A program made the translations under genes and the position numbers. Source: Eubacteriales bacterium (GTDB lineage: Bacteria; Bacillota; Clostridia; Christensenellales; UBA1242). From it: a stretch of DNA of 64,000 nt. Where the stretch lies: positions 131,510-195,509 of the forward strand of contig JAHAXB010000016.1 of NCBI GenBank assembly GCA_018384735.1, read 5' to 3'. Position 1 is the stretch's first letter. Each line of letters starts with the position of its first letter. The notes under the pieces are model-generated. The model searched no databases and was not told the DNA's origin. It saw only the letters and a list, made by a program, of their open reading frames with translations. This document shows positions 1-64,000 of this stretch, one piece after another.

Positions 1-1090
1 TTTCGTAACGCATACTGGCATCACTGCGAATTCCTACCGCTACCGAAGTGCGACGAATGTTTGACGCATCAAAGGTGGCAATTTCAAAAACCGCATTAGC
101 CGTTGTATCGGTAATTTCGCTATTCTTACCCCCCATTACCCCAGCCAACGCCACCGGTTTACCGTTACTCTTGATGAACAACATATCTTTGGTCGCGGTA
201 ATCTCATTATCTTTCAAAGTGGTAAACTGCGTACCTGCTGGAACTGTACCCACGCTAAGTTTATCGACCGCCGCAGCATCAAAAGCGTGTAACGGGTTAC
301 CAAAAGCAAACATCACATAGTTAGTTACGTCAACCAAGAAACCATGGCTGTTGTGACCTAACTTATACAAGCGGTTTTGCATTATATCTGGCGAAACAAT
401 TCCCGCCAAGTTACCAACTTTAATTGCACCATACGATAAGCAACGTTCATCTTCAAGTTTAATATTGAGCGCGGGTAAATTGTCGTAATTATGCACCAAG
501 GTTGTATCAATCGGCTTCAAAGCACGGTCAAAAATTACCGCTAATTCACGCGCCATTCCGTAATGCCCCCATAAGTCCGGACGGTTAGTGATACTCTTGT
601 TATCAATATCGATAATATCATCTTCCAACCCCGGCAAGACTTTGGTAATCGGCGTACCAACTTTGGTTTTCGACGGCAATTCAATAATGCCTTCGTTGTC
701 GTCTTTGTAGCCCAATTCAGCATACGAACAGCACATACCAAAACTTTCGTAACCACGTAATTTAGCCGGCACAATTTTCATACCGTCCGGCATTACCGTG
801 CCCACGGTCGCAACCGCAACTGTTAAGCCAGCACGCGCGTTCGGCGCACCACAAACAATGTGCAAAGGTTCGGCTTGTCCCACATCTACCGTCAACAAAT
901 GCAAATGGTCACTTTGTGGGTGGGCTTCGCAGGTCAAAATTTTACCGACCACTACCGTATCCAAACCGTGGCCGACCGGAATTACCTCTTCCACTTCACA
1001 AGTAATCTGCGTTAATTTTTCCGCGATTTGTTGAGCAGAAATTCCTTTCAAATCAACATAATCTTTTAACCAATCAACTGAAATTTTCAT
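1..1090 (-). CDS. pheT: Phenylalanine--tRNA ligase beta subunit, N-terminal ~363 codons (gene continues past the left edge)
   Basis: Own minus-strand translation from ATG 1088-1090 gives MKISVDWLKDYVDLKGISAQQIAEKLTQITCEVEEVIPVGHG... The same frame at the window edge reads ...ASNIRRTSVAVGIRSDASMRYE, a PheT B5-domain-like segment. ATGA overlap with the pheS stop. Absent from the ORF track because no stop lies inside the window. Confidence 0.85.
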   Translation of the reverse strand, partial: MKISVDWLKDYVDLKGISAQQIAEKLTQITCEVEEVIPVGHGLDTVVVGKILTCEAHPQSDHLHLLTVDVGQAEPLHIVCGAPNARAGLTVAVATVGTVMPDGMKIVPAKLRGYESFGMCCSYAELGYKDDNEGIIELPSKTKVGTPITKVLPGLEDDIIDIDNKSITNRPDLWGHYGMARELAVIFDRALKPIDTTLVHNYDNLPALNIKLEDERCLSYGAIKVGNLAGIVSPDIMQNRLYKLGHNSHGFLVDVTNYVMFAFGNPLHAFDAAAVDKLSVGTVPAGTQFTTLKDNEITATKDMLFIKSNGKPVALAGVMGGKNSEITDTTANAVFEIATFDASNIRRTSVAVGIRSDASMRYE

Positions 1091-2091
1091 CGTTTAATCC
1101 CCCGTAAAAATTCTAAGTTACCCGAGTTTAACAACCTAACATCGTTAATACCGTATTGCATCATCGCCAAGCGGGTTAAACCAAAACCAAAAGCGAAACC
1201 TTGGTATTCTTTTGGGTCCACCCCTGCCATTTGTAATACATTACTGTGAATCATACCGCAGCCACCTAATTCAATCCAGCCGGAATGCTTACAAACTGGG
1301 CAACCTTTACCACCGCAGAACGGACAGCTGGCGTCATATTCAAAGCCCGGCTCCACAAACGGGAAGAAACCTGGGCGCAAACGCACATTGATTTCTTTAC
1401 CGTACACTCCGGAAAGTAAGGTTTTCAAGACATAAATCAAATTTGCAATGGAAATATCTTTCCCCACCATCATGCCTTCGCATTGGAAGAAAGCAAATTC
1501 GTGACTGGCGTCGGTAGCTTCGTTACGGTAGCAACGACCGGGGAAAATCGCCGAAACCACAGGTCCGTATTTTTTCAAAATTTCGTGTTGCATCGCCGAG
1601 GTTTGGGTTTTCAAAACTTTACCGTTGGTTAACCAGAACGTATCCTGCATATCGCGTGCCGGATGATCGGACGGAATATTTACCGCGTCAAAGTTTTCAA
1701 ATTCAGTTACGACTTCGTTACCGTCAACCACCAAGAACCCCATCGAGCGGCAAATATCCACGACACGACGGGTCATCAAAGTAATCGGGTGCAAACTACC
1801 CTGCGGTTGGTTAATTGCCGGCACCGTAATGTCAATCAATGGGTCTTGTTTTAATTTATCGTTGACCGCTTGCGCCCGCAAAGCGGCTTGCTTTTGGAAA
1901 AATTTAATTTCAATTTTACGTTTTAATTCGTTTAAGCGCTTACCTGCTTCGGCGCGTTCTTCCGCCAACATATTTTTCAAATCAGCCATCATCATGGTCA
2001 ATTTTCCGGTTTTGGAAAGGTAATTTTTGTGAAACACAGCCAAATCAGCTTCGTTTTGGCTTTGTTCTAACTCTTTTTCAATGTCGTCCAT
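1087..2091 (-). CDS. pheS: Phenylalanine--tRNA ligase alpha subunit
   Basis: 334-aa ORF with class II aaRS motifs (HPARDMQDTFW, FPGRCYRNE, FFPFVEPGFEYD, GCGMIHSNVL, GFAFGFGLTRLAM). Immediately followed by pheT. Confidence 0.95.
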   Translation of the reverse strand: MDDIEKELEQSQNEADLAVFHKNYLSKTGKLTMMMADLKNMLAEERAEAGKRLNELKRKIEIKFFQKQAALRAQAVNDKLKQDPLIDITVPAINQPQGSLHPITLMTRRVVDICRSMGFLVVDGNEVVTEFENFDAVNIPSDHPARDMQDTFWLTNGKVLKTQTSAMQHEILKKYGPVVSAIFPGRCYRNEATDASHEFAFFQCEGMMVGKDISIANLIYVLKTLLSGVYGKEINVRLRPGFFPFVEPGFEYDASCPFCGGKGCPVCKHSGWIELGGCGMIHSNVLQMAGVDPKEYQGFAFGFGLTRLAMMQYGINDVRLLNSGNLEFLRGIKR

Positions 2092-2098
2092 ATAGGGT

Positions 2099-4273
2099 TT
2101 AGTATGCCATATCTTTAAAATATTGTAAATATTTATTCAAACAGGAGTTGCGGGTCTTGGTATAAGTATTATTGACCATGCGTTGAACATTTTCCTGCTT
2201 TCCAACCAGCACAACCAAGCGTTTTGCCCGTGTTACCGCAGTATACAACAAATTGCGCGTCATAATCATGTAGGCCGCCGTAGCAATCGGAATCACAACC
2301 GCATCAAATTCACAACCTTGACTTTTGTGTACCGTAATTGCGTAAGACAAAGTCAAAGCCGACAACTCCGAGCGCGGATAGATGGTTACACGCCCGTCCT
2401 CTAATTTTACCGTTACTTCACTGGTTAATTTATTGATTTCAATGATTTTACCAATGTCGCCGTTAAAGACGCCTTTGCCCTCTTCATTATTTTTAATCCA
2501 TTCTTGTTTGTAATTATTAACCGTATGCATAACACGGTCGCCCACACGGAAAATTGTTTCGCCGTATACTAATTCGGCTTTATCACTATCGGGCGGGTTA
2601 ATGATGGCTTGCAAGCATTGATTCAAATTATTTACGCCGGCTACGCCTTGTCTTAGCGGTGCCAAAACCTGCACTTTACTATCGTCAGTCCCTAGATATT
2701 GTGGTAATCGTGACGAACATAACCCCAATATCTCGTTTTTTATCTGTTCCGGCGTATCCGCATTGATATAAAAGAAATCCGAACTTTGGTTATCCAAAAA
2801 CGGCATTTCACCGCGGTTAATCCGGTGCGCGTTAATCGCGATTGTCGCCTTATCACCCGTACGGTATACATGGGTTAAACGGATAGTTGGCACAACTCCA
2901 GACTCAATAATATCAGCCAAAACGTTCCCCGCCCCTACCGATGGCAACTGGTCACTGTCACCGATAAAAACCACCTTGGTGCCGTCCAAAACTTTACGCA
3001 ACAACGATGCCATCAATAAGCAGTCACACATTGAAACTTCATCGATAATCACCATATCTTGTGTAATATAACTGTCACGCGGTTCGTGCGAAAACTTCTC
3101 CAAACAGCGGTGAATCGTCATTGCGCTTTGTCCAGTTGTTTCTTCCACCCGTTTGGCCGCCCGTCCCGTAGGCGCCAACATTTGCGTTGTGTACTCGTTC
3201 GCGTTGTTAATGTACAAAATGGCCTTAATTACGGTCGTTTTACCCGTACCCGGGCCACCAGTAATCACAGTCACCCCACCGGTTACCGCTTGGCGAATGG
3301 CTTCTTTTTGCGTTTCGTGGAAAGTTATTCCCTGCAATTCTTGGTAATGTTCAATCAGGTCATCCACATCAGCGGGCTGTTTGGTTTCCTGCATTAAACT
3401 CAACAGTTTTTGCGCAATCGCTTTTTCCGCATTAAAGAAGCGCACCAACTGCAACCCCTGCACACCGTCCATATCCACCGGCACCACAACACGGTCCAAG
3501 CACAACTCCTCGACAATCTTGTTGAAAGTCGGGGTCAAATCTTCCATATTGATCCGTAACAGCCGACAACACTTTTTCAATAAATCCGGCAAAGTCATGT
3601 ACGTGTTGCCATCCGTTTCTGCGCTGATTTTCAAAATATGCACCACGCCAGCGCGCACACGGAACGTCCCGTTGTACGCTACGCCTAATTTTTTCGCCAT
3701 GTTATCCGCCGTAATGAACCCCACCCCATCAATGGTTTCAATTAAAGCGTACGGATTTTTTGCTACGGTCGCAACCGTATCCTTACCGTATTGCTGATAA
3801 ATTTTTAACGACAAATTCAAGGTAATCTCGAAGCGTTGCAACCACATCATCACGGACTGCATTTCGCGCACTTCCAAATACCCCGCGCCGATACTTTGCG
3901 CGCGCGTCGCCGAAATGCCTTTAATCTGCGCCAGTTCTTGCGGCCGACTTTCTAAAATTTCCATAGTTTGCATGCCGAACTGCTTGACAATTTTCCGCGC
4001 CGTAGCCGGACCAACACCGGGGATTAGCCCACCACCCAAAAAAGCCAAAATCTTTTCTTCGTTATCGGGCGGTACCAGTTTAATTTCCTTGAAAGCAAAC
4101 TGCTTACCGTGTTTCGCGTTGTTTTCAAATTCGCCAATAAACTCATATTCAGAGCCGACCGAAATGACAGGCGCAATGCCAACCGCATTCAAATTATTGT
4201 CCAAGCGCAACACATGATACCCGGACTCTTCGTTAGCAAATAAAATCGACGACACTACCCCTTGAATTTTCAA
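2099..4273 (-). CDS. recD2: RecD2-type SF1B ATP-dependent DNA helicase
   Basis: 724 aa with an N-terminal OB-like segment and helix-hairpin-helix region. Walker A GGPGTGKTT, Walker B IIDEVSM, GDSDQLPSVGAGNVL, SH3-like insert, then ITVHKSQGCEFDAVV and LLYTAVTRAKRLVVLVG. The start appears to be TTG (4271-4273). Confidence 0.9.
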   Translation of the reverse strand: MKIQGVVSSILFANEESGYHVLRLDNNLNAVGIAPVISVGSEYEFIGEFENNAKHGKQFAFKEIKLVPPDNEEKILAFLGGGLIPGVGPATARKIVKQFGMQTMEILESRPQELAQIKGISATRAQSIGAGYLEVREMQSVMMWLQRFEITLNLSLKIYQQYGKDTVATVAKNPYALIETIDGVGFITADNMAKKLGVAYNGTFRVRAGVVHILKISAETDGNTYMTLPDLLKKCCRLLRINMEDLTPTFNKIVEELCLDRVVVPVDMDGVQGLQLVRFFNAEKAIAQKLLSLMQETKQPADVDDLIEHYQELQGITFHETQKEAIRQAVTGGVTVITGGPGTGKTTVIKAILYINNANEYTTQMLAPTGRAAKRVEETTGQSAMTIHRCLEKFSHEPRDSYITQDMVIIDEVSMCDCLLMASLLRKVLDGTKVVFIGDSDQLPSVGAGNVLADIIESGVVPTIRLTHVYRTGDKATIAINAHRINRGEMPFLDNQSSDFFYINADTPEQIKNEILGLCSSRLPQYLGTDDSKVQVLAPLRQGVAGVNNLNQCLQAIINPPDSDKAELVYGETIFRVGDRVMHTVNNYKQEWIKNNEEGKGVFNGDIGKIIEINKLTSEVTVKLEDGRVTIYPRSELSALTLSYAITVHKSQGCEFDAVVIPIATAAYMIMTRNLLYTAVTRAKRLVVLVGKQENVQRMVNNTYTKTRNSCLNKYLQYFKDMAY

Positions 4274-4281
4274 AACAATCT

Positions 4282-4310
4282 ATTATATCCGCCAAAGTTG
4301 ACATTGGCAA
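4282..4310 (-). promoter_or_regulatory. Candidate sigma-70 promoter of recD2-pheST (TTGCCA-17-TATAAT, -10 only 8 nt from the TTG start)
   Basis: The complement of 4305-4310 is TTGCCA and the complement of 4282-4287 is TATAAT, with a 17-nt spacer. Confidence 0.5.
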
Positions 4311-4326
4311 TAAAATGCTACATACT
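4298..4326 (+). promoter_or_regulatory. Candidate sigma-70 promoter of lipoprotein gene A (TTGACA-17-CATACT, -10 is 7 nt from ATG 4334)
   Basis: TTGACA at 4298-4303, 17-nt spacer, CATACT at 4321-4326. No Shine-Dalgarno before ATG 4334. Confidence 0.45.
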
Positions 4327-4333
4327 TAATGTA

Positions 4334-5344
4334 ATGGAAAATCAAAACGAAACGCAAAATATCAAAAATTTACGCAACATTATGGATAATTTTTCCCAGC
4401 GTGCAAAAAAAGGTCTTAAAAAGACCGCCCAAGCTGTGGCGCTAACCGGACTGATTGTTACCGGCAGCACGATGGCGCAAAGTTGCACACCGCTGACCAA
4501 TGTTCCAACCGCAATGGAACACGAAGTCGCCGACCAAACTACTCCGTACGATACCCAAATCGGGGTTACGATGGCGACCTACACTTTCCACAATTTCATT
4601 GGTAAAAAACCGGACATTATTTCCGCCACCGCGGAAGACGACCTCGGCCGTTACGTTGACCAAGCCACACCCTATCTACAAAACAAGTTCGACAGCTTTA
4701 CCGCAACATTGGTGGGTCGTCCGTATTTACAACGCTATTTTGCGCGCTTCAACCTTGATTTTTCCCAAGTTCCCACCCATCATCATCGTGAAACCACAAA
4801 CATGGAAAAGTTGGACTACTACACCACACGGATTTCGGACGCCTGCGCACCGGTTTTCGCCGATATGGTTGAATTTTCCGACAACGCGGAACACCGCCAA
4901 GCCCTCATCCTGATTATGCGCACCTTGACCAATGAAGCCCGCAAAGCCTCCACCGCCCAAAACGCGGACTTAACTGCTTACCAAACCGAACGCGCGGTAA
5001 TCGAAGCCCAATGGTCGCAAAACAGTTTCCTGAAATCCGTCGATTTCGACCAAGACATTGACCAAAACAAATGCCGTGGCATCACGCAAAAACTGTACAC
5101 TTTGCATTACGAAATCAACAAAAACATGGAACGCGACACGGTTTTGGCCGACATGAAAGCCACTGACCTGCAAAACATGACCAACTTGTATTTCTTGGGT
5201 GTGGGTTTGGAAGCCGCGCACGACTACACCGCTGATTACACTAAACACGCCCACTGTAACAAAACCATAGCGGTCATCAAAACAATGCAAGACACCGACG
5301 ACCTATTAAAAGCGCGCGCAAACGACACCGAAATGGGCTTGTAA
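4334..5344 (+). CDS. Putative lipoprotein, paralog A (336 aa from ATG 4334)
   Basis: Hydrophobic segment plus lipobox-like AVALTGLIVTGSTMAQSC. Recognisably similar to the next gene: MENQ/MENN N-termini, CAPVFADMVEF vs IAPVFQEIVKQ, and TDLQNMTNL vs TDLKNITSI. The track start at 4262 is a TTG inside the recD2 start region. An alternative start at M17 (4382) is possible. Confidence 0.6.
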   Translation: MENQNETQNIKNLRNIMDNFSQRAKKGLKKTAQAVALTGLIVTGSTMAQSCTPLTNVPTAMEHEVADQTTPYDTQIGVTMATYTFHNFIGKKPDIISATAEDDLGRYVDQATPYLQNKFDSFTATLVGRPYLQRYFARFNLDFSQVPTHHHRETTNMEKLDYYTTRISDACAPVFADMVEFSDNAEHRQALILIMRTLTNEARKASTAQNADLTAYQTERAVIEAQWSQNSFLKSVDFDQDIDQNKCRGITQKLYTLHYEINKNMERDTVLADMKATDLQNMTNLYFLGVGLEAAHDYTADYTKHAHCNKTIAVIKTMQDTDDLLKARANDTEMGL

Positions 5345-5380
5345 GATCAAAAAAGTTTTTCGTTTTTTTTGTTTCAAATA

Positions 5381-5409
5381 TTGACTTATTCTTGCATATA
5401 GATTAAAAT
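5381..5409 (+). promoter_or_regulatory. Candidate sigma-70 promoter of lipoprotein gene B (TTGACT-17-TAAAAT, -10 is 6 nt from ATG 5416)
   Basis: TTGACT at 5381-5386, 17-nt spacer, TAAAAT at 5404-5409. No Shine-Dalgarno. Confidence 0.5.
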
Positions 5410-5415
5410 ATAAGT

Positions 5416-6828
5416 ATGGAAAATAATATCGAAAAATTAAAACAACTTAATGTTGATACCGACGCCCAAAAAGCGTTCAAACCGCAATTTTTACAAGCGG
5501 TCAAACGCTTCGGCAAAGTGGCTTTGGTCAGCAGCATGTTAGCACTTAACATGGCTTGCCAACAACCGACCGGCCCGGAACCAATACCGGCTCCAGGTAT
5601 TGAACAACCCGAAAATCCGGGAAACACCCCAGAGAATCCGGGAAACAATCCAGAGTATCCGGAAAATACCCCAACCAACCCGGGCAACAACCCAACCAAT
5701 CCGGGAAACACCCCAGAGAATCCGGGCAACAACCCCGAAAATCCGGGAAACACCCCAGAGAATCCGGGAAACAACCCAACCAATCCGGAAAACCCGAATG
5801 GCGGTAATGAAGAACAAACCGACCAAGCAGTTCAAAATGTCATTAGTTTGATTGATGCTTTGCCAAACGCCAACGATATTACCGCTGAAAATAAAGCTAC
5901 GGTTCAAACGCAAATTGACGCCATTGAAGCGGCATACGCTGAATTAACTGCTGAACAAAAACAACAGGTAACAAATTACAGCAAAGTTACCGCGGCAAAA
6001 AACAAAATTACCGAAATTGAAAACGGATTAAATCAACAACAAAACCAATTCCCGGAACCGACCACCGCTACTCTGGGCGACTATACCATGTACGATTTTG
6101 TACAAAACAACACCATTCAATTCAGCAGCCCGTTAGAAGAAATGGAGTTATTTTATTTACAAAAAGCCGAAGGTTACATTCAAAACAACCTTAACGCTTT
6201 AAGCGACTCGGCTAAACAAAATACCACGATTAGCAACGCAATTAACTATTACAACCAAAATGCTAAAAAGCACTATCAAGGCACCTACATCGACATCGGC
6301 GCGGCCCACAACAAAACCACAAAAGCAATTGCGCCAGTGTTCCAAGAAATTGTAAAACAACTTGATGAAAAATCGGGTGAAAACACGGGCTTTGAATTTT
6401 GTTATCGTGTTTTAGCCAATGAGGTTTATAGAAATGGACTGGGTGATTGTAAAGATCAAAATAGACCTGAAACAACAAAATACAACAGCGAAAAAGAATA
6501 TCTTTCCGACGAGACTGCAGTAGAATTTTTTGATTATATTGGAATTGACATTAAAAACGTTTATCAAACAAAAAACTTCACAACGATTGTTAATAAATAT
6601 AATGAATATTTAACCAAGGCAGCCAACAAGATTGATGGTGTTACTGTAACGGACTTAAAAAACATTACAAGTATTGCTTTTAACACAAAATCGATGCAAT
6701 CACTTGCTAACCTTGAAATGAATGCCGGTTTGAATGCTACTAAATTAAATGAAAATACTATTGTTGGCATCATCAATAACCCATACCAAACATTAAATTA
6801 TAATCAAAGTCAAGGTCGCGAATACTAA
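5416..6828 (+). CDS. Putative lipoprotein, paralog B, with a Pro/Asn/Gly-rich heptad-repeat linker (470 aa)
   Basis: Hydrophobic segment plus lipobox VALVSSMLALNMAC at residues ~35-48. About 9 copies of NPGN(T/N)PE-like heptads follow the Cys. The C-terminal domain is paralogous to the preceding gene. Confidence 0.7.
   Translation: MENNIEKLKQLNVDTDAQKAFKPQFLQAVKRFGKVALVSSMLALNMACQQPTGPEPIPAPGIEQPENPGNTPENPGNNPEYPENTPTNPGNNPTNPGNTPENPGNNPENPGNTPENPGNNPTNPENPNGGNEEQTDQAVQNVISLIDALPNANDITAENKATVQTQIDAIEAAYAELTAEQKQQVTNYSKVTAAKNKITEIENGLNQQQNQFPEPTTATLGDYTMYDFVQNNTIQFSSPLEEMELFYLQKAEGYIQNNLNALSDSAKQNTTISNAINYYNQNAKKHYQGTYIDIGAAHNKTTKAIAPVFQEIVKQLDEKSGENTGFEFCYRVLANEVYRNGLGDCKDQNRPETTKYNSEKEYLSDETAVEFFDYIGIDIKNVYQTKNFTTIVNKYNEYLTKAANKIDGVTVTDLKNITSIAFNTKSMQSLANLEMNAGLNATKLNENTIVGIINNPYQTLNYNQSQGREY
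5608..5796 (+). repeat. In-frame 21-bp tandem repeat (about 9 units) encoding NPGNTPE/NPGNNPE/NPGNNPT heptads
   Basis: Read directly. The exact 38-nt string gaaaatccgggaaacaccccagagaatccgggaaacaa occurs at 5611-5648 and again at 5737-5774, 126 nt (6 x 21) apart. Confidence 0.9.
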
Positions 6829-6845
6829 TTCTTGCACAGGGTTAT

Positions 6846-6875
6846 AAAAAAGGACGATATTATCGTCCTTTTTTT
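6846..6875 (+). terminator. Rho-independent terminator after lipoprotein gene B
   Basis: A-run, GGACGATA / TATCGTCC inverted repeat (6852-6868), then a T7 run (6869-6875). Confidence 0.8.
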
Positions 6876-6964
6876 GACCGCTTGATTAACTTTTAATAAT
6901 CTACTACTCTATTTGAAATTCATTCCAGGAGTAATTATATGTGTATCATTATCATTGACTAAAC

Positions 6965-6989
6965 AAAAAGGGCGACCACCGCCCTTTTG
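6965..6989 (-). terminator. Rho-independent (bidirectional) terminator after the 20.6-kb gene
   Basis: GGGCG-ACCAC-CGCCC hairpin at 6970-6984. An A5 run lies on the left (a T-run for the minus strand) and TTTTGTGTTT on the right. Sits 9 nt beyond the stop at 6993. Confidence 0.7.
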
Positions 6990-6992
6990 TGT

Positions 6993-9900
6993 TTAAGCAT
7001 CTTGCTTTACCAACCAACCGTAAGCATTACCTGTGTCATATGCCGGCCCTTTCGGGTTATTACCGCCGGTCGGAGACACGGTACCATTGTAGCTATTCCA
7101 GAAGTTACTTTGGAGATAGGTATTGTTAACAACCGTCATGCCGGTGGTCTCCCCTGTATATGCGGCCGACGACGGGTCGGGGTTACAAATCCAGTCAACC
7201 AAACCATTACGCGCCCAGTATTTCATGTAATTATGGTAACCCGCAAAACCATTCGATTCCGAATAACTGGATTTAATGATTTTACATGCGGCTTCAAAGT
7301 AATCATACGGAATATACAATTGTGCATACTCATTATAACCGGCACTACCGTATTTTTCGGTTTCATCCAATATCAAACCATAACGACCAGTACCGTAAGT
7401 CTTAGACCATTTGTCATATTCTTTTTCCGGGTCCGGCGCAAACTTATTATCTCTAATTGCCTTCTTAGGCACATTTGTACGTGTTATCTTACGGATGACA
7501 TAACGTTCGTTGTATTCGAAACGGTCTTTGTACGGACGCTTGTAATCCGCATCCATACCCGGATTAGCAGTACCCGGCCAACCATATTCACCAGCACTAA
7601 CATTAGCTTTTTCAAAGGTCGGGACTTCATTATCAATTTGACCGTCTGCGCCACGGTGTTGTTCACCCGAAGATTTAATTTTCGGGAAAATCGTAGTGCT
7701 GATTTTACGTTTATAAATCGGTGCGGTAATGGCCTGTTGTGCCGCGGTGGTACCAATCTTGTTCAAATATTCCACGTTGTTTTCGTATTTTTCCATACGC
7801 TTCCATACCGCGAAGGCTTCAATGGTCAACCAGCCGTCGGTCGAGGTAATGGTTTCGCCCGTTTCCGCGTCTTCGTAATCACCACGCGCAATTTGATAAG
7901 CTTGACTGTACGCATACACGTTAATCCATTCGCAATAATCACGGAAAGTAATGAACGCGTATTCTTCACCATTAACTATGGTAATCCAGTTCATACGATA
8001 TTCCACCAAATCGTTGGTACGTTTTTCCGGCGTAACATCATTGTATTGGATTTCCACACGGATGCTTTGGGTCAAGACCCATTGGAAATCATGAGCATCA
8101 AACTTGCTCTTACCGTCAATCTTTAATTTTTCGTCCAATTTTTGTTGCATGTAGTAGATATAGTGGTTCAAGCGGAAATATTTGGTTTCTGTTTCACTGA
8201 CTTTATAATTAAAACCAGTTTTTCCATTCTTATCTTGTGACCAGTCAACATATTGAGCGGTACTGGTACCCGCACGCACCAACATCATGTACGCCATGTG
8301 ATCCGAGCTGATTTCCATGGCTTCCGCCAATTCATTTTCAGTTGCAACTTGTTGTAAGAATATTTTTGAATTCTTTTTAGCAAGAAGAGGCAACTTGCCG
8401 AACGGATTATTGAATAAACTAGTTTCCGGCAAACCATCGGTTACCTTGTCAGGATCAATCATATCATATTTCGATGGGTTATTCAACCTGGTAAACAATT
8501 GGTAATCCGCGTAGGTGCTATACCAAACGCCGTCCACGTATTGTGCGCTCTTGACGATTTCGGTATATTCGGCGGTGGTAAATTTGTCGCCGTAGAAGCC
8601 GGATTGTACGGTTTTACCTTCCGAATTTTCGGCCATCGCCGTCCAGTCATCCGCCAAGGTGTAACCCGAACCGCGGGTTGTGTAACTTGATTTTTGCGCG
8701 TAACCGGCGGTCAACGATTTCAACATCGCGTGGGCTTTGATTTGGTCGAATTCTTCCGCGGTGAAACCTTGTGCGCGCCACCACAATGCCTCTTCCAAGT
8801 AGTCAGATTTGTTTTCGGTGGCTTCAGTTTCCGTGCTGGTCATCGTGCGGGCGCCCGCCACAATTTGACGCACAATCTTATAGAAGCCGTCATACGTATC
8901 GACCGTGTTTACGGTGTTGCTGTTCACGATGCTAATTTCCTTGGTCGTATAGAAATCCGGCACCGCGTAGTAACCGTACAAGGTGTAATCCGCCGAAATG
9001 CTCGGAGCGCTTGCATAGGTCGTTACTTGACCGTTCGCGTCGGTCGAACTCCAGAACACGTATTCGTTAATGGCGGCCGCCTTGGTAATCGGGAAAGCTT
9101 CCAATTGGTAAAGCGCGAGGATATCTTTACCCGCTTCGAACGAGTCGGACGAACCACCGGAAGCGATATTCGCGGTACCAAACATTTTGTTTTCGTCGAC
9201 ATCAACGTACAGCGCCGCACCTTCGTTGCTGTTAGCGCGCAAATCGATGGTCACACTGGTGCCCGTCATATACATTTTGTAAATTGCGCCGTCGCCGTTT
9301 TCGAAATCAGGAGCGAAGTTGACATTTTGTTCGTTAATTTCTTGCACGCCACCACGCAATTGGTAAACACCGGCCGGTTCGCCACCATCCATTTTGCCGT
9401 TCGCATTTTTATCAGAGTACCAATAACCATTGTCTGTCATTTCTTGCGTATTAGCATCGGTATAAATAGCACGGATGGCGCCTTTTTCGGTCAAGTTCAA
9501 GATTTGACCTTCGGTGGTTGCCGCCAAGGCGTAATTCATGTCGTAACCGCCTTCGTCTTTGACGTAATGCACTTTGCCGAAGTCTTTTTGGGCTTGGCTC
9601 CAGTTATATTGAGTACCACGCAAATCAAAGATGTAGTCTTCCGCTGTCGCGTATTTCGTATCGTTACCAACTTTCGCATTCAACAATTCCCACAAACTTC
9701 CGCCCAAGTTGACCATCTCTTTGTATTTTTGCAAAGTCAAACCTTTGGCCGCGCGAGCATTCGCAAATTCAGTGCGCGCGTCCCAACTGTAAGTTTCGCC
9801 GTAACGAATGACGCCATCATCATCCAAACGGAGGCTGCTGCCACCAACGGCGCTCATCCAGTTATTGGATTTTTCTTCTGCGGTATTTCCGTCAACCCAA

Positions 9901-12900
9901 TTCATTTCCAAACCACCAATCGTGCTGATACGTGCCGCGCCACCGCCCAAGTGACCACCTTTAACCCATTGCAATTCCTCTTCTTCGACGTATTTGGTAT
10001 CACGCTCCATCAAGTCGATAAATTCTGGAATGGTGATTTTTTGATCCAAGTCGCGGCAAACATAAATGTAGTCGACATAGGAAGCCTTGACAGCGGTTCC
10101 TCTGAATTTTTCGCCTTTCAAACTGGAGAAGTTATTCGGGACAGCGTAATTGTAACTAGATGAAGTGTAAGTTTTACCAAAAATGTGGCGCATATAGTAA
10201 ACATATTGTGCAAATTTCAAATTCCAGTCGCCCACCGTAGCTGATCTATCGGCAACCCCGACCACATAGTTCAAATAAATTTGTAACGGGTCGACATTGG
10301 AGAATTTATCCGAATTCGACAATTCGCCATTGTTAATTAAGCCAACAAAGTCCGCTTGGTTCGTAATCACCACGTTACTCTTGCTTTCGTTCATTTGGAC
10401 GAACAAGCCATAAGTCGGGTCAACGAACAACATATCAATTAAGTCCTTACTGCAATTGAAACCATAAGTATTATAGAAGGCATCTTCAGACATGGATTTC
10501 AGCGCATTATAAGCTTCCGCGCTGATATTGTCCATATTCAACTTCGCATATTTCTTCAACAGCAAGTAATCTTCATATTGTTGCCAAGTGAATTTACGGT
10601 TTTGTTCCCCGTTAATGTATTTTCCCTGATTTGAATTGACATTTTGATCTTGATAAGTGAAGAATTCAATGGCTTGGTTATAACGTTCCAAACGGTAATC
10701 GCTCAAATGATTTTTAAATTCGCCGTCATTGGTGCTGGTACCAATCGCGCTATACTTCAAGTAGCTTGCATAGTTGTCCAACGTGGTTGCGCCACCTTTG
10801 TCGTCGAAGATACCATTATCGGCCAACCAATATTTCAAGAACGCCACGCCATCTTTACCTTCCACGGTGCCTTCTTTATAAACCTCAACCCAAACATCTT
10901 GACCATTAATTTTTTCGATACGGTTTTCAACTGGCAAGCTGCGGACCCAAGATTCCAATTTTTCAACACGTTCCGGCAAACTGGCTCGTTTCAAGGTGTT
11001 TTCCAAATAATCATAGTATTCATCCATAGTCATGGATTGAACTTTCCAAGTGTCAATATCTGTCCTAATACCGAAGAAGTTATCGTAAATCACAACGCCG
11101 TCCTTGCTCCAAGTATAACCCGGCGTTTCAAAATTTTCCGGCTTGACACGTCCCGAAGCGTTTTTCGGGAAGTTAACCGTCAAAATTTGGGTACGGACAC
11201 CGGTATGATCCGCAAATGGATCGCCACCTTCTGCCGCATTCATACCACGACCGACGATACGACCGAAGTAGAAACCAACGTTAGCTGCTTCCTTGCTAAC
11301 CTGTACTGAGTCACCGCGTACATTAGTGTTTGTATTTTTCGCGTTATTAATGTAACCATAGTTACCGTTCAAGCCGACCACACCACCAATCGTGTGTTGC
11401 AATTTACTGTCGGTAGCGTTCAAGACATTGACGTTAATCGTAATATCTTCAATTGAACCACTGTTGTTCGTTTGATAGAAACCGTCGTTACAACCGGCGA
11501 TACCACCAACCGACATACCCCAGAAATATTGTTCGGATAAATTATCTTCGGTCGAATCGTTAATACGGTAAACATACGAGGAATTAACCGAGCTGGTTAC
11601 GACCCAAGTTCTTAAGTTCATCGCTTCATAGACCGTACCATTTGCGGCTACTTCACCCGCAATCTTACCTAAGTTAATACCAACGATACCACCCAAGTAA
11701 TATTTACCACTTAACGATGCCAACTTAGTGACCGATGGTTTGCGTAATTCAATGGTTTCATCCATAATACCAATCAAACCACCCGCTACACTGCCGGTAA
11801 TGTTAGTCAACGCACCATTCAAATGACTCATGACGATGGTGTTATGGTAATACTTACCTTCACCGTGTTTATCAACCGCGTCGTTAATTACCGAACCATT
11901 ACGTGCCTTTAAGAACCAACTGGCTTCACTGTTATCACTATTGAGTGTTTCAACATTGATAACATTGTTATCTAGGTCGTGCGCAACCAAAGTACGATTA
12001 AAGTTACGCTTGTGGATAATTTCTCTCGCAATACCGTCATCTGAGATTTCAACGGTACGATAATTGTTCGGGTTGGAAGTTACGAAACCGAAGATACCAC
12101 CCGCCGTGCTGAAGCCTTGTTCCAATGAGCCATAAATACCTTCATGGTCGTCAGGGTTAATTATATTCTGACTTGCAATTTTTGCATACAAGGTCTGTTG
12201 TACGTATTCCACACCCGAACTGAATTTGTTAGCACCTGGGTTAGTTTCTTGGTTCGTGTTATAGGTTGCCATAACCGACACATTACTATTCAAATTGTAA
12301 TTTTCAACTTTCAATGGTTGGTCTTTCTTGTCTTGGAAAACCACCGTCAAGCCTGCAAAGCCACCGACGATGTTCGCACCTTTAATGGTACCCGTGCTGG
12401 TAACATTAACATCGACGAAACTGGTGTTAATGGCGATACCCGCAATACCACCAACATAACGGGCGGTAGCGTTAATGCCTTCGATTTCAAAATTGATGTT
12501 ACGGATGGTTGCGTATTCAGTCTTACCAAACAAGCCCATGGTTGCCAAATCGTTCGTAACTGTATTCAAGCTGATACCACTCATGGTTAAGCCGTTACCT
12601 TCTAAAGTACCAGTATAAATAATCTTGTAGGTGTCTTTAATACCGTTCAATGTAATATTATTAACCAAACGTAAGTGGTTATTTTGACGGTTCTTTTCAA
12701 TGTCGGTTACTGCTCCATTGGTATTGCGATCGCTTTCGGTTGCGGTTGCAGTTGCCACATAAGTGTAATTATTGAATTGTTTTTCGTTCCAAACAAGGTA
12801 CGGGTTCTTCGCGGTACCTAAATTGTACAGGTATGGTGACCAGGTCATGGTCGTCTTACGGTAACTAACCGCAATATCGTTCGCAGCACGCAGCATCGGG

Positions 12901-15900
12901 CCAGCTTCGGTCATCATCCAGGTTGTATTACTGTCGGAAACTTCCCAGGTCGGGTCAAGTTCGGACGAAATACCCATGGAGAAACCATCAAAGTTCTTAA
13001 TGTCAGCATAGCGTTTGGATTCTTTATTGGTCAAACGGCGAATAACTTCGGACCAGCCGTCACCCTTACCGTACAATCTGTCGCCGACACAAATCAAGTT
13101 CGACAAACCGCTAACATTGACCGCGCCAGCCGTTGTTGCTTTGCCATTCACAACCACAAACGATTTATAGTAGTCTGAAGTATTACCACTGGTAATAATG
13201 TTATTATTTTCAATACAGTTGGAGATCACACCGCCCTGTGCGTTTTCGTAAACGAAACCACCCGCGTTACCTTCGGTACCAGTTTTCCAAATGACCATGT
13301 TTACCAAGCAGTTATTGATGACGCCGGTATTAACATGAGCGAAACCACCTAACGAGTTACGGACGGTACGTACCACACCCGCCGAAGAAATGAAGTTCGG
13401 ATTATTTTTACGGTTGACCGAATAACCCATTGCATAGGATTGTTGGACCGTGCCATCATTTTGACCAACGAAGCCACCCAACAAGCTAACACCTTTGTTC
13501 TCGCCTAAGTTATTGGCGTTAGCGTTATTGATCACATTACCATCGCGGTAATAAGACGAAGTAATTACGCCTTGGTTGAAACCAACGAAACCACCAACAA
13601 TTGAATTCATGACATTCTTTTCGTCAATGCCACCAACATCACCACGTTGTTCTGGTCCCCACAATTCAATATCAATTAAGACACGGCTGTTGGTAATCAT
13701 GTAAAGGTTAGTACCAACCAAACCACCGACAGTCACATCCATTTGATCGTTGTTAACTTTAACGAACAATTTCGCCGGCGATACGCTTTCCGTACCGGAA
13801 ATAATCATTGCGCTGTAATTATCATATTTCGCCACATTCGTACGGTCAGGCGTAATCCATTTTTTAACGTTATGGTAAATATCATATTGAATATCCCAAT
13901 TGCCGTCAGCATCCTTTACCAAGTTACCGTTAGTATCCATGGTAATACGGTAACCTTCGGCAGTATAAACATCGGTAACACGGGTCTGACCATTTTCATT
14001 GGTTTCGATATCAAAGAAATAACCGGAATCAATATCAAACAAGTGACCATCTTTGTTGAATGGTAAATCCGTTTTGAAATTCTTACCCGTCAATGGGTTT
14101 TTGACCTTGGTCAAGCCAGGTTGTTCGAATTGCCAACGTGGGACCACCGCACAGTTCGTGATGATACCTTCGTTGGTACCCGCCAACATACCAATATTCA
14201 CGCTGTCTTTCGTGTACTCACTTAAATCAAGTTCCAACAAAGTTACCGGATTACTTGATGTTCCGTGTTCAAAGACAATTTGAACGTTTTTAATCACCGA
14301 GTCGGCCGGAACATTGGTGTACATACCAATATTGGTTGGTTGATCACTCAAATCAAAGCCACCAGCATTGCCCGCCGCGTCAAAGATAATTTTGAAGTTA
14401 TTGCCATCAAGCGTGGTATTTTTCGGGAACGCAACCGGTTTCCAACGGCCATCTTTCAAATTCAACTTTTCAATTTCACTAATCTTGATGTCTTCCATTA
14501 AGGTATAATCCACACCGGAAACCAAGTTAGCCAACACATGAGCATTGTCTTTGGTAACGTAAACCTTCGCACGGTCATCCATCGCATCGTTCGAGGTTTT
14601 ATCCGTGGTGCGAATTTCAATATTGCTGGTAATACGTTGTGCATCCACCACATTCGCATAAGCGGTTACGGCTTGTGCCCCGTCAACATAGTCTTTGTTA
14701 AAGTTGGTAACACCATAAGCGATGTTGGCCGAAACCTGCATAACGGTGGTTGACGCTTCGCCGGTTTCACGTACCAATGAAGTCAAGCCATTGTCATAAT
14801 AAATTGAATAGTTAACCGAGAAGCCAGCTTGAGGCGTATTGTTCAATACCAAGTAGTAGTAACCATCAGCAATCGAAACACGATAATCGTTAATTTCATC
14901 TTCCAAGCGTTTAATGGCGCCGGTAACGTATTCCAAGTCGTCGGGTAAATAATAATCGGTCGTCAACGGTCCACTGATAATATCGGGGGTGAAACGGAAT
15001 TCCACCGCACTTTCGTTCAAGGTTACTTCGCTGACCGCTTCCCCGTCAATCTTCAATTTCCAACCTTTGATTTCAAACAAGACGGGCTTCACTTGTAACG
15101 AGTAATAATACCAAACCTGTTCGCCATCTTTCGTGATGGTATACGGAATACGGATTTCAATATAGCCGTTCAAGTTGCGAGCCGCTGCGCGCAAGGTTAC
15201 ACCGATAGTAACATGATGGCGGTCGCTCGATTGAACATTGTAGGCAAAGAATTCGTATTCATTCTTGCCACGTTTCAAACCGCCATTGAAAACATCAATG
15301 TATTCATAGTAGAAGATAACTTCAGGATTGTTAACACTCAACGGGTAATCGCGCGAAGTACCAATTGATTGCATGTTCTTATTGCCCGCACCCGTGGTCG
15401 TGTTATCCCAACCGACGAAGTGGCTAGCTTCACCTTGGAGGGTCGAAACTTGAATTTGAAGATTGATAATGGTATCCGTGGCTGGATTAACACTGCCCAC
15501 AGTCGGTACACCGTTAGCATAGCCAACACAAATATTTCCCGTGATGTAGTTCAACGCGGTAATGTCCGCTATTTTTTGGATTAAGATTTGATTGCTTTGT
15601 GCTACCAAACGTACATTTTCGCCACCTTGAACATTTTCAACCTTAAAGGTTAAAGTTTGGTTACGGATTTTGTTATTTAAAGCAGTTTCAAAGCTTTGCA
15701 ATTTCAAGTTGGCGATGTTGCGCAGGCTAACTTCGTTTGAGTAATTAGCAACCACATGTAATTCCAAAACCGCACCGTTATCATTCAAAGCCAAGTAGTT
15801 ATTTTCCGCAGCGGTTAAATAGAAACCTTCTACCGTAAAGATTGACGGCGTAATGTAATATTTGAAGCAATGTGTCGGTTTTACGGCATTTTCCTCTTCT

Positions 15901-18900
15901 GCGTACGGAATACAGATTTCAATCAAGTGGTCACACAAGCCAAGCACCGGCGCCAATTCCACAGTAAAGATTACATTTTCATCGAATTCATCATCAACGG
16001 TTATCGTAATCAAATTAGCGCGTTCACCCGGAATGTAGATTGCATCACCAGTTCCACGTTCCACCACTTGGATTTCCTTAGTAAAGATGGTACCCGCACC
16101 AGAAATTTCGACCGCGTAGGTTGCTGCAGTACCAATTGCCTGCACCGCCGAATTGTCACTAGCGTTCAAGATTTTGTCTTTAACATTGTTTTCCCAATCA
16201 TCGATGTTATAACCAGTTGAAACCAAGACTTGGTTCGATACCCTGGTGGTACTGGTGTGCGCCAATTCCGGAACACCCTTTTTGTAAACGATATAGGTCG
16301 ACAAAGTTAATTCGGTATTCGATTCTTGTGTAGCGGCACAGTTACGGATTAAGTTCAAACCGTCAATACTGATATAACTGTAAGGATTATCAATATCAAT
16401 GTAATTAACAACTTCTGCTTCAAGCGCAGCCACGGCACGTCCAATTTCGGCATCCAAACTGGCATCCGCTGACCTGTTGATTAAGGCTTGATAACGGAAG
16501 AATGTTATATGGTCACTTTGTTGGGTTAACAAGACACAATCGTTACGATAATGCGAAACATACAAACCAACATCTTTACCATTTTCGGCGTACGTTACCG
16601 GATAACCATCAGCGTCCGTGTTAACACCCGTAATGGTCCAACCCTTCAATTCAAACAATAACGGCGTAATTTCGATACAATAACTGTACCAAACTTCTTT
16701 ACCATTGGTTGTGGTTAAGTACGGAACATAAACGCGAATTGTCGTATTTTTGATACTAATATCGGCCGGTAATTGGACTTTCAAAATATTACGCGCAGTA
16801 TCCACCATCACGGTCGCTTTTTCATAAGTCATGGTTGCACCATCGGCCGACTTTTCGAAGGTGACCTTCAAGTTACCGGCACCTTCTACCCAGATGTAAG
16901 GATAGGAAATTTGACCGCGGACATTACGCAAAGTATATGATTTGGTTTTACCAATCACTTGGTTAGCAGCAACCTTACCCATCACGGACGGATGTTCCGG
17001 ATTCGGGACTTGCGCCGCCGACCAAACGCGATATTTAATCACACTTTCAACCACATTGCGTTTATCCTTACCGATGGTATCAAATTCCGGTAAACCGGTT
17101 ACCCTGTTATAATTTACCGCAGCGTCCACGATAATAAATTGACTATCGGACAAACTGATTTCCAACACATTACTTAATTGAGCGTTCTTGGCATCAACAT
17201 CGGCAATAATCGCGTCACGTAAATCAGCATATGTGTTACCATTCAAATAACTGAGGTCGGTAGTAATCATACGGTATTGCAAATCGTCGGTAGTTTCCGG
17301 TTCAATAATCCACGCGGCACGTTCCGGATGATTAACTGGCTCAAAGCCCAAGACTTCGTAATAAACTGGATGAATTTTCAAAGTGCAATTACCAAAAGTA
17401 ATGACAATCGGCGTGTTAACATCTGCTTCTTCCGTTAAGGTTACGGTTAAGTAGTTTTTATTAACATCCGAAGTTGCACTGTCATCCCTGTTCCAAACCG
17501 CAGTATATCCCGTGCCTGACAAGACCGGATTCATCGAATCAGTTAAAACACTGTCGACGAAATAGTAAGTTTTAGTCGAAGCTAATGCTTGATATTCCTC
17601 ACGAACCGTAGCATTGGATTGAGCATCATCAATCACTTTAAAGTTTTTCCAAATGCGGTATTCCGGATCGTCGGACAATTTCGGTGTACCAACAAAAGCG
17701 TTATATTCAACCGAAGTCGCAACTTGGAAGTGGTAGGTTTTGCTATCGGTACCGGTATAACGGGTTTTTGAAACATATTTTGAACTCATGAATTCAATGG
17801 TAAATTCATTCATCAAAGCGCCCAAAGTTTTGGTCGTACCGTTAATGGTAACATTGGTATCCACCAAGCTGTTCGCGTATTCGTAAACAGGAACAAAATT
17901 GGCTCCCGTACCCCTGGACAAGTTCTTCGTAAATTCGCCAATGCCATTAACATGGATTTCGTCATTGTTATAACCGGTCAAAGCAAAACTGGTTACTTTG
18001 AACAAAACTGGATGGATGGTCAAAACGAAGGCTACCCTATCCTTATCATAACTGTCGGGATGTCCGTTTACACCCGGACGTAACGAACTATTTTTGTAAA
18101 TAAAGACCTTCAATTCGCTGTTCGCCAAGGTTACATCGGGGTTTAATTCAATATGCAAATTGTTACCGTTGACACTAATCGACCAAGCGCCGGAACCATT
18201 TGCATAATATTTTAATTTGGTATCATCATCCGCATATGCTTGGTTGTCATTGTAATACAACGCTAATAAGTCATTCGACAAATTGCCCAAATCAGGGATG
18301 TCCAAAGTATAATCCACTTGATAACCAATGGTTACTTCAATGGTACGACTGCGTGGAACATTTGGATAAGCCATGCCCGTTGCTTCGATTTTATCTGAAT
18401 AGCGCGCATATTCAAAAGCATCGTAAACCACATTTTCCAAGTTATCTTCGGTGATGGCCTCAATTGCCGCCACACCATTGTCATAGTCGACTGCCGCACG
18501 AACCGTCAAGTATTGACCACCGATCGTTTCGGTTTCCAGCAATTCAGCCCAGCCACCTTGTTCGGTCGATTGCGCCAATTTAGTATTGAAAGCCACGATT
18601 TGCTCTTCAATCGCACTCATCAAAGCCGCATCAGCGTCCATATCATAATGTGCACGTACCGCATAAGACAAGGTATCGACCGTTTCTTCCTTAGTCGCCG
18701 AAGTAATTAACCACATATGACGTTCCGGATGGTTGACTACTTCGAACCCTTCGACCACGAACCAAACTGGTTGAATGGTCATAGTTAATTTACGGTTGGT
18801 ACTTCCCTCTTGATAATTGATAACAATGGTTACCGGTTGTCCAATTAAGTTACTATCCGCCGCCAAAGTAACCCTTAACGCCATCGCGCCGTTATCATCA

Positions 18901-21900
18901 TAGTTTGGCACCAGGGTTACAGTCGCGCCATTAGCCACTGCACAATCAACACTCACATTGCTGTCGGTAACGTTTTGGAACGGTAAGCCCAAATAGTAAT
19001 CTTCGGTCGTACCAATGGCTTGGTAATGTTGCGCCACAGTATTTACCACAGTCGTCGGGTTAGCTTCATAATATTTGATATAACTTTCTACCACATTTAA
19101 CGGGTTATTTTCCACATCAATCAAATAAGGCGAACAACGTAAAGCTGAACCCGCTACGCCGTAATCAATCGCGGCGTCAAGTTTCAAATATTGTTTACCA
19201 TCACCTTGGTCAATTTTTTCGATTTCAAATAAGTCACCGCGACTATTGTTCAAACGTTCGTTAAATTGGTGAATGTAATAGGTAATATTTTGACCATCAT
19301 AAACGATAGAATTATTGTATTTAACAGTCGCACGATAAGCCACATTTTCAGTTTCATTCAATCCAGAAAGGTTCAACGGTTGTGCCGGTACATAGGTTTC
19401 AATGCCGGTAACTTCAAACAAAACCGGTTGAATGGTCAAGACGAACGCTGTGCTAGAACCAGCATAGAATTTGAAAACTAAATCTTTCGCAAGCAAATTA
19501 TTAACCGAATCGGGAACTAACAATTCCAAAGTAAGGACATTATCAGCAAAGGTTGCTTTCCAACCACGTTCCGCCAAAAGCGCGTCGTCGAAAATCAAAT
19601 CCGACATATCCATACTCAAAGTCTTGTTCAAATCGATATTGTAACTAACTTTGGTTCCCACAGCCTGTACTTCGGTGCGAGTACGGGGACCATTTGGCAT
19701 CGGTGGATATTGACTGTCACTACCACGACCAAAGATTGAATACCAGAAATCGGCATTCACACGAACACAGAGATTACTGGTTGCTTCGTTCTTGGCTACC
19801 AAGTGCGGTACCCCATCGGTGTAATCCAAATAGGCCGCGACGCGCAAATCGCCCGAATACAAATTATGATTATAATCGCGTACGATTTTTTCCGCATCAA
19901 CACCTTGGAATGCGGCAATGAAATTTTCGATGCGTGCTCGGTTAGCAGCGTTCTTACTGTAATTTTCGCCCAAAATCGGGTCGAAAATTAAATCTTCCGG
20001 ACGATCAGGTTTCACGCCGTAATACATGAAGATGTTACGGTCATCGCTATTTTGGTCTTTCACAGTTAAATCTTCTACCGTAAACCAAGCCGGTACAATG
20101 TTCAAAATATAAACTGGGTTAACATCGTTGGCGGTTTCAAAGATACCAATACGAATTGGATGATTAAACAAGTTTTCATCGTCAGACAAATAAACCCTGA
20201 CACAACGTTGAACACCATAATCATTATTTGCCGGATCGACCGACCATGAATGATTATCCGGGATGTAATTGTCAAGCCAGTTTTCCTTGTCCCCTACCAT
20301 ACCACCGCTAATTTTGATTACTTGGTATTCGTGGTTAACATTGTAGACCACGGTATAACCGATGGTTTGGGCTTTAGTATTTTCCGGGGTGCCATCGTAC
20401 ATTTCGTAGCGATAACTATTTTGCAATACCAAATCACAGTTTGCGGTATTGGCAATCGTCGGAATACCGTCTTCAAAGTTAACACCAACCAAGGTCGTGA
20501 CGTAGTTAGCATCGTCAATCAACGACACCAAACTTGAACTATTCAATTCATCACGGAAATTTTTCATGTATGCCTTGAAATTAAAGTTGGCAATAATTGG
20601 ATCCGTGCTGGTACTATGAGTCGATTTGTAATCCAAGTGATTTTTTAATTTTTGCAACCAAAGCGCGTCATTTTGGTTAATCAGAACCGGATTTTCGTCA
20701 ATATGATCAGCCAATAAGATTTGTTCCACGGTAAAGTAAGCCGGGATAATATTCATCTTGTACATTAACTCGCCGTTTTGGTTATAGGCCATAATTACCA
20801 AGGTTTTGTTAAATAAAGCCGTAGTCGTGTTCAAGGTTACAGTAATGGTATTATCCTTAGTATTGATCGTCGCATTCCAATCAAAACTCTTTTTCCAAAC
20901 ATAGGTATTATCCGAACGAACTTCGTATTTATCTAATTTAGAATCATAACGCGTATTCGGCAAAGCCACATTATAACGCACCTTAGTACCAATTGCTTGT
21001 GAAAGCGTACGTACACGACCATTCGGTGCCGGTTCCAAATCCACACCGGAAGGACCGTTGTTTTCAGTTTCAGCACCAAAAGTTTGCACCGGAATATAGG
21101 TCGTAATACGGTTACCCGTACGACTTAATGTCGGCACACCCTTTACATATTCAACACAGGCACTAACCATCAAGTAACTTACCGCTGTAACCGGATTCGA
21201 CAAATCTGCACGGGTCAATTCGCGCGTATTGGGATTGAAATCAAAGTTCAAAATACCACTGTCGTTTTGTACGCGTTTGAAAGATAAAATCGTGTTATTG
21301 CCCAAGTTTTCCTGCGCTGCCAAAAGTTCGGCATTGAAAGTTTGCAACGCAGTATTAACCGCATTACCTTCGGCACAACTGACATCCCCCGCTTCTACCG
21401 TAACTACGGTTGGGGTCGATACCGCCACCAATGGGCGTTCCGGATTATCTTTTAATTTGAATTCATCAAAAGTGAAATAAACCGGAACAATCGTTAATTC
21501 CATTTGTGGTTGCGCCGCCGCACTGGACATCACATTAATCACAATCGGTCCCGCATTAACCAAATCCTTGTAAGCCTGTTCACGAGCGGACGTAGGACTG
21601 ATATTGTTTTCCAAGCTAACCGTAATCGCAACGTCGTAACCATTTTGGGTTTTTACCGCCGGTTTCATAGTTACGGTCCAATAAGTTCCGTAATAAGCGT
21701 TAGCAGCATTATTCACCTTGTTTAAGGACAATTTTGTTGCGTGCAAAGCATCCCAGTCATGGAAAGTATAAGTTGTTGTCGTACCAACCGCCAGGTATTC
21801 TTTATGTTTAACAATGGCATCTGGTTGTTTGATTTCGTAAGCAAAGGTTTGAGCATAACGGCAATCAGCATTGCGCGCTAAGGTCGGCACACCATTAACA

Positions 21901-24900
21901 TAGGTATACGAAACATTGACCGTGATTTCTCCCGGCACCGAATCCACATCGCAATAGACCATGCTTGAATTCAACAAAGCACGATTAAATTCCGCCATCT
22001 TTTCGTTCAAACTACTACTCGACATACTGGTATTGTACTTGAACGCCGCGCGGTATTGTAATTTCAACAAATCATCGTCAGAAGCCACTTGAATTAATGT
22101 TTCACGGTGGTCAACAATTTCCAACTTATCAAATTCAAAGTAAACCGGCACAATCACAACGCTCAAATACGGATTGACATAATCACCCGGACGACTGTAC
22201 GGAATACGGACTTCAATTGTTTCACCGATTGCACGCGCATCGGCTTTCACGCGCACCGACAGACTATTATTACTGATGGTTACTTCTGCAAAATCAGATT
22301 TAATGGTAGCAGTCGCGGAACTAACACCGTTTAAGGTGAAACCTGCACGGTTCATTGTACAGTCAGTTGGCATCGCAATATCATAGGTTTTGGTCGTGCC
22401 CAAAGCTTGATATTGTACCTGGGTCATGGTGCAAACCGCATAATCCTCGGTTTCATCATCAGGGTCAACTTCAAAACTATCACGGTAACGTGCATTCAAG
22501 GTCATGGTTTGGGTAATCGCCTTGGCGTTGTCTTCACCCTTAATTGAGACTTCGATTTTGAAAGCCGTATCATTTGGCACACGGTAAGTAATTTGCGAAT
22601 CACTTACCAAACGTGTGCGGAAATAGTAAACACCCGTCCATTTGTAACCTTCCAAACGAGACCAGGATGAAACCATTTTGGGTTTGCCCGCACCAGCCAA
22701 GTACGGTTGATAGAAACCTTCGTCTTCGTTGTAAATCATTTGAGTAAAACCAATTGAATACGTTACACGGTTAGTAATCGGCTTACCGTTTAAATCAGTA
22801 CCGATTTGTACGTCTTTACTGTAATAACCATCTTTGGCGGTACCAATCGTAAAGTCGACAATATTCGCATAATACGGCGTTGGATAAACTTTCAGTAAAC
22901 CACCAACCGTTCCACTATCAAGGTAGATAATCTTAGAATCGGTTTGATTCGATGCCAAAGTCAATGCTGTTTTATTACCTTCAACACTGTTGGTTTCCGC
23001 GAAGTGCGCAATGGTCATGTTTCGAACGCCGTCTTTAGCGATATTAAACGCAGCCGAATCCTCAACCGGTGCCTTGATTTTCGCCAATGGTGAATTGGCT
23101 AAGTTTTCCGCAACATACAAGCGTGAACCGGAAATGTTATAGAACGGGTCAACATCTGGAGCGATAATCACAACCGAAACATCAATTTGCAAGAAATACA
23201 GCGCATAGAATTCTGGACTTTGCGGTTCATTACCCGGGTTTAAGCATTTTAATTTGAATTCCAATTTTGCTTTACCACCCGCCAAATTGATGTAAGCTAC
23301 ATTCGCACCGTCAGTAAACAAGCCATAGTAAACGCTTTCGTATTTAAAGGTGAAATTTAACAAATCTGGACTCCATACACGATCCGAACGCACGGTAATA
23401 TCGTAGGTCGCGGTTGTTGTACCATCCAAAGTAATTTCACTCTGGGTAATATCCAAATATTTAACACCACCTTTGACTTCAACTTTAACCTTAGCGGTCA
23501 CCGCATCCATCGTAAATTCATATTTGGTGTTAGTATCTGGTTCAAATTTAATCGACGGCACAAAAGTGTAAATACCACCCGAATAATCCACACTACTGGT
23601 ATTTGCTTTAACTTGCTCGGTAAAATCAGCCGAATTCATTGTCCAAAGCGACGGCAAATCAGCGTCAAACCAGAAACGCTTACCGCGTTGTACGGTAACC
23701 AAATCATAGTCACTGGTATATTCATCCGGCGCCAAATTTTTACGCGCTACTACCCCGTTACTATTTTCGCTGACCAATTTAATATCAAAGTTTTCAATTC
23801 CGTTAACAACGTAGAATGTTGCAGTATATCCATGCACAGTTAATTGCCAATAAACCGTATGGTTACTGTTACTATACATCGGTTCATTTGTATCACTAGT
23901 AAATTTCAAGGAACTTAAACGCAAAGCCAAACGGTTACGCGGTGCATCAGCAGCACTTTGCAATGGCAATGGCTTACCTTGCGCATCACCGATTTGTGCA
24001 CCATCAACATACTTCTTTACATAAACAAAATCAGTAAGGTCAAGATCATCTATTTCTTCAAAAATTCTCCAGCCGAGCACTGTATACAAATCGTCAAAAT
24101 AATAAACGTTGGCTTCAATATTGGAAGCATATTCATTGCCCGTAGTATAAGTTAAAGCAGCAACTGTCGACTCATAACCTTTAGCCGGCATAATCCAATT
24201 GTAACCACCTAAATTATTGCGCTTACCACTGTTAGCATCGTGCGGTAAATTACGATTTTTCTCGGCAATTGCCGCTTCAATCGCATCATGCGTACCAACA
24301 TAAAGACTGATAATTTTGCTTTGCTCTAAATCCGGCATCACATATTCGTAACCGCCTTCGGTTTTTACATAACGCAAACTGTCGCGCGGATATACCACTA
24401 ATGCGTATTGCGCCATGCTATTAGCATTCGAAACCGGTTTCACGGTAACACTATGCGCCGTCGCCGAAATCAATTCTGCAGTAGCAATGCCGCCAATATT
24501 AACCAAGTTGTCCGCCACGACTTCGTAACCATTGGCGTCACATCGGGCATATTTAATTGGCAACACTTCGAATTTACCATTTTTCCATTGTGCATAAGTA
24601 ATACCAAGTTTGGTGTTACGTGCATCAGCCGCACTTAAAACGTTCACGACACTGCCATCGTTGACGTAGGTACTATCATCCGAAAATAACTGCAACAGAC
24701 CATCCGACGTGCCACTATCCGCGACAAAATCACTGCCAGAAAGTTTCAAGCTGTTTGGTAAAATTTTGTTAATTTTAACTTCCGTCGTCAATGTGGCACC
24801 GGCAAGATAATCAAAAGTGAACGCTTTTTCATTTTGTATACCGTTTTTTCCGTCCAAATCCACATTAGTAAAATCATAACGTTTGTAGATCTTGAAACCA

Positions 24901-27635
24901 ATTCGGCAAGCATTATTTGTTAAATATTTAGCGGTAATTTTATATTGATTAAATTCGCCGTAACTATCATCAACCAAAACATTTTCGTCGCCCTGTACCA
25001 ATTCAATGTGCAAATATTGGTTATTGGTAATTTCACAAAGTTTCAAGTCGGTTAAATTCAAGGTCAAAATGGCCGAATCTTCAATTCCTTTCAATTGAAT
25101 TGAACTCGGCAAGGTTACCCCGCCAACCGGATCAACCACGATAAAGTACACCGTTCTTCGGGTTTCATGAGTGCCGAAAACATCCTGGCTATAGGCGCGC
25201 AAAACCACAGTACATTCGTACAAACCTTCCGGCAATTGTGTCGCATCAAAATTACGCGTATTCGTCGCTACCGGCGTACTGGTGCCGTACGGCACAATGG
25301 ATTCAAATTCAGCATAGGCGCCAACATTAACACTGGGGGTAATCACATCAAATTGATAATCAAAACCACGACGCACATAAGCCACACGCGCGTAATCATA
25401 ACTGGTGCCATAGTCATTAGAGGTTGCTTGGTAGATTTTACCGTTACTACCACTGACAACAGGCATCGACAACGATTCTACCGTTGGATAAACGCGAATA
25501 TTGAAAGTAGTTTCAACACCGTTAGGATAACTAACCGTAAACGGATAGTCTTTATAGTATTCAATTTGATCCATATCATCGGCGGTAATGCAGTATTCAA
25601 TATAATGGTAAGCATCCGTAACGCCTTCGTATTCAAATGATTTAACTTCAGTACTCGAAATTTCAAATGGCAATTCGTTAATATTATTCAAAACTTTACC
25701 AGTGTTCCAATGTTGACTGTAACGACCACTGGACAAAGCCCCTTTGACTTGTATTTTGGCGGTATTAAAGGTTTTTGTATTAGTATCATAAACCAAAGCC
25801 ACACCAACGCTATCTTCTTCAAATTTGGTTAAATCAACCGCTTCACCATCTTTGATTGCTTTAACTTCAAATTGATCAATCGCATAAGTACGCTCCAACT
25901 TAATATCACAGGTGGCATAAACATCGTCACCAATTGACAATTGGTTAACGCTCTTAATACGCAAAGTCAACGACGAAATACGGTCACTAATCAAAGTTTC
26001 CGCATTACGTGTACGCTTAAAAGCAAGCGCAAATTTGTTCAAATAATTAACATGTGGATTTTTTTCCGAAAGCGCAATCCATTCGCCGTCACTCTCCGAC
26101 CAGTAACCGATCTTCAAGATACTAAATAATTTCCAGCTCGGATCAACCGTGCCATCAGCATTCACGCGTCCGTCCACGCGGTAAGTTCCGGTATACTCTC
26201 CACTTTCGTCACTGTCTTCAACCAATAATTCAAATTCAACATCGGCATCCATATTGACGGATTTGCCATTGGCAGTATTCAAAGCAAACACATCATAGTA
26301 ATTACTAATCTTTGAGCCACTCTCAAGCGTACCTTCATAGAAGAATGCATCCAGATATTCTTCGTTATTAGCGTTGCGTTTATTTGTTTTCGCTTTTAAA
26401 TTGAAAGATACACCATCGCCAACTTCCGCATTTGTATAAAATTCGTTACGCACACGCAAGCGGAAAGTATCAACAATTTGCACGTTGGCATCAGCTTCGT
26501 CACTAAATTTAATGTCAGCTTCTCCGTTTTGACCTTTAATAACCGGATAAGCCATAACCATGATAATGGCTTCACCCAAATCTTCCCTAGACGACAAAGA
26601 ACGTCGGCAACCACCCAACGAAACAACTTGAACCAATTTGTCATCACTAGGCTTAACACTGACGCCATAACCAGAAACGGTTGGCATATTATCCAAGCTA
26701 AAATCAAAGTCAGCAGTTGAGCGTGTACCTTCACGGTTAGCAATTAAATCCCAAACATTTTCTTCGCCGTTGGTCGTTTCAGCTTTATAGGCATTGGTAT
26801 CAATGATAATTTTTTCTGCTTTCGGGAAAACATAGAACGGAACATCAACCCATTCACCTTTTTCCAACATATCCGGCAAGGTCACTTGCAAAGCGATGTA
26901 TTGATCAACACAGTCGGCGTTCTCACTAACGGTTAAAAAACCGTTTTCATCCAAAGTCACGCCCTTGTAATTTTGCCCCTCTTTCAAACGGTAAATTACC
27001 GGGAATTGGTTAGGCGCAAAAAGGCTTTCCTGAACATCAGCCTTGTGTGCATAAAATTTGTATTTACTCAAAAAATCCGATGACTTCAAATCAACCGGTT
27101 CACTACCCTCACGTACGCCAAAGTGGGATTGTTTACCATCACGGGCCGATTTACCAATATCCATATATTTTGCCACCATGGTAACGGTAACCCCGACCGC
27201 CACACTTTGACCGCCCGAAGCAGTATTGAATATTAATGAACCTTGTTTTAAACCATTTTTACCGGTAACTTTGAAAACATTGACACCAGTGTTACTGGCT
27301 TCTAATTCAGAACCGACGCGTTCAACCTTAACCGCGGTTTTAACCGAACTGTCATCCACAAAAACACGGTGGTCAGCTGAAGACGGAATACCACCAACCC
27401 GCACCGTCACATAGTCATAAGACTCTTCAGTATCCGCAATGGTCAAACCAGTATCTGTACCATCGGACACAACTTCAATATTTAAATCAATACTTTCTTT
27501 ATCCACGGAAACCGCAATTCCCGCATAAACATCACTTTGGCGTCCTGAATTTTTGAAGGCAAAAACAACACCAATAACGGCGGCAATCGCAATGATGCTA
27601 ACAACGAGTAAACTGGCTAAACCGCGTTTTTTCAA
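6993..27635 (-). CDS. Giant N-terminally membrane-anchored surface protein (about 6,880 aa): N-terminal region, 11 tandem ~220-270-aa modules, GLUG-like beta-helix core, aromatic-rich C-terminal region
   Basis: Uninterrupted ORF 6993-27665. The likely start is TTG 27635 (MKKRGLASLLVVSIIAIAAVIGVVFAF), preceded by GGGGGG 7 nt upstream. Single N-terminal TM, no LPXTG motif, no C-terminal TM. Repeat structure read from the translation. Confidence 0.9.
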   Translation of the reverse strand: MKKRGLASLLVVSIIAIAAVIGVVFAFKNSGRQSDVYAGIAVSVDKESIDLNIEVVSDGTDTGLTIADTEESYDYVTVRVGGIPSSADHRVFVDDSSVKTAVKVERVGSELEASNTGVNVFKVTGKNGLKQGSLIFNTASGGQSVAVGVTVTMVAKYMDIGKSARDGKQSHFGVREGSEPVDLKSSDFLSKYKFYAHKADVQESLFAPNQFPVIYRLKEGQNYKGVTLDENGFLTVSENADCVDQYIALQVTLPDMLEKGEWVDVPFYVFPKAEKIIIDTNAYKAETTNGEENVWDLIANREGTRSTADFDFSLDNMPTVSGYGVSVKPSDDKLVQVVSLGGCRRSLSSREDLGEAIIMVMAYPVIKGQNGEADIKFSDEADANVQIVDTFRLRVRNEFYTNAEVGDGVSFNLKAKTNKRNANNEEYLDAFFYEGTLESGSKISNYYDVFALNTANGKSVNMDADVEFELLVEDSDESGEYTGTYRVDGRVNADGTVDPSWKLFSILKIGYWSESDGEWIALSEKNPHVNYLNKFALAFKRTRNAETLISDRISSLTLRIKSVNQLSIGDDVYATCDIKLERTYAIDQFEVKAIKDGEAVDLTKFEEDSVGVALVYDTNTKTFNTAKIQVKGALSSGRYSQHWNTGKVLNNINELPFEISSTEVKSFEYEGVTDAYHYIEYCITADDMDQIEYYKDYPFTVSYPNGVETTFNIRVYPTVESLSMPVVSGSNGKIYQATSNDYGTSYDYARVAYVRRGFDYQFDVITPSVNVGAYAEFESIVPYGTSTPVATNTRNFDATQLPEGLYECTVVLRAYSQDVFGTHETRRTVYFIVVDPVGGVTLPSSIQLKGIEDSAILTLNLTDLKLCEITNNQYLHIELVQGDENVLVDDSYGEFNQYKITAKYLTNNACRIGFKIYKRYDFTNVDLDGKNGIQNEKAFTFDYLAGATLTTEVKINKILPNSLKLSGSDFVADSGTSDGLLQLFSDDSTYVNDGSVVNVLSAADARNTKLGITYAQWKNGKFEVLPIKYARCDANGYEVVADNLVNIGGIATAELISATAHSVTVKPVSNANSMAQYALVVYPRDSLRYVKTEGGYEYVMPDLEQSKIISLYVGTHDAIEAAIAEKNRNLPHDANSGKRNNLGGYNWIMPAKGYESTVAALTYTTGNEYASNIEANVYYFDDLYTVLGWRIFEEIDDLDLTDFVYVKKYVDGAQIGDAQGKPLPLQSAADAPRNRLALRLSSLKFTSDTNEPMYSNSNHTVYWQLTVHGYTATFYVVNGIENFDIKLVSENSNGVVARKNLAPDEYTSDYDLVTVQRGKRFWFDADLPSLWTMNSADFTEQVKANTSSVDYSGGIYTFVPSIKFEPDTNTKYEFTMDAVTAKVKVEVKGGVKYLDITQSEITLDGTTTATYDITVRSDRVWSPDLLNFTFKYESVYYGLFTDGANVAYINLAGGKAKLEFKLKCLNPGNEPQSPEFYALYFLQIDVSVVIIAPDVDPFYNISGSRLYVAENLANSPLAKIKAPVEDSAAFNIAKDGVRNMTIAHFAETNSVEGNKTALTLASNQTDSKIIYLDSGTVGGLLKVYPTPYYANIVDFTIGTAKDGYYSKDVQIGTDLNGKPITNRVTYSIGFTQMIYNEDEGFYQPYLAGAGKPKMVSSWSRLEGYKWTGVYYFRTRLVSDSQITYRVPNDTAFKIEVSIKGEDNAKAITQTMTLNARYRDSFEVDPDDETEDYAVCTMTQVQYQALGTTKTYDIAMPTDCTMNRAGFTLNGVSSATATIKSDFAEVTISNNSLSVRVKADARAIGETIEVRIPYSRPGDYVNPYLSVVIVPVYFEFDKLEIVDHRETLIQVASDDDLLKLQYRAAFKYNTSMSSSSLNEKMAEFNRALLNSSMVYCDVDSVPGEITVNVSYTYVNGVPTLARNADCRYAQTFAYEIKQPDAIVKHKEYLAVGTTTTYTFHDWDALHATKLSLNKVNNAANAYYGTYWTVTMKPAVKTQNGYDVAITVSLENNISPTSAREQAYKDLVNAGPIVINVMSSAAAQPQMELTIVPVYFTFDEFKLKDNPERPLVAVSTPTVVTVEAGDVSCAEGNAVNTALQTFNAELLAAQENLGNNTILSFKRVQNDSGILNFDFNPNTRELTRADLSNPVTAVSYLMVSACVEYVKGVPTLSRTGNRITTYIPVQTFGAETENNGPSGVDLEPAPNGRVRTLSQAIGTKVRYNVALPNTRYDSKLDKYEVRSDNTYVWKKSFDWNATINTKDNTITVTLNTTTALFNKTLVIMAYNQNGELMYKMNIIPAYFTVEQILLADHIDENPVLINQNDALWLQKLKNHLDYKSTHSTSTDPIIANFNFKAYMKNFRDELNSSSLVSLIDDANYVTTLVGVNFEDGIPTIANTANCDLVLQNSYRYEMYDGTPENTKAQTIGYTVVYNVNHEYQVIKISGGMVGDKENWLDNYIPDNHSWSVDPANNDYGVQRCVRVYLSDDENLFNHPIRIGIFETANDVNPVYILNIVPAWFTVEDLTVKDQNSDDRNIFMYYGVKPDRPEDLIFDPILGENYSKNAANRARIENFIAAFQGVDAEKIVRDYNHNLYSGDLRVAAYLDYTDGVPHLVAKNEATSNLCVRVNADFWYSIFGRGSDSQYPPMPNGPRTRTEVQAVGTKVSYNIDLNKTLSMDMSDLIFDDALLAERGWKATFADNVLTLELLVPDSVNNLLAKDLVFKFYAGSSTAFVLTIQPVLFEVTGIETYVPAQPLNLSGLNETENVAYRATVKYNNSIVYDGQNITYYIHQFNERLNNSRGDLFEIEKIDQGDGKQYLKLDAAIDYGVAGSALRCSPYLIDVENNPLNVVESYIKYYEANPTTVVNTVAQHYQAIGTTEDYYLGLPFQNVTDSNVSVDCAVANGATVTLVPNYDDNGAMALRVTLAADSNLIGQPVTIVINYQEGSTNRKLTMTIQPVWFVVEGFEVVNHPERHMWLITSATKEETVDTLSYAVRAHYDMDADAALMSAIEEQIVAFNTKLAQSTEQGGWAELLETETIGGQYLTVRAAVDYDNGVAAIEAITEDNLENVVYDAFEYARYSDKIEATGMAYPNVPRSRTIEVTIGYQVDYTLDIPDLGNLSNDLLALYYNDNQAYADDDTKLKYYANGSGAWSISVNGNNLHIELNPDVTLANSELKVFIYKNSSLRPGVNGHPDSYDKDRVAFVLTIHPVLFKVTSFALTGYNNDEIHVNGIGEFTKNLSRGTGANFVPVYEYANSLVDTNVTINGTTKTLGALMNEFTIEFMSSKYVSKTRYTGTDSKTYHFQVATSVEYNAFVGTPKLSDDPEYRIWKNFKVIDDAQSNATVREEYQALASTKTYYFVDSVLTDSMNPVLSGTGYTAVWNRDDSATSDVNKNYLTVTLTEEADVNTPIVITFGNCTLKIHPVYYEVLGFEPVNHPERAAWIIEPETTDDLQYRMITTDLSYLNGNTYADLRDAIIADVDAKNAQLSNVLEISLSDSQFIIVDAAVNYNRVTGLPEFDTIGKDKRNVVESVIKYRVWSAAQVPNPEHPSVMGKVAANQVIGKTKSYTLRNVRGQISYPYIWVEGAGNLKVTFEKSADGATMTYEKATVMVDTARNILKVQLPADISIKNTTIRVYVPYLTTTNGKEVWYSYCIEITPLLFELKGWTITGVNTDADGYPVTYAENGKDVGLYVSHYRNDCVLLTQQSDHITFFRYQALINRSADASLDAEIGRAVAALEAEVVNYIDIDNPYSYISIDGLNLIRNCAATQESNTELTLSTYIVYKKGVPELAHTSTTRVSNQVLVSTGYNIDDWENNVKDKILNASDNSAVQAIGTAATYAVEISGAGTIFTKEIQVVERGTGDAIYIPGERANLITITVDDEFDENVIFTVELAPVLGLCDHLIEICIPYAEEENAVKPTHCFKYYITPSIFTVEGFYLTAAENNYLALNDNGAVLELHVVANYSNEVSLRNIANLKLQSFETALNNKIRNQTLTFKVENVQGGENVRLVAQSNQILIQKIADITALNYITGNICVGYANGVPTVGSVNPATDTIINLQIQVSTLQGEASHFVGWDNTTTGAGNKNMQSIGTSRDYPLSVNNPEVIFYYEYIDVFNGGLKRGKNEYEFFAYNVQSSDRHHVTIGVTLRAAARNLNGYIEIRIPYTITKDGEQVWYYYSLQVKPVLFEIKGWKLKIDGEAVSEVTLNESAVEFRFTPDIISGPLTTDYYLPDDLEYVTGAIKRLEDEINDYRVSIADGYYYLVLNNTPQAGFSVNYSIYYDNGLTSLVRETGEASTTVMQVSANIAYGVTNFNKDYVDGAQAVTAYANVVDAQRITSNIEIRTTDKTSNDAMDDRAKVYVTKDNAHVLANLVSGVDYTLMEDIKISEIEKLNLKDGRWKPVAFPKNTTLDGNNFKIIFDAAGNAGGFDLSDQPTNIGMYTNVPADSVIKNVQIVFEHGTSSNPVTLLELDLSEYTKDSVNIGMLAGTNEGIITNCAVVPRWQFEQPGLTKVKNPLTGKNFKTDLPFNKDGHLFDIDSGYFFDIETNENGQTRVTDVYTAEGYRITMDTNGNLVKDADGNWDIQYDIYHNVKKWITPDRTNVAKYDNYSAMIISGTESVSPAKLFVKVNNDQMDVTVGGLVGTNLYMITNSRVLIDIELWGPEQRGDVGGIDEKNVMNSIVGGFVGFNQGVITSSYYRDGNVINNANANNLGENKGVSLLGGFVGQNDGTVQQSYAMGYSVNRKNNPNFISSAGVVRTVRNSLGGFAHVNTGVINNCLVNMVIWKTGTEGNAGGFVYENAQGGVISNCIENNNIITSGNTSDYYKSFVVVNGKATTAGAVNVSGLSNLICVGDRLYGKGDGWSEVIRRLTNKESKRYADIKNFDGFSMGISSELDPTWEVSDSNTTWMMTEAGPMLRAANDIAVSYRKTTMTWSPYLYNLGTAKNPYLVWNEKQFNNYTYVATATATESDRNTNGAVTDIEKNRQNNHLRLVNNITLNGIKDTYKIIYTGTLEGNGLTMSGISLNTVTNDLATMGLFGKTEYATIRNINFEIEGINATARYVGGIAGIAINTSFVDVNVTSTGTIKGANIVGGFAGLTVVFQDKKDQPLKVENYNLNSNVSVMATYNTNQETNPGANKFSSGVEYVQQTLYAKIASQNIINPDDHEGIYGSLEQGFSTAGGIFGFVTSNPNNYRTVEISDDGIAREIIHKRNFNRTLVAHDLDNNVINVETLNSDNSEASWFLKARNGSVINDAVDKHGEGKYYHNTIVMSHLNGALTNITGSVAGGLIGIMDETIELRKPSVTKLASLSGKYYLGGIVGINLGKIAGEVAANGTVYEAMNLRTWVVTSSVNSSYVYRINDSTEDNLSEQYFWGMSVGGIAGCNDGFYQTNNSGSIEDITINVNVLNATDSKLQHTIGGVVGLNGNYGYINNAKNTNTNVRGDSVQVSKEAANVGFYFGRIVGRGMNAAEGGDPFADHTGVRTQILTVNFPKNASGRVKPENFETPGYTWSKDGVVIYDNFFGIRTDIDTWKVQSMTMDEYYDYLENTLKRASLPERVEKLESWVRSLPVENRIEKINGQDVWVEVYKEGTVEGKDGVAFLKYWLADNGIFDDKGGATTLDNYASYLKYSAIGTSTNDGEFKNHLSDYRLERYNQAIEFFTYQDQNVNSNQGKYINGEQNRKFTWQQYEDYLLLKKYAKLNMDNISAEAYNALKSMSEDAFYNTYGFNCSKDLIDMLFVDPTYGLFVQMNESKSNVVITNQADFVGLINNGELSNSDKFSNVDPLQIYLNYVVGVADRSATVGDWNLKFAQYVYYMRHIFGKTYTSSSYNYAVPNNFSSLKGEKFRGTAVKASYVDYIYVCRDLDQKITIPEFIDLMERDTKYVEEEELQWVKGGHLGGGAARISTIGGLEMNWVDGNTAEEKSNNWMSAVGGSSLRLDDDGVIRYGETYSWDARTEFANARAAKGLTLQKYKEMVNLGGSLWELLNAKVGNDTKYATAEDYIFDLRGTQYNWSQAQKDFGKVHYVKDEGGYDMNYALAATTEGQILNLTEKGAIRAIYTDANTQEMTDNGYWYSDKNANGKMDGGEPAGVYQLRGGVQEINEQNVNFAPDFENGDGAIYKMYMTGTSVTIDLRANSNEGAALYVDVDENKMFGTANIASGGSSDSFEAGKDILALYQLEAFPITKAAAINEYVFWSSTDANGQVTTYASAPSISADYTLYGYYAVPDFYTTKEISIVNSNTVNTVDTYDGFYKIVRQIVAGARTMTSTETEATENKSDYLEEALWWRAQGFTAEEFDQIKAHAMLKSLTAGYAQKSSYTTRGSGYTLADDWTAMAENSEGKTVQSGFYGDKFTTAEYTEIVKSAQYVDGVWYSTYADYQLFTRLNNPSKYDMIDPDKVTDGLPETSLFNNPFGKLPLLAKKNSKIFLQQVATENELAEAMEISSDHMAYMMLVRAGTSTAQYVDWSQDKNGKTGFNYKVSETETKYFRLNHYIYYMQQKLDEKLKIDGKSKFDAHDFQWVLTQSIRVEIQYNDVTPEKRTNDLVEYRMNWITIVNGEEYAFITFRDYCEWINVYAYSQAYQIARGDYEDAETGETITSTDGWLTIEAFAVWKRMEKYENNVEYLNKIGTTAAQQAITAPIYKRKISTTIFPKIKSSGEQHRGADGQIDNEVPTFEKANVSAGEYGWPGTANPGMDADYKRPYKDRFEYNERYVIRKITRTNVPKKAIRDNKFAPDPEKEYDKWSKTYGTGRYGLILDETEKYGSAGYNEYAQLYIPYDYFEAACKIIKSSYSESNGFAGYHNYMKYWARNGLVDWICNPDPSSAAYTGETTGMTVVNNTYLQSNFWNSYNGTVSPTGGNNPKGPAYDTGNAYGWLVKQDA

Positions 27636-27679
27636 ATGTTTTTCCCCCCAATGTTTTTCTTTCAATCTAGTATGTATAA

Positions 27680-27708
27680 ATTATATTTTTTATATGAAAA
27701 ATCGTCAA
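27680..27708 (-). promoter_or_regulatory. Consensus-like sigma-70 promoter of the 20.6-kb gene (TTGACG-17-TATAAT)
   Basis: The complement of 27703-27708 is TTGACG and the complement of 27680-27685 is TATAAT, with a 17-nt spacer. A ~45-nt leader carries a G6 Shine-Dalgarno. Confidence 0.65.
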
Positions 27709-27724
27709 GTAAAATCGTTTGCCC

Positions 27725-29302
27725 TTACGCAAGGGTAACACGATTTTGAGAATCAATTACCATACTACCCCGCCCTTCAACACTGTACGCATCAAAGGTA
27801 ATTTCATTTTTAGCACTGGTCGTGTCTTCCTTGTTCTTACTCACATTTAATTTAGCCACACGGTATTTTTGGGCACAGTTTGCAAAGCGCGCATTGAAAA
27901 CATAGACATCAAAGTTGTTACAAGCATCACCAACACTAACCTCAATATTACCGATTTCGTCATGTCCCGCCAAATAAGCGCCCGAAGTAATCTTCGCCGT
28001 ACCGACTTTATTGAATTGCGCTTTAATATTCGCGAAAGCCGCGCGGTCATGCCCGCCAAGAACTTCCAAGGTCACGTTACCGCCGTTAATACCGGTAACA
28101 TTGATATTACCGTCGTAACCTAAGACATCAACCTTGTGACCACTGGCGCCATCAGCCATATCCACATTAATCGCACCACCATTGATTTCCTTACTAATGA
28201 TATCAACCGAGCCATTTACACCACTCAACGAAATTTCGCCCACGCCGTAGTTGCGCACCTTGGTGGCACCCGCCAACTTACCCACATGTAACCGAGCCGT
28301 TGCGTTGGGCGTATCCGCGGTTCCCGCATTAAATGTTAAATCACCTTTAATACTGCCTGCGTCTAAGTCACCAGAAACGGTATCCATCTTCACTGTTCCG
28401 CTAACTTCTTCCACATCGACCGAAACTCTCGAGGTGTTGACCTCCAAAGTACCAATAGTGCCGCTCATGTGTAAATTACCATTCTTGGCATCTAACTTAA
28501 CCTGATTAGCACTGGTGCCATTGAAACGGTTATTTTCGCCTGTAATAGTAACATTGCCGGTAATTCCCGTCTGGTCCGAACCAAAATCCAAAGTGTTATT
28601 GGTACCTTTGACGAGGACATTGCCGACTTGAGCCTGGCAAGAAAATTTAGTATGGTTGACACTTTCGGCAATCACGACATCATCCACCGAACTGTCCTTA
28701 GCGTATGGGATGGTCACACTGGCCGCGCTTTCCACGATTAAGTCATCAATCAACAATTTATCCGTATTGGTTTCGGTGTCATTAACATAGGAGAAATTAA
28801 CCGGACTATATTTATTTTGCAAAATAAAATCATATTTAAAATTATCGTCACGGTGCGGCAAGTTAATGTAAACCGTGGTTGGCTGATTACTGAAAACCAT
28901 GCCCGATGGTTCCAAAATTTTAATCCGATAAAACAGTTCCTTATCTTCACCGTACAAGGTTTTGGTCCATTGAATTAAGGTACGGTTCAAACTGTTAAAA
29001 GCAATTCCCGTCGCCGATTCATTCACCACAATGGTACCGTTACCTTCGTAACTGGCGCTGGAAACTTTGACTTCAATATTGGTACCATTACTTTCTAAAA
29101 TAAACTTACCATTGGCAAAAGCGTCCGCCAAGTCTTCGTCCAAGTAAACGATTTGTGTATCACGTTCATTGACCGCCTTAGCGCCGAAAATCGAAACATT
29201 AGGAAACATAAATAAAACACCGGTTAAAATTCCCAAAACTACGGCCGACCCCAACAAGATGAACCCCAACACCGCAATAAAATTTAACGCCTGTTTTTTC
29301 AC
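27725..29302 (-). CDS. Membrane-anchored beta-helix repeat protein (DUF4097/LiaG-like putative adhesin), 525 aa
   Basis: GTG start and N-terminal TM (MKKQALNFIAVLGFILLGSAVVLGILTGVLFMF). The C-terminal half is built of short G/N/V/D-rich strand repeats (GTVKMDTVSGDLDAGSIKGDLTFNAG, ISLSGVNGSVDIISKEINGGAINVDMADG) typical of DUF4097-type proteins. The family assignment is from memory only. Confidence 0.55.
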   Translation of the reverse strand: MKKQALNFIAVLGFILLGSAVVLGILTGVLFMFPNVSIFGAKAVNERDTQIVYLDEDLADAFANGKFILESNGTNIEVKVSSASYEGNGTIVVNESATGIAFNSLNRTLIQWTKTLYGEDKELFYRIKILEPSGMVFSNQPTTVYINLPHRDDNFKYDFILQNKYSPVNFSYVNDTETNTDKLLIDDLIVESAASVTIPYAKDSSVDDVVIAESVNHTKFSCQAQVGNVLVKGTNNTLDFGSDQTGITGNVTITGENNRFNGTSANQVKLDAKNGNLHMSGTIGTLEVNTSRVSVDVEEVSGTVKMDTVSGDLDAGSIKGDLTFNAGTADTPNATARLHVGKLAGATKVRNYGVGEISLSGVNGSVDIISKEINGGAINVDMADGASGHKVDVLGYDGNINVTGINGGNVTLEVLGGHDRAAFANIKAQFNKVGTAKITSGAYLAGHDEIGNIEVSVGDACNNFDVYVFNARFANCAQKYRVAKLNVSKNKEDTTSAKNEITFDAYSVEGRGSMVIDSQNRVTLA

Positions 29303-29311
29303 GTTTCAAGT

Positions 29312-29704
29312 TTAACGCCTGTTACGGAAAAAATCCACTAAAATGTTTTGCGCCTCCGCGTTCGGCTGCAACTCCACCGGCGTTTGCCAATTCAAATTCG
29401 TTGTCGACCTAGCACCAATGTAAACCTTACGCAAACGCGCATTCAAAATCGCCCCCATGCACATTTGACATGGTTCCAAAGTCACGTACATTTCGCAATC
29501 ACTCAAACGCCAAGATTTCAACTTACGGCAAGCCCGATTTAACGCCACGATTTCCGCGTGCCACAGGCAATTTTGTTTACGTTCGCGTTGGTTATAACCC
29601 TTGGCAATTATTTTACCATCACGCACAATCACACAACCGATTGGCACTTCCCCACGGCGGGCAGCTTTGCGCGCCTGCTCAACCGCCACTTGCATATAAT
29701 CCAT
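29312..29704 (-). CDS. tadA: tRNA adenosine(34) deaminase
   Basis: CDA-fold motifs GEVPIGCVIV, WHAEIVAL and TLEPCQMCMGAI. Start ATG 29702-29704 overlaps the upstream stop as TAATG. Confidence 0.9.
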   Translation of the reverse strand: MDYMQVAVEQARKAARRGEVPIGCVIVRDGKIIAKGYNQRERKQNCLWHAEIVALNRACRKLKSWRLSDCEMYVTLEPCQMCMGAILNARLRKVYIGARSTTNLNWQTPVELQPNAEAQNILVDFFRNRR

Positions 29705-30780
29705 TACCAAGTCCCCCACACGAAGGATAGGATGGTCAGCGCACTGCCCATGACAACCACCATCGCCAGCAAAGCCCGTTCCAACGGTTTGGAGCGTTGC
29801 GGTTGGTCAAAAGTTTCGATGTAAGCCGCGGTTGCTTTCCAAGTTGGCAAGGTCTGCAAAGCACGTGGCAAGGCCGCTTTCAAACGGTCAAAGTCCTCCA
29901 CGTTAAAATGGTTTTGTGACGACAAATAACGCACCGTGTAACTGTCTAAATTACGTTTGAATTTGTCGCGTGCCATCGCGCGAATGATTTCACCAATCAC
30001 AATGAACACCACTAAGATGGTCAACAACAGTACCACAATGTTACCGAACATAAAGGACACTAAATTAGCACCCGGCAAGTGCAACTCTTCTGCGTAACCA
30101 AAATAGGTCGCCAGCGCGTTGTTCGTAAAATGGATAATTACACTGCCCCATAGAGAACCAGTTGCCAAAACCGTCACGCCCATAAACCACCCCAAAATGG
30201 AAGCATAAAAGAATTGTCCCGCATTCATGTGCATCAAACCGAACAATAAGCTTGACCACAACAAAGCCCGACGCACCCCAAACTGTTTCAGGAAGCCGTG
30301 CATCAGCACACCACGGTGCAAAAACTCTTCACAAATACCGGGCAAAACTGCGGTTAAAATCAACGCAATTAACAAACCGGGATAGCCGTGGAAAACATTG
30401 TCATTGGCGTTGAATTGATAACCCAAAGACTGCAACAACGCAGCAAAGATACTGGCCACAAAAATGTTCAATAAATAAATGCAAATTCCCACCACGAAGC
30501 ATAACACGACATTTTTCGCGGACAACCTACGCCACCCCACGAACTCATTTACGGCTTTGATTGATACGGGTTCGTGAGTAATTTTTTGTGCTCCCAACAT
30601 CATTAACAGCGGCACACCCAACATAATGACAATTTGTGGCAACACGCTGCCCACCACTTCTAACGCTTCGTCCGACAGGTTATCAAAGCAGCCCAGCGAA
30701 AACAATGCCTGCAATAACATCAGCAACGCAATGGCGGTTCCGTAAACAATTAAAGTCACTAAATAACGCTTATTTTTCAT
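29704..30780 (-). CDS. CPBP-family (CAAX/Abi) intramembrane metalloprotease, 358 aa
   Basis: Polytopic membrane protein with EEFLHRG, FGLMH and HFTNN motifs (EExxxR / FxxxH / HxxxN). Confidence 0.8.
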   Translation of the reverse strand: MKNKRYLVTLIVYGTAIALLMLLQALFSLGCFDNLSDEALEVVGSVLPQIVIMLGVPLLMMLGAQKITHEPVSIKAVNEFVGWRRLSAKNVVLCFVVGICIYLLNIFVASIFAALLQSLGYQFNANDNVFHGYPGLLIALILTAVLPGICEEFLHRGVLMHGFLKQFGVRRALLWSSLLFGLMHMNAGQFFYASILGWFMGVTVLATGSLWGSVIIHFTNNALATYFGYAEELHLPGANLVSFMFGNIVVLLLTILVVFIVIGEIIRAMARDKFKRNLDSYTVRYLSSQNHFNVEDFDRLKAALPRALQTLPTWKATAAYIETFDQPQRSKPLERALLAMVVVMGSALTILSFVWGTW

Positions 30781-31345
30781 AATTTGGGATTCCTTTTTTA
30801 ATGAGCCAAAACACTGCTACCGTGGTTGCGACGGCTAACCCCATTGACAGGATAACCGTTCCTGCGCTTAATGTAAACACGCTATCGCCCTCTCCGACAA
30901 AATATGTATATGTAACAATGATGGCGTTATTGATGACATGAATTAACATCGTCCAACCAATTTGGCGGGTCTTAATGAAAATCCACGCTAACCAAACTCC
31001 CATTATAAATTGGTAAACTAATTGCGACCAAGATAAATGGTAAACCGCAAAAATCACCGCGCTAATCACAATTACTGCCCAATCCGGCAGCTTGGTCAAC
31101 TGCAACAACTTACAACTGCACAAACGGAAAATCAATTCTTCCAAGACCGGCACGAGCAACGCCGTAACCAAAAAAGTTAACCAAAATTCATGTGCGAACA
31201 AATCCATGGTTTTACGCGTTTCCAGCCCCCAGCGAATGAACAATTCGGCACACAAATTTTGAAACATCATGTAGCCAAACAAGCACGCCAGCGCGGTAAC
31301 CACGCTAACAATTGCAATGCGTAAATTGTCCTTAACTTTTGGCAT
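30770..31345 (-). CDS. CPBP-family intramembrane metalloprotease, 191 aa
   Basis: Membrane protein with LEELIFRL, FAVYH and HVINN motifs. 11-nt overlap with the next CPBP gene. Confidence 0.75.
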   Translation of the reverse strand: MPKVKDNLRIAIVSVVTALACLFGYMMFQNLCAELFIRWGLETRKTMDLFAHEFWLTFLVTALLVPVLEELIFRLCSCKLLQLTKLPDWAVIVISAVIFAVYHLSWSQLVYQFIMGVWLAWIFIKTRQIGWTMLIHVINNAIIVTYTYFVGEGDSVFTLSAGTVILSMGLAVATTVAVFWLIKKGIPNYEK

Positions 31346-31366
31346 GATATCTAGTATATTATTAAA

Positions 31367-32155
31367 GTGTTAAAAATCCAAACATTAAGTAGCGGTAGCG
31401 CTGGCAATATTACCTACATCGGCAGTTCTAACACCGGCATCTTGGTTGACGTCGGCCTATCCTTGTCGATGACCTTAAAGTTAATGGCACAGGCCAACAT
31501 TGACCCGCACTCTATCACCGCTTTAGTCATTACGCACGAACACAGCGACCACATTAAAGGTGCTGCTGATTTCGTAACTAAATATAACGTGCCGGTTTAC
31601 ATCTACAATCGTTATGCAAAAACTTTGCGCGGCTGTTTGAAGTTACCCCCGCACCACTTCGTCGAAACTGAAAGTACCTTTACGATTGGCGACATTACAG
31701 TCAGTTGCTTCCCTGTTTCCCACGACAGTAAGTTCTGTCTAGGTTACACGTTTCAATGTGGCAACGCCGCGGTTGGTATCGCCACCGACATTGGTCAAAT
31801 GACCGACATTATTCTTGCCAACTTGGCACGCTGTCAGGTGGTAGTTTTGGAGAGCAATCACGACATCCAAAAATTGAACGCCAACAAAGATTACCCCGAC
31901 TGGTTAAAGCGCCGTATTCTTGGTAACCGTGGACATTTGTCCAACATTGACTGCGGACGTGCGATCTCCAAATTATACCAAGCCCATGTTTCGCAAGTTA
32001 TCCTCGGACATCTCAGCGAAAAGAACAATACCCCACTGCTCGCCTACGAAACCGTCAAGCAGTTCCTCGCCACCCAAGGCATCACCGAAGGCAAAGACAT
32101 TTACATCGATGTCGCCCTGCAAAGCAAAATCGGCAACTGCTACTGCTTAGAATAA
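31367..32155 (+). CDS. MBL-fold metallo-hydrolase (YycJ/WalJ-like)
   Basis: GTG start. N-terminus LSSGSAGNITYIGSSNTGILVDVGLS and the HEHSDH metal-binding motif. Confidence 0.8.
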   Translation: MLKIQTLSSGSAGNITYIGSSNTGILVDVGLSLSMTLKLMAQANIDPHSITALVITHEHSDHIKGAADFVTKYNVPVYIYNRYAKTLRGCLKLPPHHFVETESTFTIGDITVSCFPVSHDSKFCLGYTFQCGNAAVGIATDIGQMTDIILANLARCQVVVLESNHDIQKLNANKDYPDWLKRRILGNRGHLSNIDCGRAISKLYQAHVSQVILGHLSEKNNTPLLAYETVKQFLATQGITEGKDIYIDVALQSKIGNCYCLE

Positions 32156-32165
32156 TTTATTTTTT

Positions 32166-35100
32166 TTATTTGGTGGTCATGCGATGGCGCAAACGGATGA
32201 ATAACAGAACGCCGATACCAACCAGTGCTAAGACCACGATCAAGACCACATAACCAAAGGTACTTTGTTTAGGTGCAATCGTCCAACTGTCGCTATAAAC
32301 CACCACACCTTCAGCATTACGGGCAATGACACAGTAACTACCCGCTTCCGAGAAATTAAACAACTCAGCCGTACCAACGTTATCATCTTTCAAACTGGCG
32401 GCAGACAAGATAATTGTTTCCTTTTCTTCACAATCCTTTTCCAAAGTAATGGTCATATCGCCTTGCGTTTTGTACAACCAATATGGGTTATAATAAACCG
32501 TTATGGCGCTAGTCGTGCTGGAACCGCTGGCCGAGCTGGAGAAGAAATAAGTACCAGCACTGTTATCTTTGTGTTGGATGTTAAAGGCCACATCGTGCAA
32601 CACATATTCGTGCGTTATTGGATTTTTGGTTTGTAATGTTACAACATAATTTCCCGGGTTCGTGTTCGCTTCAAATGATAAGTAGCGGTTACCTTTATCG
32701 TCTTTTTTCTCGTAGGTACTGTAATCAGGAACATCGTATCCGTTAAGTGTCAATTTGCTTACCGCAACATCGGAATTATACGAGATATGGAATTCCTCGC
32801 GCACCGCTTTAGACGGAATAATTTCAAAAGTATAACGTCCCTCAAGCTCGCTGGAAAGTTCGCCGGCACCATAAATATAATACTTTACGGTAAGATTATA
32901 GACACCACTTTGCGTCCACGAGAAAACCGATTGTTTACTGTTTGGTTCAATTGAAGTTAACGGATCACCATTGTAAGACACATCAATTTTTCTGACACAG
33001 AAATATTGTTCAAAGAAATCCTCTTCGCTGGTACTTACATCGGCAACCTTCTTTTCAACCAAAGATGCGTAATATTTTTTCAAGAAACTTTCCTTACCGT
33101 AATCGTCTAGCTTCAAATCCACGCGGTCGTTGTAAATCATGTTATTAAATGGTTGTTCCCCGTTAATGGTCACCACTGGTTTGGTCATGACAGCTAAAGT
33201 GTAATGGTCTTGACGGTAATCAATCGTCTTTTCGTTGGTTCCTTCACCAAAATACAAAGTGTTACCAACCATATCGTGAACCACAAATTCATAATAACCA
33301 GAGTTGCCTTGTTCAATAGTAAAGACTTCATTATAATTCAAAGTTTTAACCAATTTACCATTATAGTAACAATCCACCACAATCAAGTTACCTTTCTCGA
33401 TGTAACAAGGAGCCCCGAAATCATCGGTCAAAGTATCGGCATAAAGCATACTAACCGTCAATTTGCGACCTTCGTCTTTGGTTGTAAAGAAATTGTTGTA
33501 AACGATATCATAAGTCGTGGTCGCTGGTTTAACCTTATAGCCTTCCGCGGTATCCGCCGGTTCCTTCGGGTTATCATTCAATTGTAAACTGATTATAGGT
33601 AAGTCGCTGTTTTCGTTGGCGGTATTCAAATCTTCCACCCTGACCCCCGTTGTAGCGAAATAAATGGGATTACTGTAAATTGGAGCACCGTAACGATCTG
33701 TGCCAATATCAAACGCCAAACGCCAAATCAAAGTGTTATTATCCACATCATACGCATAGTAATCAGTTTTCTTGTTACCATTGAGGTAATATCCAGCCAA
33801 TACACGTCCCGTTTGTCCAAGTTGAACATCCAAACCATGCAATTTATTCTCCAAAGTATATTCGCTAAGAGCGTCGTACTGTCCTTCTTGGTTTTTCTCA
33901 ATGGTAAAGATATAATGGGTAATATTATTGTTATCGTAACGATACGGGCTACCCTCAACCGCCTGCAACAATTCGCCATCGTCATAAACCGAAACCAAAG
34001 TATTATCAACCTGAACAATTTCAAATTTATAGGTCTTGGTCGTCCAAACAGTGTTGCGCAAAGTCACCTCATAGGAACCGACCTTAGAGAAACGAGCCGT
34101 CGTCGTTCCACGTTTGAAAGTTACCGATTCCACTTTACCATTCACCGTGCGGCGGTACGAAATCATCACCGGGAATGGATTAAGTAAACCATCACCTGTC
34201 TCTGTATTATCCAATTCCGCAACATTCAAAACAACAACGCTAGTGAAAGAACGGTTAGCAACCTCAATATTTTGACCACTTGCGTTTTGCCAATTTACTT
34301 CTGGTAAACGCGTATCAAAGGCAAATGTCTGGTCAAATAATTTGGCGCCACTGGCACGACCGTATGCCTCAATGCGGTACAATTGCAAAGTATTAGAGCC
34401 GGCGACTGGTTTGAAGCTATAACTTTCACGATCACCGGTAACAAATGGTTGCAAATCCCACCTCTTTTCATTGGTCGATGCATCATAAATCAGAACCGAA
34501 TATACGGTACGCAAGTAACTAAAATCAACACCGCGTTCATCACCGATATACAAGATACCATTTTCGTCTTTTACAAATTTACCATAGGTTTTAAAGTTAA
34601 TTGTGCTTTGCGCTTGTTGATGATATTCGGTAATACTGGTACGACCAAACGGGTCGACCACGGTAATAATCAATTCGTGTTTTTCGTTCGCGGGAATGAC
34701 CGAATCCGCTTTATTACGATCCAACGCGAAAGTAATGTTCGGCACAATTTCCCCGGTTGTCACGTCCTTAACTTCAATTTTATATAAGGAAGACAATTCA
34801 TCTTCAAACATAATCGGTGCATTTTTCAACAGCGATCCATGATTAACAACTTCCAAAGTGATAATCGAACTGGTGACGCTGAGTTGCTTGCATTCTAATT
34901 GAATTTGCTCCGTACTTTCCCGCAAGTTATAGAATTCGAATTTTTCCGGGGTACCAATGCGATCATACAAAGTGTATGAGCATTTTTTACCATTATCCGT
35001 GGCCAATTGAATCCAATGGTTCAATGCATCAATTAAGTTCGCTTCATTCTTGACGTCTTCCCCTTCTTCACCGGCAATTTTCCAATAAGACATTCCGCCC

Positions 35101-38100
35101 AAGACCATGTAATAATCGCCATCATCACTTTGGAAACGGAATGAGTTATTACGCGCGAAGAACTGTTTTACACTGGAAACCGAAGGATGCATGTCGACAC
35201 CGACCGTAATCGAATCTTTTTGTGCCGAATTTTCTTTGTTACCGGTTTCGCCGATAAATTCAATTTTGTTTTTGTAATTTTTACCTTGCATTTGGATGAC
35301 ATAGTTGGTTTCGTGACCGACATAGTCAATTTCGGTAATCCAATAGTAACGCATTTCGTTATCACGCAAGCCGACCAAGGTGGCAAACGGAATGCGTTCG
35401 CTATCCGTACCATCAACATACAAGGTAAATTCCTGACCGACCGTGGAGCCCTCCGCCGAGTAATCAACTTCACGATAAATGATTTTTTTGGTATCCAAAT
35501 AACGGTTATGGTTAATATCTGCCGCGAACACGAAATCATTACTTAAACCATAAATGTAATCGTCCGGAATTTTTGATTCTTTCAAGGTGCAAGCCAGGTT
35601 ATCCCCTGCTTTAATTTGGCTGCGGTTATAATTCGGTTTTTCGGTATCGAACAAAATGGTGTAATTGGTTGATTTGCCGTCATAAGCAATCACGCGCACC
35701 GACAAACTGGAACCATTATCGATACGAACATTGTTTAAGAAATTACGTAACAAATCATATTTATAAACCCCATCTTCGGATTCCGGTTGCGTCAAGAAAA
35801 TTTGTTCCGTCACTCCATCCGAGGTCCAGATCCAACTAGCGGTAGTTTGTGCCACATCAACATCAATGTACATACTATTCGGATCGCTCTTGAAATTAAA
35901 TTGCAATTTGGTTAAATTGGTGGGATCAATCACGCATACATAATTTCCCTTGCTTGCCAATTCCATATCGATATTTTCTTTGTCTTCGGACAAAATTTCG
36001 GTTTTTTCATTACCCGTCTGATCCTGATAAGTACGGGTATGGGTCACAGCAATTTTGGCCGGAGTACCGCAATCGGTATCAATATTCATGGTTAAAATAT
36101 CCCAGTTCGCACTGGTTGTCGCGCCCGGCTTAATGCCCAATTCGGTTATGTTACCGTCAATCAACATACAAGCGATATTACGCGCATCATCGGTCACTAA
36201 TAATTGGTAGATACTATCACCGGTGAAAGTTCCACCTAAGCCCCAAACATTCTTGCCCGAACCCAAATCGGTTTTAATTCCCGCATTGGTATAACTGAAA
36301 CGCGGTGTCAAGGCCGGGAAATTAAAATTGGTCTTTGGCGTTTCATTATTCGCCAGGTAAGCCAAGTAGTTAAAATTGCCCGACAAACCTTCATCGTTGT
36401 CAATCTTTAATACATATTCCGTGCTATCCCTGGTATACTTTTTGCCCGTAGCCTGGTCGGTATAACTATATGCATATTTACTGTTATAACCTTTGACCCA
36501 CGCAATACGATTACTGCTTAAAACTTTTTCGTTGTCATCAATCACTTTAGCGTCCGCGTCTTTAGCCTTCGGAGAACGGTCGGTTCGGCTATCCGCGAAG
36601 TGTACAGTCAACGGAGTTTCGTAACAAATTTTGTCTGGATTTTGTTGTTGGTATGCTTGATAAATCAAACCATTGGTGCCCTCGTCTTGCCTAAAGTAGG
36701 CGGTATCATTTTTTTGGTAAGTCAACATACCTTGGCCATCCACGATAAAGTAATAATCGCGACCTTTTTTATCCGTGGAATTAGCACCCAACTGTGTATA
36801 AACACGGGTTAAGATGTACATGCCCGCTGGCGTTTGTCCTTGATTAAATAAAGCCAAACGAATGGTTTTACCGTCATCACTGGAGGTATAACTGTAAATG
36901 GTACCTTTGGTCTCCCCGCCGGCGCCAAGATCTCCAACCTGGTACGCGAAAATCGCTTTATCACCATTTTTGGGATTGTTAAGTGGCTTTTCCGCAAAAG
37001 GATAATTACTGGATGTGGGATCAAAAGTTAACGGATAATATTGCAAATAAACTTTATTCACGCGATAAACTGCCGATGTCGATTGATTAAAAGAGAATGT
37101 TACATAAGGACGATTGGTCACACCACCGGTCATCGTCACAATTGATGTATCCGTACTTGGTTGCTTTTCAATCATACCACGACCTTTGTTATCACCTGAA
37201 GCAACAATATCCAAATGCATCGATTCCGCATAAACCGAACCTAAGCAAACATCACGCGTTAAGATAATGTAATATTCGCCCACGTTACCCAAAATATCGG
37301 TAGCGCGGAAGTAATATGTTTCTTCTTCATTCAAGGTTAAATATCCCTTAGTCAACGGATCGTTAACATGATCAAAGGCATCATCAGCCGCCGTAATTTT
37401 GTGGTAAGCTTCGCCACCGACACTAATTTCCACGTTCGCCAACGGAATATCCAACAAATATTGACTGCTATAATTTCCTTTATTGATTAAGTACCCTGCC
37501 GTCTTCAATCCGTCGAAAGCGGTGCCAAATTCCGCATATTCACGCTTTAAGCCGTTTTCAGCAGCAAACATTACTTTGTCAAAAACCGCGCCATCCTTAC
37601 GGTTAATCATTTTATTTTTACCAAAGCCAACCCGCACTCCGTCGTTACCAAAGGTCACCATGTTGGACGCAATTTTAGGTTTTTCGGTGTCTTGCGTAAA
37701 TGTGGGCGCGCTGCCATCAATCACCAAAATATACGGCGTTTCGTTACCTACCGCATCAACGATCACGAAGCGATATAAACCCGCTTGTGTCAGTTTCAAA
37801 GGATTGACACCATCTTCGGAAATCGTCCACCTCTTACCGTCCGCGGTCGGCACTACTTTATAACCGTCATGGCTGTAAATTGGTTCATCCGTGAATGCAT
37901 AAGCGCTATATAAATCTTTTAACACACCGTTTGATAAGGCATTGTTAAACCATTCGAAGTTAAGACTAGTTTTGGTTGAAGTATGATCACCAGCAGCCAC
38001 ATAGTTTGGGTCTGTACCAGGTTTTTCCAAATCCATACTGTAAAATTCGTACATGACTTTATCAAATCCGACACCACTGCTCTTTTTGTTCCATACCAAA

Positions 38101-40649
38101 CTAACTTCGCCCTTACCGACAATGGCGATGTTGTTAGCCAAGTTTTGCGGCAAAGTCAATGCATTAGCCTTTGTGTCAGCGTGGATACCCTGGGCTTTCT
38201 GACGATCGACAGCAAGGTTGAAAATCGTAGTGGATTTACTGTGCGCACCATATTTAACGCTTAAACGATATTGCCCTTCGTTTAACGTAAAGACAAACGA
38301 ACCGTCATTGGTCGGCTGCAAAGGTAACGGGTCGTAATCATAGTAACCGATTTCAGCGTAAAACAATTCAATAGTTGGTAAGACTTCAAACTTGCCCAAA
38401 GTTTTTTTACCGTTATATTTAATGGTAACATCCGTACCCTCCAAGTATAATTTTTGGTTCAATTCCAACTCAGCAGCCTGATAAGTCTTTGGTTCACTCT
38501 CGCCATTTAATTTAACTTCAAAAGTAATTTGTGCGCCATTAACAATTTCAAAATAGAACGTTTGTTGACTCATTTGATTATTAACAAGGAAATAAACGAC
38601 AACTACATATTGTCCAGCTTCTTCAAACGGAGCACCAACTTCCATTGTACTATACTGCCATTGGCGACTATTTCCCGTGCCATAAGCTGGCAAGAAAGCC
38701 ACGGTCGACAAAACTTTCTCTTCGCTATTTTCACCATAAGAGCCAGTAGCGTGCGGAACATTACCCGACAGTTTTACCGGTGGGAAATTCGTACGTACCG
38801 GTTCGCATTGTTCACTTTCCAAAAATTGCACCAACCACTCTGCATACGCCAAGGCATTATCCACCGTCATTTTTTCATAATCGGTTGCAATGCCACTGTT
38901 TTGTGCGGTTTTCTCGGGATGGTCTTTACGCAACCAGGCTGAAATATCACTACTATGGAAAATGGTTTTTCCCGCTTCGACCGTAACATCATTATCGTTA
39001 TTGTCGTAAAACGGTTTTGGTCCAACATATTGACTATCATCGTGACGGCCACCATAATATGCTTGGAAACCATAGATGTTCAAAGTACTTTCAGACTTTT
39101 TATAGCGCTTCAAAATCACGCAACCATTAGCATCAACACCACGATTTTTATATTGGTCCAGATGCTCAAAAATCCAACTGTTTCTGTAACGTAAAGTTGA
39201 AATTATTTGGTATTCGCCGATATTATAAAAACGCAACTCACGGGTTTTGTAAGTATAATTCTGGCTGTTTTTTTGATTATCAAAATATTCTGGTGCCGGT
39301 TCCGCAACTTCAATGTCAAATAACCAGTGCGGAAAACTCAGCACTGGATAGTCGCTTTCGTATGAATAGTTATAAACCTCGCTATAGCCTTTTACGCGGT
39401 TAGCAGTATCAAAACGAGGGAAACCGCTCAAGCCGTCACTGGAGGTGTAATTCAATTTATTGACGATCATGAACGCGATAGAGATATTCACCGGCACTGG
39501 AGCACGCCCCGCTTCCGACACACCCAAGCTTAATTCAATTTCGTACAAACCTTCGCCTTGGAAGATACCACGCAAAGCAGTACCGTTATAGGCCACGCCG
39601 CCGATTTCATAAGAAATTTGCTGGTTATCCGCTTCCGGATCAAATGTTAAACTTTCTAACAAAACACCTTTGAAATCCACATCCAAACGGTCACGAAGTT
39701 TTAACACTGTATCAGTGGCATCCTTAACCATGACCTTGTAACCATTACGATGAATCTTATAGGCCAATTGGTAGGTTACATTACCGTTGCCATCATCAAC
39801 GGCACGGTATAACTTTGTCTCTTCCGCATCAACATTATCCGCAATTACATATTCGTCATTCTTGATGGTATAGAATTTTTGCGCTTGACCATCGGTAATC
39901 ACTAAGGCATAACCGCCGGCGACTTTGTTGTTCGGTACATAGTTCAATTCCATCAAAACGGTTTTATGATCAGCCGTACTGTCGGTTGTATAAACAACTG
40001 CCCCCTTACCGCCGGAAGTTCTCTTTTCAAAACCACCGTAAACTTGGTCATTAGAAAATTCATCCGAAACTAAATGACGATTAACATCGTCAACAAATGG
40101 CTCGCCATCTAATTTCACATTGACGCTTAATAACTCATCCAAATCAGTCAATTCAAACAAAACCACATCATCGTAATGGCTGGAGTCCAACATGACGACT
40201 GGAATTTCCAAGTTATTGCCTAATCCATTAGCAATTAAACGCATATCGCTATTAGAGAACACTGGATAAGGCGCAATCACTTTTTCGTTTTTATCCAAAC
40301 GACGATTATTTTGCATTGTAGAAAATTCTTCGCGGTCGACACGGTTTTTCGGGTTCGCACGCAAGAAGCTAGTCAATGTTCCCGTATTGTAACTTTCCTG
40401 TACCAGGGTAAACTTAGTTTTGGAACCGATACTAACGGTACCGGTATCCACATCGTCAAACGCAATGCGTTGATACAAATCATCAAAAGTTGGAATATAA
40501 CTGGGGTCAAGACTGACCGGATCGGAAATCGCGTTAGGATTGGCGTTACGATGATTGAAATTCAAAAAGAGGCTAGCACCAAACATGGCTAACATAATTG
40601 TTACGCTTAAGATCGTTAGCGCAATAATTCGACCACGGCCAAACCTCAT
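32166..40649 (-). CDS. Giant surface protein with N-terminal signal/anchor and C-terminal TM anchor (about 2,827 aa)
   Basis: Uninterrupted ORF. Best start is ATG 40647-40649 (MRFGRGRIIALTILSVTIMLAMFGASLFLNF) with GGGGG 7 nt upstream. The C-terminus FGYVVLIVVLALVGIGVLLFIRLRHRMTTK is a TM plus basic tail. No LPXTG motif and no recognisable catalytic motif. Confidence 0.9.
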   Translation of the reverse strand: MRFGRGRIIALTILSVTIMLAMFGASLFLNFNHRNANPNAISDPVSLDPSYIPTFDDLYQRIAFDDVDTGTVSIGSKTKFTLVQESYNTGTLTSFLRANPKNRVDREEFSTMQNNRRLDKNEKVIAPYPVFSNSDMRLIANGLGNNLEIPVVMLDSSHYDDVVLFELTDLDELLSVNVKLDGEPFVDDVNRHLVSDEFSNDQVYGGFEKRTSGGKGAVVYTTDSTADHKTVLMELNYVPNNKVAGGYALVITDGQAQKFYTIKNDEYVIADNVDAEETKLYRAVDDGNGNVTYQLAYKIHRNGYKVMVKDATDTVLKLRDRLDVDFKGVLLESLTFDPEADNQQISYEIGGVAYNGTALRGIFQGEGLYEIELSLGVSEAGRAPVPVNISIAFMIVNKLNYTSSDGLSGFPRFDTANRVKGYSEVYNYSYESDYPVLSFPHWLFDIEVAEPAPEYFDNQKNSQNYTYKTRELRFYNIGEYQIISTLRYRNSWIFEHLDQYKNRGVDANGCVILKRYKKSESTLNIYGFQAYYGGRHDDSQYVGPKPFYDNNDNDVTVEAGKTIFHSSDISAWLRKDHPEKTAQNSGIATDYEKMTVDNALAYAEWLVQFLESEQCEPVRTNFPPVKLSGNVPHATGSYGENSEEKVLSTVAFLPAYGTGNSRQWQYSTMEVGAPFEEAGQYVVVVYFLVNNQMSQQTFYFEIVNGAQITFEVKLNGESEPKTYQAAELELNQKLYLEGTDVTIKYNGKKTLGKFEVLPTIELFYAEIGYYDYDPLPLQPTNDGSFVFTLNEGQYRLSVKYGAHSKSTTIFNLAVDRQKAQGIHADTKANALTLPQNLANNIAIVGKGEVSLVWNKKSSGVGFDKVMYEFYSMDLEKPGTDPNYVAAGDHTSTKTSLNFEWFNNALSNGVLKDLYSAYAFTDEPIYSHDGYKVVPTADGKRWTISEDGVNPLKLTQAGLYRFVIVDAVGNETPYILVIDGSAPTFTQDTEKPKIASNMVTFGNDGVRVGFGKNKMINRKDGAVFDKVMFAAENGLKREYAEFGTAFDGLKTAGYLINKGNYSSQYLLDIPLANVEISVGGEAYHKITAADDAFDHVNDPLTKGYLTLNEEETYYFRATDILGNVGEYYIILTRDVCLGSVYAESMHLDIVASGDNKGRGMIEKQPSTDTSIVTMTGGVTNRPYVTFSFNQSTSAVYRVNKVYLQYYPLTFDPTSSNYPFAEKPLNNPKNGDKAIFAYQVGDLGAGGETKGTIYSYTSSDDGKTIRLALFNQGQTPAGMYILTRVYTQLGANSTDKKGRDYYFIVDGQGMLTYQKNDTAYFRQDEGTNGLIYQAYQQQNPDKICYETPLTVHFADSRTDRSPKAKDADAKVIDDNEKVLSSNRIAWVKGYNSKYAYSYTDQATGKKYTRDSTEYVLKIDNDEGLSGNFNYLAYLANNETPKTNFNFPALTPRFSYTNAGIKTDLGSGKNVWGLGGTFTGDSIYQLLVTDDARNIACMLIDGNITELGIKPGATTSANWDILTMNIDTDCGTPAKIAVTHTRTYQDQTGNEKTEILSEDKENIDMELASKGNYVCVIDPTNLTKLQFNFKSDPNSMYIDVDVAQTTASWIWTSDGVTEQIFLTQPESEDGVYKYDLLRNFLNNVRIDNGSSLSVRVIAYDGKSTNYTILFDTEKPNYNRSQIKAGDNLACTLKESKIPDDYIYGLSNDFVFAADINHNRYLDTKKIIYREVDYSAEGSTVGQEFTLYVDGTDSERIPFATLVGLRDNEMRYYWITEIDYVGHETNYVIQMQGKNYKNKIEFIGETGNKENSAQKDSITVGVDMHPSVSSVKQFFARNNSFRFQSDDGDYYMVLGGMSYWKIAGEEGEDVKNEANLIDALNHWIQLATDNGKKCSYTLYDRIGTPEKFEFYNLRESTEQIQLECKQLSVTSSIITLEVVNHGSLLKNAPIMFEDELSSLYKIEVKDVTTGEIVPNITFALDRNKADSVIPANEKHELIITVVDPFGRTSITEYHQQAQSTINFKTYGKFVKDENGILYIGDERGVDFSYLRTVYSVLIYDASTNEKRWDLQPFVTGDRESYSFKPVAGSNTLQLYRIEAYGRASGAKLFDQTFAFDTRLPEVNWQNASGQNIEVANRSFTSVVVLNVAELDNTETGDGLLNPFPVMISYRRTVNGKVESVTFKRGTTTARFSKVGSYEVTLRNTVWTTKTYKFEIVQVDNTLVSVYDDGELLQAVEGSPYRYDNNNITHYIFTIEKNQEGQYDALSEYTLENKLHGLDVQLGQTGRVLAGYYLNGNKKTDYYAYDVDNNTLIWRLAFDIGTDRYGAPIYSNPIYFATTGVRVEDLNTANENSDLPIISLQLNDNPKEPADTAEGYKVKPATTTYDIVYNNFFTTKDEGRKLTVSMLYADTLTDDFGAPCYIEKGNLIVVDCYYNGKLVKTLNYNEVFTIEQGNSGYYEFVVHDMVGNTLYFGEGTNEKTIDYRQDHYTLAVMTKPVVTINGEQPFNNMIYNDRVDLKLDDYGKESFLKKYYASLVEKKVADVSTSEEDFFEQYFCVRKIDVSYNGDPLTSIEPNSKQSVFSWTQSGVYNLTVKYYIYGAGELSSELEGRYTFEIIPSKAVREEFHISYNSDVAVSKLTLNGYDVPDYSTYEKKDDKGNRYLSFEANTNPGNYVVTLQTKNPITHEYVLHDVAFNIQHKDNSAGTYFFSSSASGSSTTSAITVYYNPYWLYKTQGDMTITLEKDCEEKETIILSAASLKDDNVGTAELFNFSEAGSYCVIARNAEGVVVYSDSWTIAPKQSTFGYVVLIVVLALVGIGVLLFIRLRHRMTTK

Positions 40650-40680
40650 TCGTATTCCCCCAACATAGATAGTATGTTTA

Positions 40681-40709
40681 ATTATAGGTTTTATATTTGA
40701 GATAGTCAA
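40681..40709 (-). promoter_or_regulatory. Consensus-like sigma-70 promoter of the 8.5-kb gene (TTGACT-17-TATAAT)
   Basis: The complement of 40704-40709 is TTGACT and the complement of 40681-40686 is TATAAT, with a 17-nt spacer. A 31-nt leader carries the G5 Shine-Dalgarno. The TTG start used by the ORF track is this -35 box. Confidence 0.65.
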
Positions 40710-40724
40710 TCAAAACGAATCGGC

Positions 40725-42722
40725 TTACCATTCAAACAAATCGCGGCGTTGTGCTGTATTAACACGACGAATTACGATGTCATTACGACGATGAATATCA
40801 TAATAAATTGCGGCTTCGTCGAAGTATTTGCCCGGAATATAAATGTCCGGTGTCGGGCGTAAGCGAATTACACCTTTGTTAATACATTCGTAGAACAACG
40901 TGACTTTACTGCGTAACGGGTGGAATGTGAAGCAATAAACAAAGATGTTACCCGGCACAATATCCAACAATTCGTTTGGTGGCAACAAAGGACGACTGGC
41001 GGTATTGATTGCGGTTGACTTGCTACCGCCTTCGGAGTCTTCCTTGGCTGCCTTACCCGTGTTACGGCTAACCGTAGTACTTTCGGTGGTAACTTCCATA
41101 TCCCCCATTAAATCCGAGAACATCTTACGTGTATCAGTATCGTTAACACCGACGAAGACTTGGTGGTTACAGTTGTTACGCACGGTTACCGCGGTTTCTG
41201 CACCGTAAGTTGTTTCCAGTTGCTTGTAATCCTGCAAAACTAAAGTGAAGAAAATACGACGCGAACGCGAAACCGTAATCACAGTTGCAAAGTCGTTAAT
41301 TTTGGGCATGTTACCAAACTCATCCAAAACGAAATAAGTTGGCCACGGTAACTTACCGCCCCTTTCGTTCGCACTGGCAACCAAAGATTTATATAATTGT
41401 GAAATACACAAAGTTGCCAACGGGTGACGCACTTTAATTTGGTCCGGAATAATCAAGAAGAACGCGGTCGGTTTCTTTGCAAAGTCTTCAAACTTAATAT
41501 CCGTACCACTAGTAATGTAGCAAATACCCTTATCGTTAAACATGGACAATTTTTGGGTTGCAATACCAAAGAAGTTACGCATCGTGTTTTCCGCGTTGGC
41601 GGTAACCGTTTGCGCCAATGAAGCTGCGACAGACAGTTTGTCACGACCTTCAAAGTAGTTCTTAATGGTTTTGAACATAGCTTGCGGGTCGTTATCACGA
41701 ATCGACAAGATTTTGAAAATGTTATAGAAGTTGAATTTTTCGCGAGTCATTCCCAGGTTCGGGTTCAAACTGTCTTCCAACATCGCCATCGCTGTACCTT
41801 GAATTAAGTCGCGGGCGCCCTGCTCCCAGCTCGGGTCCTTTTCGTTTTCAATCGGACAAATCGCCGAACAAATATCTTTAATGTCGGCTTCGGAATCCGA
41901 AATCAGTTGTTGACGTAAAGTACGCATTTCGTTTTCCGCCATTTCCTTGCTCGGGAAAGCAATTCCGTTAAACGAATACCAAACCGGCGGATAAGTGCTG
42001 GCAATTACACGGTAGCCCAATTTCGCCGGATTAGCATTTTCGTGGCGTTCAATTTCGCGTTCCAAATGCTGTGCGCGTTGGAACATATCCCACGGCTTTT
42101 CGAACGGGTTCCAACGGGAACTGCGAATCGGGTCATTCAAGTTGAAGACTTGCACATCGTAACCTTGATGGCGTAAACTTTCCGCCATCGTATGGTAAAT
42201 TTCACCTTTTGGGTCGGTAATGACTAAGTTCGGTTTTTGGTTTGAAAAACCCAAAGTATAAATAAACGGGAAAACATAACCTTGCGTTTTGGCGGCACCC
42301 GTGGTACCCAAAATAATCGAGTGATAATCTTTCGGAATCATATTGATGTGAATATCACTGCCCATCAATTCAAAGCGCGCCAACGGTCCGGTTTTATTCA
42401 AAGAACTTAATTGTGAAGCGCAGGTGTAAATGTAAGTCTTATCACGTTCGGCCGCTGTCATCCAACGGTTAGAATAATATTGAGAAACACCACTACTCTT
42501 TTTCTTTTTACCGTCGTTATCTAAATATTTGAACAAGACAAACGCCAAAATACATAACGGTATCAACAACATTCCCATTTTAAAGATTTGGTCGTTAAAT
42601 GCCTGTGGACTGGTTAGTTCGCGATTAGCTAATAAATTCGCGACAACATACAATGCCGCCGCCAACACCAACAAGCCTCCCAAAATAATGAAAAGCCATT
42701 TCCCCAATTTCTTTGTATCCAT
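40725..42722 (-). CDS. VirD4/TraG-family type IV coupling protein-like ATPase (665 aa)
   Basis: Two N-terminal TM segments. P-loop ILGTTGAAKTQGYVFP, VITDPKGE, Walker B YFVLDEFGNMP and TLVLQDYKQL. The layout is typical of T4SS-DNA_transf (TraG/TraD/VirD4) proteins. Confidence 0.8.
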   Translation of the reverse strand: MDTKKLGKWLFIILGGLLVLAAALYVVANLLANRELTSPQAFNDQIFKMGMLLIPLCILAFVLFKYLDNDGKKKKSSGVSQYYSNRWMTAAERDKTYIYTCASQLSSLNKTGPLARFELMGSDIHINMIPKDYHSIILGTTGAAKTQGYVFPFIYTLGFSNQKPNLVITDPKGEIYHTMAESLRHQGYDVQVFNLNDPIRSSRWNPFEKPWDMFQRAQHLEREIERHENANPAKLGYRVIASTYPPVWYSFNGIAFPSKEMAENEMRTLRQQLISDSEADIKDICSAICPIENEKDPSWEQGARDLIQGTAMAMLEDSLNPNLGMTREKFNFYNIFKILSIRDNDPQAMFKTIKNYFEGRDKLSVAASLAQTVTANAENTMRNFFGIATQKLSMFNDKGICYITSGTDIKFEDFAKKPTAFFLIIPDQIKVRHPLATLCISQLYKSLVASANERGGKLPWPTYFVLDEFGNMPKINDFATVITVSRSRRIFFTLVLQDYKQLETTYGAETAVTVRNNCNHQVFVGVNDTDTRKMFSDLMGDMEVTTESTTVSRNTGKAAKEDSEGGSKSTAINTASRPLLPPNELLDIVPGNIFVYCFTFHPLRSKVTLFYECINKGVIRLRPTPDIYIPGKYFDEAAIYYDIHRRNDIVIRRVNTAQRRDLFEW

Positions 42723-42729
42723 TACTTAT

Positions 42730-42759
42730 ATAATAGTGGAAATTACCTTAATTAGGCAA
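42730..42759 (-). promoter_or_regulatory. Candidate promoter of the coupling-protein gene (TTGCCT-18-TATTAT, -10 is 7 nt from the ATG)
   Basis: The complement of 42754-42759 is TTGCCT and the complement of 42730-42735 is TATTAT. It overlaps the 3' end of the upstream gene. No Shine-Dalgarno. Confidence 0.45.
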
Positions 42760-43551
42760 CTTGATTTTTGTTACGCCGTCCAGCAATGCCAACAACAAAG
42801 TCACTTTCAAAGAACGACGTTCGTCCGCACCCTTTTCTGCCCCGTAAAAATGCCATGCACTTGTATCCGTTAAAGTATCACTGAAAAACACGAACTCACC
42901 AAAACGCATTTGCAAACGCTTGGCTGCGGCTGCAAAGCCCGCACATTCCATTTCTACGACCTTGGCGCCCTGCTCACGGCGTTTAGCTGTCCGCGCTTTG
43001 GTTTCACGAAACAAGCCGTCCGTTGTCCAAGTTATGCCACGCACAACTTTCATTCCGCCGCTTTGTAAAAACTCCATCAACCACTTGGTTAATTCAGTAT
43101 CAGTATCCACATAAACCGAGGGCGCTAGATAATGATAACTGGCGCCTTCATCACGAATAGCCTTCTCAATCACAACGCACGCGTCCGCAGGAATTGCATC
43201 ATCCAACTGCCCCGCCGTCCCGTAAGCAATCACATTTTCAATTCCTAAGTACTTCAACTCTTCCATCACGGCGACTGCGGCTGGGCTGCCTACCGTCATG
43301 AAAACAATCAAGCATTGATCCTGATATTGGTACACGGGCATTTTTCCCGAACGACCATAAACATAAAACAACAACCGACAATCTTGTAAAATCGGCGCCA
43401 AAACAACTTGGTCGATTTGGTCACACAAAAAAGTACAAACCGCAGTCTTAATCGCGGGCGACAATTTAACTTGTTGCGCACCATGCATGGCTGCAGGAGT
43501 AATAATTGGCTCGTCAGCAAAGAACTCTAAAATAGGTGGTAATTCCGTCAT
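42748..43551 (-). CDS. Nucleoside phosphorylase-family (PNP_UDP_1-like) protein
   Basis: 267 aa. VVEMECAGFAAAAK resembles the (V/M)EMExA motif of PNP/MTAN-type phosphorylases. TAATG overlap with the upstream gene. Confidence 0.55.
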   Translation of the reverse strand: MTELPPILEFFADEPIITPAAMHGAQQVKLSPAIKTAVCTFLCDQIDQVVLAPILQDCRLLFYVYGRSGKMPVYQYQDQCLIVFMTVGSPAAVAVMEELKYLGIENVIAYGTAGQLDDAIPADACVVIEKAIRDEGASYHYLAPSVYVDTDTELTKWLMEFLQSGGMKVVRGITWTTDGLFRETKARTAKRREQGAKVVEMECAGFAAAAKRLQMRFGEFVFFSDTLTDTSAWHFYGAEKGADERRSLKVTLLLALLDGVTKIKLPN

Positions 43552-45050
43552 TATAAAATTTCCACATTCTTTTTGTAAATCTTGGTAAATTCTTTACTTA
43601 ATTTTTGTAATTGGAAAATTTCGGTTTTCGCAGCGTCAACATCCACCTTAGCTTTCTTCATGTCGGTTTCGGTAATCAATTTGATAATTACACTGTCACC
43701 CAAAACATCACAAGAAATATCTTTTACAATTTTTTGGTTGCGTAAGTTAATTGTGTAAGCCATCGCTTCAATCATAGCCAACTTACGCACCGCCATCAAA
43801 TCTTCTTCATCCATCAAATCCTTGTACTTAACCCATTCCGACAACATAAAGTCATCCCAGTTACGGCAACTGGCAACAAAGGCCGCCATCACAATTTCCT
43901 TATGGCTCAATCCGCAAATATTGGAATTCAAAATTGCATAGTAGGTAATCTTATCAAAGTTTTGCTTGTTAATGTTGGTTCCTAAGTTAAACAACAAGGT
44001 GGCGACTTTCAAAACGCGGGTAAACGAGCGTGGCAACTTGTGCAAAACTTTTAATTGCATATATAAGGTGCTAGCCAATAAGTATTGATACTTCGCGCTT
44101 TCCAAATCCAAATTGTTCGCCCACAAAATGGTTTCCACACTGTTCAAGCAAACATCGTTGACTGGACGTTCATCGTCACCCATGGTCAAGCGTTGCGCAA
44201 TACCAATGTTACGACCATTGCGGTTAATCACGATTTTTGACAATTTGGTGTAATCCATCACCGACAAAGCGATCGACATACCGTTCATCAAGTAACCAAT
44301 TCCATTTGCGGTAATACCTTTCAACTTGGCACCGCGTTCCACATCCAAACCTTGCAAGAAAGTCAAGATTTCTTGGAAGTGGGTTTTATCACTGTTATAG
44401 TTGTGGTCCATATCGAACGGATACTTGGTTTTCTTACGTGACAAGCGCGCAAAGCCAGTAAAGATTTCGCTGGAACCAATGACCGGAATTTCGGGGTCAA
44501 TTTGTTGGAACGGTTCCCCCGCCGCTTTCAATAATTCATTGAACTCTTCAATGTTGGTAAAGTTCGCGGCACCCATCGGGATGGTCGCACTGTTCAGAAC
44601 CACACGACGGCAATAATACACCAAACGCGTGCTGGTGGTTGAAATTGCCACAATCAATCCTTTCGCAATGTCAATGGTATTAACTACCGCAGTATATAAG
44701 AGGTTGATTTCCTCTTCTTCGGTCAACAACTTAAATTCCAAATCCAAATCCGAATTGATTTCTTCCAAGAACGAAATGTAGTTCTTCGCTACGGTCAAAT
44801 TCGCCGAAGCCACACAATGATATTTAGTTACACCGTTCGCCACCGCGATTTGTTTATACATTTGTAAAATGTTAATGCATTCTTTAATCTTCACCGTTTT
44901 AATCAGTTCGCTGTTTTCTTGCAAATGCTTTTCAATACTAACATTTTCGGTGTATTCTTTTTCAACTTCAAAATACTTACCTTCCTCAATACGCACAATC
45001 GACAACTTGATTTGATTGGTACCTAATTCCATGATTGCAACTTTCATCAT
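43551..45050 (-). CDS. Ppx/GppA-family phosphatase
   Basis: 499 aa. N-terminal ASKHA-fold signature IMELGTNQIKLSIV (compare DLGSNSxRL) and a C-terminal helical domain. Confidence 0.7.
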   Translation of the reverse strand: MMKVAIMELGTNQIKLSIVRIEEGKYFEVEKEYTENVSIEKHLQENSELIKTVKIKECINILQMYKQIAVANGVTKYHCVASANLTVAKNYISFLEEINSDLDLEFKLLTEEEEINLLYTAVVNTIDIAKGLIVAISTTSTRLVYYCRRVVLNSATIPMGAANFTNIEEFNELLKAAGEPFQQIDPEIPVIGSSEIFTGFARLSRKKTKYPFDMDHNYNSDKTHFQEILTFLQGLDVERGAKLKGITANGIGYLMNGMSIALSVMDYTKLSKIVINRNGRNIGIAQRLTMGDDERPVNDVCLNSVETILWANNLDLESAKYQYLLASTLYMQLKVLHKLPRSFTRVLKVATLLFNLGTNINKQNFDKITYYAILNSNICGLSHKEIVMAAFVASCRNWDDFMLSEWVKYKDLMDEEDLMAVRKLAMIEAMAYTINLRNQKIVKDISCDVLGDSVIIKLITETDMKKAKVDVDAAKTEIFQLQKLSKEFTKIYKKNVEIL

Positions 45051-45178
45051 GGTTTGATATTAACATATATTTTTAATTTTGTATAGACCTTAGTTAAAAG
45101 TTTTTTTCTTGCTAAAAGTGGCTGTTTTAGTGTAAACTACACTCTATATTGTATATGGAAAAGATGGAGAAAAGAATC

Positions 45179-47833
45179 ATGAAAAAATTTGCTAAAATCA
45201 TCACTTTGGTTGTCGTCTTAGCCCTGTGTGTTTTCAGTGCCTACACCCCGGTGGCAATCAACGGATTGTCCAAATTGGTCGCCGCTGCCGAAAACCAAGG
45301 TTACGCCTACACAGCACCGACCCAAAATGTAACACCATTTACATCGGAAGCCGTGGACACTTACGATTTATCCTCCTGGACGCAGTCATCCGAACGTGGC
45401 GTACTCAGTCAGCAAGTAACCGCCACCACTAACAGCAAATTTCATGAAGCCCACATTAACTCCACCTTATCCGATGTCCAATTAAACGGACGTTCACCAT
45501 ACGTTATCGCTACTGAAACCGATAATGTTTCCGGTCGTGGTTATTACACCACCGACGCTATTACTTTACCAGCCAATGGCTATTATATGATTGCGGTCGA
45601 ATACTGCTTAAAAGATCAAGTAAAAAATGCTGAAACTAAATACGCTTTCGGTACTTTTTATTTGACTGACACCAATGGCAACACCCAAGCCCTTGCTTTG
45701 AATGCACAAGGTTGGCGCTGGGCTACTTTTTATATTCATACCGATTTACTGGAAAGCGTCAGCGTCACCCCAGAACTTTATTTCGGTTCAAAGAGTGAAA
45801 ACAGTTACGGTTCGATTTATTTCAACCAATTCAAAGTTACCGCCGTCAATGCGGAAATGTTCAACGATTTAGTTTTTAATGGTAACGAATTAAAAGTCAA
45901 CCAAGACAGTTATCTTGATTTCAGTCGCAGTAACGACTACCGCGTAGTTAAAACGTTCGACCATACCCAATTCAATGATGACCAAAACACCAAGACGGCT
46001 TCCAGTGTCCCTGGTACTTTAGGTTTCAGTGACAATCAACACTACTTCCACAACAAAGACGGTGTCGACAATGAAAAAGTTATGTTAATCGCCGCCCACA
46101 ACGGTAACGACACTTTGAGATTAGATAATTACAGTTTAATTGCACAACCGCATCAAGTTTACATGTTCCAATTCTACTCCATTGCAACTGCGGACTTGGA
46201 GTTCTCGGGTTTCTATTTCAACATTATTCCATCTGAATATACCATCAAAAATTCCAAAACAGTTGAACTCAAAACCAGTTCACACCAAATAACCACCTTG
46301 TCCAGCGACAAATATCATAACGGCTGGCAATTAAATACGATCTTCTTCATCGCCGGTCGTGAATTTGACCAAGAATATACTTTCAGTTTCAGTTTGTCAT
46401 CATCTGACCAAACTGTTACCGGTTGGGCTTGTATTGATGATTTCAAGATTTACCAAGTTGGTGGCGATTACGCTAACAACAATTCTTCCGCAACCGGTGT
46501 GCACGACACTTATGATTTGAACAAATACAAAACTGAACCCGATATCGCCAACGGACACTTTGAATTGGGTACCAGTTCCAGTCTGCGTAGCAACACCTAC
46601 CCCTATCCTTTAGTCTCTAATGATTGGACGGCAATTCCCGGCACAGAAGCAAACAGCCGAGAAAACGGTATCATTAACCTTAACAGTTGGTTAGGAAGTT
46701 ATGGTCCCGAAAATCCTGGTTCATTATCCTCGGAAAATAACAATGTCTTCATGATGCGCAACACAACCGCGAAAGACGGCTACAACACTTTGGTCAGCCC
46801 TGCATTAACCGTTACCGCGGGCGAAACCATGACCGTTTCTTTCGATGCTTACAGTCAACCAAATACCGTTACCCGCGCTTGGTTAATCACTCCGCAAGCG
46901 GACGACCTTAGTAAACACATCAAATTAGGCCAACCAATTGAAATTGATACCGGACGTTGGCAACAATACTCCTTTACCTTGAATGAAAACCAATACGCCG
47001 CTTCCCGTTCTTATTACATCTTATTTGAAATGACTAGCAGCGACAGCGGTTATACTTACATTGATAATGTAACCAATGAGGCGACCAACAACGCGAACAG
47101 CTCCATTGACCTGTCCAACCCCATCAGCGTTGAAAAAATCTGGCAACCCGATGACAACAACGTACAACCAGTATTCACAGATGATGGTTTAACCGTTAAA
47201 AACGAAAACGGACACAAAACCACTATCCAAAACATTTTCGCTTATAACTTGACCAAAGACTTGTATTACGAATTTGTGATTAACGCACGTGGTAACAACG
47301 CTTATTTGAACTTGTTGGGCTACGATGGCTTATTAGCCGTGGATAGCGATACTAATGCTGATTACAAACTTTACTTACAAGTTGCGGATACCACCGCACC
47401 ACTCTTCCAAATCATTTTGGGTTCCACCGACGAAGATGCAACCGCTATGGTTGGTGAAATCACGATTAACAGTATCACAGTCACCAACATTCAAGATGCT
47501 GACTATACAGCCGCACAAGAAACTGCCGATGCACACAGTTTATTCTTAACCCAAACCAAAGTCGAGGAAGAAGAAAACAACGATAATGGTTCCAACGGTG
47601 GTAGTTTCTTCGGAGAAAACTGGTGGTATTTGGTACCAACCTTAATTACTGCGATTGCAGCCTTGTTGGCTATCACTGCGTTCTTATTCCGCAAAATTAA
47701 ATTCGATAAACACATTACCAAGAAGAACACCTCTTACGCTCGTGATATGCGCTTAAAAAATCAACAAAAGAAAATTGTTGCTCAAAAGGCCGCAAAAGTA
47801 GATAATGTTATTGATGAAACGCACGGTAATTAA
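45179..47833 (+). CDS. Surface protein with four jelly-roll/CBM-like modules, signal peptide and C-terminal TM plus Lys-rich tail (884 aa)
   Basis: GGAG lies 9 nt before ATG 45179 (MKKFAKIITLVVVLALCVFSAYT). Four modules each end in a similar strand (GSIYFNQFKVTAV, GWACIDDFKIYQV, GYTYIDNVT, VGEITINSITVTNI). C-terminal TM WWYLVPTLITAIAALLAITAFLF. The module fold is inferred, not searched. Confidence 0.7.
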   Translation: MKKFAKIITLVVVLALCVFSAYTPVAINGLSKLVAAAENQGYAYTAPTQNVTPFTSEAVDTYDLSSWTQSSERGVLSQQVTATTNSKFHEAHINSTLSDVQLNGRSPYVIATETDNVSGRGYYTTDAITLPANGYYMIAVEYCLKDQVKNAETKYAFGTFYLTDTNGNTQALALNAQGWRWATFYIHTDLLESVSVTPELYFGSKSENSYGSIYFNQFKVTAVNAEMFNDLVFNGNELKVNQDSYLDFSRSNDYRVVKTFDHTQFNDDQNTKTASSVPGTLGFSDNQHYFHNKDGVDNEKVMLIAAHNGNDTLRLDNYSLIAQPHQVYMFQFYSIATADLEFSGFYFNIIPSEYTIKNSKTVELKTSSHQITTLSSDKYHNGWQLNTIFFIAGREFDQEYTFSFSLSSSDQTVTGWACIDDFKIYQVGGDYANNNSSATGVHDTYDLNKYKTEPDIANGHFELGTSSSLRSNTYPYPLVSNDWTAIPGTEANSRENGIINLNSWLGSYGPENPGSLSSENNNVFMMRNTTAKDGYNTLVSPALTVTAGETMTVSFDAYSQPNTVTRAWLITPQADDLSKHIKLGQPIEIDTGRWQQYSFTLNENQYAASRSYYILFEMTSSDSGYTYIDNVTNEATNNANSSIDLSNPISVEKIWQPDDNNVQPVFTDDGLTVKNENGHKTTIQNIFAYNLTKDLYYEFVINARGNNAYLNLLGYDGLLAVDSDTNADYKLYLQVADTTAPLFQIILGSTDEDATAMVGEITINSITVTNIQDADYTAAQETADAHSLFLTQTKVEEEENNDNGSNGGSFFGENWWYLVPTLITAIAALLAITAFLFRKIKFDKHITKKNTSYARDMRLKNQQKKIVAQKAAKVDNVIDETHGN

Positions 47834-48326
47834 AATCATCATCGCCTTGGTCATTGTTGCCATTTTGGCGGGTGCTGGCGTGGTTTTGTATTTCCGTTAT
47901 AACAGCGGTCCCATTGTGGGTCGTGTCAAATACGGTGCTTATTACAGTTTGACGGAAATGCGTGACACCGACCAATTTGCGGGCGCAACCATGAGTTCCG
48001 CCAGTTATTTTCACATTGACACCGATGGTAAAACCGGCAAATTTTATTTGGAAGGTTTAACCGCAACCGACTCCCCTGTTCCGTTCATTATCACGAACTA
48101 CAAAGAAACTAACCGCAAGACCACCTTTGATATTGAATACTTAATTGGTAACGGCGACGACACCCATATCGAGCATTTAACCGCTACCAGTGTCGGCAAC
48201 CGTATTACCATTCAAGCGAATCAATCACACACGGTACGTATCATCAAACAAAAGAAACAAGGCGACACTGACTCCTTAGAATATCCGGTCGACATTTTAA
48301 TCTTTGAATGCAAGGAGGACGCATAA
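47814..48326 (+). CDS. Small N-terminally anchored protein (170 aa)
   Basis: MKRTVIKIIIALVIVAILAGAGVVLYF TM. Overlaps the end of the upstream gene. Paralogous in layout to the next ORF. Confidence 0.55.
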   Translation: MKRTVIKIIIALVIVAILAGAGVVLYFRYNSGPIVGRVKYGAYYSLTEMRDTDQFAGATMSSASYFHIDTDGKTGKFYLEGLTATDSPVPFIITNYKETNRKTTFDIEYLIGNGDDTHIEHLTATSVGNRITIQANQSHTVRIIKQKKQGDTDSLEYPVDILIFECKEDA

Positions 48327-48757
48327 TGAAACGTGGCGTTAAAATTGCTTTAATCATTACAGTGGTTGTCATCATTTTAATTGCGATTACAATTCCGCTC
48401 TATTACAGTTTTACTTCCAAAACCATTTATCATATCAGTGGTGTTGAAAAGACCGAATTTACCACCGCCGACTTTGTTGATAAATCCGAATTAAAATTGT
48501 ACAAAAACGGTACTTTCCACATTGTCATCGAACACAAAGAAAAAGGTCTCTCCTTGGTTGGCATTGGCACCTATCAAAATGACAGCAAAGAATATCAATT
48601 AAAATTTGAAAAACTTTTCGCCCGCGACAATAATAGCAATGTCGTTGACTATACCACGGATGAACACAAAACTGAACGTGACACCATCTCCTGCACCCGC
48701 AGTGGTAACCGCATTAAATTCATTGATCACAAAGCGCAAACCTTTTATTTCGGATAA
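48326..48757 (+). CDS. Small N-terminally anchored protein (143 aa), paralog of the preceding gene
   Basis: AGGAGG lies 7 nt upstream of ATG 48326, with a TAATG overlap. MKRGVKIALIITVVVIILIAITIPLYY TM. Shared GNRI motif near the C-terminus. Confidence 0.65.
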   Translation: MKRGVKIALIITVVVIILIAITIPLYYSFTSKTIYHISGVEKTEFTTADFVDKSELKLYKNGTFHIVIEHKEKGLSLVGIGTYQNDSKEYQLKFEKLFARDNNSNVVDYTTDEHKTERDTISCTRSGNRIKFIDHKAQTFYFG

Positions 48758-48790
48758 TCAATCACCTTACAGCGCACTGGCGTAGACACA

Positions 48791-48815
48791 GGGACGACAA
48801 TCGTCCCTTTTAATT
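48791..48815 (+). terminator. Rho-independent terminator of the 45.2-48.8 kb surface-protein operon
   Basis: GGGACGA-CAA-TCGTCCC hairpin at 48791-48807, followed by TTTTAATT. Confidence 0.8.
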
Positions 48816-48934
48816 CGCTTTCATTCCGGCAACGGTTAGCCAAAATAATGGTACACGGCGCTACCCCACACTCACGCGCAATTTCAAACAGTTTTCCCTT
48901 TACATATTTAACTTTCACAAACATATTCATGTGT

Positions 48935-50422
48935 ATGCGCGCGTTCACCAAATCAGTGCTGGTCATTACCATCTTTGCGATTTTAACGCGCTTAATCGGT
49001 TTTGTTTTTCGCATCTTTTTATCGCGTTTATTAGGTGCGGAAATGTTGGGGGTTTATCAAATGGCACTCAACATTTTTATGATTTTGCTAACCATTATTT
49101 GCACTGGACTGCCGTTGGTACTTTCCCGTGAGATCGCCAAAGACCCCGCTAATCACGCCCGTACGCGTTCGTTGACCATGGCTGGACTTTTTATCGGTAT
49201 TGTTACTGCGTTAATTCTGTGTGCGGCGGTTTTAATTGGGCACCGCCTTTTTGCCTTAATTTTCACCGACCAAAGGTGTTTAGCAATTTTAATTATTACG
49301 CTTCCCGCCTTAATTGCCAGCAGTATTTACAGCGTGTTACGCGCCATCTGGTGGGGCGAAAAGAAATTCTTCTTACTGGGCTTAACCGAACTGATTGAAC
49401 AAATTGCGCGCGTAGTTTTATTTGTCCCTTTACTCGGCATTGCCTTTTATTTTGCCGATATGGCCCACATTGCCGCTTGGTCCTTTTCCGCCGCTTGTAT
49501 CGTTTCCGCGCTGGTGGTCATCATCATTTTTCGTTGCACCCGACAACATCTTACCACGGCACCACAACCGCGCCAGTTCGTCCGCCCCATTCTTAAAGCC
49601 GCGACCCCGATTACCAGTGTGCGTTTGTTTTCCAGTTTGACCATTCCCCTGGTGACCATTTTATTACCATTACGTTTAATGGCGGCGGGTTGGGATAACA
49701 GCACCGCCATTGCGCACTTGGGCATCATCAGTGGCATGACCTTACCCTTACTAACCATTCCTTCAACAGTCATCTCCGCGTTAGCCACCGCACTGGTTCC
49801 CGAACTCTCCAACATGATTAATCAGCAACAATGGAGCGCTGTACGCCGTCAAATTCGCACCGTAGTGCGTTTTACTATCTTTATCAACTTCTGCTTCATC
49901 CCGCTCTACCTTGCACTGGGCGCCCCGTTAGGACAGTTTCTGTACGCCGATGCATACAGCGGAATTTACCTCGCCCGTTCCGCATGGGTCATGCTACCGA
50001 TGTCGCTTTCGCAAATTACCAACACCACCCTAAATGCCATGAACCACGAAAACATTACCATCCGCAACTACGCTATCGGCACCTTACTGCTTTTGCCCAT
50101 CATTTGGTTTATGCCCGCGGTAATTGGCGCGGATGCCGTTTTATTGGGGATGGGTATTTCCATGACAGTTAGCACAACGCTCAACCTCTTGGCTATCCGG
50201 CGGGTCACCAACTGGCGTGGCAGTCCGACTACCTTGCCCACGATTATTACTTATCTCGTCATCGGCGTACCGGTTTTCGCCTTGGCATTTTTCGGTTTTC
50301 AATTCGGTGCCAACCTACCCTTGGTCTTAAATTTATTTTTAGCTGGCACGGTCGCTGAAAGCGCTTTCTTCGGTTTGTGTTGGACCACGAACATGATTAC
50401 AATTCCTTTGAAGCGTCAATAA
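48935..50422 (+). CDS. MurJ/SpoVB-type (MOP superfamily) polysaccharide/lipid II flippase
   Basis: About 14 predicted TM helices. The N-terminus MRAFTKSVLVITIFAILTRLIGFVFRIFLSRLLGAEMLGVYQMALNIF matches the SpoVB/MurJ pattern. Confidence 0.75.
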   Translation: MRAFTKSVLVITIFAILTRLIGFVFRIFLSRLLGAEMLGVYQMALNIFMILLTIICTGLPLVLSREIAKDPANHARTRSLTMAGLFIGIVTALILCAAVLIGHRLFALIFTDQRCLAILIITLPALIASSIYSVLRAIWWGEKKFFLLGLTELIEQIARVVLFVPLLGIAFYFADMAHIAAWSFSAACIVSALVVIIIFRCTRQHLTTAPQPRQFVRPILKAATPITSVRLFSSLTIPLVTILLPLRLMAAGWDNSTAIAHLGIISGMTLPLLTIPSTVISALATALVPELSNMINQQQWSAVRRQIRTVVRFTIFINFCFIPLYLALGAPLGQFLYADAYSGIYLARSAWVMLPMSLSQITNTTLNAMNHENITIRNYAIGTLLLLPIIWFMPAVIGADAVLLGMGISMTVSTTLNLLAIRRVTNWRGSPTTLPTIITYLVIGVPVFALAFFGFQFGANLPLVLNLFLAGTVAESAFFGLCWTTNMITIPLKRQ

Positions 50423-50430
50423 ACTAAGCG

Positions 50431-50895
50431 ATGCTAACGATTGTCATTCGCGTGATTATCATTTACCTCATCACCATTGTGGTCATGCGGTTAATGGGTA
50501 AGCGTCAGATTGGCGACATGGAGCCGTTTGAATTGGTGATTACTTTAATCATCGCCGACTTAGCGACCATTCCCATGGCGGACCCCACAATTCCAATTTG
50601 GTACGGAATTTTACCGTTATTGGTCATGCAGGTTTTGCACTTCTTTGTGGTTAAACTGCAATGTAAAAGTAAAACCGTCCGTCGCATTTTATCCGGCTCA
50701 CCGGTCATCGTCATTTCGCCCAAAGGCATCGACTATCAAAAATTAAAAGAGCTGGATATTTGTAAGGACGAATTGATGGAGCTGTTACGCAGTAAAGATA
50801 TTTACGACATTAAAGATATTGACTACGCCATTTTGGAAAGCAACGGCAAATTGTCGGTTGTTCCCAAAGGCGAAGGAGGTAAGTTATCGCTATGA
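50431..50895 (+). CDS. DUF421 (YetF-like) membrane protein
   Basis: VVMRLMGKRQIGDMEPFELVITLIIADLA plus a C-terminal soluble domain, the typical DUF421 layout. Confidence 0.75.
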   Translation: MLTIVIRVIIIYLITIVVMRLMGKRQIGDMEPFELVITLIIADLATIPMADPTIPIWYGILPLLVMQVLHFFVVKLQCKSKTVRRILSGSPVIVISPKGIDYQKLKELDICKDELMELLRSKDIYDIKDIDYAILESNGKLSVVPKGEGGKLSL

Positions 50896-51287
50896 AACGC
50901 TGGGTTGCTACCATTTGTGTTTTACTACTAATTACCGCAGCAGTCATTTGGGAACAAACTTACGTCAACCAAACTTTCCAAGTATTACAGGACAAGGTCG
51001 ACGCGCTGGTTGTTGCAATCGAAGCCTGCGAGGACGATAAGGTTGATACCGACGCAAACAAAGCCCAAATTGCCGACATCGAGACCTACTGGCTAAAACA
51101 TGAGCGCGTCTTATGCTATCTCGTCAAGCACACCGAAACCTTTCAAATCAGCGATGCCATCAGCTACGCCAAAAACTTTATCGAATTTGGTAACAAAGAA
51201 GAGGTCATGTCGGCCTTGCATAAATTAGAATATTTAGGTAAAGTCCACAGTTATAACATGGGCACCAGTTTGGAAAACATCATTTAA
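50892..51287 (+). CDS. DUF4363-like small anchored protein
   Basis: ATGA overlap with the DUF421 gene, N-terminal TM and a helical body. The DUF421/DUF4363 pairing is common in Clostridia (from memory). Confidence 0.55.
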   Translation: MKRWVATICVLLLITAAVIWEQTYVNQTFQVLQDKVDALVVAIEACEDDKVDTDANKAQIADIETYWLKHERVLCYLVKHTETFQISDAISYAKNFIEFGNKEEVMSALHKLEYLGKVHSYNMGTSLENII

Positions 51288-53844
51288 CCGCAGGCAAAAT
51301 TTCTTTCAAAAATTGTCCCGTAAAGCTACCTGCCACTTGACTAACGGCTTCCGGCGTACCTTTGGCGATTACTTGTCCACCACCGTTACCGCCTTCGGGT
51401 CCCATATCGATAATGTAGTCCGCCACTTTAATTACATCCAAATTGTGTTCAATAACCACCATCGTGTTACCTGCATCAACCAAACGGTTCAAAACCGCAA
51501 TCAAGTTTTTCACATCGTAAGTCGACAGTCCAGTGGTCGGCTCATCCAAAATGTACATTGTTTGTCCCGTCATCGGGCGAGCCAACTCGGTAGCTAATTT
51601 TACGCGTTGCGCTTCCCCGCCCGACAATTCAGTTGCCGGTTGTCCCAACTTAATGTAACCCAAGCCCACGTCATGTAAGGTTTGTAAGCGTTTCAAAATG
51701 TTGGGCTGGTGTGCAAAGAACTCGCACGCCTCATCCACTGTCATTTCCAAAATGTCCCAAATGTTTTTGCCTTTGTAGGTTACCATCAATGTTTCGTAAT
51801 TAAAACGCTTGCCATCACAAACATCGCAAGTCACATAAATATCCGGCAAGAAATGCATCTCGATTTTTTTGGTACCATCACCTTGGCAGTTTTCACAACG
51901 ACCACCGGGGACATTAAACGAAAAACGACCCGGCAAGAAACCACGTTCCTTGGCTTCCTTGGTTGAGGCGAATAACTCACGCACCAGTGTCCACAAGCCC
52001 GTATATGTAGCTGGGTTGCTGCGCGGAGTACGACCGATAGGACTTTGGTCGATACGGATGATTTTATCAATGTAGGGCTTACCAATGCCGTTTTGCAGCC
52101 CTTGGTACAGCTCGTAATTCACTAAACTGCTCTTGCCGCTGCCCGACACGCCGGTTACCACGGTCAACACGCCCACAGGGAAAGCCACGTCAATGTTCTG
52201 TAAATTATTGGTTTTTGCGTTACGTACCCAAATCATTTTTTCCGTCACTGGACGACGCTTGGTTGGTACTTCAATGGTTTCACGTCCTGATAAGAAACGC
52301 CCCGTCACCGACTCCGGACATTGCATAACTTTTTGCACTGGACCCGCCACCACAATCTTACCACCGTGTACGCCCGCATACGGTCCCACGTCCACGATAA
52401 AGTCCGCACTGCGAATAGTTTCTTCGTCGTGTTCTACCACCACCAAAGTGTTACCCAAATCGCGCAGATGCATTAACGCCGACAATAACTTTTGGTTATC
52501 GCGTTGGTGCAAACCGATACTGGGTTCGTCCAAAATGTACAACACCCCCACCAGTCCGGCGCCGATTTGCGTTGCCAAACGAATCCGTTGGCTTTCACCA
52601 CCCGACAGCGTCCCCGCACTGCGTGCCAAACTTAAATAATGCAAACCAACATCCACCAAGAACTGACAGCGCGCCAAAACTTCTTTCACAATCGGTTGCG
52701 CGGTCACCGCGGCCGCACCAGTCAACTTCAATTCACGAATTACATTCATCATCTCGGTGATTGGCAATTCGGTTAATTTAGCAATATTATAACCGCCCAC
52801 AGTTACCGCCAAAACTTCGGGTTTCAATTTCTGACGATGGCAAACCGGGCAATCGTCTTCAATAATCATTTTGCCTAACGCGTTGCGCATATACTCACTA
52901 CTGGTTTCACGGTAACGCACCATCGCTTCTTCTGGTGTCAAATAACGAATTGATTCAAACTGGCACTGGCGTAATTTTTCCGGATCCATGCGCGCCACAA
53001 AACCCAACCCATTACAATGTTCACACGCACCGAAAGGACTGTTAAAGGAGAAACTGCGCGGCTCCAATTCCGGAATTGAAACACCACAATCCACGCACGC
53101 CAACTTATCCGAAAAGGTATGCGCAACTTCGCCACAAACAATGGTTACCAAGCCATTGGTCAATTTCAAAGCAATCTCAATACCATCAACCAAACGCGTG
53201 CGTTCTTCGTCTAACGCCTTTAAACGGTCGATAACAACGTTAATGTTGTGTTTAAGGTTTTTATCAAGTTTGATTTCTTCGTCCAACGTCCACATATTGC
53301 CGTCGATTTTAATGCGGACATAACCGCTCTTGCGCAACTCTTCAAACTTCTTTTCAAAACTACCTTTGGCACCACGCACAATGGGGGCTTCAATGTGGAT
53401 TTGTTGTCCCGCACAGTGTTGATAAACTTGGTCAATGATTTGGTCTACCGTTTGACGCTCCACCACTTTGCCACACTGTGGACAATGCGGAATTCCAATG
53501 CGCGCGTACAACAAACGCAAGTAGTCATAAATCTCGGTGACCGTACCTACGGTTGAACGCGGGTTGTTATTCGTAGTCTTTTGGTCAATCGCAATCGCCG
53601 GCGATAAACCGGTAATCTTATCGACATCGGGTTTATGCATTTGACCCAAAAACATACGGGCATACGAACTCAAACTTTCCATAAAACGGCGTTGACCTTC
53701 GGCATACAAAGTTCCGAAAGCCAAACTGCTTTTACCACTGCCTGATACACCGGTAAAGACCACCAACTGGTTACGCGGAATCGTAACATCAACGTTTTTT
53801 AAATTATTTTCCCGCGCACCGGTAATGACAATTTCATCTAACAT
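51280..53844 (-). CDS. uvrA: Excinuclease ABC subunit A, short form (854 aa) with truncated insertion domain
   Basis: Two ABC modules (GVSGSGKSSLAF and GVSGSGKSSLVN; LSGGESQRIRLA and LSGGEAQRVKLA) and three Cys4 zinc modules. Confidence 0.9.
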   Translation of the reverse strand: MLDEIVITGARENNLKNVDVTIPRNQLVVFTGVSGSGKSSLAFGTLYAEGQRRFMESLSSYARMFLGQMHKPDVDKITGLSPAIAIDQKTTNNNPRSTVGTVTEIYDYLRLLYARIGIPHCPQCGKVVERQTVDQIIDQVYQHCAGQQIHIEAPIVRGAKGSFEKKFEELRKSGYVRIKIDGNMWTLDEEIKLDKNLKHNINVVIDRLKALDEERTRLVDGIEIALKLTNGLVTIVCGEVAHTFSDKLACVDCGVSIPELEPRSFSFNSPFGACEHCNGLGFVARMDPEKLRQCQFESIRYLTPEEAMVRYRETSSEYMRNALGKMIIEDDCPVCHRQKLKPEVLAVTVGGYNIAKLTELPITEMMNVIRELKLTGAAAVTAQPIVKEVLARCQFLVDVGLHYLSLARSAGTLSGGESQRIRLATQIGAGLVGVLYILDEPSIGLHQRDNQKLLSALMHLRDLGNTLVVVEHDEETIRSADFIVDVGPYAGVHGGKIVVAGPVQKVMQCPESVTGRFLSGRETIEVPTKRRPVTEKMIWVRNAKTNNLQNIDVAFPVGVLTVVTGVSGSGKSSLVNYELYQGLQNGIGKPYIDKIIRIDQSPIGRTPRSNPATYTGLWTLVRELFASTKEAKERGFLPGRFSFNVPGGRCENCQGDGTKKIEMHFLPDIYVTCDVCDGKRFNYETLMVTYKGKNIWDILEMTVDEACEFFAHQPNILKRLQTLHDVGLGYIKLGQPATELSGGEAQRVKLATELARPMTGQTMYILDEPTTGLSTYDVKNLIAVLNRLVDAGNTMVVIEHNLDVIKVADYIIDMGPEGGNGGGQVIAKGTPEAVSQVAGSFTGQFLKEILPAVK

Positions 53845-53851
53845 AACATTT

Positions 53852-53880
53852 ATTATACCCTATATTTAGGTTAATTTCAA
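53852..53880 (-). promoter_or_regulatory. Candidate uvrA promoter (TTGAAA-17-TATAAT, -10 is 7 nt from the ATG)
   Basis: The complement of 53875-53880 is TTGAAA and the complement of 53852-53857 is TATAAT. No Shine-Dalgarno. Confidence 0.55.
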
Positions 53881-53884
53881 TCAC

Positions 53885-54361
53885 CTAATCAGCATAAATT
53901 GAGCGCGCATAGCGGTAAATCTTTTGGATCGTATTATCAACCTTCTTTTTGTTAATGTCGAAGATTTCACAAATCTCTTGGTACGAATAACCTTTGTAGT
54001 AAGCGTTGAATATGGATTGTTCCAATTTATCACAATGCTTCTTTAAGACTTGGCGCAAAATTTCCCACAACGCGGGGTCTGGGTCACAACGTCCGGGCAA
54101 AGCGGGGTCTTCCGGCGGTAAAGGTTCTTTCACTTGTTCGCGGATATAATCGACCACATGATTCCGAATCACGATGCTGGCGTAAGTTTCGAACTTGGCT
54201 TTGCTTTGTGCTTGATAGTTCATTTTGGCTTTCATGAAGCCCAACACGCCCTCTTGGAATAGGTCTTCTTCGTCAATATCGAAAATACCGTACTTGCGGA
54301 TTAACGAACGAATTACCATACGCACCAAGCGTTCGTCTTTTTGGTCAAATTCAAAATTCAT
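53885..54361 (-). CDS. Short sigma-70-family sigma factor (158 aa), SigH-like by synteny
   Basis: Region 2 (DLFQEGVLGFMKAKMNY...FETYASIVIRNHVVDYIRE) and a region 4 HTH (YSYQEICEIFDINKKKVDNTIQKIYRYAR). Sits directly after mrnC-rlmB, as sigH does in Bacillus. Confidence 0.7.
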   Translation of the reverse strand: MNFEFDQKDERLVRMVIRSLIRKYGIFDIDEEDLFQEGVLGFMKAKMNYQAQSKAKFETYASIVIRNHVVDYIREQVKEPLPPEDPALPGRCDPDPALWEILRQVLKKHCDKLEQSIFNAYYKGYSYQEICEIFDINKKKVDNTIQKIYRYARSIYAD

Positions 54362-55078
54362 TTATAAGCCCCTTTGGCGGTTGACTTCGTACAAAGCAAT
54401 GGCGGTCGCGCTCCCCACATTCAAACTGTTGACTTTACCGTGCATTTGAATGGTTAAAATTCCGTCCACCAATTTACGCGTTAATTGATGGATACCGTTT
54501 CCCTCACTGCCCATCACCAATGCCACAGGTCCTTTCAAATTCACTTTGGAGATTTCGACGCCGCCCAATTCAATGCCGTACACCCAAAAGCCCTTGTCTT
54601 TCAAATGTTGGATTTCTTGGTTAATGTTGACGACCTTACAAATTTGCACATTGGAAGCCGCCCCCTGGCTGACACGCATGGCAGTATCATTAACGGTCAC
54701 GCTGCGATTTTTCGGCAAAATAATACCGTCCACGCCCATGCACTCCGCGGTACGAATAATGTTCCCGAAATTGTGCGGGTCTTCAATGCCGTCCAAAATT
54801 AAAATTAACGGTTGTTTACCTTGTGCGTAAGCGTTATCAACCACTTCTTTCAAATCAAAGTATTGATAGTTCGTCACGTAAGCCACCACGCCTTGATGGT
54901 TTTTGGATTTACTGATTTTATCCAGTGTTATCTTGTCGACCAATTGATAGGTCACGCCGGACGCCTTAATGCGTTCAAATAAGTGTTGGTCACGCATCGT
55001 GGGCGAAACCAAAATTTTTTCGATGGTACCATTTCCATCCAGTGCCTGATTCAGACTGTTACGGCCTTCGATTAACAT
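54362..55078 (-). CDS. rlmB: SpoU/TrmH-family 23S rRNA (guanosine-2'-O)-methyltransferase
   Basis: ILDGIEDPHNFGNIIRTA, LVMGSEGNGI and SLNVGSATAIALYE motifs. N-terminal L30e-like substrate-binding domain. Confidence 0.85.
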   Translation of the reverse strand: MLIEGRNSLNQALDGNGTIEKILVSPTMRDQHLFERIKASGVTYQLVDKITLDKISKSKNHQGVVAYVTNYQYFDLKEVVDNAYAQGKQPLILILDGIEDPHNFGNIIRTAECMGVDGIILPKNRSVTVNDTAMRVSQGAASNVQICKVVNINQEIQHLKDKGFWVYGIELGGVEISKVNLKGPVALVMGSEGNGIHQLTRKLVDGILTIQMHGKVNSLNVGSATAIALYEVNRQRGL

Positions 55079-55485
55079 TAGTATTGAATCTCCTTCATGC
55101 GTGCAATATTTAACGCGCTGTTAATTTTTCCCAAATTTCCGGTCAAATGCCAAAAGCCAATCAACGCTTCTATCGCGGTTGCGCGTTTATAGTTAGCTAA
55201 CGTCGCTGACTTAGGCACATTGTTATTGTGAGCGTTACGCGCGCGTTTCACAATATCCTTTTCAATTTCGGTAAAAGTCGGTTCCAACTGTTGATAAATT
55301 TCACTTTGAAAGTTTGCACATTCGTAACTGGTAGCGATGTTGTGCATCTCGCCGGCCTTACTGTAATTGGCCACGTTTTCCAAAAGTAATACCGCACGAA
55401 TATTATAAGACCACACTGCATCACCGACAAAAGCAAGATACAGCGGATTCAATAAACTGGCGTCTTTTTCTGAAATTAAATTCAT
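55078..55485 (-). CDS. mrnC: Mini-ribonuclease 3
   Basis: 135 aa from ATG 55485. LNPLYLAFVGDAVWS RNase III-like signature, no dsRBD, and conserved position upstream of rlmB. Confidence 0.8.
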   Translation of the reverse strand: MNLISEKDASLLNPLYLAFVGDAVWSYNIRAVLLLENVANYSKAGEMHNIATSYECANFQSEIYQQLEPTFTEIEKDIVKRARNAHNNNVPKSATLANYKRATAIEALIGFWHLTGNLGKINSALNIARMKEIQY

Positions 55486-55507
55486 ACATATAATGATAGC
55501 ATTAAAC

Positions 55508-55930
55508 ATGGAAACTGTACAATTTATTTTACAGCATCGCGGCTTAGTTACCGTCAACCACGAATACACGGTTGAGCTTCAAGCCGGTCAAGCTTTACAG
55601 ATTGATTGGTTTCCGGACAATGACTTGTTGATTTCCACCGCCAACCACAGTGCGTATTATAACGCCTCTAATACGCCCCAGATTGCACCGAACACTTATT
55701 TGATACAAATTATTGACAAAACCGATTTACGCGATTTAGAGGTCAAATTTGACCGCGAGCCGTACCTTGTCGCGGGCAATGTTGTTATCGACCAAGCCAA
55801 GAAAACTTACCTGACCGCAGACAAAATCGACATTATGCCGGACGAAATTGTCGCTGCGCATGGTAACCGCGTAACCCGCGTTTTGTTTAGCGGTGATAAG
55901 GTCGCAACTGAACATTACATCAAAAAATAG
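55508..55930 (+). CDS. Hypothetical protein (140 aa)
   Basis: An ORF only, with no recognisable motif. It fills the gap between mrnC and rubrerythrin. The start could be 55493 or 55508. Confidence 0.4.
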   Translation: METVQFILQHRGLVTVNHEYTVELQAGQALQIDWFPDNDLLISTANHSAYYNASNTPQIAPNTYLIQIIDKTDLRDLEVKFDREPYLVAGNVVIDQAKKTYLTADKIDIMPDEIVAAHGNRVTRVLFSGDKVATEHYIKK

Positions 55931-55932
55931 TT

Positions 55933-56547
55933 TTACCGCGCCACATACTTGGTGTTTGCCATTTTGGCGAGCAAGATTAACTTGACTGAACCGCGCTTGG
56001 CTTTACACAGCGGGCATTCATCCCAAGGTTCGGTTCCGACCGCGCTATAACCGCAGTCCGCGCACACCCAAGTCACCGCCTTGTCTTTTTTGTACAAAGT
56101 TTTATTTTTCATTTGCTCGTACAGTTCGTTAAAAATTGTGCGGTGGTACTCCTCCACTTGTCGGATTTGGAAAAATAACCCAGCAATTTCGGGGAAACCT
56201 TCCTTGTTTGCCGTTGCTGCAAATTGACCATACATTTCGATTTCGTCTTTTTCATCCTGCGCCGCCAAACGCAAATTATCCATCAAATCCCACTTTTCGC
56301 GGAACGGGAACCCCGCCTCAAAACTAATGTTATCAATTTGTTTATCATCGCCATCCTGAATGAACGTGTACAGCATACGCGCGTGGTTAAATTCTTGGTA
56401 CACGATTTCGTCCACCACATCGGCAATGTTTTTGTATTCGTTATAACGCGCCCCATACTCGATAAACTCATAACGCGTGCGCGCCTGACATTCCGACGCA
56501 TACGCCCGCGCCAAATTTTTGTAAGTTTCACTATCTTTTAATTTCAT
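55933..56547 (-). CDS. Rubrerythrin
   Basis: AAGGGG Shine-Dalgarno before ATG 56547. N-terminal ferritin-like diiron domain (ECQARTRYEF..., EFNH, EEYH) and a C-terminal rubredoxin-like CADCGY...CPLC. Confidence 0.85.
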   Translation of the reverse strand: MKLKDSETYKNLARAYASECQARTRYEFIEYGARYNEYKNIADVVDEIVYQEFNHARMLYTFIQDGDDKQIDNISFEAGFPFREKWDLMDNLRLAAQDEKDEIEMYGQFAATANKEGFPEIAGLFFQIRQVEEYHRTIFNELYEQMKNKTLYKKDKAVTWVCADCGYSAVGTEPWDECPLCKAKRGSVKLILLAKMANTKYVAR

Positions 56548-56597
56548 GATTACCCCTTTTAATAAGGTAATTATTGCCAAATTTTACACCGACAAAC

Positions 56598-56627
56598 AAA
56601 AAACCGCTCCAAACGGAACGGTTTTTT
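56598..56627 (-). terminator. Rho-independent terminator after the 5S rRNA gene
   Basis: Minus-strand RNA would fold CCGUUCC-GUUU-GGAGCGG (7 bp, one G.U pair), followed by U6. On the plus strand the same position is a C/A mismatch. Confidence 0.65.
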
Positions 56628-56634
56628 AATGGAA

Positions 56635-56748
56635 CTTGCGTCTACCTAGATTGTCGGGCCGTCTCCAGCCAGATAGTTTCGGCGTTTATGGTCTTAACTG
56701 CTGTGTTCGGAATGGGAACAGGTGTTACCCCATAGCAATAGACGCAAG
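56635..56748 (-). rRNA. rrf: 5S ribosomal RNA
   Basis: The reverse complement reads CTTGCGTCTATTGCTATGGGGTAACACCTGTTCCCATTCCGAACACAGCAGTTAAG...CTAGGTAGACGCAAG, with the conserved CCGAAC loop and a terminal helix I. Confidence 0.9.
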
Positions 56749-56816
56749 TAATGGACGTGAACTTGACAAGCATTCACTGCAAATTGTAAGGCAAAACGTT
56801 CTGTAAACGCTTGCTC

Positions 56817-59740
<2,924 letters not shown>

Positions 59741-59943
59741 AATTTTCTACATGTTTTTGGATTCCTAAGAATTTACAGAATTTGCATGAGTTTTTTTGTT
59801 AATTTAACTCAGCGTAATTGTAGTTTAATGGTTTGAATTAAATACGTATTACACTTATATCATTCAGATATTTGTTTTACTCTTACAATATGCAGTTGTC
59901 AATGTTCACTTACTGCCCACGGTTTCCCGCGAACAATACCCAT

Positions 59944-59972
59944 ATAATAATCTTTATTTATTTCCGTGTCAA
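59944..59972 (-). promoter_or_regulatory. Candidate rRNA promoter (TTGACA-17-TATTAT) about 200 nt upstream of 23S
   Basis: The complement of 59967-59972 is TTGACA and the complement of 59944-59949 is TATTAT, with a 17-nt spacer. A second, weaker TTGACA-17-TAAAAC lies at 59874-59902. Confidence 0.55.
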
Positions 59973-60027
59973 GGGTTTTTTTGAATTTTGTCGAAATTTT
60001 TTTGGGTAATTTTGACCGCCATTTTCC

Positions 60028-60057
60028 TTGCTTTTTCCGCGTTTATCTCCCTATAAT
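60028..60057 (+). promoter_or_regulatory. Candidate gtrA-like gene promoter (TTGCTT-18-TATAAT, -10 is 6 nt from ATG 60064)
   Basis: TTGCTT at 60028-60033 and TATAAT at 60052-60057. Confidence 0.45.
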
Positions 60058-60063
60058 AATAGG

Positions 60064-60591
60064 ATGAGAAAATTGCTCCAAAAATTTACCGAGCAGCACC
60101 CCCGTTTGGCTGAAATTGCCCGCTTTTTAATTGTGGGCGGTTCTGCTACGGTCGTCGACTATTTAGCCATGGGCGTGGTTTTATACCTATTTAATCCTAA
60201 CCTTTATCCGCACTTCTACAATGTTTGGATTGGCAGTGCCAAGCCCTCCACTATTGCCACTGTCGTCGGCACCGGTGTTGGTTTTGTCGCCGGTTTAATT
60301 TTCAACTACATTTTTTCCATCTTGTTTGTTTTCCACGAAAAAGGCGAATCACGCTCCGCCAAGGGGTTTCTACTGTTTAGTTTATTCGCATTCGGTGGAT
60401 TGTGCATCCATTTATTAGGTATGTACCTGGGTTACGACCTGTTGCGCATTAACGAATGGATTATCAAGACTTTCCTAACCTTGGTAGTTTTAGTTTATAA
60501 CTATGTTACCCGCAAGTTATTCATCTTCAAACCCCAAAATTCGACAACAAGCGACAAGAAAATTGGTGATAATCAAGCGTTGCAAAATTAG
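60064..60591 (+). CDS. GtrA-family membrane protein
   Basis: 175 aa with four TM segments. RFLIVGGSATVVDYLAMGVVLY is the typical GtrA signature. Confidence 0.75.
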   Translation: MRKLLQKFTEQHPRLAEIARFLIVGGSATVVDYLAMGVVLYLFNPNLYPHFYNVWIGSAKPSTIATVVGTGVGFVAGLIFNYIFSILFVFHEKGESRSAKGFLLFSLFAFGGLCIHLLGMYLGYDLLRINEWIIKTFLTLVVLVYNYVTRKLFIFKPQNSTTSDKKIGDNQALQN

Positions 60592-60597
60592 AAAAAA

Positions 60598-60626
60598 TTG
60601 ACACCAAACATTGGCTATAATATAAT
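60598..60626 (+). promoter_or_regulatory. Candidate promoter of the GT2 gene (TTGACA-17-TATAAT, -10 is 6 nt from ATG 60633)
   Basis: TTGACA at 60598-60603, 17-nt spacer, TATAAT at 60621-60626. Confidence 0.55.
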
Positions 60627-60632
60627 AAGAGC

Positions 60633-61586
60633 ATGAATAAAAAAGCGCCAGTTTTGTATTTGGTTGTTCCCTGCTTTAACGAAGAAGAAGTTTTACCATC
60701 TTCGGCCGAACAATTAAAAACTAAAATGCAAGCCCTACTTGCTGAACACAAGATTGCCGAAGGCAGTCGCATTCTGTTTGTGGACGATGGTTCTAAGGAT
60801 AACACCTACCAAATCATAACTAACTTACACCAAAACGATGCTTTGTTTGCTTGTGTCAAATTAGCACACAACCGCGGTCAACAAAATGCCCAAATGGCAG
60901 GACTTGATTTCGCCAGAAAATCCGGTGCCGATGCAACCATTACGATTGATGCTGATTTACAAGATGACATTAACGCCATTGACAAAATGGTGGACGAATA
61001 TTTGAACGGTGCCGAAATTGTTTATGGCGTACGTTCTGCACGTAAAAAAGACACCATCTTCAAACGTATGACCGCGCACGCTTTCTATAAGTTAATGTTG
61101 AAAATGGGCGTGGATATTGTTTACGACCATTCCGAATTCCGCTTAATGAGTAAGACCGCGGTCGACGCTTTATTTGAATATCAAGAACGCAACCTTTTCG
61201 TACGTGGCGTTGTACCACAACTGGGTTACAAAACCGCCAAGGTTACTTACCCGCGTCAAGAACGTAAAGCCGGCAAAACCAAGTATTCGGCTTCCAAGTT
61301 ACTTTCCATTGCTTTGAACGGGATTGCTTCGTTTAGTTCTAAACCCTTAACCATGATTTGGTGGTTAGGTTTTTGGATGCACATTTTCAGTTTGGCGGGA
61401 CTAATCACAGCCATCACTTTAATGTACACCATCAACCTGCACTTCATGTGGGCCATCATTGCCGCAGTTGGTTGGTTTACCAGTTTCGTACTCATAGCAT
61501 TGGGCATTATCGGTTTCTACTTGGGCAAGACCTACATTGAAACCAAGCACCGCCCACTTTACAATGTTGAAGAAACCTTGAACTAA
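60633..61586 (+). CDS. Family 2 glycosyltransferase, GtrB/polyprenyl-phosphate glycosyltransferase-like
   Basis: LVVPCFNEEE, VDDGSKDNT and DADLQDD (DXD) motifs, with two C-terminal TM helices as in GtrB/CsbB-type enzymes. Confidence 0.8.
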   Translation: MNKKAPVLYLVVPCFNEEEVLPSSAEQLKTKMQALLAEHKIAEGSRILFVDDGSKDNTYQIITNLHQNDALFACVKLAHNRGQQNAQMAGLDFARKSGADATITIDADLQDDINAIDKMVDEYLNGAEIVYGVRSARKKDTIFKRMTAHAFYKLMLKMGVDIVYDHSEFRLMSKTAVDALFEYQERNLFVRGVVPQLGYKTAKVTYPRQERKAGKTKYSASKLLSIALNGIASFSSKPLTMIWWLGFWMHIFSLAGLITAITLMYTINLHFMWAIIAAVGWFTSFVLIALGIIGFYLGKTYIETKHRPLYNVEETLN

Positions 61587-61643
61587 CATCTGCGCCAAAT
61601 TTAATTTTGCATTGGACTTAAAACATAGTATAACCTATATATT

Positions 61644-63182
61644 ATGACGAACAAGCAAACAACCAAGCCAATTAACCTTTGGGCAGTTTATGGCATCTGC
61701 CTTTTAGTCGCAACAATCTTCTTTTTTATTTTCGGGTTTAACTCCCCCATCTACACTTTTAACTCCGACCACGATTACAACTGGTTTGTTACCGTTGGTC
61801 ACGGTTTAGTTGCGGGCAAACTACCCTATCGCGATTTGTTCGAGCACAAAGGACCACTAGTTTATTTTGTCACCGGCTTTTGTTGTTTGTTCCAACATCC
61901 CAACCTTGTCATGTTGTTCATCGAAATTTTGTGCATGAGTTTGTTCTTCTTCTTTACCTACCGTATCGCCAGCAAGTACCTCAATACTTTTTACAGTTTA
62001 ATTACCATCATCATCTTATCGTTAGCCATTTTCAGTAGTTGGTGCCGTATGCGCAGCGCGGATGCCATTGAAGAGCTGTTCTTACCAATTTACGCCTACT
62101 TCTTACTGTGCTGGTTAGAATACATCATGGAAAAGCGCACCTGGAACTGGGGACGCGCGTTATGCTTGGGCCTGTGCTTCGGCATTACATTGTGGGCTAA
62201 ATTTACTTTGGTTTATTTCATGCTAGTCCCCATGGTTATTTGGTTCATCCTCAGTTTGCGCAACAAACAATTTAAGACTTTAATCATCAACCTGCTACTA
62301 ATGCTTGCGGGTGTCGTAATTATCACAGTACCAATTATCATTTTCTTCGCTACTCAGCACGCACTCGGCGACCTGTTGCGCGTTTATTTACTGGTCAACA
62401 CCCGCAATTACCGCGGTTCTAATCCTTTGGTTTACCTACAAACTTTTGGATTATTCTTTGTCATCGGACCGGTCGCCTTGTTCCTGATTTTGTGGGGCGT
62501 AATTCGTTTCAGCATCAAGCACTGGCACGAGCGCACGGGTTGGTACGTATTAACTGCGTTCTTGATTAACCTGTTACTGTTGACGCTTTCGTCCAAATTG
62601 ATTACCTATTACTTCATCGGCGCTTTCCCCTACGCCATCTTGGGCGCCATTGACCTTTGCGAACTAATCAGCAAGAAACTGCAACCAGTGAAATACCAAC
62701 ACTGGATTTTCGTTGCCGTAACCGCGGTTTGTATTATCTTGTGCATTCCATTGTCACCATTAACTTACGAATGGGGACGCAAAAGCGACTCATATGCACC
62801 ATTGGTCATCGCCGACGTCATTCATGATTACGAAGCAAAAAACGATACTACCGCCACGTTATGGTGTTACAAAATGGCGGACTTCGGCTTTTACAACGCC
62901 GCCGGCATCATTCCGAACAATTACTTCTTCTGCCAAAATCTTTTCAGCGAAGAAGAATACCCCGAAATGTACGAAGAATACCGCCGTTACATCAGCGAAC
63001 AAACCAGTGACTTCATTATCGTGCAGGTCAAGGTCTGGAATGAAGAAAACGACTTCATGTCACAATACTACCAACCGTACAGCTACAACACCGACGGACA
63101 ACCAACCACTTACCGTTACCGCCAACTGCACTATTTCTTCTACCGTAACCACGAATTCATTTTACTCATCAAGAAAAACTAA
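61644..63182 (+). CDS. GT-C-fold polytopic membrane glycosyltransferase (PMT_2/ArnT-like; GtrC-equivalent)
   Basis: 512 aa with about 12 TM segments. The first-loop motif GKLPYRDLFEHKGPLVYF resembles ArnT/PMT-type enzymes. Sits directly after the GtrA- and GtrB-like genes. Confidence 0.6.
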   Translation: MTNKQTTKPINLWAVYGICLLVATIFFFIFGFNSPIYTFNSDHDYNWFVTVGHGLVAGKLPYRDLFEHKGPLVYFVTGFCCLFQHPNLVMLFIEILCMSLFFFFTYRIASKYLNTFYSLITIIILSLAIFSSWCRMRSADAIEELFLPIYAYFLLCWLEYIMEKRTWNWGRALCLGLCFGITLWAKFTLVYFMLVPMVIWFILSLRNKQFKTLIINLLLMLAGVVIITVPIIIFFATQHALGDLLRVYLLVNTRNYRGSNPLVYLQTFGLFFVIGPVALFLILWGVIRFSIKHWHERTGWYVLTAFLINLLLLTLSSKLITYYFIGAFPYAILGAIDLCELISKKLQPVKYQHWIFVAVTAVCIILCIPLSPLTYEWGRKSDSYAPLVIADVIHDYEAKNDTTATLWCYKMADFGFYNAAGIIPNNYFFCQNLFSEEEYPEMYEEYRRYISEQTSDFIIVQVKVWNEENDFMSQYYQPYSYNTDGQPTTYRYRQLHYFFYRNHEFILLIKKN

Positions 63183-63185
63183 CTT

Positions 63186-63749
63186 TCATTTTTGATACTC
63201 GACAATGCGATTGCCGAAAACCAAGTAGCCCCGCTCCGCTAACTGCATCATTGGAATATCACTGCGGGAATCCGAATAAAACGCTGCCAGCTTTGTGTTT
63301 GCACCAAAAGTTTGCTGAAACATTTTGACTTTGTTAACTCCGCAGCAGTTGTCGCCACGAATTACGCCGTTACACGGGTTCATCTCGGTCGCAATCAAAT
63401 ATCTAAGTCCCAACTGATTACACACTGGTTGCAGGAAGAACTTTGGAGTCGCGCTGACAATTACATCATCATCACGCTTTTGTGCCAAATACCACGCCTT
63501 GATTTTTTTGATATGTCCCTGCCAAAATTGCGTAATCAAACTTTCCCTTTTCCATAACCAGCCCAAATAGATGTGGAACAACTGCTTACACCTACGGCGG
63601 TCAATAGCCCGCACTAGATACAATAACCCGATTATGGCTTGGTACGGCAATAACAACGCAATGTACGGACGACGCAGTAAGCAATAAAAGTAGAAGTCGG
63701 CAAAGCAGTTACCTGCATAAATTGTCTTATCAAAATCATATCCTGTCAT
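63186..63749 (-). CDS. HAD-superfamily hydrolase (HAD-IB-like)
   Basis: N-terminal DFDKT (DxDxT) motif I and C-terminal YSDSRSDIPM (motif IV-like). Confidence 0.6.
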   Translation of the reverse strand: MTGYDFDKTIYAGNCFADFYFYCLLRRPYIALLLPYQAIIGLLYLVRAIDRRRCKQLFHIYLGWLWKRESLITQFWQGHIKKIKAWYLAQKRDDDVIVSATPKFFLQPVCNQLGLRYLIATEMNPCNGVIRGDNCCGVNKVKMFQQTFGANTKLAAFYSDSRSDIPMMQLAERGYLVFGNRIVEYQK

Positions 63750-63816
63750 TGATTAAACGCACCTTCTACAGTCCAAATTAACAACATCAGAAATTTTTGT
63801 CAACCGGAACCTTTGG

Positions 63817-63845
63817 TTGACATTCGTCGCAGAACATTGTAATAT
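63817..63845 (+). promoter_or_regulatory. Candidate promoter of the ABC ATPase gene (TTGACA-17-TAATAT), embedded in two inverted repeats
   Basis: TTGACA at 63817-63822, 17-nt spacer, TAATAT at 63840-63845. Confidence 0.55.
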
Positions 63846-63859
63846 GAAACAGGTTTCAT

Positions 63860-64000
63860 ATGTTAGAATTACAAAATATTAGTTACTCCGTGCGCGAAAA
63901 CGGAGTTGAAAAAAACATTCTCAAAAACATTTCCTTAATCATTAACGACCACCAAAATGTCGTGATTACAGGACAAAACGGCAGTGGCAAGTCGACGCTA
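63860..64000 (+). CDS. ABC transporter ATP-binding protein, N-terminal 47 codons (continues past the right edge)
   Basis: Own translation: MLELQNISYSVRENGVEKNILKNISLIINDHQNVVITGQNGSGKSTL, including Walker A. Confidence 0.8.
   Translation, partial: MLELQNISYSVRENGVEKNILKNISLIINDHQNVVITGQNGSGKSTL

Follow-up and report, generated by a model that had tools for sequence, protein, structure and literature searches.

What is a reading frame of almost 6,900 codons doing in a gut Clostridia genome, and does it encode a real protein of ~750 kDa or an accident of assembly? Giant surface proteins often mediate the attachment of gut bacteria to their hosts, to food particles and to one another. Within the 64,000-nucleotide stretch of DNA analysed here (the window), the maximal ORF (6993..27665, minus strand) comprises 6,890 codons from a TTG start, with its sole stop codon at the end. 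At a GC content of ~42%, ~5% of random codons would be stops, so an open frame of this length is not plausibly attributable to chance. The coding sequence probably starts at the TTG at position 27635 (6993..27635, minus strand; 6,880 codons plus stop, 20.6 kb). A GGGGGG Shine-Dalgarno sequence (27644..27649, minus strand) can be read 8 nt 5' of this TTG; the upstream TTG at 27665 has none and lies only ~15 nt past the -10 box. A sigma-70-type promoter-like site, TTGACG-17-TATAAT (27680..27708, minus strand), agrees with the consensus at 11 of 12 positions and is to be read as a motif match only, as ~1 such site is expected in shuffled versions of the region. Five nucleotides past the stop there is an intrinsic-terminator-like hairpin (6966..6988, minus strand) with a 10-bp stem, five GC pairs and a T-run. 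The original prediction of a single intact gene for a ~6,880-aa product, with promoter, Shine-Dalgarno and terminator motifs of its own, is borne out by the single stop codon and by the recovery of all three motifs on reading the sequence again.

A frame of this kind could still be an assembly artefact built from collapsed or chimeric repeats, or a pseudogene in decay. The gene is long, assemblies of the same species from short reads are interrupted there, and a contig from SRR12960526 ends right beside it. Repeat collapse, however, is no risk, because the modules described below are only ~20% identical to one another, and at least nine independent MAG assemblies (L006, L007, L008, L012, L013, L014, L015, L017 and L018) contain collinear orthologues of 35–54% identity that match module by module and keep an open frame over >5,775 aa. 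The database yielded full-length orthologues in three cases (6,926, 6,535 and 6,970 aa); all share the N-terminus and have 10–11 modules. Given such open-frame orthologues from independent sources, the probability of an artefact or pseudogene is negligible; judged from sequence, the gene is real and intact, and the earlier view that it had not decayed holds. In the database records found, the protein is unnamed or called a "hypothetical protein", and no cultured member of the lineage is among them.

The survey of orthologues and neighbourhoods proposed with the original prediction also revealed a shared locus. In the relatives found, recD2 always lies downstream of the giant gene, as does pheS in close relatives, and the gene is present in a single copy, at an unchanging place on the chromosome, in lineages ranging from the termite gut to the mammalian gut. 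From the constant recD2 adjacency and the presence of 23S and 5S rRNA genes inside the window, we conclude that the giant gene is chromosomal and vertically inherited. A conserved membrane-protein gene, o525, lies upstream, and lipoprotein genes on the opposite strand follow 3' of the terminator. Identity between genomes is 35–54% for the giant protein, compared with 73–86% for RecD2 and 77–90% for PheS, and the gene appears to be fast-evolving, as is typical for surface proteins. Distant relatives are 3,000–4,300 aa long, so that the family spans 3,000 to 6,970 aa, and the protein seems to be confined to a small set of gut Clostridia, all of them uncultured.

These observations bear on whether the protein is a structural part of the envelope (such as a scaffold that spans the wall, an element akin to a sheath or S-layer, or a connector between cells) and not an adhesin that binds ligands outside. 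Its constant single-copy place beside recD2 in every relative found fits a core rather than an accessory gene; the conserved upstream membrane-protein partner, the mostly non-repetitive sequence and a conservation that is uniform over the whole protein length point in the same direction. Against this, the protein diverges far faster than the products of neighbouring housekeeping genes, carries no SLH or other wall-binding domain, and varies two-fold in length between lineages, which would be unusual for a stoichiometric part. We consider a structural role of this kind to be quite unlikely.

How the protein may be exported and held is suggested by its N-terminus. The hydropathy scan gave only one segment above threshold, residues 16–37 of the ORF (LASLLVVSIIAIAAVIGVVFAF; 27555..27620, minus strand), preceded by KKR, in agreement with the single N-terminal helix predicted earlier. 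This segment can be read as a signal-anchor, or else as a long signal peptide. It is conserved in orthologues, and in distant relatives its place is taken by signal peptides with an L-x-G-C type lipobox (F-x-G-C or V-G-C in P0003, P0005, P0006 and P0007). No [LVI]-[ASTVI]-[GAS]-C lipobox occurs in the protein of the window or in its close orthologues, which read ...GVVFAFKNS there, without a Cys; a lipoprotein identity was rejected for the window protein on this ground. Since the lipobox Cys of the distant relatives stands at the equivalent place, N-terminal membrane tethering may well be the ancestral state. Immediately past the hydrophobic stretch, a conserved V/I-F/Y-A↓F offers a possible site for signal peptidase I, and release of the protein by cleavage at V-F-A↓F is conceivable. 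The absence of LPXTG and of a C-terminal anchor, as first described, was confirmed: no LPx[TSA]G, HExxH or CxxC motif occurs in the 6,890 aa, no C-terminal hydrophobic segment appeared in the hydropathy scan, and no wall-binding module (LPXTG, SLH, CWB or LysM) was found in the protein.

Within the first ~1,800 aa, put forward earlier as beta-rich, residues 38–1680 (22626..27554, minus strand) form a non-repetitive region beyond the hydrophobic segment, with no detectable domain: neither Pfam nor NCBIfam gave a match, and a search for internal repeats found none (best hhalign probability 43%). Residues ~1150–1850 are conserved in distant relatives too. There follow a half-module (residues 1681–1837; 22155..22625, minus strand), which matches the second sub-domain of the module (HMM positions 102–213, iE 3e-8; hhalign probability 59%), and then 11 tandem modules of ~230 aa, ranging from 214 to 272 (residues 1838–4382; 14520..22154, minus strand), delimited with a module HMM and alignments. 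Their starts lie at residues 1838, 2059, 2306, 2523, 2745, 2964, 3217, 3431, 3666, 3938 and 4192. Each falls into two sub-domains that are unrelated, with I-x-P-V-x-F-x-V as the mark of one and Q-A-I-G-T-x3-Y as that of the other. The HMM recovers the module in full 10 times, an 11th time in truncated form, and as a half-copy at residues 1681–1835. The 11 modules of the original prediction were thus found again, in strongly diverged form. The module profile had no match in the PDB or in a database of 5.8e9 proteins, and no Pfam stalk family (Big, FN3, Rib, G5, SHIRT, CNA_B and others) reached E <= 0.05 other than in noise-level single tiles.

The one part of the protein with a recognizable domain is the core that follows (residues 4383–5500, ~1,100 aa; 11166..14519, minus strand). 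It contains ~12 GG[FILV]xG repeats and is interrupted by a clade-specific insert at residues ~4520–4630 and a poorly modelled linker at residues ~4860–4950. The AF2 model has the strand pattern of a beta-helix. Foldseek placed 3n6z and the beta-helix chains of IgA1 protease (7uvl, 6xja, 6xjb and 7uvk) at the top of the PDB matches with probabilities of 0.97–1.00, to be read alongside E-values of 9e-3 or worse, TMq of 0.13–0.17 and a model mean pLDDT of 64; in the viral library, GLUG-like beta-helices were matched with E down to 7e-10. GLUG (PF07581) exceeded its gathering score of 20.5 bits at residues 5375–5450 (28.2 bits) and 4630–4720 (21.9 bits), with 13.5–17 bits in further segments. These matches appear only on short pieces (none with 1,200-aa segments, three with 130-aa tiles, best E 1.5e-4), and whole-length scans of very long proteins miss short motif families such as GLUG. 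The beta-helix-like core proposed earlier is therefore supported by AF2, Foldseek and GLUG motifs; it is probably a right-handed beta-helix and can additionally be assigned to the GLUG type, which it shares with the domain at the N-terminus of IgA1 proteases from streptococci. GLUG was also the only known domain that the segment-wise HMM searches suggested at the outset brought to light; ~5,700 of the 6,880 residues (>80%) have no match in Pfam, NCBIfam, PHROG or the PDB.

The C-terminal region (residues 5501–6890, 1,390 aa; 6996..11165, minus strand) is of mixed alpha/beta character, has no internal repeats, and is richer in aromatic residues, as predicted, with W+Y+F at 14.0% compared with 9.0–11.1% elsewhere in the protein. 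It is collinear and conserved in 11 orthologues, its last ~600 aa being among the better-conserved parts, and contains the blocks WVKxGH (residues 5900–5905), YLEEALWW, WKRMEKYENN (residues 6621–6630), FEYNERY and LYIPYDYF, together with many invariant E, D and H, e.g. E5897 and H5905. Among 1.84 billion representative proteins, the C-terminal 1,200 aa matched orthologues only and none outside the orthogroup; a profile search of the PDB gave no match, and the AF2 model was uninformative (pLDDT 43.7).

Taken with the core, these residues raise the possibility of a surface-tethered enzyme built like Zmp/IgA1 proteases, with an anchor, spacers, a GLUG beta-helix that gates or presents the substrate, and a C-terminal catalytic region of a new type (protease or glycan-active). 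The IgA1 proteases and 3n6z lead the Foldseek list, the GLUG matches are joined by a weak Peptidase_M26_N match (14.1 bits, E = 0.015–0.027, covering the last 46 of 250 profile positions and below the gathering score of 27.7 bits), and a hidden catalytic domain has a precedent in IgA1P, in which ~900 aa of middle and C-terminal domains past the beta-helix had no structural relative when solved (PMC7695701). However, HExxH is absent from the whole protein, neither Peptidase_M26_C nor any other catalytic Pfam or NCBIfam family matched even with 130-aa tiles, in line with the earlier remark that no catalytic motif could be recognized, and the IgA1P chains of the PDB are matched by neither sequence nor profile. 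Purely adhesive proteins carry such beta-helices too, and we regard the tethered enzyme as an unlikely reading.

The same C-terminal conservation speaks against a polymorphic toxin or contact-dependent effector whose long filament would bring a C-terminal toxin domain into neighbouring cells. The size and the beta-helical segment recall CdiA/Rhs-type delivery proteins; the idea of an effector comes from the original prediction and not from any tool result. No swappable hypervariable tip is apparent, though, no LXG, Rhs, PT-TG or toxin Pfam family matched, and downstream there is no small same-strand immunity-type gene, the terminator being followed by the opposite-strand lipoprotein genes. A polymorphic toxin was rejected on these grounds, and an effector function is very improbable; of the earlier alternatives, adhesin or contact-dependent effector, only the adhesin-like one is favoured.

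The best reading is an N-terminally tethered, adhesin-like fibre, a new family with an architecture of a known kind. More specifically, we lean towards a lineage-specific giant cell-envelope protein whose distal end binds a ligand in the gut. The protein would be exported by Sec and its N-terminus kept in the cytoplasmic membrane, by an uncleaved signal-anchor here and, in the distant relatives, through a lipid. Up to residue ~4,400 the chain would serve as an extender across the wall and outward, probably over >100 nm, and the beta-helix with the 1,390-aa C-terminal head would form the distal working end, with "stalk" and "head" assigned from position and repetition, not from fold. The ligand could be mucus, a glycan from the host or the diet, or a microbe of another kind, and the head may additionally act on it. 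This would amount to a fibrillar-adhesin-like mode with reversed orientation, the anchor being N-terminal and the tip C-terminal. The N- and C-terminal regions are non-repetitive, unlike classical repeat-built adhesins, which leaves room for enzymatic or structural roles.

It is possible, and we put it forward only tentatively, that the ~3,000 non-repetitive residues (38–1680 and 5501–6890) and the two-part module are new folds, and that the family stands for a class of giant envelope proteins, tethered by the N-terminus, that has not been described before. Such a class would count among the conserved core traits of an uncultured, Clostridia/Christensenellales-like lineage of the gut. The gene would have become fixed next to recD2 before the termite-gut and mammalian-gut lineages split, and its product would have grown from ~3,500 to ~6,900 aa when the modules were amplified 11-fold in the distant past and a new C-terminal head was acquired. 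For this head a new binding or catalytic activity is conceivable, by analogy with the middle and C-terminal domains of IgA1 protease, which were once orphans too. The finding itself overturns nothing, the architecture being what is expected of a large adhesin-like protein. With >80% of its sequence unmatched and the C-terminal 1,200 aa devoid of relatives outside the orthogroup, this conserved ~750 kDa protein lends itself to structure-based discovery of domains, and also to asking what these organisms bind in the gut.

Proteins of this size had been called rare in bacteria. For gut Clostridia it is not exceptional: West-Roberts et al. reported proteins of 10,000–30,000 aa, likewise predicted to be surface-associated, from mammalian-gut Clostridia MAGs, and proposed that they bind host or prey surfaces (bioRxiv 10.1101/2023.11.21.568195). 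Those proteins are made up of recognizable repeats (RCC1, Listeria-Bacteroides repeat, YG repeat, dockerin, LRR), whereas the smaller protein described here has only GLUG motifs that can be recognized.

The M26 proteases (IgA1 protease ZmpA, ZmpB and ZmpC) are likewise large Gram-positive surface proteins tethered through their N-terminal end. In common with the giant protein, in which the fold is a probable one, they have a GLUG-type beta-helix and, beyond it, a large C-terminal region that lacks structural relatives (PMC7695701). They differ in possessing the HExxH/E catalytic motif, Peptidase_M26_C, G5 domains and an N-terminal LPXTG; the giant protein is 3.5 times longer, its beta-helix region is ~4 times longer and interrupted, and its 11-module stalk has no counterpart. 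Assignment to the M26 metalloendopeptidases was rejected accordingly. BACOVA_03286 of Bacteroides ovatus (3n6z), a "putative IgA1 protease", shares the GLUG repeat and is the best target-normalised fold match (TMt 0.50, probability 1.00), with 13% identity and an E-value of only 1.2e-2; it is a 339-aa stand-alone domain without assigned function.

With giant adhesins, both RTX (MpIBP, LapA) and Gram-positive (Ebh, SRRPs, fibrillar adhesins), the protein shares the logic of a cell-proximal anchor, a tandem-module extender and distal non-repeat ligand-binding domains. The L. reuteri SRRP (5nxk), a low-probability Foldseek match, has a beta-helical binding region like the one proposed for the giant protein. 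Unlike these adhesins, it has no RTX repeats, T1SS signal, LPXTG, SRR or Pfam-known stalk domain; its repeats are few and old (~20% identity), while theirs are many and near-identical, and most of the protein is non-repetitive. A sortase-anchored adhesin (MSCRAMM/fibrillar) was ruled out by the lack of a C-terminal LPXTG signal and of known stalk families, and an RTX/T1SS adhesin by the lack of a HemolysinCabind match in the protein and of T1SS genes within the window, the host being a Clostridia-type organism. In RTX adhesins the anchor is N-terminal and the tip C-terminal, an orientation that the giant protein matches, and its overall build of membrane anchor, long stalk, beta-helix and distal head is familiar from giant bacterial adhesin-like proteins.

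The giant gene occupies 6993..27665 on the minus strand, where the ORF listing gives 6,890 aa and the translation contains a single stop codon, the terminal one. At about 42% GC, we infer that a chance origin of 6,890 open codons is ruled out. The expression signals read from the DNA were all found as sequence motifs: a promoter-like TTGACG-17-TATAAT upstream of the ORF (27708..27680, minus strand), the GGGGGG proposed as a Shine-Dalgarno (SD) sequence (27649..27644, minus strand), and, directly 3' of the stop, a terminator-like hairpin with a 10-bp stem and a T-run (6988..6966, minus strand). The original prediction was therefore right on its coordinates as well as its signals. The GGGGGG lies 8 nt 5' of a second in-frame TTG at 27635. 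Because the first TTG (27665) is only ~15 nt past the -10 box and lacks an SD, the likely start is at 27635, predicting a protein of 6,880 aa (residue numbers below follow the 6,890-aa ORF).

Scanning a single genome for each GTDB species, with the conserved-core alignment as query, recovered 22 loci. In nine of them (L006, L007, L008, L012, L013, L014, L015, L017, and L018) a frame of 5,775-5,948 aa runs open to the limit of the retrieved sequence, and the translations are collinear with window residues ~1,000-6,870 at 35-54% identity. Exhaustive HMMER searching of 1.84 billion representative proteins returned 14 matches, all orthologues or orthologue fragments, with full-length proteins of 6,926, 6,535, and 6,970 aa that share the N-terminus of the window protein and carry 10-11 modules; word-indexed searches of 5.8 billion proteins gave only 10 and 1 matches. 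The window protein itself is present in NCBI nr, on a 198-kb contig, and records of the close orthologues recovered are unnamed or read 'hypothetical protein'. Look-up with ORF-derived proteins gave no exact record of a near-identical independent assembly, and one related short-read contig stops just beside the giant gene. The modules are only ~20% identical to each other, and repeat collapse is therefore not a concern. Together, the collinear open-frame orthologues, the full-length database proteins, and the diverged modules refute an assembly artefact or pseudogene, leaving the artefact explanation a negligible probability. Of the claim that the gene is expressed rather than decayed, the intact-gene side is thus borne out by nine loci and three full-length proteins.

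The window is chromosomal and carries pheS, recD2/yrrC, a uvrA-like gene, a sigma factor, a SpoU methylase, mini-RNase III, and 23S and 5S rRNA genes. The survey of orthologues and their neighbourhoods that had been proposed at the outset revealed a constant place for the giant gene, with recD2 directly downstream in every relative found; within the close clade, one or two opposite-strand lipoprotein genes come after the giant gene, and then recD2 and pheS. RecD2 and PheS are 73-86% and 77-90% identical across genomes, versus 35-54% for the giant protein, and thus the gene is vertically inherited but fast-diverging, as is usual for exposed surface proteins. All carriers are uncultured MAGs. 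Those of the close clade are labelled 'Clostridia bacterium' or 'Eubacteriales' and come from the guts of ruminants, deer, buffalo, mice, and human cohorts; the two labelled Prevotella, in which the neighbouring genes are Clostridia-like, are probably misbinned. Distant relatives (25-29% identity, 3,000-4,300 aa) occur in MAGs labelled Bacillota or Christensenellaceae, presumably from termite gut, as their isolate names suggest. A structural element of the envelope could account for synteny resembling that of a core gene, but sits poorly with a sequence that diverges fast and varies two-fold in length, and we regard it as improbable.

Several neighbouring genes recur with the giant gene. Two opposite-strand ORFs, 4262-5344 (+) and 5416-6828 (+), encode putative lipoproteins with signal-peptide-like N-termini and a Cys after the hydrophobic stretch, the second bearing PENPGN-type repeats. 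In most of the close orthologous loci, one or two weakly similar copies (24-32% identity) separate the giant gene from recD2, and in the distant relatives recD2 follows with no lipoprotein gene between. Upstream, a recurrent string in L001, L003, and L004 comprises a metallo-beta-lactamase-fold (MBL) gene, two Rce1-like proteases, tadA, and a 525-aa membrane protein. The window version of the latter (27725-29302, minus strand) carries a TM segment at the N-terminus and, after it, Gly/Asn/Val-rich repetitive sequence, with no Pfam match. In L004 (48% identity), and likewise in the distant loci L003 and L022 (about 25-27%), a homologue directly precedes the giant gene, and the 525-aa protein is a possible functional partner of the giant protein. 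At 29704-32155 the window has a tandem pair of genes for Rce1-like (CPBP) intramembrane proteases together with a divergently oriented MBL-fold gene, whose counterparts in L001, L003, and L004 have weak precomputed Apyc1-like matches. These genes are missing from the fetched flanks of L005 (on a contig shared with L027), and the L022 flank is too short to tell.

Further upstream, a second giant ORF (32166-40709, minus strand; 2,847 aa) combines a hydrophobic segment at the N-terminus with a TM segment and a basic tail at the C-terminus; it showed no similarity to the first giant and nothing credible in Pfam (one sub-threshold match, E 0.0016). Fifteen nt upstream of it lies an orphan VirD4/TraG-type coupling-protein gene (40725-42722, minus strand). 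The pair recurs in two other samples (L028 and L029), and homologues of the second giant occur in L004 (45% identity) and L003 (23%). We considered a tie between the first giant and conjugation through the VirD4/TraG-like gene and rejected it, as no further T4SS or relaxase genes are present in the window and the conserved neighbours of the giant are housekeeping genes. Another uncharacterised envelope protein is encoded nearby by an 894-aa ORF (45149-47833, plus strand); its N-terminus is signal-like, a TM segment lies at the C-terminus, and Pfam gave no match. The 23S and 5S rRNA genes (56633-59738, minus strand) may form an unlinked rRNA operon, because the 4.2 kb upstream hold GtrA-like, GT2, and PMT_2 genes and no 16S gene; an ORF inside the 23S gene (58955-59575, plus strand) is spurious.

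The sole hydrophobic segment of the giant protein is at aa 16-37, preceded by KKR. In the distant relatives the N-terminus is a signal peptide with a terminal lipobox Cys, and membrane attachment at this end is therefore the ancestral state of the family. Both observations favour the predicted N-terminal anchoring. However, the window clade has lost the Cys, and V-F-A|F after the hydrophobic segment might allow cleavage by signal peptidase I; for this clade we therefore only infer the tethering itself. Residues 38-1680 had no match in Pfam, NCBIfam, or PHROG, 130-aa tiles included, and no internal repeats by profile-profile comparison (best hhalign probability 43%); module sub-domains were undetectable in the N-terminal region except for a half-module at aa 1681. 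Residues ~1150-1850 are conserved in the distant relatives.

That half-module precedes the array of eleven tandem modules already predicted, which start from aa 1838 to aa 4192, each consisting of two mutually unrelated sub-domains, with the last one truncated. They were recovered by motif and HMM, being too diverged for BLASTP self-comparison, which accordingly found no repeats. Distant relatives have one module copy, at the junction with the core; the array is therefore an old amplification, confined to the 6.5-7-kaa clade. The module profile matched nothing in the PDB and nothing at E <= 1e-3 in a database of 5.8e9 proteins; the parent family was missed too, so this latter search was probably limited by candidate selection.

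Domain searches over the whole protein were similarly sparse. With 1,200-aa segments as queries, Pfam, NCBIfam, and PHROGs yielded either no match or noise, single-sequence PDB searches found nothing significant, and 130-aa tiling added GLUG alone; the segment-wise Pfam searches suggested earlier thus succeeded only through short pieces. HExxH, LPXTG, and CxxC are absent from the entire protein, in agreement with the predicted lack of LPXTG and of a catalytic motif. The core (aa ~4383-5500) carries about 12 GG[FILV]xG repeats; scanned against Pfam in short pieces, it matched GLUG twice above the gathering score (28.2 and 21.9 bits) and several more times below it, and gave a weak Peptidase_M26_N match. 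AF2 on an 11-sequence alignment produced long runs of short strands (mean pLDDT 64). In Foldseek against the PDB, streptococcal and Gemella IgA1 proteases and B. ovatus 3n6z ranked first (probability 0.97-1.00, with weak E-values), followed by generic right-handed beta-helices, and the viral library returned GLUG-like beta-helices including a phage 'putative IgA1 protease'; the core profile had no significant match among PDB sequences. The core anticipated as beta-helix-like can now be named GLUG. A ~110-aa insertion at aa 4520-4630 (window ~13776-14108), present in the close clade and absent in distant relatives, is rich in D/G/Y/N hairpin-like repeats (…DGHLFDIDSGYFFDIETNENGQ…DTNGNLVKDADGNWDIQYD…) recalling wall- or glucan-binding repeats; it had no family match.

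The resemblance of the core to IgA1P raises the alternative of a tethered enzyme that resembles Zmp but has a catalytic head of a new type, for which there is a precedent, IgA1P catalytic domains having once been structural orphans themselves (PMC7695701). Nevertheless, neither HExxH nor any other catalytic signature is present, and we consider such an enzyme unlikely, if conceivable.

The C-terminal region (aa 5501-6890) is aromatic-rich (W+Y+F = 14.0%) and contains blocks strongly conserved in 11 orthologues. Its profile had no match in the PDB, and the exhaustive search of 1.84 billion representative proteins found no relative beyond the orthogroup; the AF2 model (pLDDT 43.7) was unusable and its Foldseek output meaningless. 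A recurrent [LFIM]-T-x-x-E-[YF] motif was rejected as a sign of domain repeats (block-wise hhalign probabilities < 7%), and the region is free of internal repeats. Most orthologues (L006, L008, L012, L013, L017, L011, L024, P0013, and P0014) carry an extra 100-150 aa near aa ~6680-6745 (window ~7440-7640); this stretch contains a Cys/His motif, C-D-x2-C-G-G ... C-x4-5-H-A-A-Y, resembling a metal-binding knuckle, and is missing from the window protein and from L007. With its C-terminus conserved and no immunity gene beside it, the giant gene contradicts a polymorphic toxin, which we hold to be very improbable, and likewise the contact-dependent effector originally offered as an option.

The best-supported reading is an adhesin-like, N-terminally tethered, Sec-exported protein with a distal head. 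Sec would export the protein while its N-terminus stays tethered, the first ~4,400 residues would reach outward from the membrane, and the beta-helix and C-terminal head would form the distal end contacting a ligand. This orientation would be that of RTX adhesins and of the N-terminally anchored streptococcal Zmp proteases, with an adhesin-like logic. When tested, the protein lacked the defining features of M26 peptidases, of sortase-anchored and RTX adhesins, and of polymorphic toxins; judged by its motifs, it qualifies among the classes tested as a GLUG-motif-containing protein and nothing else. Giant proteins of gut Clostridia, some of them larger, are already documented and have recognisable repeats (bioRxiv 10.1101/2023.11.21.568195). 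In contrast, the unusual side of the window giant is the scarcity of recognisable sequence and the narrowness of its family, and its value lies mainly as a target for domain discovery and in the biology of an uncultured gut lineage.

Follow-up and report, generated by a model that had tools for sequence, protein, structure and literature searches.

Background

The signals that coupling proteins of the VirD4/TraG type (T4CPs) recognise are classically C-terminal and positively charged. In the Gram-positive T4SS of pCF10, the T4CP PcfC is accompanied by PrgB, a large surface adhesin on which the system depends. PrgB has Ig-like domains and a polymer-adhesin domain, is held at the surface by an LPXTG anchor and is plasmid-borne, its gene not being adjacent to that of the T4CP. 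VirD4 proteins of the CD1115 family, found on conjugative plasmids and ICEs of Firmicutes, combine two N-terminal TM segments with T4SS-DNA_transf, an all-alpha domain and TraG-D_C; in B. thuringiensis pBMB68, for instance, the T4CP is encoded between a MobP3 relaxase and TrbL, PrgI, VirB4 and NlpC-P60. The mycoplasma ICEs (MICE/ICEA) comprise TraG (CDS5), VirB4 (CDS17), TM channel proteins, a surface lipoprotein (CDS14) and a DDE transposase (CDS22) (PMC6030558). Furthermore, Patescibacteria possess chromosomal, vertically inherited and relaxase-less T4SSs of the MPF_FATA type (PMC12102498; review PMC12857230), which include VirB2-like pilins in a monoderm, and whose T4CP, possibly exapted, often has its gene apart from virB4 (PMC12102498).

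Results

In a 64-kb stretch of DNA (the window) from an uncultured rumen Clostridia bacterium, a T4CP gene is immediately followed by a gene for a giant protein. The features of the locus are:

43551-45050, minus strand: Ppx/GppA gene, upstream of the T4CP and tightly packed (Pfam)
42748-43551, minus strand: PNP-type phosphorylase gene, upstream of the T4CP and tightly packed (Pfam)
40725-42722, minus strand: T4CP gene, VirD4/TraG type, CD1115-family-like, 665 aa (ORF, Pfam, NCBIfam)
42516-42710, minus strand: two N-terminal TM segments of the T4CP, aa 5-34 and 44-69 (hydropathy scan)
42285-42308, minus strand: deviant Walker A of the T4CP, GTTGAAKT, aa 139-146 (sequence, family comparison)
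41316-41333, minus strand: intact Walker B region of the T4CP, FVLDEF, aa 464-469 (family alignment)
40650-40724, minus strand: intergenic region between T4CP and giant gene, with promoter and RBS (sequence; conserved in 15 relatives)
32166-40649, minus strand: giant protein gene, 2,827 aa plus stop (ORF, ATG start with RBS)
40557-40637, minus strand: N-terminal hydrophobic segment of the giant protein, aa ~5-31, signal peptide or signal anchor (hydropathy, alignment)
32259-40556, minus strand: predicted extracytoplasmic body, a diverged Ig/FN3/cadherin-like beta-sandwich array (AF2, Foldseek)
32196-32258, minus strand: C-terminal TM helix, aa 2798-2818 (hydropathy; AF2 helix at model residues 871-898)
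32169-32195, minus strand: 9-residue basic tail RLRHRMTTK-COOH, predicted cytoplasmic (30-orthologue alignment)

The T4CP matched T4SS-DNA_transf (PF02534, 2.6e-49), TraG-D_C (PF12696, 1.2e-30) and TrwB_AAD_bind (PF10412, 9.2e-24) in Pfam, as well as NCBIfam NF045973, 'VirD4-like, CD1115 family', at 285.7 bits (cut-off 250). A preliminary description of this DNA had proposed a 665-aa T4CP with two TM segments and a P-loop NTPase; length, family and membrane segments agree with the ORF, the profile matches and hydropathy, but the P-loop is not canonical, as Ala replaces the invariant Gly of GK[ST] before the Lys (GAAKT). Non-canonical Walker A motifs occur in 12 of 13 proteins of the window's clade (75-94 % identity tier) and in 10 of 60 in the sister tier, where five Walker B D-to-E changes were also found, and are absent from all 45 proteins of the 40-45 % identity tier, full-module loci (see below) included; recurrent GKT-to-GKG and D-to-E changes are confined to the sister clade. 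The clade-wide loss of the Gly, together with these sister-clade changes, suggests an altered constraint on ATP turnover. On the other hand, the Walker A Lys and Thr and the Walker B Asp-Glu are kept in the T4CP, D467, E468 and F469 being invariant across the family, and judged from these residues its ATPase activity may be normal.

Apart from the T4CP, Pfam and NCBIfam searches of every substantial ORF in the 64-kb window revealed no T4SS, relaxase, integrase or mobility gene. The remaining ORFs are housekeeping genes (PheS, RecD2, Ppx/GppA, PNP-type phosphorylase, MBL hydrolase, two CPBP proteases, tadA, UvrA, a sigma factor, an rRNA methylase, RNase III and rubrerythrin) or encode proteins without a family match. 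Profile HMMs from related loci found no VirB4, VirB6-like, lipoprotein or pilin match in the six-frame translation of the window, and none of these genes lay within 8-10 kb in the 20-kb loci of 12 relatives. The search for T4SS genes extended over ~10 kb to the left (PheT, peptidases, amidase, SpoIID) and ~3.4 kb to the right (SufC/SufBD) of the window, within a contig of 198 kb, and was negative there too. Thus, the lack of relaxase, VirB4, channel and integrase genes nearby and the housekeeping flanks (Ppx/GppA, phosphorylase, MBL, CPBP, tadA), both noted in the preliminary description, were reproduced by the Pfam and NCBIfam searches, the former also by the HMM scans, whereas its term 'orphan' for the T4CP is accurate only at the scale of the window and recovered flanks: VirB4 and VirB6 genes may lie elsewhere in the genome.

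Although the mechanical ORF of the giant gene spans 32166-40709 (2,847 aa from a TTG), its true start is the ATG at 40649, which is preceded by a GGGGG RBS (40657-40661), giving the 2,827 aa on the T4CP strand that had been described before. The T4CP stop codon occupies 40725-40727 and the -35 box of the giant promoter (TTGACT, 40704-40709) lies exactly 15 nt beyond it, in agreement with the earlier coordinates, followed by a 17-nt spacer and a -10 box (TATAAT, 40681-40686). This promoter matches the consensus at 11 of 12 positions and ranks in the top two of the promoter-like sites in 15 kb; no terminator is present between the two genes. Promoter, 5'UTR and RBS are almost unchanged in sequence in 15 species-level relatives, even though synonymous sites are largely saturated (dS ~1 or more for most of the species pairs that were compared). 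On the other side, the Ppx/GppA, phosphorylase and T4CP genes probably form one operon, in the window's clade only.

The giant protein is a member of a narrow family, whose proteins measure 2,350-3,008 aa, and carries no Pfam or NCBIfam domain, LPXTG motif or known adhesin domain. Its start, including a basic MR[FY]xRGR just ahead of the hydrophobic segment (AF2 helix at aa 4-34), is conserved in the close clade; the N-terminal signal is Sec-type, and many orthologues show AXA cleavage sites. AF2 models of aa 1-1000 (pLDDT 77.9) and aa 1928-2827 (pLDDT 76.6) matched titin/MyBP-C, contactin, protocadherin, alpha-2-macroglobulin MG domains and the Sap S-layer protein in Foldseek, with PrgB Ig-like domains among the weak matches, and the body is accordingly modelled as an array of Ig-like beta-sandwich domains, in which self-BLAST detected no internal repeats. 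The best-conserved short motif within this otherwise fast-evolving protein is the tail, [LM]-R-x-[KRG]-[MLV]-[KRT]-[VIT]-[KRS], which is kept, gap-free and at fixed length, in 30/30 orthologues; F2817, R2821 and M2824 reach at least 90 % conservation among these sequences, which are otherwise 16-57 % identical. A short basic tail behind a stop-transfer helix is, however, partly expected from the positive-inside rule.

Adjacency of the pair in relatives, a check proposed with the preliminary description, proved to be the rule: the giant gene lies immediately downstream of the T4CP in 15/15 loci of the at least 75 % identity tier, in 10/11 of the 59-67 % tier and in 9/11 of the 40-44 % tier, with co-orientation maintained even where the flanks are wholly different. 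Both proteins diverge in step (T4CP identity from 95 to 38 %, giant from 57 to 16 %). Among 1.84 billion representative proteins, the giant family accounts for only 54 representative clusters; all members with visible context reside in T4CP-bearing loci, where 49/51 directly follow the T4CP. An NJ tree places the window T4CP clade within the giant-associated clade, far from a conjugative CD1115 T4CP. One might regard the two genes as unrelated neighbours, the giant being a general envelope or S-layer-like protein placed next to a T4CP by historical accident, as its own strong promoter and the S-layer proteins among its Foldseek matches would permit; yet an adjacency that outlasts complete flank turnover and T4CP divergence to 38 % identity, in a family with so uniform a context, makes this very unlikely.

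The T4CP has a dN/dS of 0.014-0.043, compared with 0.024-0.051 for Ppx and 0.07-0.18 for the giant; purifying selection on it is as strong as on housekeeping genes. Its ORF is intact in all relatives, and the chromosomal position and synteny of the pair are identical in 17 species-level genomes. That the locus could be the decaying remnant of an integrated conjugative element with its remaining genes drifting, as had also been considered, would fit the deviant Walker A and the lack of further mobility or T4SS genes nearby. Nevertheless, relaxed selection or disruption of the T4CP was not what we found, and given these dN/dS values, the adjacency across tiers, the fixed position and the conserved promoter, we reject this option as extremely improbable.

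In distant relatives, the pair stands head-to-head with genes for a VirB2-like pilin, a lipoprotein, a polytopic protein and a VirB4 ATPase, at loci that sit between housekeeping genes and show no relaxase. Relatives commonly have this full module, and three of its partners match mycoplasma-ICE families in NCBIfam: the pilin (Mbov_0395 pilin-like, and PF18895), the polytopic TM protein (MMCAP2_0566/Mbov_0396 type; 109 bits to MMCAP2_0566, cut-off 90) and the VirB4, which has P-loop_TraG/DUF87/AAA_10 matches and scores 573.5 bits against VirB4_plasma (Mbov_0397), under the cut-off of 590. The mycoplasma-ICE lead of the preliminary description was therefore apt. In 3/11 loci of the sister (termite-gut) clade, a pilin gene is still found ahead of the T4CP, which argues that a channel persists there.

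These loci bear on whether the window's host retains a complete but split T4SS, with VirB4, VirB6-like protein, lipoprotein and pilin encoded elsewhere, the T4CP as canonical substrate receptor and the giant as a mating or contact adhesin, moving DNA or protein in a manner similar to conjugation or mycoplasma chromosomal transfer. We consider this a serious, if somewhat less than even, possibility. The commonness of the full module speaks for it, as do sister-clade loci that keep the pilin beside the T4CP without an adjacent VirB4, the strong purifying selection on the T4CP with its catalytic residues kept, and the frequent separation of T4CP genes from virB4 in other lineages (PMC12102498). 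However, VirB4, wherever found, lies within 10 kb of the T4CP, and neither the window and its flanks nor the loci of the 12 relatives contain it; moreover, the Rho-like accessory gene was also lost, and the P-loop changes indicate an altered ATP-turnover constraint.

Discussion

Taken together, we give about even chances to the reading that T4CP and giant make up a single functional module that is inherited vertically and represents the core left after reduction of a chromosomal T4SS-like system of the monoderm / mycoplasma-ICE (MPF_FATA-like) type. The reduced, undescribed contact or transfer module suggested by the preliminary description thus stands in outline, through the kept pair and the full-module relatives. 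In our model, an N-terminal signal sequence or anchor would direct the giant to export by Sec, and the C-terminal helix would hold it in the membrane, from which it would project a rod of ~25-28 beta-sandwich domains, with an extended length on the order of 100 nm, as the contact or adhesion fibre of the system; we infer this adhesin role from predicted fold and topology. The short basic tail of invariant length, predicted to be cytoplasmic, could then be a docking site for the membrane-anchored T4CP, which would therefore tie cell-surface events to the cytoplasm. The conservation of the tail lends indirect support to such a link, which the preliminary description had suggested. By a slight preference, we further suppose that the VirB4/VirB6 channel was lost in the window's lineage, and that the T4CP would anchor the giant or serve as its adaptor, in a nucleotide-dependent manner and with low turnover, instead of acting as a DNA-coupling motor.

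A different role for the T4CP would be to export or insert the giant, as a motor reserved for this one protein, much as SecA2 handles serine-rich adhesins and ABC/T1SS transporters handle giant RTX adhesins. The fixed one-to-one pairing of an ATPase with a single giant surface protein would suit such a motor, as would the basic C-terminal signals that T4CPs are established to recognise. However, the giant has its Sec-type signal and its tail is predicted to remain cytoplasmic, the Walker A is degenerate in exactly the window's clade, and to our knowledge T4CPs alone do not translocate polypeptides across a membrane; we therefore hold this to be unlikely.

How does the reduced module compare with the systems described so far? 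With pCF10 it shares the large Ig-like surface protein, although the giant differs from PrgB in having neither an LPXTG motif nor a known adhesin domain. The T4CP has the architecture of the CD1115-family proteins, but is at best ~29 % identical to those of plasmids, is chromosomal and fixed, reads GAAKT in its Walker A, and belongs to a lineage paired with a downstream giant gene; in contrast to pBMB68, the pair is accompanied by no relaxase or MPF gene in the window. With the T4SSs of Patescibacteria it has in common a chromosomal location, vertical inheritance and the lack of a relaxase. No giant partner is described for those, the host here belongs to another phylum (Bacillota, class Clostridia), and it is the T4CP, not VirB4, that is the retained and most constrained gene. 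The mycoplasma ICEs resemble the system in the three partner families and the lipoprotein gene of the distant relatives, in having no canonical relaxase and in coupling a surface protein to a minimal T4SS. In contrast to MICE, neither a DDE transposase nor any other gene of the MICE backbone was seen at the loci of the pair, whose location is fixed, housekeeping-flanked and vertically inherited in walled Clostridia-type bacteria (with SpoIID, amidases and MurJ-like genes). Furthermore, the surface partner is a TM-anchored Ig-like array of 2,400-2,850 aa rather than a lipoprotein, and in the window it is this protein and its T4CP alone that remain.

The coupling protein and its giant neighbour

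The VirD4/TraG-type coupling protein (T4CP) and the giant membrane-anchored protein (the giant) are encoded in the window at the positions, sizes and spacing that the preliminary description had assigned to them, all of which proved correct. The features discussed in this section and below are:

40725-42722, minus strand: T4CP gene, 665 aa, defined by its open reading frame and profile matches
32166-40649, minus strand: giant gene, 2,827 codons (ATG at 40649, end at 32166), on the same strand as the T4CP
29704-31345, minus strand: two tandem CPBP (Rce1-like) intramembrane protease genes, downstream of the giant
27725-29302, minus strand: 525-aa N-terminally anchored protein, preceding the next ORF
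6993-27665, minus strand: second, larger giant ORF, 6,890 aa, with an N-terminal TM segment only
45149-48757, plus strand: divergent operon of an 894-aa protein with N- and C-terminal TM segments and 173-aa and 149-aa membrane proteins
56633-59738, minus strand: 23S and 5S rRNA genes with no adjacent 16S; protein genes follow from 60028

In the Pfam scan, the T4CP matches PF02534 (T4SS-DNA_transf) with 168.8 bits against a cut-off of 20.1, PF12696 (TraG-D_C) with 106.4 bits and PF10412 (TrwB_AAD_bind) with 84.5 bits, while in NCBIfam it reaches 285.7 bits against a cut-off of 250 for NF045973, the equivalog named "VirD4-like conjugal transfer protein, CD1115 family". These matches, all over curated cut-offs, cover the NBD, the all-alpha domain and the C-terminal domain; the PDB sequence search matched it to TrwB only, and two N-terminal hydrophobic segments (aa 5-34 and aa 44-69) make up a two-TM membrane anchor. 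Fifteen nucleotides past its stop codon begins a TTGACT-17-TATAAT promoter-like site, followed by a GGGGG ribosome-binding site and the giant's start codon, and no terminator-like site was found between the two genes. The giant's promoter, 5'UTR and ribosome-binding site are near-identical in 15 relatives, at distances where most comparisons show largely saturated synonymous sites.

The family scan took in every substantial ORF of the window. Neighbours with a match are all housekeeping in kind: PheS, RecD2, Ppx/GppA, a PNP-type phosphorylase, an MBL hydrolase, the two CPBP proteases, tadA, a MurJ/Wzx-like flippase, YetF, UvrA, a sigma factor, a TrmH-like methylase, mini-RNase III and rubrerythrin; several window proteins have no family match at all. 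GC content is uniform (0.40-0.47), and none of the substantial ORFs encodes an integrase or DDE transposase domain. Profile HMMs made from the related loci for pilin, VirB6-like, VirB4 and lipoprotein genes had no match in the six-frame translation of the window. Furthermore, no relaxase or VirB4-type MPF genes were found in the window and the ~10 kb to the left and ~3.4 kb to the right of its ends, flanks taken from another assembly of this organism, which are housekeeping too, nor within 8-10 kb of the T4CP in 12 relatives. The preliminary description had seen no other T4SS or mobility genes nearby, and profile scans of the window and recovered flanks likewise came back empty; since no other T4SS gene lies in either, the T4CP is locally an orphan.

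Several other features of the window deserve mention. A listed ORF at 58955-59575 sits within the 23S gene and is spurious. The tandem CPBP proteases are kept in the close clade, and two distant loci (L093 and L098) have a CPBP gene directly upstream of their T4CPs, which could reflect a link to processing of the C-terminal anchor, or coincidence. The divergent operon is fast-evolving (omega 0.07-0.2) and conserved in the close clade only, and the 173-aa and 149-aa proteins are the only paralogues among its products (hhalign probability 96%). We considered these genes as diverged T4SS accessory genes and rejected the idea, as hhalign gave at most 15% against the profiles of pilin, lipoprotein, the polytopic VirB6-like family F3 and two other related-locus families, F17 and F18.

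Conservation, selection and inheritance of the pair

Scanning one genome per GTDB species yielded 17 loci, all in rumen or gut "Clostridia bacterium" MAGs apart from three contigs labelled Prevotella; a metagenome scan with the family alignment contributed 80 more and exact-protein look-ups the others, and loci were compared after ORF calling and clustering. The three syntenic "Prevotella sp." loci (L002, L007, L015) have the gene content and synteny of the Clostridia MAGs, and their contigs are probably mis-binned.

The adjacency of T4CP and giant is conserved over a wide range of divergence. At T4CP identities of at least 75% to the window's copy, the giant lies directly 3' of the T4CP on the same strand in 15/15 informative loci; at 59-67% it does so in 10/11, the eleventh having the giant nearby on the opposite strand, and at 40-44% in 9/11. 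The arrangement persists where all flanking genes differ (e.g., L018, L021, L106 and L108), and the two proteins diverge together: relative to the window's copies, identity drops from 57% to 16% for the giant and from 95% to 38% for the T4CP.

Between species pairs, Nei-Gojobori dN/dS was 0.014-0.043 for the T4CP, 0.024-0.051 for Ppx, 0.05-0.16 for PNP and 0.07-0.18 for the giant, values which are approximate because dS is near saturation in several pairs, with a dS around 1 or higher in most close-clade comparisons. The ranking was nevertheless the same for the least-diverged pair, L008-L014 (dS 0.18-0.53). By its dN/dS the T4CP ranks with the neighbourhood's most constrained genes, near Ppx, which refutes the pair as a decaying remnant. 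The interpretation in the preliminary description is partly supported: of its two options, the decayed element falls and the reduced module holds in outline.

Most close-clade loci have the same flanks, Ppx-PNP upstream and MBL-CPBP downstream; L013 and L017 lack PNP. There is no patchy presence or variable insertion site, as would be typical of an ICE; the flanks are fixed, and this synteny argues for vertical inheritance. Chromosomal location, vertical inheritance and lack of a relaxase are traits shared with the Patescibacteria type of system.

A full module in distant relatives and its stepwise reduction

Where T4CP identity is 38-44%, many loci have the pair head-to-head with a compact operon encoding one or two ~115-aa two-TM proteins matching Pfam T4SS_pilin, a 560-830-aa lipoprotein, a ~770-aa polytopic membrane protein and a ~880-aa VirB4-type ATPase (P-loop_TraG, DUF87, AAA_10). 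NCBIfam assigns three of these products to mycoplasma-ICE families: the ATPase to VirB4_plasma / Mbov_0397 over its full length, though under the cut-off (573.5 versus 590), the polytopic protein to MMCAP2_0566 / Mbov_0396 (109, cut-off 90), and the pilin to Mbov_0395 pilin-like, again under the cut-off (35.6 versus 40). Contigs reach 0.7-0.9 Mb, and the flanks are housekeeping (among them aaRS, MetK, PolA, ribosomal protein L1, GAPDH, RecX, RecO, MinDE and MreB). No relaxase was seen in the full-module loci, and a Pfam scan of 98 flanking ORFs had no transposase or other mobility gene among the matches listed, the best 25 of 128 families. The missing relaxase alone is no proof of immobility, since mycoplasma ICEs also have no recognised relaxase and carry a DDE transposase instead (PMC6030558).

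The preliminary description had raised the comparison with plasmid T4CPs. In a neighbour-joining tree, the pair-associated T4CPs form one clade far from the conjugative CD1115 T4CP of B. thuringiensis pBMB68, and the best plasmid homologues of the window's T4CP are ~29% identical. The window clade and a termite-gut clade together form a derived group nested among giant-associated full-module lineages, and gene content declines along the series as follows.

Gene content of the pair's locus along the series
Full module: pilin, lipoprotein, VirB6-like, VirB4, T4CP, giant, Rho-like
Termite-gut clade: T4CP, giant, Rho-like; pilin in 3/11 loci; VirB4 in 0/5 loci
L013, L015, L017: T4CP, giant, short Rho-like
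Window subclade: T4CP and giant only

VirB4 and VirB6-like MPF genes stand beside the pair in distant relatives only; the window has neither the VirB4 and VirB6-like genes of an ICE nor the Patescibacteria-type cluster of VirB4 with VirB6, VirB3/8 and a VirB2-like pilin. HMMs for diverged pilin, F3, VirB4 and lipoprotein (F19) members, run on all loci, added none in the close or termite clades. These comparisons firmly indicate an ancestry of the pair in a full T4SS-like module.

Two further observations concern the related loci. A degenerate Rho-like protein without Walker A, which keeps the Rho N-terminal and RNA-binding domains, is usually encoded just past the giant gene (L074:19645-21057, minus strand; equivalents in L021, L070, L079, L081, L018, L028, L013, L015 and L017); its length drops from ~470 to ~290 aa along the lineage, and the window's subclade lacks it. 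Second, a sister T4CP clade (36-39% identity) has another colinear cluster (L099:6830-21678; also L080, L084, L089, L091 and L096) composed of pilin, F18, T4CP, F17, polytopic F3, a VirB4 of 1,250-1,515 aa, a STAS-domain protein and family F24, and has no giant gene.

Catalytic motifs of the T4CP

The T4CP's Walker A reads GTTGAAKT and departs from the canonical GxxGxGK[ST] by an Ala replacing the Gly before the Lys; its Walker B, YFVLDEF, has the hhhhDE form, with D467 and E468 invariant among 28 aligned homologues. In the 40-45% tier, Walker A (GxGK[TS]) and Walker B (DEF) are canonical in 45/45. Walker A is non-canonical (GxNKT or GxGKG) in 10/60 T4CPs of the 56-71% tier, five of that tier having a D-to-E change in Walker B, and in 12/13 of the window's own tier (75-94%), where GAAKT, GANKT or GSSKT places A, N or S before the Lys and Walker B is canonical. 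Outside Walker A, the T4CP is extremely conserved. To judge from these alignments, the catalytic-motif changes follow the gene-loss series. In P-loop NTPases, a side chain at the Gly before the Lys is expected to weaken nucleotide binding, and on this general knowledge the window-clade Walker A would bind nucleotide less well.

In the termite-gut sister clade, Walker A has become GSGKG, losing the Thr after the Lys, in L031, L039 and L041, and Walker B has become LEEF (Asp to Glu) in L033 and L037; both changes strike catalytic residues independently, and the lineages concerned have no adjacent VirB4.

The giant protein

Searches of Pfam, NCBIfam and PDB sequences with the giant returned only noise (papillomavirus L1, cytidine deaminase; E > 0.001), with no known adhesin domain, polymer-adhesin included, in the Pfam and NCBIfam scans, and self-BLAST revealed no internal repeats. 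AlphaFold2 models of aa 1-1000 (pLDDT 77.9) and aa 1928-2827 (pLDDT 76.6) are strings of beta-sandwich domains, for which Foldseek returned generic Ig/FN3/cadherin/MG-domain arrays (titin-associated MyBP-C, contactin, protocadherin, alpha-2-macroglobulin and the Sap S-layer protein) and, weakly, PrgB Ig-like domains and invasin. The giant is thus modelled as an array of Ig-like domains, whose surface exposure the topology suggests. Conserved positions, often GxY, are scattered along its entire length.

Full-length family members retrieved by phmmer (2,350-3,008 aa) align colinearly; those in the clustered loci measure 2,400-2,850 aa and are hydrophobic at the N-terminus, with a TM helix at the C-terminus. 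A classical signal peptide and AXA site occur in many orthologues. The window clade conserves its N-terminal segment (MR[FY]xRGRIIALT...), for which the model shows a long helix, so this segment may be an uncleaved anchor. The C-terminus (...APKQSTFGYVV...FIRLRHRMTTK) contains no LPXTG motif and ends, after the TM helix, in a tail of fixed length, RLRHRMTTK. This tail motif, [LM]-R-x-[KRG]-[MLV]-[KRT]-[VIT]-[KRS]-COOH, is kept in 30/30 full-length orthologues, whose identity elsewhere is as low as 16%. An exhaustive phmmer search with the last 900 residues retrieved only 54 representative clusters among 1.84 billion proteins: the family is narrow and travels with the T4CP lineage.

The 6,890-aa ORF was considered as a paralogue of the giant and discarded, there being no BLAST match between the two; it has no internal repeats, and neither it nor the 525-aa protein has a Pfam match.

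A model for the pair

We propose that the giant is exported by Sec and acts as a membrane-anchored contact fibre, whose cytoplasmic tail would dock on the T4CP. The T4CP is the candidate dock because it is the only cytoplasm-facing protein that always co-occurs with the giant, and because coupling proteins are the class known for reading basic C-terminal signals. In the window's lineage, the T4CP may operate with little or no channel machinery. In its strongest form, which we offer tentatively and rate below an even chance, the model holds that a membrane-anchored T4CP with a degenerate P-loop has been exapted to work without any T4SS channel and would bind the giant's conserved cytoplasmic tail, the giant being a TM-anchored Ig-like fibre of ~100 nm. 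Together they would make up a stand-alone device for cell contact or signalling, inherited vertically as a core trait of a Clostridia lineage of the rumen. Nearly as likely as the proposed model with little or no channel machinery is its main rival, that channel genes persist elsewhere in the window's genome, beyond the window and flanks in which the scans were empty.

The window shows the system in its most reduced form, in which T4CP and giant alone remain together and the ATPase motif is changed. The T4CP and the nine-residue tail would be a concrete, testable pairing for the wiring of a coupling protein to a surface structure, and the natural series from full module through pilin, T4CP and giant to T4CP and giant bears on what a T4CP does without a channel.

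Comparison with known systems

Searches of the literature on orphan VirD4, on T4CPs with giant proteins and on Christensenella T4SSs found no description of the pair or of the Clostridia system. In pBMB68, the T4CP lies between a MobP3 relaxase and TrbL/PrgI/VirB4/NlpC-P60. Like Gram-positive conjugation adhesins, the giant carries a predicted Ig-like domain array, but unlike PrgB or LPXTG-type adhesins it has neither an LPXTG sortase signal nor a known adhesin domain.

Almost all known functions of Gram-positive T4SSs are conjugation, according to a December 2025 review, which names S. suis 89K and Patescibacteria as non-conjugative exceptions and regards VirB2-like pilins as otherwise unknown in Gram-positive systems (PMC12857230). 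The Clostridia lineage adds a third case, one of clear interest to specialists on T4SSs: in walled Clostridia, a T4SS-like system without a relaxase is inherited vertically between housekeeping genes. Its parts are of the mycoplasma-ICE type, it includes a VirB2-like pilin and has a giant surface protein as obligatory partner, and it may be an evolutionary link to the minimal machinery for conjugation in Mollicutes. Among published systems, the nearest parallel is the MPF_FATA T4SS of Patescibacteria, which is chromosomal and relaxase-less; most of its T4CP genes are far from virB4 and may be exapted (PMC12102498).
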